DNA of 63,999 nt, filler included, from Asterionella formosa (lineage: Eukaryota), in the NCBI GenBank assembly GCA_002256025.1. It is 10 parts of 10 records of this genome, joined end to end, with 100 filler letters (N's around TTAATTAATTAA, not from the genome) between each part and the next. Parts side by side here need not be neighbours in the genome. Positions count along the whole stretch, not along the records: positions 1 to 18,387 come from NKIB01004055.1; positions 18,488 to 36,868 come from NKIB01004059.1; 8 more parts are not named here. One strand, given 5' to 3'. The notes under the pieces were generated by a model, which had not been told where the DNA came from, searched no databases, and saw only the letters and a program-made list of their open reading frames with translations. Shown here in pieces: positions 1 to 63,999 of the stretch (its first letter is position 1; every line of letters begins with the position of its first letter). The translations under genes were made by a program, and so were the position numbers.

Positions 1-2
1 AT

Positions 3-818
3 GACTACACGACTATATTTGGAAAGGAACCAAAGAAAGCCTCAACGCCGGGATTCCCGGGAACGGTCCTAAGTAAGAACCGAGGAGAGACGATCAAGAA
101 TAAGGAATATCGCTCCCTCGTTGGAAAGATACTTTACTTCGTTAAGAAAATATCGCCAGTATGCGCCAACGCATGTCGTGAATTGTCACAGCACCTCGAC
201 AACCCAGGCGAAACGCACTGGCAAGCATTGGAACGCCTACTCGGGTATTTGTGTCTACATGCGGACATTGCATGCAGAATGAAACTACGTGCGCCCAACG
301 AGCTACGTATACAAGATGTCGTGGACAGCGCCTTCGCCTCTAATCCTGATACACGAAAAAGTGTCAGCGGTTATTTAGGCACGATCGGAGGGTGCGCCCT
401 AATTCACTGGATATCAAAAGGACAGGATATCGTAACGCAATCAAGCACCGAGTGTGAATATGTCGCACTCAGTAACGGCTCAAAGGAAACTGTCTTCGCA
501 ACGAATCTACTGGGCGAAATAACCACTATCGTGATGCCTACTCTAATGGGTGAGGACAATACCGGTGCGATTTATTTAACGAAAAATCATCAGGTCGGGG
601 CACGTACAAAACACATCGACGTTAGATACCACTATGTACGAGAACAAGTCGAAAACGGAACGATTAAGGTTGACTACGTCAATACGGAAAAGAATCCAGC
701 AGATGTTCTAACTAAAAATGTCACGGACAAGATTATGAACATGCACGGATATGCGATCCAAAACGGGATGATGGATTGTTGGAACAAGGAGAGTGTTAAA
801 GTGAGCTCATCTACGTAG
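3..818 (+). CDS. Ty1/copia pol C-terminus (end of RT + RNase H), 5'-truncated by window edge
   Basis: Open frame from nt 3 (DYTTIFGKEPKK...YRSLVGKILY) to TAG 816-818; copia RNase H motifs DSAFA..DTRKSVSGY, SSTECEYVA, EDNTGAI, RTKHIDVRYHYVRE, NPADVLTK. Confidence 0.95.
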   Translation, partial: DYTTIFGKEPKKASTPGFPGTVLSKNRGETIKNKEYRSLVGKILYFVKKISPVCANACRELSQHLDNPGETHWQALERLLGYLCLHADIACRMKLRAPNELRIQDVVDSAFASNPDTRKSVSGYLGTIGGCALIHWISKGQDIVTQSSTECEYVALSNGSKETVFATNLLGEITTIVMPTLMGEDNTGAIYLTKNHQVGARTKHIDVRYHYVREQVENGTIKVDYVNTEKNPADVLTKNVTDKIMNMHGYAIQNGMMDCWNKESVKVSSST

Positions 819-1214
819 TTAGGACTCGAAGTCAAACGAGTCAAACGATTCGAATGAGTCAACTTTGATGTACCAAGCTCTCATCAACCACACATTATAC
901 TTTGTTACTCCGACTATTATGAGCCGGACAATATAAGCTATTTCGGAAGACCGATAGTTTGAAATGAATGATCATGGTTAAATACCTATGATCAGTAAGT
1001 GTGAGATAGACATGGGTCTATCTATGATTGTATGTTCCTAGAAATGCAAACAGCATTTGGAGAATAGTTCGTTTGTTTTGTTCAAACAGAACAACCTAAA
1101 CTAGATTAGTAAACTCACAATAAGAATATAGAAACGGAAAGAGAAACGAACGTCTCTATCTATAGTCTTCTTTGTCTAACGATATAGATCTATACAAAAG
1201 GTAATACTTTAACA
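794..1214 (+). mobile_element. 3' LTR (421 bp) of the copia element
   Basis: Purine tract GGAACAAGGAGAG (781-793) directly followed by TGTTAAAGT (794); ends ACTTTAACA (1206-1214), a perfect 9-bp terminal inverted repeat with TG...CA ends. Confidence 0.88.
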
Positions 1215-2340
1215 TCCCTTTACTTCTCCTCGCTCCCAAGAACCTTCATTTCTTTTTCACAAATGTCCTGATTTTTGCAGAGCATTTTTAGTTTGCTTTT
1301 TCCACTGGTTTCGATTCCTTTTGCATTCAAATCAAGAAACAAGCAACTCATTGAGATTTCTGGAGGTTTTGGTCAGTGGCACCATAAAGCAACAATCAAC
1401 AGATCATGGCGGCTGTTCTACATTTTCTGTAGCGAGTGACATTCAAGAAGGGACTGGGATCATTGGGAAGAAAATTTAGTAGGATTCTCTGTTTGCCCCC
1501 GCCCGTTTGGCATCCATTCTACCATTGCTTCCTCTCAATCAATGCTAGCTAGTATAGCTAATGAAAACCGTAATTAGATGAAATGTGACTTCCGGTTTCT
1601 AATATTTTACATTGTTGCACTACTGAAACTTGAATCCATAAATGGGCATTCAACTTGTGCTTGCATTTTTGCAGTATAGACTGACTGGTGGGCGATAGGC
1701 CAAGCAAAGTGTCTTCGCTTTTCATGAACATCTACAAGGTACTAGTGCTTTTGTCGAGGTTTGTGTCTAAATCCAACTGCTGCCATCCATTGAAATATTC
1801 CAGATACATCAAAGAATACGCTCCTGTCTTTAAAGGTAAGGATGAACTAGAACGATGACAAAGAAAATATAATGAGACATGAAAATTACGAAACCAGAAT
1901 CACTCTGTTACTATAAATAGACAGTCTTATGCTTCTTTGTGCATATCGCCTGCTATGCTGCATTTCAATTCTAGATGTATTAGCTACGTTCTTGTTAGAG
2001 AGACGATGTTAAGGAGAAGTAGATTGTGCTGTCGTTCTATAATGGATGTTGTTTATCTATGATTGAGGTTGTAACACTGATTGATGCTCTGGTGACAGAC
2101 AGGCCGGAAATATTCGTCTTGTGTGATGAGCCATTTCGTTTTCATTGGATTTCTTTTCAAGCTCTTAACGGATTGCATAGTACGAACATACTGTGCAATG
2201 TAGATGATGATTCATCGAAGACATATGATGACTTGAACGAGAAATGAAGATTTTATCACAAACACTGCCTCGTTCCTCTCGAAAAGGCTGGTTTGTCGTT
2301 GTTGCAAGAATCAGACGAGTGAGGACTGGCGAGGATGATG
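1215..2340 (-). pseudogene. Possible degenerate non-LTR retrotransposon 3' region
   Basis: Broken minus-strand frames including CKILETGSH (~1590-1620), reminiscent of the C-x-x-ET-x-x-H zinc-finger region of LINE ORF2; heavily decayed. Confidence 0.3.
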
Positions 2341-2370
2341 AGCCAAACCACATAACTCTAACTGGAACAT

Positions 2371-2572
2371 GATCCTACCAAGAAATTTAAATAAAGGAAC
2401 CTAAAAGAAACAATACATATAATAATTAAATTTCCATAGTCAAAAGGGTTACTATTTAAATTACGAGGGCATTTATCAAAATTATTAGATGATATAACGA
2501 AAAATTATGATCAGATGATCATAATCCTATGATGCCGCATCATGGAAATATGATGGTTTTTATTTGCAGACG
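2371..2572. mobile_element. Right terminus of a DNA transposon family with CGTCTGCAAATAAAAA terminal inverted repeats
   Basis: ~200 bp closely similar to 52731-52910; ends ...TTTTTATTTGCAGACG, the reverse complement of the left ends at 46307, 49146 and 57440. Confidence 0.75.
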
Positions 2573-2579
2573 TTAGCAA

Positions 2580-3990
2580 TGCCACTAGTAGCCATTATGC
2601 TCTTATCGGTGCAAATCGGAGAGGAGGGTTGGTGTGGGTGGCCGAGCTCATATGAAAATATGTGTTTCAAATGGCATAAGCCTCTTTTCCATTATTAAAA
2701 TAACGCGGCAAGCGAGCTTGGCCTCCACAGCATTGGATAAGACATTCTTGAAATTTTGACAGTGGACATATATGGCATCATTAGTAGCTAATTGGAGGCG
2801 CAGGAGCGGTACTCCTAGTAGCACTGGCTGGGAGCGAGGAGAGGAGGGATGCAAGGGTGATTCATAACATTACTAGGAAGCATCGCTCTCAACATCATGT
2901 AACACTTTTTTTCCGCGATATAGCGTGTGTTGCCTCAGGGTTGGTGGCACAATAATTTAAAAGTTGTGTAATGGCTACTATTAAGGTGGCAATAGTAGGT
3001 TTGGCTTGTTGAGTAGCTAGAGTACCAATAGCAGATGATAACATGGTACTGCTTTCAACAGCATGTGCATACTAGTAAACTAATGTGCCACAGACTTCCT
3101 GAACATGTTTCTATTCGGTTAGATAAGTCAAGGACAGGGGAACAGCCATCAGGAACAACAAGTTGTTGTCATGCCCCGCCCATAAACAGGCGGAGTCCAT
3201 GCATGTGGGGCATTTGGGGGGCTGGCGGTTTTGGGGTGTTCGAAATGTTTGAGGGCGCGGGAAATGTAGCCAGGCATGGTGAGATTGAAATTCTGATTTT
3301 TGGCGTAATGATCACATGCAAGAGTGAATCCAATGTATCGAGTACCTGTCCAATCAGTTGTTGTGAGACGATTTTTTGCGGATTGTGATAAGTAGATGTT
3401 CACATCATTAGCTACGTTGGGTGTAACAGACAAGAAAAGCATCAGCCATGGTGAGGGTTAATATCAAATCGCTTGTCAAATCCTTCCATAAGCAAACCGG
3501 GTGTGACTGGACACAGGATGTAGCCATGTGGCAGTAGAAACTGCTCAAGTTGTTCACTGACTAATTTACCAGCTTGTGTAAGACCATCCATGCCACGGCG
3601 GATTTCCGAATGAACATGGCCATCAGAAGAAGTGTTAGTCCCGCCCGGCATATGATGATCATTGAAAATCGAATTTGCTTGCCGGGGTGAGGGGCACACT
3701 CATTGGTGAGACAGAAGCAGGGGCTAAAATGGGTAGCAGAGAGAGTAGGCGGGATGGAGTTGTTGGGGATCAGATGGACCAGATTGAGGTGAAAATCCGG
3801 GGTACTGGGCGGCCAGCCTCAGTGGTTATGTGGCAGGGGTGTAGTATCATGTGTGGGCAAAGTTGTTGTTGGGGCCGGTGTTATATTAGCCAAAAGAAGG
3901 TCTAACAGCTGTTGACGAGCGAAGGGACGCTTTATGGGTAGCTGGTAAAGGAGCAACTGGGCATTGGGATGTGGGGTGGTCGTATTGTAC
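2580..3990 (-). pseudogene. Degenerate Ty1/copia (CoDi-like) RT relic
   Basis: Minus-strand fragments EIRRGMDGLTQAGKLVSEQLEQFLLPHGY..CPVTPGL and DWTGTRYIGFTL...LTMPGYISRALKHFEH, typical of diatom copia RT; frameshifted. Confidence 0.75.
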
Positions 3991-4439
3991 TAAGACATGT
4001 ATAAAATCCTGGATGATGGTCGCAATTAGGTCAGCTGAAAATTCCTAGACAGGACCACTTGAAGCATTAAAAACTATGCAATAGGAATTAATCAAAACTA
4101 TGCAAGATACTTTCACGGAATACCAGAATGCTCAGGTTGATTCGTCAACAAAAGTTCAGACTTTGCTTGTATGGAACCGAAACAAAGAACGAAATTCACC
4201 AGACGCAAATTATCTCAAATGTTCGAAATGATGAAGCAACAACCTTTTCATTCAGGAATGCATCCCTTAACATTTTTTCAACCACTTATCAGACTCACAC
4301 TGACAAAGCAAGTTATGTGCGCAAGCGATCATCAGCGAGTCTTGCTCTTTTCAAGTTTCTTCCCAGCGCAGACCCTGCTACTAGCTAGAGGATCATCAAG
4401 GGTTCACCAAATGAGGCAAACAAATACAATTATTAACTT

Positions 4440-7090
4440 AAACGACAGATCACCAAATTCAATCATGGAAACCAACAATAGGAACAAAAAACCCGATGGA
4501 GCATGGGCATGAGGAGCGATGAGGATGAAGCCAGCAAAGGCAAAGAAGAGGAGGATGTTTCCAATACACCAGCCAGGCTTCACTTAATGGAGGGAATTGC
4601 CGGAAGAGCTACATGAAGATGACATTCGACTAGTGTTTCAAAACGTGAATGCTATTACGACTTTTTTGACTACTACATGCACGCTGAAATTCAAATCAAT
4701 AACATGCATTTGAGTGGCCACTTAACTGGGATGAGTGAAACCAAGAACGTTAATTGGAGAAAATTTTACTTTTTGTGACAAGTGCGATATACAGAAATGA
4801 GTTTTATCATGCATCATGCATCATGCATCATGTACGCAAGGGTCCGAGGCGGTGATATTGCAACGAGGAGGCAGGCATAAGCATGATGTACTTGTCCCCG
4901 CCATGATTTGTTTTCTACATATTTCTTGGAATAAGAAGGATCAGATCAAGAATTGGGTAGATGGACTTGGATGCGTTCTAAAGCAAATGATGAAACAAGA
5001 AGAAGCTAACAGAATCGACCATCACCAGATCAGTACCAGTGCTAATCTACGTGCAGACAGAAAAGAAGAGATCACGTAAAAAACGTACGATATGGTTGGC
5101 CTCCGGAGCTAGCCTCTGTAGGAAAGGAAGTTACCTTCTTCTGGAGAAATTGTTTGTAAGCGATGTCATAAGGCATTAGACTGCAATCGCTTTATACATA
5201 GCTATTCCACAGCAGACACACCAGGCAGAGGCAGCAATATGGCCTGACAACCTCTGATCCCGACAATATGACACTCACATGAAGCAAACTCAAGGATGCA
5301 TGGTTCAAGTTGAACATACTAGCTAGTCAAAGACAATCTCACCATTCAAGATCTCTTCGAAAACAATATCTGGATAAAAGGGTCGAAGAGGAGAGGAGAT
5401 CTCGGGGGAGCAAACGAAAACTGGAAAAGTTACAGGCACTTTTCGCTGAATATAGGAAAAAGATGTTATGGCCGAGATTAAGTAGATACGCAAAAGGAGA
5501 AATCCTCACTAGCCTGAATAGAATTGAGAAACCAACATAGTATGATGAGGTGCTGGGGGGAGAAATCACAGCATTTCAAACCACTACAGACTTCTCAAAT
5601 GCAGGCAGGATATGGCACAGTTCGCTCTGGCTGGGACAAACTGCTATATACCACAGGCGAGGGAGTTTTGGATTTAGAGAAATTTTGTTGATGCTAGTAG
5701 TAGTTTGAATTGGAAGAATCACCAAGATGAATAATCAGTATTGAGCAAAGATGACGAGACAAAAGATGAAACAATTTTTACTTCCAAGCATGATTACTAT
5801 AGTACCACTTTCACGAAGAATATAATACAAATGGACGTTAAAGAAGGGCCACAAAATCTAGGGGTAATGTTCTCGTCTCCATCCAGGCAGAAGGTAGCTA
5901 GTAGTAACAATCAAGAAGAATACAAGAAATTGATACAGTGTGGTGGTAGAAAAATGCATCAGAATATTTCGGCATCCAAATTACAACGCCATGAAGTCCT
6001 CATTGGCTACTATGCCAGGCTTCGACCGGCAATGAAATACCCTTGCGCTCATCAACTTTCAGCTTTCAACAGTGTCAACAAATAGACCGATCTTAAATGC
6101 CAACTTCACTAACGCGCATGGGTTTCAAAAAATGACAAAACGCCTCCTGTTTTTTGGAACACCAAGCCTGCTGGGAGCTTAGTACGGTCTCAACGATACT
6201 TACACAGACCAATGAATGGCGCAATTAAAATTTTTTTGGGTCACCTTAGCCAAGACGACAAACCCTCCCAGTTCATACGTCATATTATAGCTACTTGAGA
6301 ATTGCTTGCAACTGCAGATTGGAGGAATACGCAGAAAACCCTTTCATTTCAACATTGCGTACCCCTTGAAATACATTGAAGCAAACTGGTTGACATATTT
6401 GTGGAAATTTATAAACCATACTATCAATGGAAAGATACTCAAACATTGAGGGGGAGGCATGGGAATTACAACCACAGCGGACAAATGATGACAGATGCAT
6501 CATGGATATAAGAGTGAACATTTAAATTTGCAACTCAAAGAATTAAAGCAATTGAATGCATATCGATTATTTTTACAGGTAATAACCATTGTTGCAGATA
6601 CTAATCACAGATGGGTCGGGTACCAAGATTATTGTCGATTATTTACAGGATCGGCGATTTCTTGATTGCACCGGCACTCTGGCTGGAAGGACTAAACAGA
6701 AACGTCCTTCTCCCTACTAGAAAGTTAGCATGGAAGTTATGGAGGCTATTGCTTATATGGTGCTTACTATGTGCTTCTAATGAACCATGTTAGTATAAAC
6801 TTCGAGACCAAGTGGTTTCTTGGTTTCCTCAAGTTTTCAAACATCAGGAATGGAGTTTCTATTTGGATGGCTGGCTGGGATCAACATGAATTTAATCAGC
6901 CAGCCAGATGAACAAAGGAAGGTACATTTTTGGTAGAATGGCAACAATGCCAGTCAGCATGAGAGCACCACTCTCATACCTACAGTGTTAGCTACTTTTA
7001 CCCAGCCTCAATGATACTTAATTCCAGTTTCCATTCATATAACAAAGATAACAGGTTCTCCCCAGATCGGTGAAGTTCCTCAATTTTTTG
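4440..7090 (+). pseudogene. Degenerate non-LTR retrotransposon (Ambal/L1-like) relic
   Basis: APE endonuclease start DIRLVFQNVNA at ~4621; post-RT motifs NLGVMFSSP and LRPAMKYP (ORF 5741-6085); many stops and deletions. Confidence 0.65.
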
Positions 7091-8075
7091 ACACAATAGG
7101 TGCTTACTCGTGAGGCTATTACTACCTGTACAATGTGTTCCAATCACCATGATGTTTTCACCATTATTCTTACCCCACTTTGGCTTGAATATCCATCACA
7201 TCTTTGCGTTTCTGGGAAGTCCTGGCCGGTAACTTCTTACACAGGAAGCAATTTAAGATCACAACACATTCTGGCAGTCTCCAGATATGTTTTCTTTCGC
7301 CCGCATTGTCCATCTAAACCTTCAGCAACACCGAGAATTAGACCAACTGGAACTTTCAAATTCTTAAGGATAAATTCATTGCCACCAAAATTGAAAATGT
7401 GTTTGAATCTACTACCAGCTTGTTGGACACTCTTGACCTTGTCAAGAATCACACCAACAAGGAAGGCGTGATAACCGGATTACTTTTGATCAGGGATCAG
7501 GGGTTAGGCAATCAATCTCAGATAGACTTGATGAGGTCAGCTTTGGGATCAATCCGATTGGCTGCCATTCATTTACCTTATTTCTTACTAGCTAGATTGG
7601 TAGTAAATATACCAAGTGACATTAGGTTACTAGGACAGACTACATTGGTGTCTACTTTCCTTTTTCGACCATGTGGCTGTGTCTAATCAATAAAGAACAT
7701 GAGTGCTGAAACAAGGAAGTCATTGGAGTGGCTGTGTACATAAGTATCCATGGGCATCAATCCACCGGCTGCCAGCCAGTGGTGTGAAATTCGAATCTGA
7801 CACTGGGCGGTGGGCGGTTGTTGGTTGTGGTGCTTTACACGGATTGGCAAAATCATATGATGGCACATTCTGTGGTGACATTCCACCCAGTGTTGGATTT
7901 TTCAAGACACTCTTAACCTCCTGCCTGAGCCAAGAAGTCAAAACATATACAACATCAATTCATCTCCCATCACGCAATACAGCTTTTTTCACCTGGGGAG
8001 GAGCTATTTCATTCATATCAAATCGGTTTTGAAATACTTTCAGAGCGAATACTAGTGGTCAAAATATCATGAATC
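7090..8075 (-). mobile_element. Internally deleted Plavaka/CMC-type transposase relic
   Basis: LKVPVGLILGVAEGLDGQCGRKKTYLETARMC; nucleotide similarity to 62940-63010 and 63790-63999. Confidence 0.75.
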
Positions 8076-8164
8076 CAGCTTCTTGAGCTGTGCTTTAGAG
8101 CAAAGTTCATTATTAGATCATACATACTACAACTACCGGTACATATTATTCTGCTATATATATA

Positions 8165-10402
8165 GGAAAAAGATAGATCGTCCCCCTCTTTTATATAAAC
8201 CCATAAGCCCTACTAGCCTACATAGTAGCTAGTCTTCGTATAAACCACCAATACTTTCTTGCCACACGAATCTTAGTTGGCTCCTTGACAACACTGCCGT
8301 GCTACAGAAACGCATGCACATCATTATGTTCGAATTGACTCTGATGCCTCAACCAAAGCTTTCAAAACCTATTGGGGACAATACAGAGGAGGGAGATGTA
8401 ATTTTTTCCCACGTAAATCTAATGGATCAAGTCACATTTGATTCTTGGGAAAAATGCATTGAAACTGTTACCAAGTATTATAAGGATATGGACGTGTTTT
8501 TGAAGTTGTACAAAGGCAGTGACAGTAGTAGACGAATTATCTTCGGATGCTATCATGGAGGAGTCTATGATAACCGCCTTGATCTGACTGATGCAACTCG
8601 GCAAATAAAAACCAGCTCGGTATTTGGCAGCAAGAAGATTGACAGAGGTGGAGAAAGCGATTGTCCGAGATATGGCCAAAGCTGGGGTGGCAGCTCACAA
8701 ATCCAGACTCACTTGAAGTTCACAACAGGCAACCAACTAACAAAAGCAAGAGAAATTTCGAATGAGAAGGCAGCTGCCAGGAAAAAAATTCTCAATGGGA
8801 GAGGGGGGGGGGGGNNNNNNNNAAAAAAACCCCGCCGCGCCCACCCCCCCCCCCCCCCCCCAATACAAGCACTCTATGATTTCATTTCGTCTGGTGGATA
8901 TACTTGTTAAGTGAAACTAGTAGGCGATAATGGCAATTGGAAAGCATTCTTTTCTCGAAGGACAGCATGCTGGCTGGCTTTCTCATGCAGGTACAAATAT
9001 GTGTTTATGATGGGGGATTGTACCTACAAGACAAATCGATTTGGGATGCCATTACTGAACATTGTTGGGATCACTTCCACCTTCAAAACATTCAATACTA
9101 GTTTTGCTTTTTTGTCTGCCGAAAAAGAAGAAGATTACCAATGGGCTCTTGAAGCATTTGGGTCAATTGTTGAGCCTAAACTCCTAATCACAGCAGACCG
9201 AGAGCTTGCGCTCATGAATGCCATTAATAGTGTTTTCCCAAATTGCATACATTTGCTATGCATTTGGCATATCAACACCAATATTTTCACAAACACAATG
9301 AAAGATAAATGGGACTCTGAGGAAAGATTCAAAAACTTTATGACTTCGAGCATAATTGGCAGGTCTTCCAGGATAAGTACAGCTCTATTGCAAAACATTC
9401 ATCAAATTATATTGCCAGAACTTGGATTCCTTTAAAGGAAATTGTTTGTGTCATGTTGGGCAGACAAAAAACTCCATCTTGGGGCAGTTACCACTTCTAG
9501 AATTGAAGGCAACCATTATGTTTTTGAAGAAGAAGTATCTCAAACACATCAATAATGACTTGCTGCCTTACTATGTCTATTCAAAAGATGGACACAATGC
9601 TTTCAAATCCAGTGGTCAGTGTAATTAGAAAGCGTGGACGTCCTCCAGGCTCTAAGAACCGTGCTAATCAACGAGATAAGTCAAGATTTGAATATGTCAG
9701 AAGGAAAATCAATGTGGTAATTGTGGAGTGAATGGGCACAATTCACGTACCTGTCCCAAATGAATCCATTAGTAAATCATATCATATGTAGTCAATAATG
9801 GTCATTGGCTCTCAGCCATTTAAAGTCATTGTTCTTTGTTTTGGTGGATCCTCCAATAGAATCACCACCCGGCTAAGTCGTTGCTGAAGATGATTGTAGT
9901 CCATGCTTGCTGGCTGGTTCCTTGGTATCCTCTTTGTGTGGTGGTCTGACAAATACAAAGTTATCCATTCATGTAGTATCAACAACAACTGTTTCTTTTG
10001 TTTGGCTCAAATTCTGGATGTATAGTTGGCCTAATGACTGCTGGAGATACAAGCGCCACGCATGGCATGGAAATTGCTGGGTTGTTGTGCTGTTGACTTT
10101 GCGTCTTGCCATCGCCTGTGATGTGAAGCAAGTCAGCTGCCAGCGCTTTCGTCAGATGAGATTGACCCACCAGCAGTATGTGTAAATCATTAGGAGAAAT
10201 ACTTTCTGCTCGGAAAATATTTCTGCTGTCAGTTCCATCATGTTTGCAAGTGTCATCATGGAGGGGTTGGAGTCAACTAAGATTCGTGTGGCAAAAAAGT
10301 ATTGGTGCTTTATACGAAGACTATGTAGGCTAGTAGGGTTTAAGGGTTTATCTAAAAGAGGGGGACGAAATATCGATTTAGGGGGATGAAATATCTTTTT
10401 CC
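8165..10402 (+). mobile_element. Mutator-like element (MULE) with TIRs and disrupted transposase
   Basis: TIRs GGAAAAAGATA...TACTAGCCTACATAGT (8165-8226) / ACTATGTAGGCTAGTA...TATCTTTTTCC (10320-10402); MULE domain DCTYKTNRFGMPL, TADRELAL, LLCIWHI (8911-9435); AT-hook KRGRPPGSKN (~9630) and zinc knuckle CGNCGVNGHNSRTC (~9713-9755). Confidence 0.9.
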
Positions 10403-10566
10403 AATTTATAAATACTGTCAATTTCCGTTTTGACATTCCTCAGACTACATCTAGTCTTCGGACACCTGTCGACATCAACAGCCTAACAGACACATGCTGA
10501 CACTGGCTGTGTGTTGGCTGGGACAAGGGTACCGGTACCTGGTACCAGTATCAGGTACTCCGACTT

Positions 10567-10796
10567 CCAGCTGTAGGAAAACAACCAATATTCCTGAAAC
10601 TAAAGATTTAGCCATTTTTATCCTAGATTAAAATGTTTATTTAAGCAAAATGACCGAAGCTTGGAGGTAGTATGGTACCCGTATACCCGGTCCCTGGAAG
10701 TTGCGGTCATTTTGCTTGCTTGAATGAACAATGCGGCATAATTAAAGATAGCTAAATCTTTATATAGGAAAGCAATGTTTTACCGCAACTTGCTGG
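10567..10796. mobile_element. Two oppositely oriented copies of a ~100-bp MITE (10567-10667 minus; 10693-10796 plus)
   Basis: Unit CCTGGAAGTTGCGGTCATTTTGC...AAAGATAGCTAAA...ACCGCAACTTGCTGG with its own TIRs; TA follows the ends at 10667 and 10796; third copy at 26724-26819. Confidence 0.75.
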
Positions 10797-11149
10797 TACC
10801 TGGTACCACCCGGTAGTCTAAACAGTGATTTTTGTACCAACGTACGTAGGTCCTCGCGAACTCGTCACCTTTATTTCTGCAGGAGTATCAGCCATGTATG
10901 TTACTCTTGCGGCACATCATAAAAATCTCATCCAATACCGTTGAACCTCCCCAAACAAGATCGAATCGAATTCTATATTTAGAAATTTCAAAATGAAACC
11001 TTTTAGGGCAGGAGCACCAGCACGCTTTGCACATGTTCCTATTCCGACTCATCGTAAGTCACGCGGAAATAGACAGGATTAGTAACCTTCTTGTCGTCCA
11101 TTTTCAGACCGATATCAAACGTTCTTTGTCCAAGGACTGCGCAACAAAA

Positions 11150-11800
11150 TGGTACCTGGTGCCCAGGCACGGTAGCTAGGACTGCGTCGTTGTTGATTGC
11201 GGTGCTCCATTCCCCACAACCACTCCAGGGTGTACCTGGTACTCACCATTACGAAGTACCTGGTACCGGGACCTATCGCCTAGTAGTAGAGGGGTCCCTG
11301 GTACCGGAGTTCCAGCTACCAGTACTCCGTACCAGGGTACCGTACCTAATATACCTAGACAAAGAAAGTTTTACTAAGTAATTGGGACATGGGCACGGAA
11401 TCGTACTGGTAAACGTACGAACCAGTATCAGGTACTGGTGCCAGTTAATGAGTTTGCGTATCGGTAGGGTTTTTCTCTCCTGATAGCCTCGTGTTCAGGG
11501 TTACCGAAACCAAACACCGCCGATGTCGTTTGGTTGTGGTCGTTTTGGTCCTCCGCTAGCAACGCCCTTGGAGTGCGTACCTGGTATCTGGACTGTACCG
11601 GTACCGGTATATCACAATGCAATGACAGTACGGTACCAGTACTCTGCATCCATACCGGTACTGGTTGTATGCACGGGAAGAAACCTACCGGTACCAGATC
11701 CGACCAGGTACCTGGTACCAGGTACCATTACTGAAACATCCATTGAAGGGAAATACGCAGCAGTCAGTACCGGTAATCAAGCGCAGCTACCGGTACTAGG
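11150..11800. repeat. TA-CCWGG / TA-CCGG (GGTACC-rich) array upstream of the 12411 gene
   Basis: Dense GGTACC/ACCGGT/TACTGGTA words, e.g. CCAGGTACCTGGTACCAGGTACC at 11704-11726. Confidence 0.85.
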
Positions 11801-12410
11801 TATATTCCTCTTGAAACCATGGGGGTCACGATTACACCAACTAACGGTAAAATAAAAAGGAATGTTCCCCAAATATTTTGTTTCATGTGTGTATGAAGAT
11901 ATATATACGATTCAATGCTCTGTTCAAAATCGTTGATCATCCGATCACTCTATTGGATAGTATGGGACAACAATTTGGTCATAACCGCCATAGCCAACTG
12001 TTAACACGACAGAATTTTAAATTTAAAATATTGAGTACCGTCATTCTTGCAAATGATATGATAACGCATGATTATCCAGCGTTTCTATTGGTTCCCATTC
12101 TTGTAGAGTGAAGAAAAATTCCCCGATTTTCAGCAGATTATCGCTTTACCAGACTCTTTTCTCGTTACGTCGAGGTTGAATATTTTGTTTACCTATAGGC
12201 GCACCGGACTGCCTGTGAGTAGAGAAATACGTATACTCTTGTTCGTGCTTCGGTGGATTATACATACGGTGTATGTATAATCATACCCCTTGCCAATCTC
12301 CTTCTACCGGTATACTCCAAAAATACTAGGTATACACGGATCGCTTCGGAACCAACATCTTCCCAAGATCACATAATTTATAATCAGCAACAAGAGAGAG
12401 TCCATTCATC

Positions 12411-15400
12411 ATGGCTCGTTTCAGCAGTTTCGTTTTGGCTGTTTTGGCCACTGCTACTGTAGATGCAAGAAACCTACGCTACGCACCTCTCCGCTTTCTG
12501 CAAACGACAGTAGATCCCAACAGTTGTAAATGCTTTGGAGGTCCGCCTTCAGGAAATCGCAAATTGGTCAAGGCGAGAAAAGAAACTTATGATGAGGTTC
12601 AAGCCTCGACAAACGACAAGCGCGCTCTTTGGGGCGCTGCCTCAGACTCTCGGGACATTGGCATAACCAAGCCATCTTGCTGCGAAATGGTCTGTGAAGG
12701 AGGACCCACTCCTGTGGCGGCTCCGGTCGGTTCTCCTACAATGGGAGACGACTTTTACCAAGCTGCACCTACCACAACCGTCACTCCACCTGAGGGAGAT
12801 TCGAAGGGCGGAAAGGGAGGCTCGAAGGGCGGAAAGGGAGGCTCGAAGGGAGGAAAGGGAGGCTCGAAGGGCGGAAAGGGAAGTGGCAAGGGAGGAAAGG
12901 GAGAGTCGAAGGGCGGAAAGGGAGAGTCGACAATGGCAGTGGAACTTTGCGCGTTCTTCTCTACCATCTGCTGTCGCCTCTCGACANNNNNNNNNNGAGG
13001 CGGTGGTGGAGGTGGTGGAGGAGGTGGTGGAGGTGGTGGAGGAGGCGGTGGTGGTGGAGGCGGCGGAGGATACAGAGAATTGGGCTTTTACGTTACCAAT
13101 CCAGAATGCACTTGGGAAAGTTGTGGATGCTCAAACTCTCCTGTCTACAGCTCTCCAACTATGCCTCGTCCTACTCCTAAATATCCAGTTGAAGCGCCAT
13201 ACGCAGCACCTACTGTCCCTAAACCGAAGCCAACGATGCCTCGTCCTACCATGCCAATTCCTACCCCAACGGAACCTACACCAGTGACGGCACCATATGA
13301 ATCGCCATATGCATCGCCATATGCATCGCCTACTGCACCTCAACCAAAGCCAACACAGCCTCGTCCTACCCCAACTATGCCTTTCCCTACTCCAACATTC
13401 CCTCGACCTACCCCAACCATGCCAGTTCCTACTCCAACATTCCCTCGTCCTACCCCAACCATGCCAGTTCCTACCCCAACCATGCCAGTTCCTACCCCAA
13501 CCATGCCAGTTCCTACCCCAACCATGCCTCGTCCTAATCCAGAAGGTCCTATTGAAGCGCCAATTCCAATGCCAACTCCAACGTTTCCAAAGCCTACAGC
13601 ACCTATTCCCAAGCCACCTGTGACACCACCAGTGCGACCTCCGTTTACAGCCCCTGTCCCACAACCAATCACGGCACCAGTCCCCACAATGAATGAGACG
13701 CCAGCTCCAATCCCAGTCACTCCAGCTCCAGTCCCAGTCACTCCAGCTCCAGTCCCAGTCACTCCAGCTCCAGTTCCAGTCACTCCAGCTCCAATTACCC
13801 CTGCTCCAGTCACTCCACCTCCTGTGCCAACAATGAATAAGACACCAGCCCCAGTGACGCCTTCCCCAATTAATGCAACACCACGCCCAACTATTCCAGC
13901 TGATACCGAACCTACTCCTTCTCCTTCAGGCGTCTGCTTTGTCGAGGTAAGTCCATTTGCCAACAACAAGGAAAATCAAAATCCTTCTTTCCCAATTCAA
14001 ATTCTAACTTTACTTACTTGTCGCTATTTCAGGTCTCCGTAACTTGCGTTGGTCCTGACAATACTGAGTGCGCCTCAATCCCACCACCAGCTACCGAGAC
14101 TGACTGCATGGTAGACGTGACGTACACATATGTCATCACCAACACCGGATCTTCGGCAATGGACCTTACAAACCTTACAAGCACGCACAATGGTGTCACA
14201 GTATCATTAGTCGGATCTCTCGATGTTACTTCACTCCAACCGGGAGAATCAGTAACTGTCATCGAAACAAAGACAATTGATTTGTGCAGTGGTTCATCCT
14301 TCACTACTGACGTTTCTGTGGAAGCAGTTCCACCATCAGGATCTCCTTGCTCTGGAACTGACATATATGTCTTCACTCCATCCACTTTGGCTCCTGCTAC
14401 TCCAGCTCCCATCACACCTCCCCCCATCACTCCAGCTCCACAGATGCAAAAGACTCCTGCTCCTGTTAGTCCTGCTCCCGTTACTCCACCTCCCGTTACT
14501 CCACCTCCCGTTACTCCACCTCCCGTTACTCCACCTCCCGTTACTCCACCTCCCGTTACTCCTGTTCCGCAGATGCAGAAGACCCCTGGACCCGTTACAC
14601 CAGCTCCCATTACACTTGCTCCTGTAACAACAGCTCCCGTTGGTGTCTGCTTTGTCGAGGTATGTGTCAAGATTGAATTCCTTAAATTCCCAAACATGTC
14701 CTACTTCCCATTCACATCACTCTAACCTAACGTTCTTTTTCTATTTCAGGTCTCCGTCACTTGCGTTGGTCCTGACAATACTGAGTGCGCCTCAATCCCA
14801 CCACCAGCTACCGAGACTGACTGCATGGTAGACGTGACGTACACATATGTCATCACCAACACCGGATCTTCGGCAATGGACCTTACAAACCTTACAAGCA
14901 CGCACAATGGTGTCACAGTATCATTAGTCGGATCTCTCGATGTTACTTCACTCCAACCGGGAGAATCAGTAACTGTCATCGAAACAAAGACAATTGATTT
15001 GTGCAGTGGTTCATCCTTCACTACTGACGTTTCTGTGGAAGCAGTTCCACCATCAGGATCTCCTTGCTCTGGAACTGACATATATGTCTTCACTCCATCC
15101 ACTTTGGCTCCGGCCACTCCACCTCCTGTCACTTCAGCTCCTGTCACTCCGGTTCCGCAGATGCAAAAGACTCCTGCTCCTGTTACACCAGCTCCCATTA
15201 CACCTGCTCCTGTCACATCAGCTCCTGTTGGTGTCTGCTTTGTCGAGGTAAGTGTGAAGACATTGAATTCCAAATATGTGTTTTCCTAAGTCTTTCTAAC
15301 CAACTTTCTTTCTCCATTTTCAGGTGTCCCTCACTTGCGTTGGTCCTGACAATACTGAGTGCGCCTCAATCCCACCACCAGCTACCGAGACTGACTGCAT

Positions 15401-16142
15401 GGTAGACGTGACGTACACATATGTCATCACCAACACCGGATCTTCGGCAATGGACCTTACAAACCTTACAAGCACGCACAATGGTGTCACAGTATCATTA
15501 GTCGGATCTCTCGATGTTACTTCACTCCAACCGGGAGAATCAGTAACTGTCATCGAAACAAAGACAATTGATTTGTGCAGTGGTTCATCCTTCATTACTG
15601 AAGTAAATGTAATTGCAACACCTCCTTCGGGATCTCCCTGCTTCGGAACCGACAGATATGTGTTCACTCCATCCACTTTGGCTCCCGCAACTCCAGCTCC
15701 TGTTACACCAGCTCCCGTAACTTTTGCACCCACATCACTTTCTCCAACTCTCGCTCCTATTACGCCTGCTCCATCAACCTGTGAGCCATGGCTTGAAACT
15801 TGTCTATGTAATGGCACAATCAAGGTTGGATTCAATGTTTGCAACCCCCAGCCGGAGGATTGGATTGGCATCTACCCTTGTTTGAACACTACTAATGCGA
15901 CTCTCTACAATTATCATCCGTCAACTTGGCAATATACTTGTGTTGATGCGCCTTGTACTACTGACAACCTAGCCTACTCAGGCGATTTGGTTTATGATGA
16001 TAACCTTCCCACGTACGTTCAATATGGTCCTCATGAATGGCCTCTTCCTCCAGGTTGTTATATTGCAATCTACAACCGAAATTACGGACTGAGCCCACCG
16101 CCTTATGATATTGTTATCGAGGGTCAAGAGTTTTATGTTTGA
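12411..16142 (+). CDS. Secreted silaffin-like / cell-wall protein, ~1160 aa, 4 exons (12411-13946, 14033-14659, 14750-15247, 15324-16142)
   Basis: Signal peptide; RXL motifs (RNL, RFL, RKL, RAL, REL); SKGGKGG repeats; poly-Gly (across a short N gap); PT/PAP mucin-like repeats; three [11 protein letters not shown] beta-sandwich (DUF11-like) modules; C-terminal DWIGIY (SKICH/Fn3-like) domain. Three phase-0 GT-AG introns with CTAAC branch points; exon lengths keep frame. Confidence 0.88.
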
Positions 16143-17613
16143 AAGTGACAAATCTAAATTGGAAAGTGTCCGCCTCTGAACATTTCAAAGAACCTTGAAC
16201 GGAAGTTGACAACGTTAAATATTGTATAATCATTAAGAAGAAAATTCATTGAATCTGTTTCTCCTAATTGTATCCTAGGCTTTCAAGTTGTTCTTGCCAT
16301 GGTTTACATACTCTAATATTACTTTGGTTTAGGTTGTCTTATATTCCTCGCTTCCATGTTCGCACCGCCAATAATGATTATAATTGTAAAGCGAAGTAAC
16401 ACGTAGTTTCCTCAACTGCATTGCCATGAATCAACAGCCTTCACAAGCTGATCCATCGTTTTCATTATCATATCTAGACTGAGTCTATTGCACATAAAAA
16501 GTGAAAGGGTGTAATCGTCTAATAGTCATTGTGTCAGGAGCTAGGTAGTGTTATTATTTTATTGCCTAAATAGTCCCCCAGTCTAGATGCGCTTTATCCT
16601 GGTCCCACTGTACTAATTTGATCTCTACTGGGATCAATGCCTTGAAGAATCGGAAATTGTATCCCCCGAGGAAGGTGAGCAAAAATGGCCCTGGATGTGT
16701 CGTGAGGACCAGTTTTGAATCGTAAGTCGACTCCTATCAGAATGGAGGAAAATGAAATGCGTTCAACGTACGTTGATGAATTACTTATACGAAGGAACAT
16801 ACATTATTAAGGCATTTGGCATCTATTTATTCAATATAATAAAATTTCCGGAAATAGATGTGGTACACCGATGACAAGATGGCTGTAAAAATTATGTACG
16901 AAGATCCCGGTAAGCGTGGGCATAAACTTTGCAATTTCACAACGTACGTCGTGAAGTCACTTTCTACGACAAATATGAAGGTCATCGCGAAACATCGAGT
17001 CCCAGATCATCTGTATATACATGTATGAATAAATCTTCATTGTACTCTTGTTATTTGATTACCACAAATGCAATCATCCCTCCCTACCTTCTACTCCGAT
17101 AGTCGGACAGTGGCATTCTTTTATGAAACGGGAATACACGTCGGTGCTCAATGCTCCTCACAAGACAAAAATTTGAATTCAAATTGCTTAGGGCAGCATG
17201 TGTCTAGCAGCGTAACATATGCCACATGATATTACCGTTGGTGACTCACTCACATCCTCCTTTCTATTGGATAATTCATTTGTGAGTGACGAGTTCACCG
17301 CTCGGACTCGTGCAGATATTTTGCTTTACCAGACTCGTAATTGATCGCTCCATACGACACATCGAATGGATGGTTTGAATTTGGTGTTGCTCCGTATGAT
17401 GGCGCATCTTGGTTGGCTGTACAAACGTATACTCTGACCCGCCGAAAATCTAATACCGGTCGTAGATGCAAATGTGGTAGTAACCATGTAACGTCAGTAC
17501 CAATTCCCTCCATACCGGTAACTGAAATCAATTAGAACCAGGGCTTCCCAACGAGATCTTCACATGATCCTGACCCTCATATTTTCGTCCAAGCACATTT
17601 AGCTTTCATAGCC

Positions 17614-18387
17614 ATGGCCCGAATCATCGCCATTGTGCTGGCTCTATTCGCCTCAGTGGAAGCGAGCAACTTACGGTACGCACCTCTCCGCTTCCTGCAA
17701 CAAACACTAGACCCAAACACTTGTAAATGCTTCGGAGGTCCGCCCACTGCGGCGCGGAAGCTGCTCGAGAAGCCGGCAGCGAAAGCGCTGAAATCAGAAT
17801 CAGATGCGCAGTTGCCTTCCTCCCAACATAAAGGGCGACGCGCTCTTTGGGGCACTGCTGAGAACTCGCGAGACGTTGGTGGCAGTGATGCTGCCGAGGG
17901 AAAGCCAAACAAATGCAGCAAGAACGGAAGCGGATACAAGGCACTTCAAGATCAGTATGACTGCGAAATGAAGCAGTCCTGCTGCGAATTGGTCTGTCAA
18001 GGAGGACCAACTCCTGTGGCGGCTCCTGTCAGTGCTCCTACAATGGGAGACGACTTTTACCAAGCTGCACCTACCACAACCGTTCCCCCACCTGACAATG
18101 GAAGTGATGACTTTTATGTAACTGGTGGCGGCGGGTCCAAAGGAGGCCCTAAGCGTGGAAAGGGAGGGCCTTCTGGGAAAGGAGGAAACAAGGGTGGAAA
18201 GGGAAGTGATAAGAGCGGAAAAGGAAGCGATAAGGGTGGAAAGGGAGGAAACAAGGGCGGAAAAGGAAGCAGTAAGGGTGGAAAAGGAAGCAGTAAGGGT
18301 GGAAAAGGAAGCGATAAGGGTGGAAAAGGAAGCGGTAAGGGCGGAAAAGGAGGAGATAAGGGAGGAAAAGGAAGCGGTAGGGGAGGA
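17614..18387 (+). CDS. Tandem paralog of the 12411 protein, 3'-truncated at contig end
   Basis: Shares [54 protein letters not shown] with 12411 protein; long KGGKGS(D/S) repeat. Confidence 0.88.
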
Positions 18388-18487
18388 NNNNNNNNNNNNN
18401 NNNNNNNNNNNNNNNNNNNNNNNNNNNNNNNTTAATTAATTAANNNNNNNNNNNNNNNNNNNNNNNNNNNNNNNNNNNNNNNNNNNN
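18388..18487. other. Artificial contig spacer N44-TTAATTAATTAA-N44 (also 36869-36968, 38112-38211, 39355-39454, 40598-40697, 41841-41940, 43084-43183, 44327-44426, 62765-62864)
   Basis: Identical 100-nt linker with stops in all six frames, nine occurrences. Confidence 0.98.
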
Positions 18488-19461
18488 GAAAAAATACATG
18501 CAGCACAATTCGAAACAGTCAAACAGGAAAGGCAAGACAACAAATCAGGTAAGACTTACGGTTCTGGTGTTGCGCTCAGAAGGGAACATCAGGAAACAAG
18601 AAGGAAAGGAACAATTGTCTGCAATCATTGTGGCCGCAATGATCATCAAAGGAAAAGCAGCGCACTCTGTCCATTCAATGTACCGGTAGGCAAAGTGCCT
18701 GATCATACTGGTATGCTTATGATCAATGATGCTCAGCTACCTACTGTGGATATTGTACCGGCCAACACCCAAGAAAATATTACATGTGCATCCAGTATGG
18801 ACAGCCTGCATTTGCAAGACCGTGCAAACCAGGCCAATCAATTGTTGGTAAGTAATTGAACTTGACCAATCAAAATATTTATAGTGAAGCGTGCACTTAG
18901 AATGGATTTTTTTGTACAGGTGATTGTAGGACGAAAAATAGAATCACAAGACTCCTATTCCAATGATGACATTTTGGCGATTAGTGATTCTGATTCTGAC
19001 ACTTTGGTGACTGTTGAAAAGGCCGATATTGTCGAATTTTTGGACAATGATAGCTCAACGTTGGCAGGGTTTGAAGAAGAGTTAAGTACATAGGTAATCT
19101 TCATATAGCCCCAGAAGTTAACTTTCGGCGAGAAACTGCAGAAAGGAACTTCGGTTTTTGTACTAGGCCAAATAAACGAGTTAGCCCGGTAAAATCCACT
19201 ATTTTCAGCATAGTTAAAAAACCGAAGTTCCTTTCTGCAGTTTCTCGCCAGATCCTATATCCTGACGATATATAGCGTTGACCTATACCCCTACTTTGAT
19301 AAATGACTGTATTTAAGCATGTGGAAAGGGTGTGTATTGGTGAAAGCTCCGTTTAGCGATATACATTCACGTTTTACTCGTAAGAAGTCTATGTTTGACT
19401 ACTCTGACTTAATATTATTTTTTAAACCCTACCTCGAGCTAGGGGTTCAAATGCAGGAACC
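18488..19461 (+). mobile_element. 3' part of a Kolobok-like DNA transposon
   Basis: Similar to 59950-60898; ends ...TTCAAATGCAGGAACC followed by TTAA (19462-19465). Confidence 0.7.
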
Positions 19462-20307
19462 TTAAACCATGCATGGTTGTTTTTAGTACCACGTACGTAT
19501 GTAGACTAGATGACTGCCGGTACCGGTAGAATATCCGTTAAGCATCATTACCGGTACATACATGACCGGAGCAAAAACTTGCCACCAACATCAGATGTAT
19601 CGATATCATCGTTCGTCCGACGAAATATGGACGATGCGACTACATGAATACCTCGAGAAGACAAGCAATCCAACAATCAACCGCATCCGTTAGGCAAAGA
19701 ATCGCTACTGGCGTCATCGCGGAACTGATTTCGCTTCAAACCGGTCATGATGGACGACGATTGGCATGGTGAAAGGTGAATTGCCGGAGTCCACTTTTCA
19801 GGAGACGAACAAAAACGAGGTGAATTCTAGATATAAATTATCAGAATCTGAATAGTATATAAAATGGTTTCCTTAAGTAGACCCCTTGCCGATTTCGGCA
19901 ATCCCAGGGCTGGAAAACCGAGGGGCAATTGGTGTCTGTTGTCTTGCCAAAATGCGAACATATGAAATATATAAATATATTTTAATGATGGGCAATATTG
20001 GACCTTTGGCAATTTTCGAGGTGAAGATAGGAAATATAGAAAATGTATTTTATATGATGGGCAATAGTAGGCTAAAATTGACATTTATGCTAAATTTGTG
20101 GGCAGTAGGTAAGCGAATTACGCGACGATAGCTAGAGCGGGAATTGCCTCAACAATACCCTTCTCGGCGGCTACATGCCTTCTCGTTTACATGTGTACTC
20201 GGCTGGGATGGCACTCGTAGGGTGACCTTCTTGAGACCGTACAAGTGGCGCCCAGCCTCGAACACATGTATACTCGCAGGCAAGAGACCACCTCGGGCGT
20301 GTATTGC

Positions 20308-21303
20308 CTTCAGCACTATCGACTCCCGCTAGCTGAATATATGTAGCTTTTGATACAAACTCGTAGTAGAAAAGCAGTAAAGTGCATTAGTACAAGAAAA
20401 GCATTGCTTGGCGGCAATATTGACATGATTTTCAACAACTATACATACCAACAAATACAATCAACAGCAGCACAATACCACATCTTCAAAGAGTAGTCAT
20501 TGATCAATACATTGGTTCTTATTTAGATAGATACAATCGAAACAAAATGACAATGTGGAACGACAAACGATGATAGAAGCAATCAAAACAGACCATGGAA
20601 GCAATCAAATCGGAAATTCGATAAATAGGATCTACAATACTATTCATTGTTTCGCTGTTGCACTCACCGATTTGCTTCAACTAGCATAACAAGCAACAGA
20701 CAATGGAATCAAAGAAAGACGAAAGTTTCCTGTTGCAAGCCCAAATAGGGCAATGGCAGGCAGGATAGAGTGAGAAAAATATTATAACGTGTTCAAAGTA
20801 AGTGTTATATTTTATTAGCTTGAACCATGCCATGACCGGAATATCCTTTAAGCATCATCACATACATGACCAGAGCAAAAACTTACCAACAACATCAGAT
20901 ATATTCCGAGATTCATCATTTGTCCAAAGAATCATGGACGATGCAACAACATGAATCGAGAGTAAAACAGTGAAACACTGAATGTGATCGTAGATATGAT
21001 TATCGAATTTCCGATTTGATTGCCTCCATGGTCCATTTTGATCGCTTCCATCGTTGTTTCTCGTTCCACACTGTCGTTTTGATTCGATTGTAGCTATCTA
21101 CACAAGGGGAAATGTATGTATCAAAGCCTACTCTTAGAATATGTATTGTGCCATTGTTGATCTGTATAGTTGTTGACCATGATGTCAATGTTGCTGCCAA
21201 GCAATGCTTTTCTTGCACTAATCCGCTTTGCTACCTTAATACTACGAATTCGTATCACTAGCTACGTAAAAATGCTCAGCTAGATGGAGTCAATAGTGCT
21301 GGA
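20308..21303. repeat. Degenerate long inverted repeat (~310-bp arms 20308-20623 / 21001-21303)
   Basis: CCATGGAAGCAATCAAATCGGAAATTCGATA vs TATCGAATTTCCGATTTGATTGCCTCCATGG; CAGCACTATCGACTCC vs GGAGTCAATAGTGCTG. Confidence 0.8.
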
Positions 21304-21760
21304 GCAACCTGGCTATCACGCTTGCTCAGAATGGAATGATCAGTGTTGTTTGGTGGGAGGAATGACTGTGGCGGAAAGACTGATACTGGTGTCAGGCTAC
21401 TACAGCGATGTGCATGGTTGCGGCAACCAGATCATCTACGCTAAATAATGATGAAGGTCTAAATTGGGTTCAGCTTTTTTTTCTTCTTATTTTGGTCTTT
21501 GATTGTGTGGTGATGGAAAGTCAATTGCCTGTGTAAGTACTACAATGTCACAATGCATATGTCTCCATTGAAACTCCTATTTTTTACTTCATTGCTACCC
21601 AAAAAAATATTTTCAATTTCCTTTTTGACGCTTCTTATTACATCGCATTTCATATCATATTCAATTTTCATTGATGTTGCATGTTACAATCATTGTCGTG
21701 TGTTTTACGCTTGTTGTACCATTTCTATGTATATTACCATCATTCTGGCTGTCATGCTAA

Positions 21761-22972
21761 GGCCTCGTCTTACGGTGCCCGAATTAAGAAGATTGAGTCG
21801 CCCGAATACCTGTTGGGCGTTTAATCTTCGTATTTTCTTCCCTTACGGGCTAAATAACTCGCAAATCCCCCTGATTACGAAGATTAATCTTTTCTCGCCC
21901 AAATATTTCGAGGGTCATCCCCGATATTGACCCAATCTTTGTATTTTCTTGAACAATCTTCCTTTCCCAAAGATTAATCTTCGGGCAAACGAAGATTTTC
22001 TCCGCCAATCAGAATGGCGGAAACAATATATAATCGTCATCACATAGTATACTGATGATTTAGTGTTCGATACTTCTATTTGTAGTATTATTGTCATTAT
22101 TATTACATATTATTAATATAATAATTCTTACTTTTAATATTTTTACTATGATAATAACTTGTAACATGACGACTCCACCAACCCTATCGTCAATCTTCCT
22201 GGCACATTATCAACAGGCAGTGTTTGCAGCCATGGAAGCAACAGTGGTTGTCATGGCAACTACCAACAGCCTTGCCAGCTGCGTTGCGAAATGAGCTGGT
22301 TTCTCAGCTCCATTTGGAAGTTCAATCTGAAAGAGGGAATCAGCAATTGCCATTCAACAAGGTACCACACATATCATCCTCAAGGTCTTCATCCAGAAAT
22401 CGAAAATACGCTTCAGCCATATCTCGAAATTTCTTCTCCTCCCTAGATGCAAACCTGTGTTGAAGTTCATAACCAGCAGCAAATATAATGGCAAACTGCG
22501 CACTTCAAAGCATGTGCACTTGAATGGGGCCGCCTATCCAATATCGAATACGGTCGCAAAAGGAATGCTCCTCCTCCTCAGTTGAGTATTCTGTTGGTCC
22601 TTGAGTCGCCATTGTGATAATAGGGAGATGCTGGTGGTGGGAGCAGAGGAGAAAGGAGATAGGCCAGCGATGTGAAGGCCGATCACCTTACAACAACAGC
22701 AACGATGACGATGGAGCATTGAGTGTTGACGATTTTCATTATAATTAATTTCTTTAATATTCCTACGGACGAGACTACTAATTTTCATGTAGGAAATAAA
22801 TTTCAATTCTCGAGATCGGTCTTTGACGTATGGATTGACGTACTATTTAATCTTTGGGACCGGTAAAAAAATAAGGTGGCCATAAAATTTCACGAATACG
22901 AAAATCGAAGATTTTGCCGCGATAGCTTCGCAATATTCGATCTTCGTATTTCGGCCACCGTAAGTTTCAGCC
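21761..22972. mobile_element. Non-autonomous PIF/Harbinger-like element
   Basis: Imperfect TIRs GGCCTCGTCTTACGGTGCCCGAATTAAGAAGAT / ATCTTCGTATTTCGGCCACCGTAAGTTTCAGCC; subterminal AATCTTCG/CGAAGATT repeats; left flank TAA, right flank TA[CCGGTA]A. Confidence 0.55.
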
Positions 22973-23499
22973 TACCGGTAATATAGGCAATTTTAATCCC
23001 GAAAAATTCGATGTGCCCCATATTGCCCCTAAAAAAATTTCTTAACAAATTACTTAAAAGTACCCGTACAGCTAGGTCGGGAATTGCCTCAACAACACCC
23101 TTCTCAGCGGCTACCGGTATGTACTTAAATTCTCGTATACATGTGTACTCGCAGACAAGAGACCACCTCGGGCGTGTAATGCCTTCAGTAGGATTGTTTT
23201 ATAATTGTCACGGTCTTGTACCGATAATGAGTTAATTAGCTTTGTTTTCCCAATCGACCGATTGTAAAAACCGTCTTGTTTTACTGCACCTCCCTCCCGG
23301 GCATATGATCTGCCGTTACACTCCAGCCATATAACCATTCCGAGCACAATGTACCGGTATGCAGTATGGAGTCAGTGAATCATTCGCACAGAGAATGAAT
23401 TAACAATCTCGATACAGCCATCAGCAAACAGAGTGCAACCAGTAAATCATCCCCCTCGCCCTCTCCTGCCTTTGTTTAACAACTTCCCATTGAAGTAGG

Positions 23500-24390
23500 A
23501 TGCCTCGCATTACCATAGAACGTCACTATGCCACTACGTCCTGGTGGACAGGAGAGAAACAACCACACAAAAAACATCTCGTGGTTCGAATTCCACCCAT
23601 CTCTGCCCAAGTCAAGGCAGTGATTGCAAGCAAACTTAGCAAGGAGCAACCATGGCTGCTAGAAAAGTCTAACGTTGATCAAGCACAGTCTCAAGCAAAA
23701 GCAGCGTACGAAAAATTACATCAGTTCCAGAAAAATCTCGATTCATTACGAGAAGAACGAGAACAAGCGTTGTTGGATGTGACGGAAGTTAGAGGCAAGC
23801 AGTTGCAAACGTCACTCAAGGAGATGGAAGAACAGTTACGAAACGAGGTCGAAGAAGAGATTCTCACAAAAGATCAAGAATGTCAAATTATTTGTGAAGA
23901 AATGGAAGCGAAAATGATGAGTGCCATAAGGGACAAGCAAATGGAAATTCTAAAAAAGCGAACAGAAGACGAAGCAACTGCAGAGGCGGAGCCGCCAACC
24001 AAACGACTCAAATTAGAGGAAGGTGAATCAGAAGGCATTGAGGAAAATGTTACTGATGTACTCGATGAGCCAGCGAAGGAATCCGAGGAAATCGAGCAGC
24101 GAAAGCGTGATATCGAGGTAGGTAAACGCCGACGGTGTAGCGGTCTATTTTTCCCTGAACGGTGGGTGTTTGTCTACTATGGTGCGCTTATCACCTGCTC
24201 TCACATCTTCGCTTCTCTCTAGTTGGCTAAACAAAAAGCGGATAAACTCGAGGAAACAAAGAAACAAATGGTTTGGCTTTTGAAGCAAGTCATCAAAGCT
24301 GAAGCCAAGCAGCAGATGGCGAAAATTAAATTAGAAAAGGATAGTGAGACTGTTGCATATTTACCGGAAGCGGAGGATAAGTCGACATGA
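23500..24390 (+). CDS. Coiled-coil hypothetical protein, 261 aa (exons 23500-24117, 24223-24390)
   Basis: E/K/Q-rich ORF; phase-0 intron GTAGGT...CTCTAG joins to LAKQKADKLEETKKQMVWLLKQVIKAE; possible NLS PPTKRLK. Confidence 0.8.
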
Positions 24391-24513
24391 TGAAGGTACA
24401 CTAGAATGTAATGTTAATTATAATTCATCATTAAGCAGAGCAATTTCAGCATGCAGTATATTTATTGTCTAGCAATGACATTGAGATTCCTGGGTTGAAT
24501 AAATACGCAATGC

Positions 24514-26067
24514 TTAACTGCGATAATCCGCGTTGACGGAAATATACTCATTTGTCAAATCTGACCCCAAGACAGTTGCTCGTCCACTTCCGACAGTTCC
24601 AAAGTCAATACCAAGCTCCACAAACTTTTGGTGACGAGGAAATAACTCGTGTTCCCCATACTGTGCATCCTCCATGTGGTTGCTTAGAGCTTGTTCCACC
24701 TCGTTTCCTTCCAATATAAATTTGCCCTTGGAGAAAATAACACGGCCGCCAAGTGTCAAGCTCATTTCATCCACTTTCTCATCAGATTTAAATTTACCCA
24801 TGAAGGATCCAATGGCGGCTGCCAATCGTCCGGTATTGGGGTCATTTCCCGAAACAGCACATTTGAAGAGGGGTGAGTTGACGATATGACGGCCCAGTCG
24901 ACGGGCTTCATGATCAGTGCCGGGGAAGTTTTCGATTTGGACACGCATAACATGACCAGTTCCTTCTCCATTGCGGACAATGTCCGCGGCCAAACCCACG
25001 CAGACATCCTCAAGTGCTTCTTTAAACTCCTGCATATCCTCAAGTGGTACTTTATTGGACGAGATCAACACGAGCGTATCTGACGTTGATTCGTCTCCAT
25101 CCACGGACATGCTGTTGAACGAAATGTTCACCACCTCAGACAACATTTTCTGCAATGTTGCCTTGTCAACCATAGCATCCGTCATGATATATGACAACAT
25201 GGTGGCCATGTTGGGCTCAATCATGCCAGCTCCCTTGGCGATTCCAACTACACGCGCTCCACTTTTGAGTTGAAAGGACCGGAGCTTTGGGAATCTGTCA
25301 GTCGTCATGATTGCTTTGGCAGCGTTCATTGCAGATCCTCCTTGTAAATTGGCCACTGCTACGGGCACAACATCCTCTGCGAGTTCTTTGGCAGGCAAAC
25401 GCCATCCAATTACACCAGTTGAAGAGGGCAAGACAGTCTTGGCCCCGCCAGGAAGGTTAAGGGCCTTAGCGACGGCTTCGCAGACGAGCTCTGAATCGGC
25501 AACTCCGTCGCCTCCAGAACATACATTTGAGACCTTGTTGTTAATAACGAGAGCATGTAGGGGTCCGCCTGCCGCCAGTCGCGATCTGCCAACAATAATG
25601 GGGGCTCCGGGAAACTGGATGAAAGCAGATAATTATGATGCGGTGAGTTGACTTTTAACTGAGCAACACACCGGCGAGCAGACGTCGCTAAGTATTAGCA
25701 CAATAATGGCGTCCGACAAAAGCGCCATCGCACTCACCCTGTTTTGAGTGAACACTGCAGCCCAACTATCAGTTGGGCCATCCGTCAAATGAATGACAGT
25801 GCCTCGAATTGGCAAGTCTCCCAGCATCGGTGCTTCCTGAGAAACAAATTTACCAACGGCAGTTCCAGTCGCAAAGCCTTGCGGTAAAGCCGCAATAGAA
25901 GAAATGTACTCTATGTATGCTTCTTCCGACTCGAAGTCGGGCAACTGAGTCGCCATCCAGCGCGTCGGAGTAGTTCTAGTGAACGAAGGGGCGGCAAAAG
26001 CAGAAACCGAGCAAGCCGTCATAGACAAGGTAAAAAGTAGCGCTCTCATGCAGGTAGACATCATCAT
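24514..26067 (-). CDS. argJ: Ornithine acetyltransferase / N-acetylglutamate synthase ArgJ, predicted plastid-targeted (exons 26067-25738, 25614-24514)
   Basis: AAVFTQNR|FPGAP across a GT-AG intron; STGVIG, IMTTD, KGAGMIEPNMATML autoproteolysis motif, DGDESTSDT, C-terminal NADYRS; signal peptide + VSA-FAAP motif. Confidence 0.95.
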
Positions 26068-26349
26068 CTTTTGCTATTGTTATTGCTGTTGCAGGTGTTA
26101 CAGTTGCTGTTTTGTGCAGCTTATGCAGCCCAACAGAGGATCACTACACTAAACCGACAGTGTGATACAGGAACAAGCTAGAGTCGAAAGGCTTACTGGG
26201 ATGCAATTTCACAATGCATATGCAAACTCCGCAGGCCGCAGCATTAAAATCGGCGGAGGATTCTCAGATCACATAAATCAGGACGCAAAGAACCGCTAAA
26301 TTATCGCGCAAACACGCACACAGTACGGAGTACATGGTTAAATACAAGT

Positions 26350-26835
26350 ACTCCCAGGTACCTGGTACCAGGGTCGTCTACCTGGTGCCTGATACATTGC
26401 AAATAAAGGGGCCCCAATGATGGGGATCGCAAATCTTATGTACCAGTACTCCAGACTCCGGATGTGAAAATGTATGACAACCTGGTACCAGGTACCAGGT
26501 ACTGTACAACCAGATCAGCAACTTGGAAGGACTACCTAAAAAAGGACGTTTTGCCTATCGCTCAGAAAGCAAATGTCAGTATGTACCGGTCGTAGGAAGA
26601 ATTTCAATTTTCCTCAAATGGTACCAGGTACAGCCATACCAGGCCACCTGGTACCTGGTACCAGCACCATTATTTCATGACATGATCTCTTGTCCCTATC
26701 ACCAGCATACCAGGTTCCTGGTACCTGCAACTTGCGGTCATCGTCCTTAAATAAACAATTTAATATGGAATAAAGATAGCTAAAGTTTTCATTTCAGCAC
26801 AATTACAGCAACTTGCTGGAGTACCTTGTACCAGT
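26350..26835. repeat. TA-CCWGG array plus MITE copy (26724-26819) in the argJ/trxF divergent intergenic region
   Basis: CCAGGTACCTGGTACCAGG, CCTGGTACCAGGTACCAGGTAC, CCTGGTACCTGGTACC; MITE begins TA|CCTGCAACTTGCGGTCA and ends CAGCAACTTGCTGG. Confidence 0.8.
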
Positions 26836-27324
26836 TAATAGCAAATATATGTACCGGTGGGCGCTAGGATAGTAAACATGTAGCTCTACAACCAGAGGAT
26901 CATGGATTTTCGACGTCACGAACGGCCGGAGGATGTGTGATTTGTTTGTCTGGTGCGTTGCTTCTACCTTTCCTTGAACCCTTTCTCTACTGCGATCTTT
27001 CGACTTATTCGACTCTTTTCCAAAAGCAAGGCCGCGGCAAAATAAGAACACTGATGCTGTGGCAGAGATACATACGTCCTAGACCGCTGACGTCCGATGT
27101 CAACAACAGCCGCTGTCAAATATTGCGGTATCTGGATACCGGAAGTATTGATTGATGGATGTTCTTAGCGTTGCTTATCCTACATACGGTCGTAGTCTAT
27201 TCTGTTATTTCGCTATGCTGTACTGTGCATGCCAATTTTTATTTACAGTCGAGCATCACATTGATATCCAAACCAATTCCCTCCAGTTACGGTTATTAGA
27301 AGAGCAAACATCCACCTGTCCACC

Positions 27325-28082
27325 ATGAACCGTCTAATCACTCTCCTCCTAGCTGTCATCTCAGCGGCTTCCGCCTTTTCGCCCGCTTTTACACGCATCT
27401 CGTCTCCTCGATCACGCAGTACGATGATGATGCGCGTTGTGGATATTGATTCCGAATCTGCGTTTGACAAAACCGTCAAGTCGGCAGGAGATGCACTCGT
27501 GGTGGTGGACTACTCGACAACTTGGTGCGGACCTTGCAAAGTTATTGCTCCCAAATTTGATGAGTTTAGTGACAAGTATCCTAGTGCTGTTTTCCTCAAG
27601 GTAAGGATGAGGAAATGAATTGGCACGCACATGCATTCATGCATGATTGAATAGAAATGACTTGATCCATTTTAATTGCGATGGGACAAGAGAACTGAAA
27701 GCGAGAGCATAATAAAAAGGATGTAGACGCGTTGATGTGAATGCATTCTACACTATATTATCATTCGAGCAAGTTGCGTTTTTGTGTAAGATCGTCATGC
27801 TTCTGTTGTTCACAGCTCGTCGGTGCCTTGTTCAGTGGCAAGCAATGTTGGCATAAGTATCATGTGGCTGGTAGAAGGAAATACTTTCGTTCACTGACAC
27901 TATTCTATTTCCATCTGCAGGTGATTGGAGACGCTTCTCCGGACGCTTCCAAGTTAATGAAGAGAGAAGGTGTCAGATCGGTTCCTTCTTTTCACTATTT
28001 TAAGAATGGAGAAAAGGTGGACGTTGTTAATGGTGCTAATGCGGAAGCAATCGAAGCTGCCATTACCAAGAACCTGGCTTAA
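27325..28082 (+). CDS. trxF: Plastid thioredoxin (f-type), 145 aa (exons 27325-27600, 27921-28082)
   Basis: WCGPC active site; signal peptide + ASA-FSP motif; 320-bp phase-0 intron GTAAGG...TGCAG joins AVFLK|VIGDASPDASKLMKREGVRSVPSF. Thioredoxin call is firm, f subtype is by recollection of diatom homologs. Confidence 0.9.
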
Positions 28083-28596
28083 CTATTCATTTTGCAGAGA
28101 ATGTCAATAATTTGTATCGTCGATTGAGCCGAGCTTGGCTTGTCTCGTTTGTTCCAACGATTGGGTGAAGTGGTTTGAAATTTAATAGCGTAACATAGAG
28201 AGAGAATGGGAAACGCTACAACCCCAAACTATTTTCGTTCCTGCTGTCAACCAACAAATTATTTTAAGACCTGCTTGCTGCGTGATAATTGCAACTTTAC
28301 ATGTAGGCTGTGATTATTTTCATGTTTCTACACACAAGGAATTCACACGCATATGATGTAGTACATGGCCAATTCGAAATGTCGGGTCGGTGGCCACCCG
28401 GCAAATGCTATCTAACGTGGAATACTCTGACAATTTCTCTTGGACCGAACTTGACTGGTTTTGGCTGGAAAATTTCTAAGCACCGTTAGTATCAGCTAGT
28501 CTTGGAACAAAAGCAACGAAAAGCTAGGTAGCATACCATGAACTATAATTTGGTTCAACGTTGCTACTTTAATGCATCAATACAGGATTATGATAT

Positions 28597-29544
28597 TTAC
28601 TTCGCGCACGGCGAATAATACACCGTGGTGACAAATTTGGTTTTGTAACGCTGTGTAATCCCCAGAACCATCATGTTATCTCGAATCGCTGTACAATACA
28701 AGTGATTAAGAGCCACGTGCTGCGGTACCGGTAGGGCTGCAGTATCTTGCAACTGCGGCGGTTTGTTCAGAATGATATGCCGCAGATGAGGAGGAAGAGG
28801 CGGTGGTTCCTTTGTGTATTCGTCCAAGTCGGGCATGGTTTGTGAAAAGGTCTCCCCATCTCGGTCTGGTTTGTTGGCCAACTCTTTTTTATCGATTGGG
28901 TCGTTCTCTTCTTGTGGAACTTCACTGCTATCGGGCAGTGCATAGGTGCCATATTCAGCAGCAGCCTTTTCCTTCTCGAATTCTCGATCGCCAGTATACG
29001 CTTTGAAGTCAGTTACATCGATAAAGTTATTGATTCTCCCTTCAATGTCGGCAACAGTCGGTTGATCAGGAGCGAACCGCCACTCGTCGTCTACGATGAA
29101 TTTGAAAGCGTGCTTTCCTCGTTTCAAGTTGTGAATGTACGTAAAGTCGTTTCCTGACCGATGCATCGGAATCTGCCGACTCCAGCCATTGAATGTCCCA
29201 GTGATGTAGACCTGTCGCCCCCCATGTTCCCACCGGAAGACTGTTGGCACAGTGTCATCGTCTAACCATGTTCCTTCCAGTTTCGACGGGTCCACATCTG
29301 CAGCAGACATGGCAGTATCTCCACTGGCTTGCTGCTGCGGCGACTTGCGTAGTTGCTGTGCTTCATGGGCAGGCGAATCGTGGTATCCGAATGATCCATA
29401 CGCACCAGGTTGATTTGACTTGGGAGCAAATCCTTGGGGAGTGAAACCTGATTGAGGAGCACCTCGACCCTGCACTTGAGCCATACGAGGGTCCTCAGCT
29501 CCTATGCCGGCACTGCCGCCGTTGATTGGCTGCTGATTGCCCAT
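28597..29544 (-). CDS. SNF1/AMPK protein kinase beta subunit
   Basis: N-terminal MGN (myristoylation-type); CBM48 domain PTVFRWEHGG...FKFIVDDEW; ASC domain PPPLPPHL...HVALNHLY...RYKTKFVTTVYY. Confidence 0.95.
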   Translation of the reverse strand: MGNQQPINGGSAGIGAEDPRMAQVQGRGAPQSGFTPQGFAPKSNQPGAYGSFGYHDSPAHEAQQLRKSPQQQASGDTAMSAADVDPSKLEGTWLDDDTVPTVFRWEHGGRQVYITGTFNGWSRQIPMHRSGNDFTYIHNLKRGKHAFKFIVDDEWRFAPDQPTVADIEGRINNFIDVTDFKAYTGDREFEKEKAAAEYGTYALPDSSEVPQEENDPIDKKELANKPDRDGETFSQTMPDLDEYTKEPPPLPPHLRHIILNKPPQLQDTAALPVPQHVALNHLYCTAIRDNMMVLGITQRYKTKFVTTVYYSPCAK

Positions 29545-29954
29545 GTTGACTCAATGACCTGCTGTAGGAATTCTTTTGATAAGTGTGTCTTTTCGACGGT
29601 GTGTGGTACTGAGCCCACTTGTGTCAAGTCGGATACAATGCCGTTGTTCTTCTGAATCGTCGGGTGTTGGTCGGCTTTTTTGCTCGTTCAGTTGCAAGAT
29701 GTGCGAGTCCTATCAACGCTTCGTATAAGTCTCCTGAATTGAAGCCTTCCTAGCAACGTGGCGATGGGCTCTTGAGGGGCAGAACAATGGATCCTGTAAG
29801 CTTGCTATATGGATGATGGGGCGACTCGCCTCGTCGTTCTAAGCTACCAGTAGCGCGTTTTTCATTTTTTCGTTGACACCTGCTGCTACCAGCATGAACT
29901 GGTATCACACCTACATACGCTACATTCTACAGTGTATGTATGCCTACCATCAGG

Positions 29955-30340
29955 GGGTATACCGGCACCAGGTACGGGAGGTACCAGGTACCATGTACCT
30001 GGTAACTGGTACATACATACATTGTGCGACCAGGGACCAATATTGATTATGATACAGAAGATGTACCGGTAAATGGTCTATGTTGGGTACCCTGGTACCT
30101 GGTACCAGGTACCAGATATACCACACAAGGAATCATAGGTACAAGTAGCAGCTGTATACATATACGGTATGTCAAATATATGTGCTGAATTATGATATAA
30201 AAAATGCATTTCCTGTGAAGCAGCATACCGTACTTTTTAAGTGCGGGTACCCGGTACCTTAGCCGCCCACCTTTTTTACCTACCTCTACTACCGGTAGTG
30301 TAAACCGGGAGAGCACCCATTCATCATACACACCGGTATA
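29955..30340. repeat. TA-CCWGG / TA-CCGG array in the AMPK-beta / LRR divergent intergenic region
   Basis: GGTACCAGGTACCATGTACCTGGTAACTGGTAC (29980-30012); GGTACCCTGGTACCTGGTACCAGGTACCAG (~30086-30115). Confidence 0.85.
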
Positions 30341-30610
30341 TTTATCTTTGTAAATACCCATTTCAGTCCCAGTACATGTGTATGTATTTGTTCTGCAGAA
30401 AACGTGCGTCATGTGTCTATACGGACTACCACGTACCAAGAACATTCGTACAGAACAATAATAAGTGAATCTTATACCTACCGGTATATAATATGAAGCA
30501 CAAGAAAACAGCAATGAATTCATCGTTTTCGCCACTGAAAGCCAAAACAAGATCGAGTTCCTGCCGCACAGCTCGAAAATTTCCTCCCTCCTGGATTCTT
30601 CATTTACTAA

Positions 30611-32047
30611 ATGAATGTAAGTTGTTGAGGGATGACAAGCGAGAGAAATATAATCTACAAGGTTCGACTCGAAAGAAACTAACTCGCTCTCGATTCCAAG
30701 ACGGATGACCGTCTCCCATCGAATGTCTATAAGCTTTTCCAGCAGCTCAAAGACCCTTCCAAGCAGACTAAGGCTGAGAAGAAGATAATCATGCTGGTCC
30801 TTGCTTACCCCCAAGTAGCGCAGTTTGGGATTGGGTCGACGACCATGCTTCATTTCCTCTGTGCGTCGCAAGCGACGTTCTTGACTGTCAAGACTGTATA
30901 CGACGCCTACCCCAACGCGATCATGGCCGACTGTGGTGACGGTCTGCCCCTACATGTTGCATGTCGAAAAGCATCGCCCGTTGATGTCATTGCATTTCTA
31001 GTTAATGCGTATCCATCGGGCATTTCACAGTTGGGAGACGGACGCAGTCCACTCTCCCTGGCGATTCAAAATCATCCGTTACGGAGGCACCTACTGTCTA
31101 TCTTATCTTGTCCAAAAACGATATCTTCCCTTGGTCCCATAAGGATGGAGTGGAATGTTGATACTGAATTCCTCCTTGACGGATTTCGAGCTTTTACGGA
31201 GCTAGTCAAACCTACTAGACTCAACGTTCGAATCTGTCGTGGCATGACGGCATCCTCGTTGTCGTTAGAGAACAGACATGCAGGAACTCTCTCTGTTCAT
31301 GCATGGTTTCTTCCTCATTTAATTGAATCAGTTCTGTTGGAGATTGGCAAAATTTGTGGGGCATCCACCAACCTGTTTATTGATTATTTTGAAGGCCTCG
31401 ATGAAGGGTTGGTGCGAGGAATCGCAGGTGTACCATCTCTTGAACGTCTTTCAATGTGCCGATGCAGTACAGATGAACAGACTGTGCGATCTCTCTTGCA
31501 AGAGCTATCAAAAAAGCCTAACTTTATCCATCTCCAAATGACCAGGATGGATGCCATTCCTGGTAGATCGTTTGAACATTTGCCGTGCTTACGTTCTCTT
31601 GAATACTTGTCCGTTTCGGGCACACCTGTCGATTCGGACATTGCAGTGCCCATCAGCCAGCTGTTGCGGACAACACAGTCCTTGAAAGAACTAAATATTG
31701 GTCAAACTCGGATTGATCGAGATGGAGTAGGCACTTTGATTGCTGCCATTCGGCAAAATGATACCTTGACAAGACTTGAATTGACTGGATTACTTGGAGC
31801 ATCAGAAAAGGTGCGTGTACTTCTTGAAAGTATCAACTGCAAGCTTGAACATGTGATTGTTGGCATGACAGATGTGAACAGGGAAGCCATTGACTATTAC
31901 TGTGCACTGAACAAGTCTGGTCGTTCTGTGACACGGGAGATTGAAACCACAAAAAGTCAGTACATAACTATTTTATCCAATGTGAATGCAGATATTGGGT
32001 TGCTCTTTGGTCTCCTTCGAGAAAATCCTGCCAAATGGGTCTTATAG
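30611..32047 (+). CDS. Ankyrin-like + RNI-type leucine-rich repeat protein (proposed exons 30611-30616, 30701-32047)
   Basis: LPLHVAC and SPLSLAI ankyrin-like motifs; LRRs (SLKELNIGQTRI, NDTLTRLEL); C-terminal YYCALNKSGR...LLFGLLRENP typical of diatom LRR proteins. Main ORF 30791-32047 is firm; the 5' micro-exon is inferred. Confidence 0.8.
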
Positions 32048-32344
32048 CACTAAAAACATTTAGTTGTATGTACACTCTTGTATATTGGCATTTTTGAGAA
32101 TTCCTTTTGCTGTCAGGTTAGACAGCACACCTGTGTAGGAGCAATATTGAGTTTGAGGCATTCAAAATGTTACTGTAGTCTAGTACTCCCCTTGATAAAC
32201 TATAGTTGATCACTCTCTCAGCGCATACGTTTCTTCTCCAGCAGTACTTTTTGCTGCTCATCATCGCTCCAGTTTGTGTAGCAAATATAAATGGACTCAT
32301 AATGGTAGCCGCCTAATAGTGAGCTTACTTGGTAAAACTGATTA

Positions 32345-32720
32345 GAGAACCAGGTAACTATGAAATCCGGAGTACGCTACCGGTATGATACATATTCACA
32401 GCAGTGGTGCGTATCATGGGTAAAGTCGAACATGAGGACGGTTGAAGTCAGGACGACACGATGCTACGAGACGATGAGCATACCGGTAGTAAGTAACGGT
32501 ACCAGGTACCAGGTACCCGTAACAGGTACCTGGTACCTGGTAGATACCTGCTGGTACATGGTACCAGGTTGTGACTACAGTATACACATAAAATGTACAG
32601 TTCTCCGGTGTTACGTGATAGATATGGGTGGCTGGGCTGCACCACCAAGACAAAATATATCTCAAAACACTCCTACCACTATTAATATGTACCGGGTATA
32701 TACCGGTATCATACCGTGCA
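32345..32720. repeat. TA-CCWGG / TA-CCGG array upstream of FAD synthetase
   Basis: GGTACCAGGTACCAGGTACCCGTAACAGGTACCTGGTACCTGGTAG (~32498-32543); TACCGGGTATATACCGGTA (~32690). Confidence 0.85.
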
Positions 32721-33078
32721 CTGTGCACTGTATATGCCATTCTGTACGTGCCTGCAATTGTCTCTATATGGGTGCGTTTCCCATTATACGTCATGCATGA
32801 TCCATATCATCACATCGTAGCTTCTGCCTTGCTTTTAGTCTTATCATGTATATATTCATACCGGAATATGTTATCCTCGCAATCGCTCCATGGTGATTGT
32901 CAATCTACCGGAAGTACCGGTAAATCAATTGCTTGAGTTTCCCTTAATCCTCTAATACCACCAGTACATACCAGTAGTCTACATAATGCATACCGCATTT
33001 ACATTTACAATTACAAGAACCATCGCTCAGCCAAGGCCAAGGCTGTGATGTTGCTTTCCATTCGCTAGCAGCTTCGCA

Positions 33079-35250
33079 ATGATCAGTGCTCTTTCCAAAA
33101 TTTCTGGCTTCTTATTTCTCTTCGCGTGTGATGCCTTTTCAAGTTCACCAGCGCCAAAAATATTCGTTTCTACCGTTTCAAATTCTCGTTCTATGAGCAC
33201 GTCGACTCAACATGCCTCAGCGGTCTCGAACTGGCGCGTCCTTCATAAAACAGCAACAGTGGATGAGATCAGTGGCATACTGTCACTCCATCCAGACTGG
33301 GCGAGAGATCAGTACAATGCGGCCTTGGAGCTGTATGACAAATTGATGGACTGCGACGATGCCTATGTAGCGCCCTTGATAAAGGAAGCCCTGAATGTCC
33401 TTGACCACGCCTATCGGCTCTATGGACCCGAATCTGTTATTTGTAGCTATAACGGGGGCAAGGACGCCGTTGTTATCTTGCATCTCGTCAGAGCAGCTCA
33501 TGCCCATCATTATAGACACAAGAACGACGACCAGGTGATTCCGATTCGTCCGCGGGCCGTCTACTTTGATCATCCGGACGAATTTACAGAAATCCTAGCC
33601 CTTCTAGATGAAAATTCCAGAGAATATGACCTCGATATGTTGGCATTTGAGAAGGGGATCAAGTTCGGAGAGGGACTACAAACGCTAGTGAATCATAACA
33701 TTCCGTCCGGTGGAAGTAATGTCGCCTTCCCACTAGCGTTTGTGCTTGGTACTCGGTCAACAGACCCAAATGCAGGTGCTCAGGGACAGTTCGCTCCGTC
33801 ATCACATTATATGCCACCTTTCATGAGAGTGAATCCTGTCTTGAGCTGGACGTATGGTCATGTGTGGCATTTTTTGCGTCTCTATCATCTCCCCTGTACG
33901 TTCCTTTTGTTGACATCGTTCCTTGCCAAATCATGCGTTGCGCTTCGGATTTCACCCATTCACTTACACTCGCCTTCAAATATAGACTGCACCCTTTATG
34001 ATCAGGGATATACATCACTTGGAACTACCAAAGACACCTTTCCTTGTCCCGCTTTAGCAGTGGCAGGAGTCACGATAAATCGAAGCAACAATGTTCCCAA
34101 ATATTGGCCCGCATACATGCTTCGCGACTGGGACCAAGAACGCGCTGGCCGAGCTAGCAAAGACAAGATAAATACAGGACAGAGCACTCCTACTCAAAAA
34201 GCTCCTCCTCTCAATGTTCTTATCAAAAGCCCGTCGCAAAAGTCCCTTCTCTCTACATTTACCGATTTGGGGGCAGCGTCGGAATCTGACATGCCGCGTA
34301 ATGATCCAGTAGCGAAAATGAAACAAAATACAGCGAGTGACGACGACAACGGGTATGAATCAGTAGTATCCTTTGAATCCGATGGTGACATTCAACGAAC
34401 AGTTGGTTTATTAATTATCGGTGATGAAATCCTGAAAGGAATTATTTCGGATACTAACACACAAACTGCGGCTAGGGCTCTATACGAACAAAATGTCATA
34501 CTTTCAAAAGTTGTGGTTTGCTCAGACGACCAAGAAGAAATCGTGGCGGAAATCAAGAGGCTACAAAGGGATGTTGATGTGATTATCACTTCTGGTGGCG
34601 TTGGTCCTACACATGACGATGTGACCATCAAAAGTGTCGCCGCTGCTCTCGACAAGGAATTAGGTTTACATGAAGAAATGGCACAATTGCTGAAAGACAA
34701 AATGAACAAAATTGGCTCAGACGAGCTTACCGAAGCGCAAGTTAAGATGGCGACATTACCTTCGAACTCAAAACTCCGATATTTGTCTGACAACAAACTC
34801 GACTGGCCAATCTTGCAGTGCCGGAACATTTTTATCCTTCCTGGCGTTCCTCAGTTTTTCGAAACTAAAATCACCAGCTTGGCTGTCTACCTATCCTCAC
34901 AACTAGAAAGAAGTATCACCTACAAGGTAGTTCTCTCTGTTGACGAAGCGAGTATTGTCGAAGCATTGAATCAGGTCGTCTCACGCCACCCAATGGTCAG
35001 CTTTGGCAGCTACCCTTTCATGGACCATCCTGCTGTGAAAACAGTGGTGACTTTGGAGGGGATTATGATAAAAGGTGGGTTGACACGGAATAGTGTTGTA
35101 TATTTGGAGCGGCAATCTTTAATGAAAGGAATACATTCGAAAGAGCAAATGGATTACAATGTTCAGGTGGCACTTGACGATCTGATCAATGCATTGCCAA
35201 AAGATAGTATCCTTCGAGTGGACAACAATGATGGTCTCCTTTTCTTTTGA
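33079..35250 (+). CDS. FAD synthetase (PAPS-reductase domain + C-terminal molybdopterin-binding/CinA-like domain); intron 33896-33985
   Basis: SYNGGKDA, LGTRSTDP, MRVNPVLSWTYGHVWHFL, LP(Y)CTLYDQGYTSLG; IIGDEILKG, TSGGVGPTHDDVT, LPGVP; N-terminal signal peptide + CDA-F motif. Confidence 0.93.
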   Translation: MISALSKISGFLFLFACDAFSSSPAPKIFVSTVSNSRSMSTSTQHASAVSNWRVLHKTATVDEISGILSLHPDWARDQYNAALELYDKLMDCDDAYVAPLIKEALNVLDHAYRLYGPESVICSYNGGKDAVVILHLVRAAHAHHYRHKNDDQVIPIRPRAVYFDHPDEFTEILALLDENSREYDLDMLAFEKGIKFGEGLQTLVNHNIPSGGSNVAFPLAFVLGTRSTDPNAGAQGQFAPSSHYMPPFMRVNPVLSWTYGHVWHFLRLYHLPCTFLLLTSFLAKSCVALRISPIHLHSPSNIDCTLYDQGYTSLGTTKDTFPCPALAVAGVTINRSNNVPKYWPAYMLRDWDQERAGRASKDKINTGQSTPTQKAPPLNVLIKSPSQKSLLSTFTDLGAASESDMPRNDPVAKMKQNTASDDDNGYESVVSFESDGDIQRTVGLLIIGDEILKGIISDTNTQTAARALYEQNVILSKVVVCSDDQEEIVAEIKRLQRDVDVIITSGGVGPTHDDVTIKSVAAALDKELGLHEEMAQLLKDKMNKIGSDELTEAQVKMATLPSNSKLRYLSDNKLDWPILQCRNIFILPGVPQFFETKITSLAVYLSSQLERSITYKVVLSVDEASIVEALNQVVSRHPMVSFGSYPFMDHPAVKTVVTLEGIMIKGGLTRNSVVYLERQSLMKGIHSKEQMDYNVQVALDDLINALPKDSILRVDNNDGLLFF

Positions 35251-35699
35251 GTATTCTAATATATTATAGAGTGCAGGCAGTCAACAGGTTCTCTCAGCCT
35301 CTATAAGCTAGTCTATTAAAAGTGTTATGATCATCCTCACTTTGGTTTGTTCATAGAGTTTTAATGTCTCTGATGTATGCAATGTGGCAATTTTATGGTC
35401 AAGCTGCCTGCGGCTCAATTACAGGTACATGGCAGACTTGGTAGAAAAGTGGGATCATAGCTGCCTGTACTGAAAAGGGCATCAGGTAGAGTACCTCTAC
35501 ATACTGTAACCCTCTGTCTCAAAGGCTATAACTTATCGTTGACACAAATATACAGCTTTTGGGTGATGGGTTGTGCCATCTTGAGCGTCTTGCCATGCAA
35601 TCTTGTGGCCGTCTCACCACCAAATAATGCTATTGTATAACAACTACAAATACATATCACTAGAATGGAAACCAAAAAATAGTTCCCCCCTTGTTGTCG

Positions 35700-36150
35700 A
35701 AGACAAATGTACATCATTTATAGAAATGCTTTGTTACACCAGCAGTCCCCTTGTCAATGAATACTCCTCATCTTCATTGACAAGAATGCTCGCATGTTCA
35801 AATCTCGCTGTCTCGTCTCTTGTAAGAGTCGCATCTTTTGTGAATGCTGTGAGTTTAGTTGCCCTGAATGTAAGTGCCAATAGGATGAAGTCAAAGCGTT
35901 GGTGGAAATTTTCTTGGAAGGTGAATCCATTCTCAGCAGATTGAAGGATGAAGACATTAAGGCATCAAGAGGGAGCCCGCAATCTTCTGTACAGGTTTTT
36001 GATCAGAGCATTCTGTGGACCATTGGGAAAAGGCGTTTGGATGGAATTTCCTGACTGTTGTTTGAAGGGGGTTAAATCCCTATTGAAAAACAAGGACCCA
36101 AACGAAGTGTGCACTGGCTTCAGACATGTTTCTAAATGCTCTCAATCTAA
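35700..36150 (+). pseudogene. KolX-like (P2X7 ballast-like) ORF relic of a Kolobok-like element
   Basis: RNLLYRFLIRAFCGPLGKGVWMEFPDCCLKGVKSLL...EVCTGF; nucleotide-similar to 58300-58620. Confidence 0.55.
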
Positions 36151-36968
36151 GTGTGTATCAATGAACATTGTTGCTATATCTATTGGAAGTGAGGTGGCAT
36201 GTATCCAACTTGCTTTGTTGAAGAATATAGTTAACAAAATACTTATGACTTTGTAACTTACCTTTGTAGTAACAGTGGTGCCTACCACATTACCACGGCA
36301 AAGAAATGTGAGTCCTTCTTGGTGGAACAGGCCTTCTTAGGGTCGTTCTTATCATTTTCGATTTGGTATCATTTTTTTTGAAAAAGTATCATGTAACGGC
36401 TACTCGATTTAAACCGAAAAAATCCATTCTCCACAAATTAAACCGAAAAAATCCATTCTCCACAAAAATAAAAATGAAATTGTATCACCCAAAAAGTATC
36501 ACGAAAATTCAACGGTTACGGGCTGGCTACAATCATGTGCATATCCCTCCAGGCTTATTTCGATAATTTTCCATTACTAAAAACATGTAGGAAAACTACG
36601 CGTATTATGTAGCAGTATGGAATATATAGCTGACATACCTGCTTAATTCTTGATTTGCCATGAAATCACCCCAGTCTACAATTCTCCACTTGGTTGGGGA
36701 TATTTGCCAACGGTTGAGAAATTGGATGTAATGCCTGGTACTTCTGTCATTCGAGATGTTATTCTTGAAAGAATTGCTAACATGGGTTTGCAAAGACCTC
36801 CAGGTAATATTGAAAGAAAAAGGTTGAAATTACATGAATTAAATTTAATGTAGATTATAATTGATTTTNNNNNNNNNNNNNNNNNNNNNNNNNNNNNNNN
36901 NNNNNNNNNNNNTTAATTAATTAANNNNNNNNNNNNNNNNNNNNNNNNNNNNNNNNNNNNNNNNNNNN

Positions 36969-38111
36969 CTGCACCGCCATAACATCACACCGGGTTTGTT
37001 GCAACAGAAACCGAAGATCGGTTTTTTTCCGCTGCAGCCCGTTGATGTTAAGGGTGCCCACCACCAGTGGTGCCCCACAGCCATCTGGTGGTATCGTGGG
37101 CGTTGGGGGTCCGGGTGGGTTTATCTGAGCAACTGCGGCCGCAGGTGCCAAGCTTGGTCCCACCCTCTCCAAATACGGTATGTGGTGTCGGAAATACCAC
37201 CCATACCGCGCCTTTCCAGGTTCCATCTTCCCCAAGAATGTAGCAACATAGGCGCTTGTTACCCAAATGTCGAATCTGATGCGTGCCTTGCATTCCTGCC
37301 AGACCCGAACCACTTTCGTCACATGGTCAACAATCGTCGATGCACAACAGAGGTAAGAGAGGCGTTCCCAGAATATAGTGAGACTGCCCTCTTCCCCCCA
37401 AACACACAACTGGACTTGGTCATTTCGGACTGCATCCTGTCGTATGAGCCGCGCCGGGAGTCGTGTTGGGAACTCCCCATGTGGTCCCCTGTTCTCCCCT
37501 ACTCTCTGGTCACCACCCTGTGGTCTCCCCATGCTTCCTTCTCCTCCTGGTTCCTTTTCCTCCTCTCCTTGTGTCCCCCCTTGGAAAGGGCCCACAAACG
37601 CTGTTCTGGCAGAATCTCCAGTCTCCTGCACAAATTCAGCTGTCCCAATTTCTTGGTTCAGCCCCCGAGGAGCTGCGGGTGGAACGACACTCCGTCGATT
37701 CCTATAATTTGTCGAAGCACGTGTTTGTTTCGGCACTTTTTTGGTCTCCCCGTGCCCGGAACCGCATCTCGACCTGCCAGGCTTAGAGAGAGGTCCCGCG
37801 AGTAGTCATGATAGTGAATACTCAGGTGGGAGTGGGGTAGGAGACAGAACTCCAGTGCATGCCACCCATAGCATCAAGAATCCTATCCCACCCACCTAGT
37901 TTTGCCACATTTCGGTGAGATAGTTTAACCACGTTTCCGGTGGTTCCGGTTGGTTCTTCGACCCAAGCTAAGCTTCAACCTAGTTTAACCACATTTCGGT
38001 GAGTGGATGGACATTGGTCACCTTGTGTGGACGAAATACATAGATAGATTCCGCCAGCACATCAAGGGAGAGGGCCCCTCAACTACGGCCAAGTTTCCAT
38101 CCCGTGAGGGG
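36969..38111 (-). mobile_element. 5' part of a non-LTR retrotransposon; ORF from 37736 running into APE endonuclease
   Basis: Uninterrupted ORF ending VGTLNINGLQRKKTDLRFLLQQTRCDVMAVQ (APE N-terminus) at the contig end; GC-rich; 5' UTR with TAGTTTAACCACATTTCGGTGAG repeats. Confidence 0.85.
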
Positions 38112-38576
38112 NNNNNNNNNNNNNNNNNNNNNNNNNNNNNNNNNNNNNNNNNNNNTTAATTAATTAANNNNNNNNNNNNNNNNNNNNNNNNNNNNNNNNN
38201 NNNNNNNNNNNAATATAATCATGTATAAACATGAACCATGAGCATACATGTTGGCATACTCCTGATTAATTCATGTGTTTTGGCGTTGCGCAAAATCATG
38301 TTTACATTCAGCAATGAAGATATAGTATAAACGTTTAATTATCATTTTTTAATCGGGCACCGATTCCTATTTAATTCAAATACAGTATTCAAATGGACAC
38401 TTGAATCATGGGAATTCATAGTAGGAAACTCCCTGTTCCACGCCTTTTTACAACCCCAGCGATATCTTCTCCAAACTAGGGTTAAGCTGGGGCCGCTTGC
38501 GTATTTACAGGTTTTTTAGCTATCAGTGCCAACACACGTGTTGATACACAGCGATCAACAGCTGTATCACTGATAC

Positions 38577-38925
38577 AGCATTGGTTGGGGGTCCAAAAAC
38601 TGTATCAGTGATACACCCATGATACACCGGTGATCAGACCAAAAAAATCGTTGGTGATACACAAAAAAACCCAAACTGCCATCTTTGTATCATATATCAG
38701 CGATGATACACCAATGACGACAAATGACAGAATGATAATTTCGCCCTAAATATAATATAGCATTGGTCATCAGGGGTCGTCCAAAAACTGTATCAGTGAT
38801 ACACTCATGATACACTGGTGATCAGAGCAAAAGAACCATTGGTGATACAAAAACCCACCATTTTTGAATCATATTTCGGAGATGAAAGCTACACCAAGCA
38901 ATGACGACCAATGACAGAATGATAA
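38577..38925. repeat. Two-copy ~185-bp tandem repeat rich in GATACA/TGTATC
   Basis: GTCCAAAAACTGTATCAGTGATACAC...AATGACAGAATGATAA present twice; likely transposon subterminal region. Confidence 0.75.
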
Positions 38926-39720
38926 GAACGGCCCTTGCTTACTAAGTAAATTGTTCTATATAAATAACATACATATGAACAAATTTTATGTGCAAAGGCA
39001 TCCATGATCTTGTTGTTGACATTGTTGCATTCATTTATGATGAACATGAAATCGAAGTCCATTGTTCAGTGATGGGTGTGAAATTGTTGTTGTCTCTTCA
39101 TTGCAACTGCTATATGAAGATAGTTATTTGAGACATTCCTGTACAGTTTGCTTCAGCTCCAGCTTCTTGCCCACTATCAAGCTCAAGAATGTGAAACCAT
39201 TGGTCATGTAGCTAATCGTGGATCTGGATACCCAACACAAAATAGTTCATATAGCTTGTCTATAAACCAAATTGTGTCATCCCGTGCTGCTTCCTGTGTT
39301 TACTAGTAGCGATATTATGGTGGAACGAAGGCTATTTGAAGCGGCATGGGAGGANNNNNNNNNNNNNNNNNNNNNNNNNNNNNNNNNNNNNNNNNNNNTT
39401 AATTAATTAANNNNNNNNNNNNNNNNNNNNNNNNNNNNNNNNNNNNNNNNNNNNACCTGGTTCGTATGATGTGTTGATTGCTTCATTGAAATAGCTATTT
39501 TTTGCGCCTGTCTCTAGCGCACATTGGGGAGGCTTTTTTCCGCATTAGCAGTGATAAATGTTAAAAGTATAAAATAAATAAGCAATCACAACAAGCGTTC
39601 GATTTTGTACCACACCGCCACGAAACCAGGGACGACGTGATGATGGAGTGCTCGAAATATAACGGTAGTAATGTTTCATACATATTAAAAAAATATTATG
39701 CTTTCCATACCCGCCGGTAA

Positions 39721-40487
39721 GGTTCCTACATTTGAACCCTCAAAGGCAAAAATTAATATATTGCCTAGGGTTGCCGAAATTCCCTATAACTCGTTTCAAA
39801 TAATACTTAAGAAGTGAGGTGGCATGTATTTGAGTTGATTTACATGTAACAAATCGAGTTTTTTCCCAACTTTGAACCAAATTTGAACCCTAAAAGGCAA
39901 AAATTAATATATTGCCTAGGGTTGCCGAAATTCCCTATAACTCGTTTCAAATATACTTTAGAAGTGAGCTGGTATGTATTTGAGTTTATTTACATGTAAC
40001 AAATCGAATTTTCTTCTCAACTTTGAACCAAATTTTTACACACAAGCAAAAATTAAAATATTGCTTAGGGTTGCCGAAATTCCCTATAACTTGTTTCAAA
40101 TACTTCAGAAGTGAAGTGGCATGTATTTGAGTTGATTTAGATGTAACAAATAATTTTTTTTCTCAACTTTGAACCAAATTTTTACACACAAGCAAAAATT
40201 AATAAATTGCTTAGGGTTGCCGAAATTCCCTATAACTTGTTTCAAATACTTTAGAAGTGAGGTGGTATGCATTTGAGTTGATTTACATGTAACAAATCGA
40301 ATTTTTTTCTCAACTTTGAACCAAAATTTTACACACAAGCAAAAATTAATATATTGCTTAGGGTTGCCGAAATTCCCCACCAGAACTTGTTTCAAATACT
40401 TTAGAAGTGAGGTGGTATGTATTTGAGCTGATTTACATGTAACAAATCGATTTTTTTCTCAACTTTGAACCAAATTTTTACACACAA
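39721..40487 (+). repeat. Kolobok-like left terminus followed by five ~146-151-bp tandem repeats
   Basis: GGTTCCTACATTTGAACCCT matches the reverse complement of the ends at 19461 and 60898; GCAAAAATTAA recurs at 39746, 39897, 40046, 40192, 40339. Confidence 0.85.
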
Positions 40488-40697
40488 CAAGAACAGCAAC
40501 AGCAATATGCTGCATTCCAGTGGTGGTTGTCTTGTTTCTGAAATTGGAAGTGGTGTACATGAGGTCATCGAAAATAATTTGGCAATGAAAATCAGAANNN
40601 NNNNNNNNNNNNNNNNNNNNNNNNNNNNNNNNNNNNNNNNNTTAATTAATTAANNNNNNNNNNNNNNNNNNNNNNNNNNNNNNNNNNNNNNNNNNNN

Positions 40698-41013
40698 GCC
40701 TGGCAGTTGCCGTTCTTGCAACTGAACTAGTAGGAGCACGTGAAAAATCGTTGTTGTTCCTTGATGGGGACTGAGTAACCCCAGAAACACCAATCTGAGA
40801 AACACCTGGGACACCCATCCTACTTTCCTCATCGTTGCTGGCAAACTCTTCAGCACCAGTGTCATCTTCATTCTCGTCGTCGTCCTCCTCCTCCTCTTCT
40901 TCTGGTTGATTCTGTAGTTGTTCTTGTTGGTGACGGCGACGTTCAAGCAGCCTTGGAGAGGAAGGGAAGCCCTCCCTGGCTGCTCTCCTCTGACCAGAAG
41001 AAGATGAAGACAT
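40698..41013 (-). CDS. N-terminal fragment of an acidic low-complexity protein, truncated at contig end
   Basis: ATG-initiated open frame MSSSSSGQRR...EEEEEEDDDENEDD; no recognisable domain; may be transposon-encoded. Confidence 0.4.
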
Positions 41014-41215
41014 GGTCGAAATCTAAAAGCGATGACGATCGATGTATCGAGGAGATTGATTGATATGTACCGGTATGCAATATGCATACCTATTTTGGCA
41101 AGAGCAAGGCATTTTGAGTATGAGCAAGCAAGTCTTGAAATATTCCGGAAAATTCTATATAGTCATTCATGCCTAAACATCTTTTTATATAATGCACGGT
41201 TATTTATAACTGTAA

Positions 41216-41394
41216 AAAATTTGTGTTTGTGTTGACCAAATTAGGTGCTTACCAGGTTTGCCAAATTTGGTCAACACAAACACAAATTTTGGGGTTATGG
41301 GTACAACGATTTGTGTTATAATGCACATGATATAATAATGGGCGCGCTCTGATATTAAAAAATTATTATATCATGTGTATATTATAACACAAAT
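41216..41394. repeat. Two adjacent long hairpins
   Basis: Perfect 27-bp arms 41216-41242 / 41264-41290; near-perfect ~31-bp arms 41309-41339 / 41362-41394. Confidence 0.9.
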
Positions 41395-41940
41395 TATTTT
41401 TGCGGTTTGATACATAATAATGTCGTCGCGCTGCTCTGATAATCAAGATATTTTAGATTAGTCATCTGACATTTTATATATATTTAACTTTATTTTAAAA
41501 CAGATATAGTTTCATAGCGATGCATCCTCTTGCGTGTTATGTGGCATCTTGTTAATTGTCCACATGAGTTCCATAATTTCACCAAGCAATGTCAGTCACT
41601 GACCAGCATGTCGACTTACCTCTCATCTCCTGATGACAAGGATGATGCCATGAGTGAAGTTAAAACATGAGACATAGACATGGAAATTTCAGCTTTTCTC
41701 AAGAAACAAGCCTTTGATAGTCAAATCAGGCCAACAGAACTTTCACAATGAGGTATTGCTCTCCAAGAGCGACTTTTCACTCCAAAATGAAGACAGTCAG
41801 AGGTACTCCTTGCATCGTTTGTTTGCCCATGCTACTATGGNNNNNNNNNNNNNNNNNNNNNNNNNNNNNNNNNNNNNNNNNNNNTTAATTAATTAANNNN
41901 NNNNNNNNNNNNNNNNNNNNNNNNNNNNNNNNNNNNNNNN

Positions 41941-43083
41941 ATACGGAGATGCTCCAGCGACTTGAGAAAAGCGCCTGGGAGTATAATAGATTGTTTGACA
42001 TGGCTGCCCCATCTGATGAAAGCAGTGAAAGCGCTTCCAAACCAATCGTTGAGCTTCGCGAAAAGGTTAAACTGCGTGAAGCAATTGGAGAGCGACGATA
42101 TCGAGCATGGAAAGTTTCACAAGAACAAAAACTTGTTACAAACGACACGACTGGGCGAATGTTTACTGCAGATGCGGCATCAGCCGAAGGGAATAAATTG
42201 GACCTCACCACTCTTTTGTCGCAAGTCGGAGATGATGTTACAGCAACAACAGATGCATCTTCGATCAGCACTCAATCAATTACAAGTCGTTCACAGAAAG
42301 TGTCGACATTAAGTGCAGAGCAGCAACGAGTGGCGGATGCGAAAGACCGTGATGTGTTGCGACGATGCCTTGAACGCGCGTATGAAGGAGGGGCACAGCG
42401 ACGACCCACGAGATTCGGAAGGATGCCATCGATAACTTCTCAGCCCACGGGTCCTCCAGCCGATACATTCTTTCACCACGGTCGCGATCTCATCGCGGAT
42501 GCTGAGGCAGCACTTAGAAATCCATCAGCTCAAAAGTTCCTTGTCTCGGTTTTGAGCCAGCGTTCGCGTCTTGAAAACCAGAGAAAACGCCGGGGTGGAA
42601 ACGATGACAGCCAAGGCCGTAGGGCGCCAAATCAGCCAACGGTCTCCAGGCTTGAACCGCCTGCATTTGATTGTTTAGTACGCTTGTGCTGCGCAATGCT
42701 GGATGCGTGCATAGAGACTCAAAACTACGAGTCGGGTTACAATCTTTTGACTCACACGCAAGGTTTCTGTAGCGTTCAGACCAAAGATGGCAAGCCGCTC
42801 TCGAAGAAAGATAGCGAGTACGACCAAGGAACAAAGATTGTCTATATGACTGCCAAGATCAGTCTCCATCCCATTTTTGCAGAACTTGACCTTTGGGAGC
42901 ACGTTTTGCAGTTGCATCTGAAGGAACGCGAGAACGATAAAAGCACCAACCCAGAAGATAGGGACGTTGACAAGAGTGGGAAAGCAAACTCTGACATCGC
43001 AGCTTACGAAACGACTGTTTCAACACTATACGAAATGCTTGGTTATGGTATTCCTGCAGAAGAATTGTCTAGATTTGCAACTC
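41941..43083 (+). CDS. Internal fragment of a host gene, probably DENN/SBF2-domain protein
   Basis: Open frame across the whole contig; FDCLVRLCCAMLDAC, SLHPIFAELDLWE, TLYEMLGYGIP resemble the SBF2-type helical domain. Confidence 0.55.
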
Positions 43084-43183
43084 NNNNNNNNNNNNNNNNN
43101 NNNNNNNNNNNNNNNNNNNNNNNNNNNTTAATTAATTAANNNNNNNNNNNNNNNNNNNNNNNNNNNNNNNNNNNNNNNNNNNN

Positions 43184-44326
43184 AGTATCTTTCCAACGAG
43201 GGAGCGATATTCCTTATTCTTGATCGTCTCTCCTCGGTTCTTACTTAGGACCGTTCCCGGGAATCCCGGCGTTGAGGCTTTCTTTGGTTCCTTTCCAAAT
43301 ACAGTCGTGTAGTCATTAATCACATCTTTGACAAAGTCCTCCATTTCGGACTGTAGATAGCGTCCGTTCTCGTCTTCGCCCCATTCGTACCATACTCCTA
43401 GATGCTTGCGTAGCTGGCCAAGCTCTTTAACGTTGAAGTATTGTTTCAGTGCCAACTTGAACTTGTTGACGTCGGCTTGGGTGCCGGTTACTGCGAGGTC
43501 ATCGACGTAGGTGCATAGCAGTAGGGTAAGGATGCCTTCTCGTTTTTCGTAGAACACGCAGGGGTCGACACGGCTTTGCTTGAGTCCCATATCAAGTAGG
43601 CAGTCTCGGAGTTTCTTGAACCATTGCCGTGCAGCTTGTACCGTGCCGTACATTGCCTTGTCCAGTCGGATGCAGTTGTCAGTCATAGTCGTTTCATTTT
43701 CGTAGTGGAAGTCAGCGATTCCATCTGGCCATTCTATGTAGATTTCTTCGTCGAGGTCGGCTTCGAGGAATGCCGCTTCGATGTCCACAATTTCACAAAC
43801 AAAATCTTTTCTGTGTAGGGTGAGCGCAAACACAATACGTAGGCCTGTATCCGTAACAACAGGTGCGAATGAGTCTGTGAAGTCGACACCTGGTATCTGC
43901 ACGTAGCCTTTTACCACGATGCGGCCCTTGTAGCGCGTAGTGTTGTCGTGCTCATTCTTCTTTTTAAATACCCATTTTGCTCCAAGTGGCTTTCGTCCAT
44001 TTAGATTCTTACGAGGATGTAGCTTCCACACTTTGCGGGAGTAGAAGTTTTCAATTTCAGCTTTGATTGCCTTGGTCCATTCGTCTTTTTCGTTACTTAG
44101 TAGTGCCTGCTTGTAGCTCTTGGGTTCCAGTGGGTCGGAAGCTAGGCTCGTTGAATGTGCTTCCTCGTTAGGTTCGTGCTCTTGGAGGTTTTCATTCGTG
44201 TCGTCATCCAAATTAAGCGTGCGTGCTGCGGATGATTGCTGACGTGTACCTGCACGAGTAGGTGTAGGCGAGGTCACAAGGCCTGTTGATAGCCTATTCA
44301 TTTCTCGATCTAGCTTTGTAGATTTC
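43184..44326 (-). mobile_element. Ty1/copia reverse transcriptase, intact frame, same family as 1-818
   Basis: EPKSYKQAL, KWVFKKK, YKGRIVVKGYVQIPGVDF, DIEAAFL, LDKAMYGTVQAARQW, YVDDL; 43184-43316 is the reverse complement of 1-133 with one substitution. Confidence 0.96.
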
Positions 44327-44426
44327 NNNNNNNNNNNNNNNNNNNNNNNNNNNNNNNNNNNNNNNNNNNNTTAATTAATTAANNNNNNNNNNNNNNNNNN
44401 NNNNNNNNNNNNNNNNNNNNNNNNNN

Positions 44427-45448
44427 GCTTCATGAATCCTCGCCAGTACCCCTTTCCCAACTCCTTCATTAGCTGCTGCTCATCCCTGAATGAAATACAA
44501 TGCTTACAACGCCAGATTTGAATGTTTTCCATTATCGACTTTCCATTTACAAGTGAATTCGCAAGTTGCAGTCCCTCTCGGCATGTGATGGGCGAACGCA
44601 TTTTACCCAACTGATCAATGAGCTCAACAAGCAATGAAAGGTTCCACTTCAAGCATAGGTGAGATGTGAGCTCTGTTTGTTCCTTGATTGTTATTTCTTG
44701 TTGCATGTGTTCTAACTGTTTCGAAATAAATATTGACAGCAGGAGGAATACGAAGCGCCACCTTTTTTCTCAATATTATACAGGTACTAGCTAAGTGTAT
44801 TTCTCTTCACTCGTGATTCTCCTCCTCCTCCTTTTTCTTTTTCCTCTTCTCTCACCCTCATATATTCTGCTGCCAAATTGGAAATACATTCTTTCACTTT
44901 TTCTGCAATGATGGAGCTGGCTACTGCAGTTGTTCCATTTGGACGACCACCATAGGGCAGGGTTGTAGTGGCAGAAATGGTGCTGCTGCTTTCACTTGAT
45001 GCAGTAGTAGTGCTGGCAGGAGGCAAACTAGAAGAACAACTTGCAGACATAATCATAGTAGTAATGGAAGAATGATGATGATTTTTTCTGGTAGAGTTGT
45101 AATTTTCTACACCTTCCATTGTCAGCATAGATATTTCGCTTTCTTGTGATTCTTCATGCACATCCTCCTCAGGCTGTTTGTCCATGCTGGTACTGGTGCC
45201 ACCAGATGACCTCATTTTCCTTAGAAAGTATTTCACTTTCTGTGTAGTCACCCATGGGACAAGCTCTTGTACATCGTGCACAGCACGAGAAATTGCGCCA
45301 TATGGTAGTTTCCATTATTGTTCGCTTTCAACACTTCCATCTTTGTAGAAATTTTCAATAGGCAATATTCAATCATTCTGGCTTTGTTTGTGCTGCAAAT
45401 AGACTGAGCCGCCTTGCCCGAAGGCACAGTCGATTTATTTTTTGCCAT
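44427..45448 (-). pseudogene. Pogo/CENP-B-like transposase N-terminal relic
   Basis: LLVELIDQLGKMRSPITCREGLQLANSLVNG...LGKGYWRGFMK resembles a CENP-B-type HTH; frameshifted upstream. Confidence 0.6.
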
Positions 45449-46306
45449 AGTTTGGATGCATGTTCTTATGAGCTAAAAATTGTATACTGGGCGGCATGTA
45501 CACATTTCCTTTCCATTGTATGCATGGGTGATGATGGTATTTGGGTCTACTTGGCGTCAGGCCAGTTTATAGTGCTCAAGTTACTTAGGCACTATCAAGT
45601 GACAGGGATAAGGATATGGTAGGAATCAGACACCAAATAAATCGAAGGCGATATTTTTGTATACAGCTGCGAGTATCATATAACCATGAATTCTCAAAAC
45701 ATGGGGTAATCCGTGTTCTGGCAATATTTTCGTCGATTGCACTTTTCAACCAATATTTTAGGAGAAACCAATTGCTATAAACCTTATCTTCATCACTATC
45801 GCTTTCACCTTCGAAGTCACAGTCATCTTCATCAATGTCACATTTATCGATATCGATACCATCGAACTCGTAACTGTCCCTGTTGGTACGAGCTTTGTCA
45901 GCAGTCAATTTGTCATGACCAACATTTTCCTGAATGTTCTCACGTCCCTCATTTTTTCTCTTCAACCATACAATGGCTTCAACTTCTTAAAGTATAGTGA
46001 ATTTCGGGACTTAAGGATTGATCATATCCAGCGCCTTATTTTCAAGAGCCACCATTTCATTTGTTTCAGCATCATGGTCAACTTCTCCATTGTCAGAATC
46101 GCAGTCTAATTCTCCTCTGTTTTCTGAATCCCTACAGGTAGATCTGTCATAACCTTGTTGGTCATGAAATTTTTCGTAGACTTCTTTAAATATCTCCTCA
46201 ATTGCCTCTAATGACTGTGACAATTCGAAACTATCGTCATGATCAGGTCGATAATTGTCATCCTAATCTTCGCTGTTGCTTTCTGATTCATCTTCACTTG
46301 CATTCG

Positions 46307-46720
46307 CGTCTGCAAATAAAAAGTATCATGCATATATGATCAAGGGTACTGTATGCTAAGTGGCACAGGATATTCATATATATGATAATTTTTGGATCAA
46401 AACTATGATCAAGGTATCCTGTAACTATGATGATTCATTATTATCTTACGGAACTTGAAGTATAATGATAATAAGAACATTATCATCACACAATGTATAT
46501 CAAATGATCAACAACATTTCTCAACAATATCATAAACCTTCTCATATTATTTTCACTTCTTGTGATCGCCAAATGTAAATTATTACTACTATGCATCCTA
46601 AAATCAGCTAAATTCTATGCTATCATGTGAATTGTTTCATCATATATCTATCTTAAACATGATCATAATACTAATCACAAGGATTGTTCAAAATAGATTG
46701 AAATGAATCTTAATTTAATT
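46307..46720. mobile_element. Left terminus of the CGTCTGC-TIR transposon family
   Basis: CGTCTGCAAATAAAAAGTATCATGCATATATGATCAAGGGTA...GCTAAGTGGCACAGGAT; similar to 49146-49400 and 57440-57740. Confidence 0.75.
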
Positions 46721-47349
46721 CACAAATTTAGCAATGATATTTCTGTTTTGACAGCTACCCAAGGAATGTTTCTCTCCTCTTCTCTCGTCTCAATGTATAT
46801 TGTTCCTGTCTCGCCCTTTTCTTCCTCTGTTCTGAATCATGTGTCAGGCAGTGCCTACTAATGTTGCGTCTCTTTCCCTGCTGTTAGTGTCACTCTGAAC
46901 TCGCCGACTATTCCGTTGTTTGATTGGTTTTATTGTCCTATTCAGTTACAGTAACAATGAGAAGGAATGATTTGTTAGCTTGTCATGTTGAGAAAAGGTG
47001 AACGTATCCGTCAGTTATGTTCCATCAGAAGTGAATAGGTCCAACGACAAGAGCCCTTATCAAATTTTTTTTGTTTTACATTGGTGCTCCCCAACAAGCA
47101 AAACGAGCTGTTCAATCAACTGAAAAAAAGGAAATGTTTGTTTAGTTTACAATTTGTTGTTGTCCTGCCTCCCAACGATTGTCATCCAAGTATTATACGG
47201 TGGATAGGATCTAAGTATACGGATGCGTTGATATGTACATCACTATAATATGATTTGTGATATGGATTGATGCATATCACATACCGGTATCCTCAACAAC
47301 CAGCCATCACATTCAGTGTTGTGTAGTTTTTCCTTGTTATAGCTGTATT

Positions 47350-48900
47350 TATGCCGGCATGTGTATTGTGTAAACACTACACTGGTGGAACATGCATATT
47401 ACACTGTGCTCTGCTGTTCAACAATTACTACACTCGGTTACCATCACACCAGTTGCACCTCCACAAGCGCCGCAAAAAGCTCCATGTATCCCTTCCACTG
47501 TTTTACATCATAGTCTTCTGGCTCCAAATGTCATTTCATGGATTTCATGCAAAGGATCAGTCAAATTGAAAACAATCCAGAAGGCAGCTACTTTTGTGAA
47601 GAGTCGGCATGTGAAATGTGTGGAGTTATTATGCCAAAGCAAACGGCATTTTCCTTGAGTTTGCCGAAATCGCATGGACAACTAAAATTGTGGAAAGATT
47701 TGTACACTCATACCCCACAAGATATATGAAATTAAGCCTCTGTATTTTATGGAGTCAAAGGTATCAAAAAATCATCTTCAGATTTTAAAGATCTTGCATA
47801 TTGGGACCTTGGAACAATTACCTCTATGATCCATTATATAATTCATTAACTTCATCAAACTGATGTAAAGGTTGTATTTGATCTGGATGAGAACCCAGAA
47901 AAGGGTAATAACAAGCCATATATATACCAAGGTGATTGTAATCCACTTCATCATGACAGTAACTATGTGCTAATTGTTTATTGCAAAAGATCAGATGAGG
48001 AGGAAAACAATCATTTTGTGCATTATCTTTTTGCTATAATAGATGGATTATGTCAAGTCCGTGACCCAGGAAAAGATGCAAGTGTGGATGAACATTATAA
48101 TCAAGTATTTCACCTTGCCTGTAAGTACTGCATCATCCCTGGATGCACCAAACAATTGGAATTGTTATGCACCGATACAGGGTATATTCCACAAGAATCC
48201 CATATACCTGAAGAAAATGTTTTATCGGAATCTTTCTATACTGACACCAAAGCACCATTGCAGATCATTATTGCCACTGAACATGATTCCATGGTATTTC
48301 AACCAGAAGATGACAGTGGATGGTCATGTGGACCTTTTACAATTGTGAAAGTGTTGGAAAACTCTGTTGCAATTAGAAAGGAATGGCAAAACCAGATTTC
48401 TTGGCAACCGGGCACAATTCCGTTTGGAGACGGAGTCCTGAAAAGTTTAAAACGTCAGGTGGTAGCAACAGAGCGAACAGACGATTTTTTATTTGTTACA
48501 TCTGACACACCAACCAAGTCAACATACTTTCATCTTGGAACAGTTTGGCCTCAAGTGACAACGACAAAAATTCGTGAGGATATTGGAAATAACTGTTCTT
48601 CAATTTTGTATCGACAAAAGTTTGAGCTCCTATTTAGATTTAAAAATGTTGAACGAAGTATTTGGACGTCTTCCTTGCAATTCATCTTTCAAGAAGGATG
48701 ATGTTGTCAAGGTGAAATCCATGATCCAACAAATGAATGAAAAAGTTGCTCCCTTCAAATGGTATAATCATGCACCTCTTGGCCAAATTTTTGGATGCAT
48801 CAAAATTGACAAAAAGTTGAAAAATATTTTGTTAGTGATGATAGCCCTTCTGGAATCAAAATGAAAATGTTTTACATACTCATATCGAACTGCAGTTGAA
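47350..48900 (+). pseudogene. Degenerate ORF with Ulp1/C48-like protease motif, probably transposon cargo
   Basis: NHFVHYLFAII and FQPEDDSGWSCGPF (Q-x-D-x-x-S-C-G like); frameshifts and stops. Confidence 0.4.
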
Positions 48901-49145
48901 AAGTGGAGAAGAAAAATTCAAGGCTAAACGAGAAAGACCATCTTTGTTTCTTTGGGAGTGAAAAGGAACAAATAATGGACCATTGGGATCATCCATTGTC
49001 ATCATTTGTTAGGACAAAGTAGTTTGTGAAAACCTCCTAATAACTTAACTAGGATGTGAAACTATATTATCATTTTTATTTATTTTATTTTTGTTATTTT
49101 ATCAACGTTCGCTTGTTAGTTTTTGGTCCCATTTCCATAAATGAC

Positions 49146-52100
49146 CGTCTGCAATTAAAAATTATCATGCATATAGGATCAAGGGTATCGTACGCTAAGT
49201 GGCTCAGGATTTTCATATTTATGATAGATTTTGGATCAAAATTATGATCAAAGTATCCTGTAACTTGTATGATGATTTATTAATATTTTACCGAACTTAA
49301 AGCATAATGATTATAAGAACATTATCATCACACAATGTTTATCAAATGATCAACAATATTTCTCATCAATATCATAAACATTCTCATATTATTTTCACTT
49401 CTTGGTCCCACCCGATTGATTTCCATAAATGATGCGGAAGCATGGCAACATAAACTCCGAACATGCTGTGCTGGAAAATACAGAGGAGTCGTGAAATTAT
49501 CACTCCACCATAGTAGTAAAAATGGAGGTATACCGCTACATGTAGTACAGGCGGCACTAATAGTAAAGAGCAAGCAATATCATAGATGTTTTCTTAACAT
49601 CTATGATATGGTTTGCATTGTAGAATTCTCACTTACTATATTTATTATGTAACTAAGTATGCATTGGATTCTATTAGATCCTTTCAAAATCAACGTCGTC
49701 ATCAATGTCCCGTTGATTAAAGCGGTCATTGTACTAATCAATATTCTTCTCAGGAACATTTGGTTGAAGTGGTACAACATATTGATGCATATCCTCTTCA
49801 CTAACGTTGGGAAATGAGAAGTATGAGTGTGAGTAGATGATATTTGTTGTGGAAGTAGCAATTCCACTAGGACTCTTTTCATATTCAGATCGATTCTTTT
49901 GTGAAAGTCCAGTGTAGATTTCCTTATAATAAACGAGTAAATCATCTTTCCATTGATCAGTGAGACCATTTGAAACTGAACTTTCTTCCCTCACACTTTT
50001 TTGATAAGTGGCATCCCACCCATGTCGACAAAATCAGTAGAATGACGAATATCGTTCTCTGAAATTTCCTGCGTATCTGGATTGAAACCCAAATATTTTT
50101 GTTGCAGTCGGAATTTTCCTTTCAGCACCAAGAAGCAAAATGCTTCTTTACTGGCATTGATCAGCAAACTGACAAAATGTGATTGCAATTCACACTGTGC
50201 CCGAACACTGAGTTGACAATTGGTCACAACAGATTTGTCTCCTGTTAGAAATGGTTCTCCACGGCTTGTCCGGCCTATAAAATACACTGGAGCAAGAACC
50301 ACGCCAGACTTAGTATCCATGGCTTCCCCTGTCAATGTCCTTTGACTGCGCAAAACGATAAAGCGTCAACGCCCACCTAATAAAGTCATCAATATCCGTA
50401 GTCTGGAATATAATTTCTTTAAGACCAGCTGGTGTGTCATGAATTATGTTAGCATTTTTAAATTGAAACATATTTGATAAGAATATAATCACCGACTCAA
50501 AACATCATGCTTTGGGAGCATCTCCCTGCAACTTACCTAAGATTCCTTTGAATTGATTATTCAATACATTCTGACATTCTCTCAACTTTTTAATGCACAT
50601 GCCACCAAAGGTTGATTTGATGTAATCTAAACGTGCCTTGTTGACACATTCAATGGGTCTGATTCGTTGGAAGTAACGCATCGGAACCATTCCATATGAA
50701 ATCGGCAAGCTCATCTTGGTCACTCTCCACTTCTTTGCCTAACTCCGGTTTCACTGTGTATAGCCGAGTTAGGCAACATTGGGCAAACCAATCCTGTTTG
50801 TGATTGGAAATCCTTTCATACTACTTGGATCAGATAGGGCGGGATGTTTCATTCTCTTTTGGGACCGGAAAAAACACATTAGATTGATATTCTGTTTTAC
50901 AGTAACTGCAATTCGCGAACTATAACCTCAAACTTACATGTTCACAGCAAAACGTCTTGGTCTTGAAAATAAAACTCACAACCTTGGTTACAATTGATGG
51001 TTCAATTTTAGCTAAACAGGAACAACATTCTGATAAAGCTGCTGACATAGAAGAGTCTTGATAACCTCATATGGACGAGTTTTGAACCGAATTACGATCT
51101 TTGTAGTGATTGAGTTCATTGACCAATTGATAAAAATCTTTGGCAAGTGCAAAATGTTTTTCCCTCAGTTTTTCATGTACTTGTTGGTCCGTGCGATTGG
51201 AAAATTTATGATATGGTACCATGTTGTCCATCTGCATCCGGGAGTTATTTATGGTATCATTGACAGGAGCCATTTTTCTTGTAGCAACAACTGAAAAAGA
51301 AACGTCATCATCGCTTTCAGTATCAATTACGGGATCCTGTGTACTAATAGCTGATGGTGTCCCCATCGACAATGGGGTAGTACCCCCACTAACTCCCTGT
51401 CGCAGATTGGGTTGCTTTGGATAATCGCCGATTCGATTTTTCTTTGTTATCTCATTTAGTTACTTGCCTCTTTGTTCTATACCGGTAGTATTTGCCACAT
51501 GTTGCTTGTTTCCATGAACCTCTTTATGGCTTTTTGAAGACATTATACTACTAGATAACTGTTGTCGTTGTCTTCCTTAAAGTTCGATGATCTTACTTTA
51601 TTCAATATTACATATGATACTTTGGTGATGTATGCATCGATGTAACCCTATCGTGATATCACATTATCATCTTATCAATCATGATGAGATGATTGGGAAC
51701 TGTAGTATTCTGCATCGTACTATGGAGTATGATATTATAACACGCACTTTAGTAGCTAAGTCACTCCTGTCAAGTCGACAGTGCACGTACACACACGCTA
51801 ATCAGGTTTGAGGCAACGGACAGTGGTTCCAACAAGCGAATGACCATACCACGGGTACCAATTTTTCCAGCAGCAAACCGCAATGATGAAGGACACTTGT
51901 CCCTCTATTGATGAGGATGACACGGACACCGACTTTTTCAGGAGCAAACAACAATGAAGAGACCCACTTGTCGCTATATTGATGGTAACAAAGATGCGGA
52001 CAAGTTCAACAGTGAATACAAGAACAACATACCAATGAAAACAAGTCGACAGTGTGTGTACGCACATGCCAAGCCGGTTTGAGGCAATGGACAGTTCCAA

Positions 52101-52910
52101 CAAGCAAATGACGATACGGATATCAAATATTTCCTATGAGCAAACAACAATGAAGAGAGCTACTTGCTTTCGCTCTCTTGATGGTATCAAAGATGCGGAC
52201 AAGTTCAATAGTAAATACAAGTACAGTATGCCAAATGCAGAAACGACGAGCGATATGAAAATGAAATTCTAATCAGAATCATTCTATAACTATAGCTATG
52301 TGGACAGTAGTCTCTTATGCACATTTTCGTATCTCCTTTTATGCTGAATCTCAATAGTAGATGTAGTATCATGTGAGAATTGAAAATGTCAACGAGAACA
52401 AGTAGAATGTGTTTGTTTACAGGTTGATTGGCGAGATTGTCATGCTGGGAGGTGGTCGACGAAACGGATTTACTATGTGCGCTGTGTGCGGAACCATTCC
52501 AAGTTCGAATGATTTCCTCTCTGTAAGCTCTTAATTGAATGATTATGAACAAAGGTTCACTGCACATGACGATTACTCAAAGATATAATGATCACTTGAC
52601 CAACAATTAAAGACGTTATCGCAAACATTCATTCTGCTTGTCATTGCTAGTATTTCGTTGTTGTTGCAAAAATCGGAGTGATGATGGATGGAAATAATGA
52701 GCCAAATTACATTACTTTAGCTGGTACATTATCCTACCAAGAAATTCGAATACAGGAATCTAATAGAAGCAATACATAAAATAATTAAATATATGTAGTC
52801 AAAAAGGTTACTATTATCAAAATTATTAGATGATATAACGAAAAATTATGATCAGATAATCATAATCCTATGATGCATCATGGAAATATGATAGTTTTTA
52901 TGTGCAGACA
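49146..52910. mobile_element. Candidate complete but decayed CGTCTGC-TIR element with broken minus-strand ORFs
   Basis: Left end CGTCTGCAATTAAAAATTATCAT (49146), right end ATGATAGTTTTTATGTGCAGACA (52910); no clean TSD; internal ~270-bp duplication at 51771/52043. Confidence 0.55.
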
Positions 52911-54031
52911 TGGCTGATACTTTCTATTCTTCCCTGGCCTCTAGCTCCGTCTCCTCCCTGCCAGTTCTGTCACTCTCCATTCCTCTCCAGCCACCCTCCT
53001 CTCATCTCTCCATCTCCGACTCCTACACCATCGTCTCGGCCACCCATCCTGAGAGCCTCCCCTCCACTGTCGCCACCAAAGCTGATGTTCAGGCTGCTAT
53101 TGTCTCCAGTCTTGCTTCCGCTGATGCAAAGAAAGAGCTCTCCACACACCTTCCCCGTTTTAATGATGATCCCACTAAATTTAACGAATGGTTTACCATG
53201 CTTACAACCCGGCTTAGCACCCCTGTCTGGCGCCATATCCACTTAGCTTCCCCCTCCGACCCTTCTTCCTATGCCGCCCTCTCCCAGGCCCTCTATAGCG
53301 TCTCTATTGTCGTCCTCCACGACCAAGCTTCAGACCATTGGCGGAGCCAGGAGGACATCCTTCACAACGGAGTTGCCCTTCTTCAGGAGGTTACCCAGTA
53401 TTATCGCGTGAGACATTCGTACTCCCTAATCAATCTACTCATGGCCTGGGACATTTTTTTTAAAAAAGACAAAGAGACACCCCTCCAACTCTCCTTCCGC
53501 ACCCGCGAGTTGGTCTCCCAAGCCTCTTCTGCCAGCCAACATTTTACCAATCCCTTCATATGCTATCGCTATCTCCTGGCTCTCGGTCCGGCTTTCCACT
53601 CCTTTGTTCATCCCTATCTACTTCATCAAAAAGATATCACGGCGATGACACTGGTTACTTTAGTTGCCTCAGTAAAAACATATACTGATACCACCGGCTT
53701 TGACCCATCGGGACAGCTCCTCTCCTGCTCCTGTCCCTGCTGCCGCCCCGGCTCCCGCTCCGTCGCTCCGCTGCCGCTCGCCACGTTGCCTGTACATCTG
53801 TCAACCAGTTTTCCCCCTTGGCCGAGTTCGCCGATGACGACTGCCCCGACGAGCAGCCCATTTTTCCTACCTTGACCATGACGACCCTTCCCCTGTGACT
53901 CGTGGTTCGGATCGTCACCTGGGCGCCTGCCTTGGTACCCTCCTCCACACTCTCCCGGTCTCTGAAAAAATCTGTCCGGACTCTGGCGCCTCCGTCGATA
54001 TGTTCCCGGACCGCTCCTGCTTTGTGACATA
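52911..54031 (+). pseudogene. Ty1/copia gag-protease fragment
   Basis: C-rich Gag-like ORF (LPRFNDDPTKFNEWF...GVALLQEV...KDKETP); aspartic protease motif DSGASVDMFPDRSCFVTY at 53979-54032. Confidence 0.75.
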
Positions 54032-57000
54032 TGGTGGTATCTTTCGAGAAAATTACATTTCCCCAGAGAAATAATTTTCCAGGAACAGTATAAGACTTTG
54101 ACCCATCCCCCTTCTCCCAGTTCACTTCAATCCAATCAAACCATTCCCGACCAGAGATCCCAGCTTTTGAATCATTGTTCCATTTCGGATGACATCTCAA
54201 AATAGTGCTTTGTCCTGGAGCATTGGCGTGAATTTTGACATGGTAGTAAAAATCCATCTTAATTACAGTCATGGATTTCACTTCATTATCAATTACACTT
54301 TTCGCTCTTTCCACCGCTGAATTGGTAATGTTTTTAACATGGATAGCACCGTGTCGTAAATCTGGATGAAATAACTGTGAGAATGGTGTTATCAACATTC
54401 CACGTGATGACAAAGGTTGTTGTAAATTTGTTAAAGTAACACCAGAAATAGTTCATTGACCATTTATGGCTAGTGCAGAAAATTGAACTCTGGCAGGAAG
54501 TGATGGTAAATTTTCGGTAGTTCTTGCTTCCTTGTTAGAAGGGGAAGAAAGGACTTTCATTTTCGCATCCAAAGAGATAATTTCTAAGCCATCATTCAAT
54601 AAATCCTGTTCGGAATAGTTATCAAATACAATTTTGCGTGCGAGGGAAAATTGTCTTGTTTCATAGGATCATATCAAAATATCATGCTTGAGACGATGAA
54701 GTTGTCCGTTTACGCGTTTACTGGGACGTGTTCAATTTATCTTTCAAAAAAGATTCCAAATAGCCACCGAAAAAATTAAGAGGTGAACCAAATTTTTGAA
54801 TCAAATAAGGATAATGTTTCATGCCATGGAAGTTTGCCATTGTTAATCCAATTTGAGATGCCATCTCCCTCTGAGGACTAACCAGTGTCTTTGTGACAGA
54901 CATGAACCTATTTATTCTTTCTTTCAAAGTTATCACACAAGTTTCAATATATTGCGGAAGGAATAAACTGTCATTGATGGAAATACCTAACCATAATAGC
55001 AATGTGAAGTCTTTTTCAAGGTCGGTGTTCTCAGGACCTAACATTGTTCCTCCCATTGAGAAAATTGTTAGCAAACATAGACCAGAGATTTCTTGGCCAG
55101 ACATCTTGGATAATGCGGTCAATCCTTATCGATATGATAGTATTGGTATATTTCGATCACTTTGTCTCTCCAGGTGGCTATTAATGTATCTAGCATTTTT
55201 TTCAAATTGAAGTTTTGCAAACACATTTCTTGTACTAGAACATGTAGGTGATCGTAACTTTTGCCAGTGAAGGTACTTTTGAAAATTGGTTCGTATGTAA
55301 GTACTTGTTATTGTGACATTCGTTTTTCTGGCCCGTTTTCTCAAACTTGGTTCTTGGTCAGGACCAGTCGGTCTACTGGAGGTAAACCTGTCTCGTTCGC
55401 CTCAGAGTAGGTGTTTGGTACTTCTGGACAACTCCTTTTCTTAAAAAAGGATTCCCAATCTTTAGGAATAGGTCAATAATTATATAATGATTCCAAAATG
55501 TACTTCAATAGGCCAAGTAAAAGTTGATGGAGCACCTCGAAAGGTGTTGCACCAAGTACTCCTTCTGGATCACCGCCAAAGTTATGTGTCATCAATGCCG
55601 GGATGATTGGATTATGGGAAATGACATGGCACCACTCATTTCGTGTTGCGAACTTACTATTAGTCTGAGTCACACCAAAACATGTTGGTATAGATGGTAA
55701 TTTTCCATCTGGATAAGTTTCTTTATCCAAATATTGCTTCAGAAATTTATATGCATCGCCAACTTCTTGCAGTTCACATTCTATATCCGGATTGTCAGTG
55801 TCTTCTGTAAGTACGGTGCAATCTCGGCAAACATGTTGTCGATATAATCCATTACCTCCACGGAAACCGCAAATTTTATTATGTTCCTCCGTATCTCCAA
55901 CTACCATTCCAATTTGGAAATAAACTTTTGTATACCCCAGACCATGCACCCAAATATCATGAATTTGTTTGGATCTTGAAAAGGTTCTAATAAAAATCCA
56001 GTACCAGCAGCATGATATAACTTCAGTCGAGAAAGAGACGAGATGTCATTACCTGACTTCTTAGTGTCCATTTGTTTCTCCAAGTCACTAACTTCGATAT
56101 CTGGTAATAATGACACAAGTTGCCACGCATCAACTTTCTTCCTTCCTTCCAACGTTAAGTTTAAGATTGTTAGTACTAAGAATGGATGTTCTGAGTGCTT
56201 CATTTGTTTATCAATAGGTGAACCGCCACTAAAGACAGTCAATGCCACAAACAAATGACCAGGCTTTAAAACTCCGTTTTCTGTAGCTTTTGAATTGTTG
56301 AATGCATTTCAAACCAAGTAGCAGAGGTAACTTCGTCATATATTCGTTTTCCGCAGTTTGTAAGCTTCCTTTGCGGATGACATACAAAATGTTCCATGAT
56401 GTCAGGATCACGTAACAACGATGACATGAGTTGTACTGGTTCAAAGTAAGGTAATGTCCGTGGAATGGAGAGTATTCCATTATTCTCAAGAAGAATTTCT
56501 TTTTTCAACAGTTAACCACCTGTTAACCTTGGAGGAAATGAATCATCCATTTGTTTTCAAAGTTTGATAGGAAGGAGCTTGATTCTTTCCATGACAATAT
56601 TTCATTCTCTGTGCTTTGAATAACCATTTCATAAGATGATCGAAGTACATTGGTGGTAGATAGTTCTCGTTCAGGAATAACATGAGTTCTAATTCAATTG
56701 GATGCATGTTTAGTAAATTTTTTTGGGAAGTTGAAATTGAACAGGTCGAGGAATTTTCATAGATTCCTTGGGAATGAACCCCCTTCGATCTTGGTACTCA
56801 GGATAATGCATAGTATCATTATCCAACCCAATAATTTCTGAAAATTCTGTTTCTTCTTCACCTTGCCTTGATGTATTTGAAATCAATGAGATACTTTCGT
56901 CATAGAATGGAAATAAAAAATTCTGGTCATCTAATTGTGAAAGAGATTCTTCCGTATGCAAACTATCAAAAATAAGAACGTTGGGAAATGAGGATGAGAC

Positions 57001-57225
57001 ACCTGACTTTCCTGTTTCATTTAAATCACTTGATAGTTTACCGCCACCATACATAGTTTGATTGCAAATTCCAGAAATGCGTTGTTCTTCCAAGCAGCGA
57101 TGGCACAAACCAAAATCATAAAATTGACGATTGTTGCAGTTTCGATTGTGAAAGTCAGAGGGAGATTTGTTCTTCCGAAATTTATAGTTGCATACTGAGC
57201 ACCAGTTAAAGGTTCGTAATGCCAT
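54032..57225 (-). pseudogene. Plavaka/CMC-type transposase pseudogene
   Basis: IYDEVTSATWF; LTILNL..EGRKKVDAWQLVSLLP; VVGDTEEHNKICG..CRDC; PFEVLHQLLLGLLKY; NFHGMKHYPYLIQKFGSPLNF..GYLES; LRCHPKW..EWFDWI; several frameshifts. Confidence 0.82.
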
Positions 57226-57439
57226 TGTTTAGGCAAAAAGGCAAAATCAAAATAGAGTAGAGGGATCGATTTGTGGGCAGCGGTATGAATAGAAATGAAT
57301 ATAAGGAAATGTCCAAGTATCGCTTTTTCGTCAATAAATACGGAATACCGGTACATACGTGTATATTCAATAATGTGTAATGCAGTACATAGTACAAAGC
57401 ACTGCAACCTTATTATGCAACACTAACCTTTAAAATTTT

Positions 57440-57760
57440 CGTCTGGAAATAAAAACTATCATGAAAAAATGATCAAGGGTATCGTACGCTAAGTGGCACA
57501 GGATTTTTACATATATGATAGTTTTTCGATCAAAAATATTATCAATGTATCATATAATTATGATCATGCAGTAAACTTTTACCAAGCTTGAAATATGATG
57601 ATACTATCATAGTTATAATACCATTACATCATATAATAAGTTAAACATGGTCATATGATGTGTATACTTTTGTCATACATCTATCTTAGCATGATTGTAA
57701 TTCTCATTGATATCACTGCCTAAAATAGGATGAAATTGATCGAAATTTGGAACTATATTT
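57440..57760. mobile_element. Left terminus of the CGTCTGC-TIR family (third copy)
   Basis: CGTCTGGAAATAAAAACTATCATG...GATCAAGGGTATCGTACGCTAAGTGGCACAGGAT. Confidence 0.7.
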
Positions 57761-58199
57761 AAGAATGGTTTTATGTTTCTATATCTTGAGTGGCTACAGA
57801 ATGTTCTACAATGCTCTCATCGCAATGATTGGCGCTTCAGCTTTTACTTCCACATTCCCCCCAATCCAATTCTGAAGGTTGTTGTGCTGCTGGTTGCCTT
57901 GCCATAGTTCCCCTGCTTTGTTCCATTTACTCCTGACGGATCTGAGTTTGCATTCACGCATTTTCCTATTACTATTGAATCCGTTTCGTTGTTCCAATCA
58001 GCCATACTAACAAAGAGAAGCAATTCATTGTTAGCTGTTCATGTTTTGCTTACACAACAACATGCATTTCTTCGCTTCTATCTTGACTTCACTTATGGGG
58101 CATACAAGCTGGCAGCATGGCAAATATTGGTGATGACTACCAGTAAGAAACAAACAAACGCAACAATCAACCATGAGCGAAATTACACATCACAATGAT

Positions 58200-60898
58200 G
58201 ACAACGGTGATGACGAATTTAACTACAGTCATGACAGTTGTCTTACCTTCTGTCAAGACCGGTTGATTGTAGAGTCGGCTGTGGAGGGATGTGAGGATCG
58301 CATCTTCTGCAAATAATGCGATTTTAGTTGCCCCGAATGTCAGTGCTGGCCCGATGGGATGAAGTCGAAGAGTTGGTAGAAAAGTTCTTGGAAGGTGAAT
58401 CCATTTTCAGCAGATTGAAGGATTAAGACATTACGGTATCAAGAGCCCGCAATCTTCTATACCAGTTTTAAATCAGAGTTTCCTGTGGTCCATTGGCTGG
58501 GAAAAGGTGTTTGGATGCAAATTCCTGTCTGTTGTTTGAAGGGGGTTCGATCCCTTTTGAAGAACAAGGACACAAACGAAGATTACACTGGCTTCAAATC
58601 TGTTTCTAAACGCTCTAAATCTAGTAGTGAAATTGAAGCAAAAGACTTTTCAATCAACCAACAATTTATTTTGGGTTGTCACGAGGCGGGATTGGGACCT
58701 GGCAATGCAGACATCATTTGTTCTGCAATGAACTTACCGATTGCAGTTGGGTAATGGTCAACGCAAGGAAATGTCTGTGTTGTTGAGGAGCTTGTTGGGA
58801 AAGCCCAACTGAAAACAACAGCTCTTGCGATGCATTGCGATGCAATAGGCATGTGATGCAGAAATATAGCTACCAGACACTCAATGTGCATGAACGAGTT
58901 GATTGGGCAGACAAAGGACGTGATTTCCAGTGGTGGAACCAAGTCACTATCTGGTACTGAACGTACGGCTGTGCAGAATATGCCATGCCTGACAGTTAGT
59001 TAAGATATGGGCTGGCAAAAGCAATCAAGTGGAAATAAGTACAACTCAGTAAGTGGGCATGCATTCTGCATCGGTGGCTAGTACACAAGAAAGATACTAG
59101 ACCATCGAGTAAAATCAAAGTCTATAATGTGTGCAACAGGGCTGTACAGTACAAGAATTGCTCCAAGAATCACGTAGCTAACTGGAAGTTTGAAGGCAAT
59201 GGAACCAGATGTGGGTGTAGAAATGATGGTTGATGCCAATCACTACTAAATATAATGTTATCTACTCTGTAATCATTGTCTGTGATGATGATTCTTCAAT
59301 TTAAGCTGTCTTGAAATGGTCCTATAAGGATTAATTAATTCTACAGCCTGCATTTGAATGGACAAGAATATTAAAAGAAAAAACCCCGACAAAAGTTGCC
59401 TTCCACTACATATCCCAGAACCGCAATTCCTTTCTGATCAATCCTCACACCAGGTTCGCATACTTCTCCGCCCTGCCTTTTTAAAACCCAATGGCCAGGT
59501 CTCCCTCGATTGTCCATCAAAAGTAGATTGTCTCCTATTGAAAATATATTATGGAGCATGGATTAAAAAACCGGAACCTATCATTGATTGATTTTACGGA
59601 ATCATCAAAGGTTTCAATCAACCACTTGTTTGCAGCCATGACTTTTGTTCTGAGACATGGTGTCCTGTGAAAGCAGGAAAAATTTTAGCAATGGAAAATA
59701 TCATGATATGAAAACAGAAAGACCATTGAATGATTGGTCAATGTTTAATGTTGCAGCAAAGTCGAAGGCAAAAAGCTTCTATCATTGTATCGAAACACAA
59801 GGAGTCACAAAATACATGAACGATGTCTACAAACGATGTGGAATGGTAATGTCACAACTGCAAGAATCCTTCTGGAGGCAAAAGGAAAAGCGACGGAACG
59901 ACGATGCAGTCTACAAGGCGCAATTCAAACGGAAAAGAAAACGAAACAAAACGAAAAAATACATGTGGCACGATTTGAAATTTTGCGGCAAGAAAGGCAA
60001 GACAAGAAATCAGGTAAGAGTTACGGAGCTGGTGTCGCGCTAACAGAAGAACCGGAGGCCACAACTACAATCCGGAAGTCAAATGCGCAATGCAAACATT
60101 GCGGCCGGAATGATATGATCATCAGCGAAAAAGCAATGCACACTCCCCATTCTTTAAAGGCAAAGTGCATTGTAGTTGTACTGGTACTGGTACCAGGTAC
60201 GGTGATATTATCGGATACAGTAAAGGCCTACCTGTAAACCCAAGAAAATGTTACATGTGCATCCAATGTGACCGGTGTGGGTTTGCAATTCCTTGCACAA
60301 TCAAACAGAGGTAGTATTTCGCAATTGCCAATCAGTACATATATAATATTGCGAATACTTACAATGGAATTTTTGGTACTGGAAATTTTACGACCAAATA
60401 TTGCATCACAAGACTCTGATACAGATGATGACGTTTCGGCGCTAATTGGTTCTGATTCCGATATTTTGGAGATGATAGAAAAGGCCGATTTTGCCGAATT
60501 TTTGGACGACAATAGCTCAACGTTGGCTGGGTCTGAAGACGATTTAGATACATAGTTAAACTTCAAATAGCATCAGTATTTAACTTCCGGCGAGAAACTG
60601 CTTTGCCAAATAAAGTGATTTCCCCCGAAATTTCCAGTCTTCATAGCATAGTAAAAAAACTGAAGTTCCTTTCTGCAGTTTCTCGCCAGATCCTATATCC
60701 TGACAATAAATGGCGTTGAACTTTACCCCTACTTTTGTCAATGGCTGTATTTAAGCATATGGAAAGGGTGTATAATGGTGAAAGCTCCGTGTAGCGATAT
60801 ACATTTATGTTTTAGTCGTAAGAAGTGCGTGTTTGAGTACTCTGACTCAATATTGTTTTTTAACCCTACCTCTAAACTAGGGTTGAAATGCAGGAACC
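58200..60898 (+). mobile_element. Degenerate Kolobok-like DNA transposon (KolX-like ORF + DDE transposase)
   Basis: LGKGVWMQIPVCCLKGVRSLL...EDYTGFK; DMGWQKQSSGNKYNSVSGHAFCIGG (~59004), KAMEPD, CDDDSS (59281), FLSD; terminus ...GCAGGAACC|TTAA. Confidence 0.7.
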
Positions 60899-60902
60899 TT
60901 AA

Positions 60903-61090
60903 TTAAGGGTTTAACAAAAAGAGGGGGGACGAAATATCGTTTTCCTAGCATCTCACTGTTCCATGCCGTTTTTACAACCCTAGCGACGCTTTCTCCAAAC
61001 TAGGGTTAAAAGCTGAGGGCCGCAACCTCAAGGGTTTTTCAAAAAGAGGGAGACGAAATATCGAAATAGGGGGACGAAATATCTTTTTCC
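60903..61090. mobile_element. MULE right-TIR fragments of the 8165-10402 family
   Basis: AAGGGTTT...AAAAGAGGGGGGACGAAATATC repeated, ending GGGGACGAAATATCTTTTTCC then (TA)5; interrupted by a ~65-bp segment also seen at 38430-38497. Confidence 0.75.
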
Positions 61091-61769
61091 TATATATATA
61101 CCGTATTATTTAATTAATAACTAATTAGCAACGTGCTGATTTTGTTTCTGTGCGTTTCGTCATTTTTTGTTCAATTGAATTTGAGGTCGTCTGCAAGGCA
61201 TCAGCAAAAATCGATCGAAGGAAGTGATCGAACTAGTTTAGTCCCTCACCAAAAGTAAATTTAGGCAGAAGCTCATACACGTGTGCCCGACATTTTCCTG
61301 CCAGTCACCGAGATGAAGATGATTCGAAGAAACTCCAAGCTGTCTGATTCATCCTCTTGTGGAGTTTGGAATGTCGCCCAAACCAGGACGACCAATGAAG
61401 TCATACAACTCTGATGCCACGCGAGTCTACGGTACGTACAACGCTACGTATTTTTTGAAACTTGATCGATTCCTTCTCTCAATCTGAGCTGGTGCAGACT
61501 GAATCTTTTGAAGCATGAATTATGTATGAAAACTCATTTCAATTGACACGAAAGATCTCCTCCCTACAGAATGCTGATGATGGCAGCAATTTTTTGATCC
61601 TGCAGGATCTGCTGACACTTTTGATCAACCTGAAACTCTGTAGAAATTCGGTTTCCACAGACCTTCCCATCTTTCTTTAACACGCAACCGGCGAATGAAT
61701 CATCAGCTCATCGGTGCCGCCACTCAGTCTCATAATTTTCAAATCACTGTTAGAAAAATCCATTTCACA

Positions 61770-62312
61770 ATGCAAGCCTTTGCCATCGCTCTCTCACTCG
61801 CCTCTCTTGCAGGATCTGCCTTCGGATTCGCTCCTTCGGCTCCGCTCGCATTTACTCGCCCAGCAGGATCCCTCTGGATGGCTGGCACCGTGGGCACAGC
61901 CGATATTGTGGACACAGCGGTTGCCAATGGATCATTCACTACATTGGCAGCTGCCCTTGGCGCAGCCGGTTTGGTAGATACCTTGAAGGGTGATGGACCC
62001 TTCACGGTCTTTGCTCCAACTGATGAAGCATTCGCCAAACTTCCAAAGGGAACTGTCGATGATTTGTTGAAGCCCGAGAACAAGGCTAAATTAACCAGTA
62101 TTCTTACTTATCACGTTTTGGCCGGCGAAGTCATGGCATCAACTGTCGTGACGATGGACGGAAAGAAAGCCACTACGGTGAATGGTGCTGATGTTACTAT
62201 TGGCGTGAAGGATGGCACTGTTACGGTTGACGATGCAGTTGTTGTCACTACTGATGTCAAAGCATCCAATGGGGTGATTCACGTGATCGACTCTGTGATG
62301 ATCCCCCAATAA
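61770..62312 (+). CDS. Single-domain fasciclin (FAS1) protein, 180 aa, predicted plastid-targeted
   Basis: H1 motif [18 protein letters not shown]2 motif [12 protein letters not shown]; start at [22 protein letters not shown] (signal peptide + FAP motif + transit-like segment). Confidence 0.92.
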
Positions 62313-62864
62313 AGCTTGAATGGGAATGCTACAGCTAGCTTTCGGAACTAGTTTATAGATGGCTGATCCAGAAAGTGCCTATGCAAAGCTAGAGTAAGCA
62401 TGAGTAGAAGTAAAGAAATCCATTAGATGGCCAGAAATGAACCTCTTTTTTGTGCCTGGCTGCTTACCTGCCAACTTATTCTCTCGTAGTTTGTTTTTCA
62501 ATACACATTAAAGCTGTCTTCTCTACCAAAAGAAACTGAAGGTCAACAACGCAAGGACTCGGTCGTTCACTCAACGCCTCCCTCAAGTCGATATTTTGTT
62601 CACACGGTCTGAACTTGCATTGTCAATCTTGGTGGAAACAGCAGAAATGCCAGGATTTTCTATATCGTACTACTGTAGCGTCTTACAAACCAGCCACTAC
62701 ATCAGGATGCCGGTATCCGTAAAAATCCATCAAGTCGTTGTCCAAGCTATACTTTGCGTAAGCGNNNNNNNNNNNNNNNNNNNNNNNNNNNNNNNNNNNN
62801 NNNNNNNNTTAATTAATTAANNNNNNNNNNNNNNNNNNNNNNNNNNNNNNNNNNNNNNNNNNNN

Positions 62865-63999
62865 TGTAAATCTCCAATATCTTCGCCAAGAAACTGACTC
62901 CAAGCGGTTCCGATCACCATGTTCTCCACCATTCTCGCCCCACTTTGAATATCCATCACATCTTTGCGTTTCTGGGAAGTCCTGGCTGGTAGTTTACACA
63001 AGAATTTAAGATTCTTTTCCATTGGGCCTCCATTTAAAACCTGTGGACTTCCGAAACGATGAATGTTTCTTACAGTATGCATCTGTTGATGAAACTTCGC
63101 AAGCTTCCATCCCTGAGAGGTTGTTGTTGCTTCTTGGGCATTCTTTTACCAGCTTAGTAAAATAGTTGACAACGCTTTGGTGTTCCTGTGGTAAATTTCC
63201 CACATCAAAACTCTCTTTACTAAACCAGGCATTGTAGCAGAGCATCCCTTCGAATAGACCTTGAAAGTTTCGAATTTCTTGATTGGTCATACCACTTTCT
63301 TCTCGGCAGATTTTGATTCCAGCATCACATGCCATGACAACACAGGCAATAAGCATCACTCCGATTCTTTCGTTAGCAGTTATTTTCGTTTTGCAACCAT
63401 GAAAGCCGAAATTGAAGGAACAACGAGGAAGGTCTCAGTCACTCTGGTGAAGGAAGAGTTTAGATATTTTGTTGAACAACTGGTCAAACAGTTTTCGATT
63501 GTAATTCCCCTTCACTCTTTTGGGGCGCCCAATCATATAAGGATATAGCTCCATGAGGTGATCCATTATTCCTTCTTGAATGGAATGGAGTTTTTCAGGA
63601 GGAATGTGCCCATTAACACCAAGAGGATTGCCACCAAAACACAACTGATACCAAAAGGGATAGATGAATATTTGGCTCACATTATCCAATAAATCTTTTA
63701 TGCCCCGGAATAAAAGTTCCTCGTAATCAATCTGACCTACAGGACTGCATTCATGAGATGGATTGTCCATTTGATCAAACGGACAATCACATTCACGACA
63801 CATTCTGGCAGTCTTTAGATATGTTTTCTTTCGTCCGCATTGTCCATCTAAACCTTCAGCATCACCGAGAATTAGACCAACCGGAACTTTCACATTAAGT
63901 GTAAATTGATTGCCTCCATGTGTTTGAATCCACCAGGTTGTTGGACATTCTTGACCCCCTCAAGAATCACACCAAGGACAGCCTAATAATCGGATTCCT
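62865..63999 (-). pseudogene. Plavaka/CMC-type transposase fragment
   Basis: VPVGLILGDAEGLDGQCGRKK..CRECDCP, PPEKLHSIQEG, HTVRNIHRFGSPQVLNGGPMEKNLK; frameshifted. Confidence 0.8.

Follow-up and report, generated by a model that had tools for sequence, protein, structure and literature searches.

How did tens of copies of a few short palindromic words come to be packed upstream of genes in Asterionella formosa? The window analysed here, 63,999 nucleotides joined from ten records of assembly GCA_002256025.1, raises this question in five intervals that total 2,190 bp and hold 20 of the window's 21 copies of TACCWGGTA, 38 of its 46 copies of GGTACC, 12 of its 28 copies of TACCGGTA and 5 of its 11 copies of TACTGGTA/TACCAGTA. 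When the window was shuffled 100 times with its dinucleotides approximately preserved, the mean counts were 0.25, 0.35 and 7.7 for TACCWGGTA, TACCGGTA and GGTACC, with maxima of 3, 3 and 17. Both the counts and the shuffles agree with the earlier note on this DNA, which had described dense clusters in these intervals and no clustering in two convergent gaps. The gaps, 24390-24514 and 28082-28597, hold none of the counted words; as both are short and, according to RNA contigs, partly transcribed 3' ends, their emptiness alone is weak evidence. The same note explained the words as excision footprints of Tc1/mariner transposons. Our analysis of the sequence suggests that they are most likely scars of two families of jumping genes, one of which has a preference for sites next to earlier scars and so stacks them.

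The clusters lie 5' of host genes, two of them in divergent promoters, as had been claimed. The first (10525..10815; 2 TACCWGGTA, 1 TACCGGTA and 6 GGTACC) surrounds two copies of an 88-bp MITE, which make up most of it, and adjoins the terminal repeat of a MULE-type element. The second (11150..11800; 5 TACCWGGTA, 6 TACCGGTA and 3 TACTGGTA/TACCAGTA) includes a fragment of another repeat (11446-11568) and precedes, by 610-1260 bp, the start codon at 12411 of a plus-strand gene (12411..16142) with a signal-peptide-like start and Gly/Lys- and Pro/Thr-rich repeats, in whose first 190 aa no Pfam family was found. The third (26350..26835; 5 TACCWGGTA and 8 GGTACC) occupies the divergent gap between ArgJ (24517..26067, minus strand; Pfam and RNA contigs) and a thioredoxin gene (27325..28082, plus strand; one GT..AG intron of 320 nt), 450-930 bp from the 5' limit of the thioredoxin RNA contig at 27284. 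The fourth (29955..30340; 4 TACCWGGTA and 2 TACCGGTA) is in the middle of the divergent gap between the AMPK beta subunit gene (28597..29544, minus strand), whose RNA contig extends to 29705, and an ankyrin-like gene (30731..32047, plus strand; a weak match below the Pfam cut-off), 250-635 bp from both RNA-contig limits (29705 and 30587). The fifth (32345..32720; 4 TACCWGGTA and 3 TACCGGTA) lies in a tandem gap and precedes by 360-730 bp the next ATG, which belongs to a gene with a PAPS-reductase domain (33079..35250, plus strand; Pfam and RNA contigs) that we take to be FAD-synthetase-like. In single-copy pieces of 18488-36868, contigs of four runs differ from the window by net lengths of +13, +7, -11, -6, +3, -6 and -2 nt; these bare length differences are not counted as evidence.

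The words are a property of the whole genome. We counted 28,528 copies of TACCGGTA (control 1,718) and 26,886 of TACCWGGTA (control 902), together about 55,000 in 68 Mb, or one per 1.2 kb. In 198 kb not selected for words, TACCGGTA reached 18 times, TACCWGGTA 27 times and TACTGGTA/TACCAGTA 4 times the Markov expectation. The words are real, but they make up just 10-17% of the bases in each interval and their tandem runs comprise 2 to about 6.6 imperfect units, so that we are dealing with patches and not with continuous (TA-CCWGG)n arrays. The claimed enrichment 5' of genes extends to a sample of 198 kb plus 37 kb of the window (about 234 kb) with crude gene calls, where divergent gaps held 80 words in 26.2 kb and convergent gaps 9 in 16.2 kb, a density about 5 times higher in the former, and words lay mostly 250-1000 bp upstream. 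The cause of this bias we can only infer.

A footprint origin presupposes a TA-targeting transposon with CC...GG ends, and the genome houses two such families, both resident and young. The first, a CCG-ended pogo family, has full-length copies of 2.46 kb with TA + CCG ends and terminal inverted repeats, its young copies being mostly >99% identical, and a DD35D transposase of about 420 aa; PF03184 was matched over the cut-off by 93 of 116 candidates, PF13358 (DDE_3) by none of 16. The TA duplication, terminal inverted repeats and DDD transposase assign it to the Tc1/mariner superfamily, and its CCG...CGG end letters appear as the core letters of TACCGGTA. The second family is represented by 224 CCA ends (2 in controls), with TA on both sides and unrelated outer flanks in 9 of 13 end pairs, and its empty paralogous sites show a single TA among the matches listed. 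Its coding stretch gave 37 matches, 11 of them at no less than 98% identity, and the transposase, about 700 aa judging by relatives, has three conserved Asp in a DD37D arrangement. This protein has no Pfam match, and BLASTP against a resident DDE_1 protein found none; the Atlas clusters it as DDE_1 at 0.95, and the predicted model of a 67%-identical relative ranked Mos1 transposase first (E 4e-4), with a low TM-score (0.23/0.44). TA duplication, terminal inverted repeats and the DDE/D domain point to a Tc1/mariner-type family, which would represent a sequence-preferring transposase lineage without Pfam annotation, and its CCA...TGG end letters match the core of TACCWGGTA. The flanks behave likewise: for TACCWGGTA, TA is preceded by GG in 51 of 78 cases, and for the ends of the CCA family in 38 of 55; for TACCGGTA the figure is 13 of 94, for the ends of the CCG family 0 of 20, and for TA at large 7%.

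We consider it probable that the words are fixed excision scars of these two TA-targeting families of the Tc1/mariner superfamily, with slippage and a third element acting later. CCG...CGG pogo elements insert at TA regardless of context, and excision would leave two 3' overhangs CCG that pair via the terminal CG to give TA-CCGG-TA, from which CpG decay would derive TACTGGTA/TACCAGTA. The CCA...TGG family favours GG-TA, a context which the edge of an earlier scar provides, and here two CCA overhangs that overlap by a single A:A mismatch, repaired to one letter or the other, would yield TA-CC(A/T)GG-TA (TACCAGGTA, TACCTGGTA). As such a scar would recreate GGTACC on both sides, the site would stay a preferred target and words would stack; the GG-TA preference of the CCA family thereby suggests a ratchet, to which slippage would add units of the same letter, and the 88-bp CWG-duplicating MITE would afterwards insert in the middle of a word. 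It is well documented that Sleeping Beauty and mariner leave 3' overhangs of three nucleotides and scars made by NHEJ (PMC7827188); for the families described here we infer the overhang length, the mode of joining including that at a lone terminal A:A overlap, the CpG decay and the origin of each word in an insertion-excision cycle. The full fill-in product, TACCATGGTA, is rare (4 copies on both strands vs 78 of TACCAGGTA). The Tc1/mariner origin claimed in the earlier note is supported indirectly by paralog indels and by resident TA-targeting families, but it needs at least two families, one per word, slippage also extends the runs, and the CCWG-looking MITE only targets the words.

Several observations speak against excision scars. 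The 5-nt CCWGG core is longer than the scar of Sleeping Beauty (3 nt; PMC7827188) and those of Passer in human cells (0-4 bp; PMC9976928), whereas CCGG fits. CAG-ended pogo elements are also resident, yet TACAGTA is merely 1.4 times as frequent as expected and TACATGTA is not enriched in the word counts. A GG in front of TACCWGGTA would equally follow if a 7-mer slipped, and about 55,000 words vs a few hundred element ends would demand very many fixed excisions. The commonest TA-duplicating indel between paralogs has a core of 1 nt and not of 4 or 5 (50 of 138 such indels, 26 of the 50 slippage-compatible). One could therefore argue that the letters come from transposon ends without full insertion-excision cycles, for example through integrations that abort or through terminal oligonucleotides captured in a repair-templated way where TA is broken, or from another element such as an unseen CCGG/CCWGG-ended family. 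The roughly 100-fold excess of words over element ends and the long core would suit this explanation, and the survey of element ends took in some 0.7 Mb of the 68-Mb genome, with 30 of the 93 DDE_1 loci. Moreover, two tests of low power gave no locus with an element in one copy and a scar in a second: a flank scan of 250 element ends showed none among the matches listed, and in a genome-wide test of the TACCGGTA in a multi-copy repeat at 19549..19556 all five genomic copies carry the word and none an element. However, the flank context of each word fits a named resident family, and a scan of the surveyed loci for TA-flanked inverted repeats revealed no dispersed CCGG-ended family, the CCWG-looking one being the CWG MITE. 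We regard such an origin as rather unlikely.

Another possibility is that the words are a 7-bp microsatellite grown by slippage and retained upstream as transcription-factor sites, with transposons as bystanders. Adjacent units share their letter above chance (73:47, p 0.02), between two loci of 98.4% identity the difference amounts to whole double units, and the 5-fold upstream bias would suit binding sites; in Phytophthora infestans TACCGGTA is promoter motif M94 (PMC3597505), and its sister word TACATGTA is a target of PsMyb37 (PMC11134190). Against this stand the differences between paralogs, where we found 816 distinct indels of 3-40 nt, 138 of them duplicating TA, although the polarity of most is not established. 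Exactly CCGGTA was present in 13 of 70 six-nt indels, none of the 13 compatible with tandem duplication and one in GG context; CCWGGTA was present in only three clean indels among 29 of seven nt, all three in GG context and two incompatible with tandem duplication. These 13 and two non-tandem indels lie at isolated TA within repeats and fit the proposal that indels at the words are insertions at TA. One of the 13 events, none of which slippage can make, falls in the window, at 19549: three paralogs match 14 nt on each side and carry TA only, and contigs of three DNA runs omit the 6 nt. Words also arise at consensus TA sites inside MITE copies. Furthermore, 47 of 120 neighbour pairs are of mixed letter, and binding does not explain gains with TA duplication. 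Whole-unit changes of the slippage type fit some run extensions but fail for isolated gains. Judged on sequence, the non-tandem indels refute the microsatellite as sole origin, and with transposons as bystanders this history is quite improbable; slippage or binding may act after the words arise.

The MITE deserves separate treatment, as it sits within the words. Its copies in the window are found at 10576..10663 (plus strand, degenerate; aligned over 10587-10663 with the left end projected), at 10697..10792 (minus strand, inverted relative to the first, CAG on both sides) and, in cluster 3, at 26728..26815 (minus strand, full-length, CAG on both sides). A CWG direct repeat with the same W letter flanks 30 of 31 copies, which argues for a 3-bp target duplication; 28 of 63 full copies have other flanks, and 4 more have a non-W middle letter on one side. 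It is very hard to believe that the MITE of clusters 1 and 3 is instead a TA-duplicating, CCWG-ended element whose excision writes TACCWGGTA, a candidate we dropped: many copies do read TA-CCWG...CWGG-TA (490 exact ends), and where the third bases differ an A:T overlap of one base would result, but W agrees on both sides in those 30 copies, being A in 15 and T in 15 when read along the element. In 21 copies W showed no linkage to internal variants; the outer TA is frequently missing, and some copies are flanked by GAG/GAG or CCG/CCG. The MITE evidently duplicates CWG and targets the words without writing them. A search for a DDE/Myb-SANT partner returned 150 PF13359 matches, and in the 30 loci examined no autonomous partner with the MITE ends was found; a young PF13359 family was rejected for this role, its ends being GGGTCG after TNA. 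The target preference of Harbinger3_DR is reportedly a parallel to the CWG target of the MITE. CWG duplication within a palindromic target is common to the MITE and the NuwaI group of the PHIS superfamily, whose repeats usually begin with GGG and which had been reported only in animals (PMC4482050), whereas the MITE begins with CAAG (or with GCAAG and a one-base duplication).

The proposed excision scars resemble the footprints of Sleeping Beauty and Mos1, in which TA is duplicated around a few letters of the element end, and Sleeping Beauty and mariner likewise leave 3-nt 3' overhangs repaired by end joining (PMC7827188); the Tc1 footprint taCATGta, cited in PMC3520976, is of the same kind. 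Unlike the 3-nt core of Sleeping Beauty, the Asterionella cores are of 4 and 5 nt, and whereas known footprints, in the papers cited here, come from assays or rare alleles, here about 55,000 copies are fixed and appear to be stacked, one family preferring the scar edge. By features, without a tree, the CCG family is similar to Passer of the pogo superfamily (TA duplication, short terminal repeats, about 2.46 kb, about 420 aa, DD35D, PF03184; PMC9976928), and the CCA family differs from Passer in its DD37D triad, its length and its lack of a Pfam match. In another stramenopile, Phytophthora, the same or sister palindromes, M94 TACCGGTA and M93/motif-1 TACATGTA, are abundant upstream (PMC3597505, PMC3520976), and in the latter paper Seidl et al. 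raised and then rejected a Tc1-footprint reading of TACATGTA. In Phytophthora a functional role is favoured by conservation and by the binding of PsMyb37 (PMC11134190), whereas in Asterionella the indels and the elements that match them favour scars, and TACATGTA shows no enrichment. A literature search, mostly of non-subscription papers, returned no description of the pattern in diatoms or in transposon-footprint papers; the published footprint figure for Passer might bear on the scar letters, and the supplementary tables on PHIS on the range of NuwaI.

That transposons act here as a generator of new promoter sequence is, on our evidence, a hypothesis. Its boldest form, which we think unlikely to be right in full, is a scar ratchet in which one family seeds TACCGGTA, a second rebuilds its own target and a third element is specialised on the words; the resulting tens of thousands of upstream palindromes would be read by the host as cis-regulatory or nucleosome-positioning sites, and Phytophthora TACCGGTA and TACATGTA would perhaps be older domesticated scars. 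If the scar origin is right, the scars of transposons, and not their copies, would rank among the main sources of non-coding DNA in Asterionella, the 55,000 or so words would preserve a record of past excision well after the elements have vanished, and transposition would have a route to simple repeats. A palindrome over-represented upstream of stramenopile genes would then not have to be a selected binding site, and the Phytophthora motifs would deserve a fresh look at how they arose.

The clustering described in the earlier note is confirmed by counts in the window and by shuffling. Five intervals (10525-10815, 11150-11800, 26350-26835, 29955-30340 and 32345-32720; 2,190 bp together) hold 20 of the 21 TACCWGGTA, 12 of the 28 TACCGGTA and 38 of the 46 GGTACC occurrences, shuffled windows hold on average 0.25, 0.35 and 7.7, respectively, and none of these words occurs in the two convergent gaps 24390-24514 and 28082-28597. 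The clusters are to be regarded as patches, since the words cover only 10-17% of the bases of each interval. The 68.4-Mb assembly, whose contig G000:C4059 forms positions 18488-36868, contains 28,528 TACCGGTA (control 1,718), 26,886 TACCWGGTA (control 902) and 2,915 forward matches to a 19-nt stacked pattern (control 0). At 18388-18487, 36869-44426 and 62765-62864, N44-TTAATTAATTAA-N44 spacers join the contigs and six successive pieces measure 1,143 bp each, thus neighbours across a spacer are not genomic neighbours. A diatom as host is suggested by the gene content, by Fragilaria among the named relatives of one transposase and by the freshwater sequencing runs in which the stretch occurs.

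Indels between paralogs at TA were proposed in the earlier note as a check and were indeed found: of the 16 CCGGTA or CCWGGTA indels, 15 are not compatible with tandem duplication (0 of 13 compatible for exactly CCGGTA, 2 of 3 incompatible for CCWGGTA). They come from a set of 816 distinct indels of 3-40 nt (138 TA-duplicating), obtained by comparing repeat paralogs within loci that total about 0.85 Mb and were often picked for carrying elements. Where the consensus of the 88-bp MITE described below has a TA, some of its copies acquired CCGGTA, others CCGGTA together with CCTGGTA units; here the many copies without the word set the polarity, and most other indels are unpolarised. At position 19549 three paralogs match but for the missing CCGGTA, which a more distant fourth lacks too, and the five genomic copies bearing this word probably reflect a single event spread with the host repeat. 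The other TA-duplicating indels make a series with C/G (50 events, the commonest, 1-nt) or GC (13 events) cores, grouped with TAGWCTA (enriched 2.8x); a family with G at its ends, whose excision sites were mended through a one-base overlap as well, may have left them, but no such element was identified among the loci studied.

TA-targeting transposons with CC...GG ends are resident in the genome, as the footprint idea of the earlier note required, and they are young. PF03184 matched 93 of 116 candidates; full-length copies of the young CCG family measure 2.46 kb, read TA-CCG...CGG-TA and encode a DD35D transposase, and among families of this type a second also starts with CCG and a third with CAG. 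The separate CCA family starts with CCACC (224 ends); 9 of its 13 end pairs are flanked by TA left and right, and it has empty paralogous sites with a single TA as well as young coding copies. Its protein has no Pfam match, carries three conserved aspartates spaced DD37D and is placed by the Atlas with DDE_1 clusters (0.95); the modeled fold of a 67%-identical relative is closest to Mos1 transposase. The context of words and ends is the discriminating result. A GG stands before the TA in 38 of 55 CCA ends and in 51 of 78 copies of TACCWGGTA, against 0 of 20 CCG ends and 13 of 94 copies of TACCGGTA (background 7%). The same split appears among the indels, where 3 of 3 CCWGGTA versus 1 of 13 CCGGTA have GG context. 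This pairs TACCWGGTA with the CCA family and TACCGGTA with the CCG family.

When SB and mariner excise, the donor site is left with 3' overhangs of 3 nt (PMC7827188). Two CCG overhangs could pair via CG to give TA-CCGG-TA, and two CCA overhangs with a one-base A:A overlap would give CCAGG or CCTGG equally. TACCGGGTA, the counterpart product for CCG ends, is enriched (7 vs 1.2). CpG decay of TACCGGTA would yield TACTGGTA/TACCAGTA, whose 4x excess fits. A scar in GG-TA-CC has GGTACC on either side, so the CCA family would retain its target. In locus L264 (196-900) two CCA-family elements lie end to end at a single TA, an arrangement that would follow if the end of one element offers the next its preferred target.

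Slippage would produce part of the GG context of TACCWGGTA. It does contribute, since same-letter neighbours exceed mixed ones (73:47) and the difference between two loci of 98.4% identity consists of double units. Once formed, the words may also act as binding sites: in Phytophthora, TACCGGTA has been reported as a promoter motif (PMC3597505), and its sister word TACATGTA was judged there not to be a footprint (PMC3520976) and is bound by PsMyb37 (PMC11134190). Further points stand against scars. A site occupied in one copy and scarred in another was not found among the matches listed in a low-power scan of element-end flanks of sampled loci, nor at one site genome-wide. The 5-nt core is longer than the 3-nt SB scar and the 0-4 bp Passer scars (PMC9976928), a clear excess of the word corresponding to CAG-ended elements was not seen, no element was found to account for the 1-nt and GC cores among the TA-duplicating indels, and the high word number needs many fixed excisions. 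Nevertheless, on the indels, element ends and GG context, the Tc1/mariner footprint origin put forward in the earlier note is likely. The literature, in partial coverage, gave no account of genome-scale stacked scars.

Three copies of an 88-bp MITE (882 first-look candidates) lie in clusters 1 and 3. Among 87 left ends in 90 loci, chosen by internal sequence, 63 have the right end; CWG stands on both sides in 31 copies, with an identical letter in 30 (15 A, 15 T), unlinked to internal variants (21 copies). The MITE thus makes a CWG target duplication and is a passenger in the word clusters. NuwaI (PMC4482050) shares this duplication but differs in its terminal ends. An autonomous partner was absent from the 30 examined of 150 PF13359 loci. 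One or two extra letters beside the duplication (e.g. CCTG-TG-CAAG) recur at independent junctions (L099, L108, L150, L168, L171, L174, L176, L179, L195). Three loci (L193:710-1784, L184:691-1298, L041:458-2436) form long foldbacks whose almost perfectly matching arms extend over hundreds of bp; two of these consist of MITE ends around other sequence, and the foldbacks may be assembly artefacts.

Other repeats and genes were noted in the window and in the sampled loci. Cluster 1 begins about 115 bp past a MULE-type element (8155-10410; inverted ends 8172-8284 and 10269-10374 around a broken transposase frame). Cluster 2 includes a fragment of a dispersed repeat (11446-11568), a relative of which lies in locus L091 inside the MITE; it follows TTAA and starts with GG, which suggests a Harbinger-type end. 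Loci L070-L090 carry a PIF/Harbinger family that is very young and present in high copy number, has GGGTCG ends preceded by TNA and breaks off at one common point in dozens of contigs. The genes at 12411-16142 and 17615-18387 encode two paralogous proteins that look secreted and contain GGKG repeats and tracts rich in Pro/Thr; the first has an internal repeat of about 600 bp in three copies, and a Pfam search of the N-terminus gave no family. A 146-150 bp tandem repeat occupies 39730-40487 in five copies. By their motifs, 43184-44326 is probably a copia-type reverse-transcriptase fragment and 61770-62312 a fasciclin-like gene.

The words favour the 5' sides of genes, in line with the earlier note. 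The flanking genes are confirmed by Pfam and a poly(A) run, and clusters 3-5 lie outside RNA contigs, about 250-930 bp off the nearest 5' limits, although such limits do not mark the real transcription starts. Genes were then called with a crude codon model on two long contigs (198 kb) plus two window contigs. Word density per 10 kb came to 30.6 for divergent gaps (80 words over 26.2 kb), 17.4 for tandem gaps, 5.6 for convergent gaps (9 words over 16.2 kb) and 0.3 for coding calls; gaps above 4 kb, tallied separately, are poorer (2.3-10.7). At least three words occur in 14 of 20 divergent versus 0 of 20 convergent gaps, counted per TA the odds ratio reaches 5.1 (with a p value that exaggerates the significance because words cluster), and in tandem gaps only 1 of 67 words lies in the fifth adjoining the 3' end of the upstream gene. 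The upstream bias is real, and targeting, tolerance and selection are three causes which these data do not separate. There is a slim chance that in Asterionella formosa the two families and the CWG MITE stack scars as a self-reinforcing ratchet, and that the host would read the resulting words as cis-regulatory or nucleosome-positioning sites.
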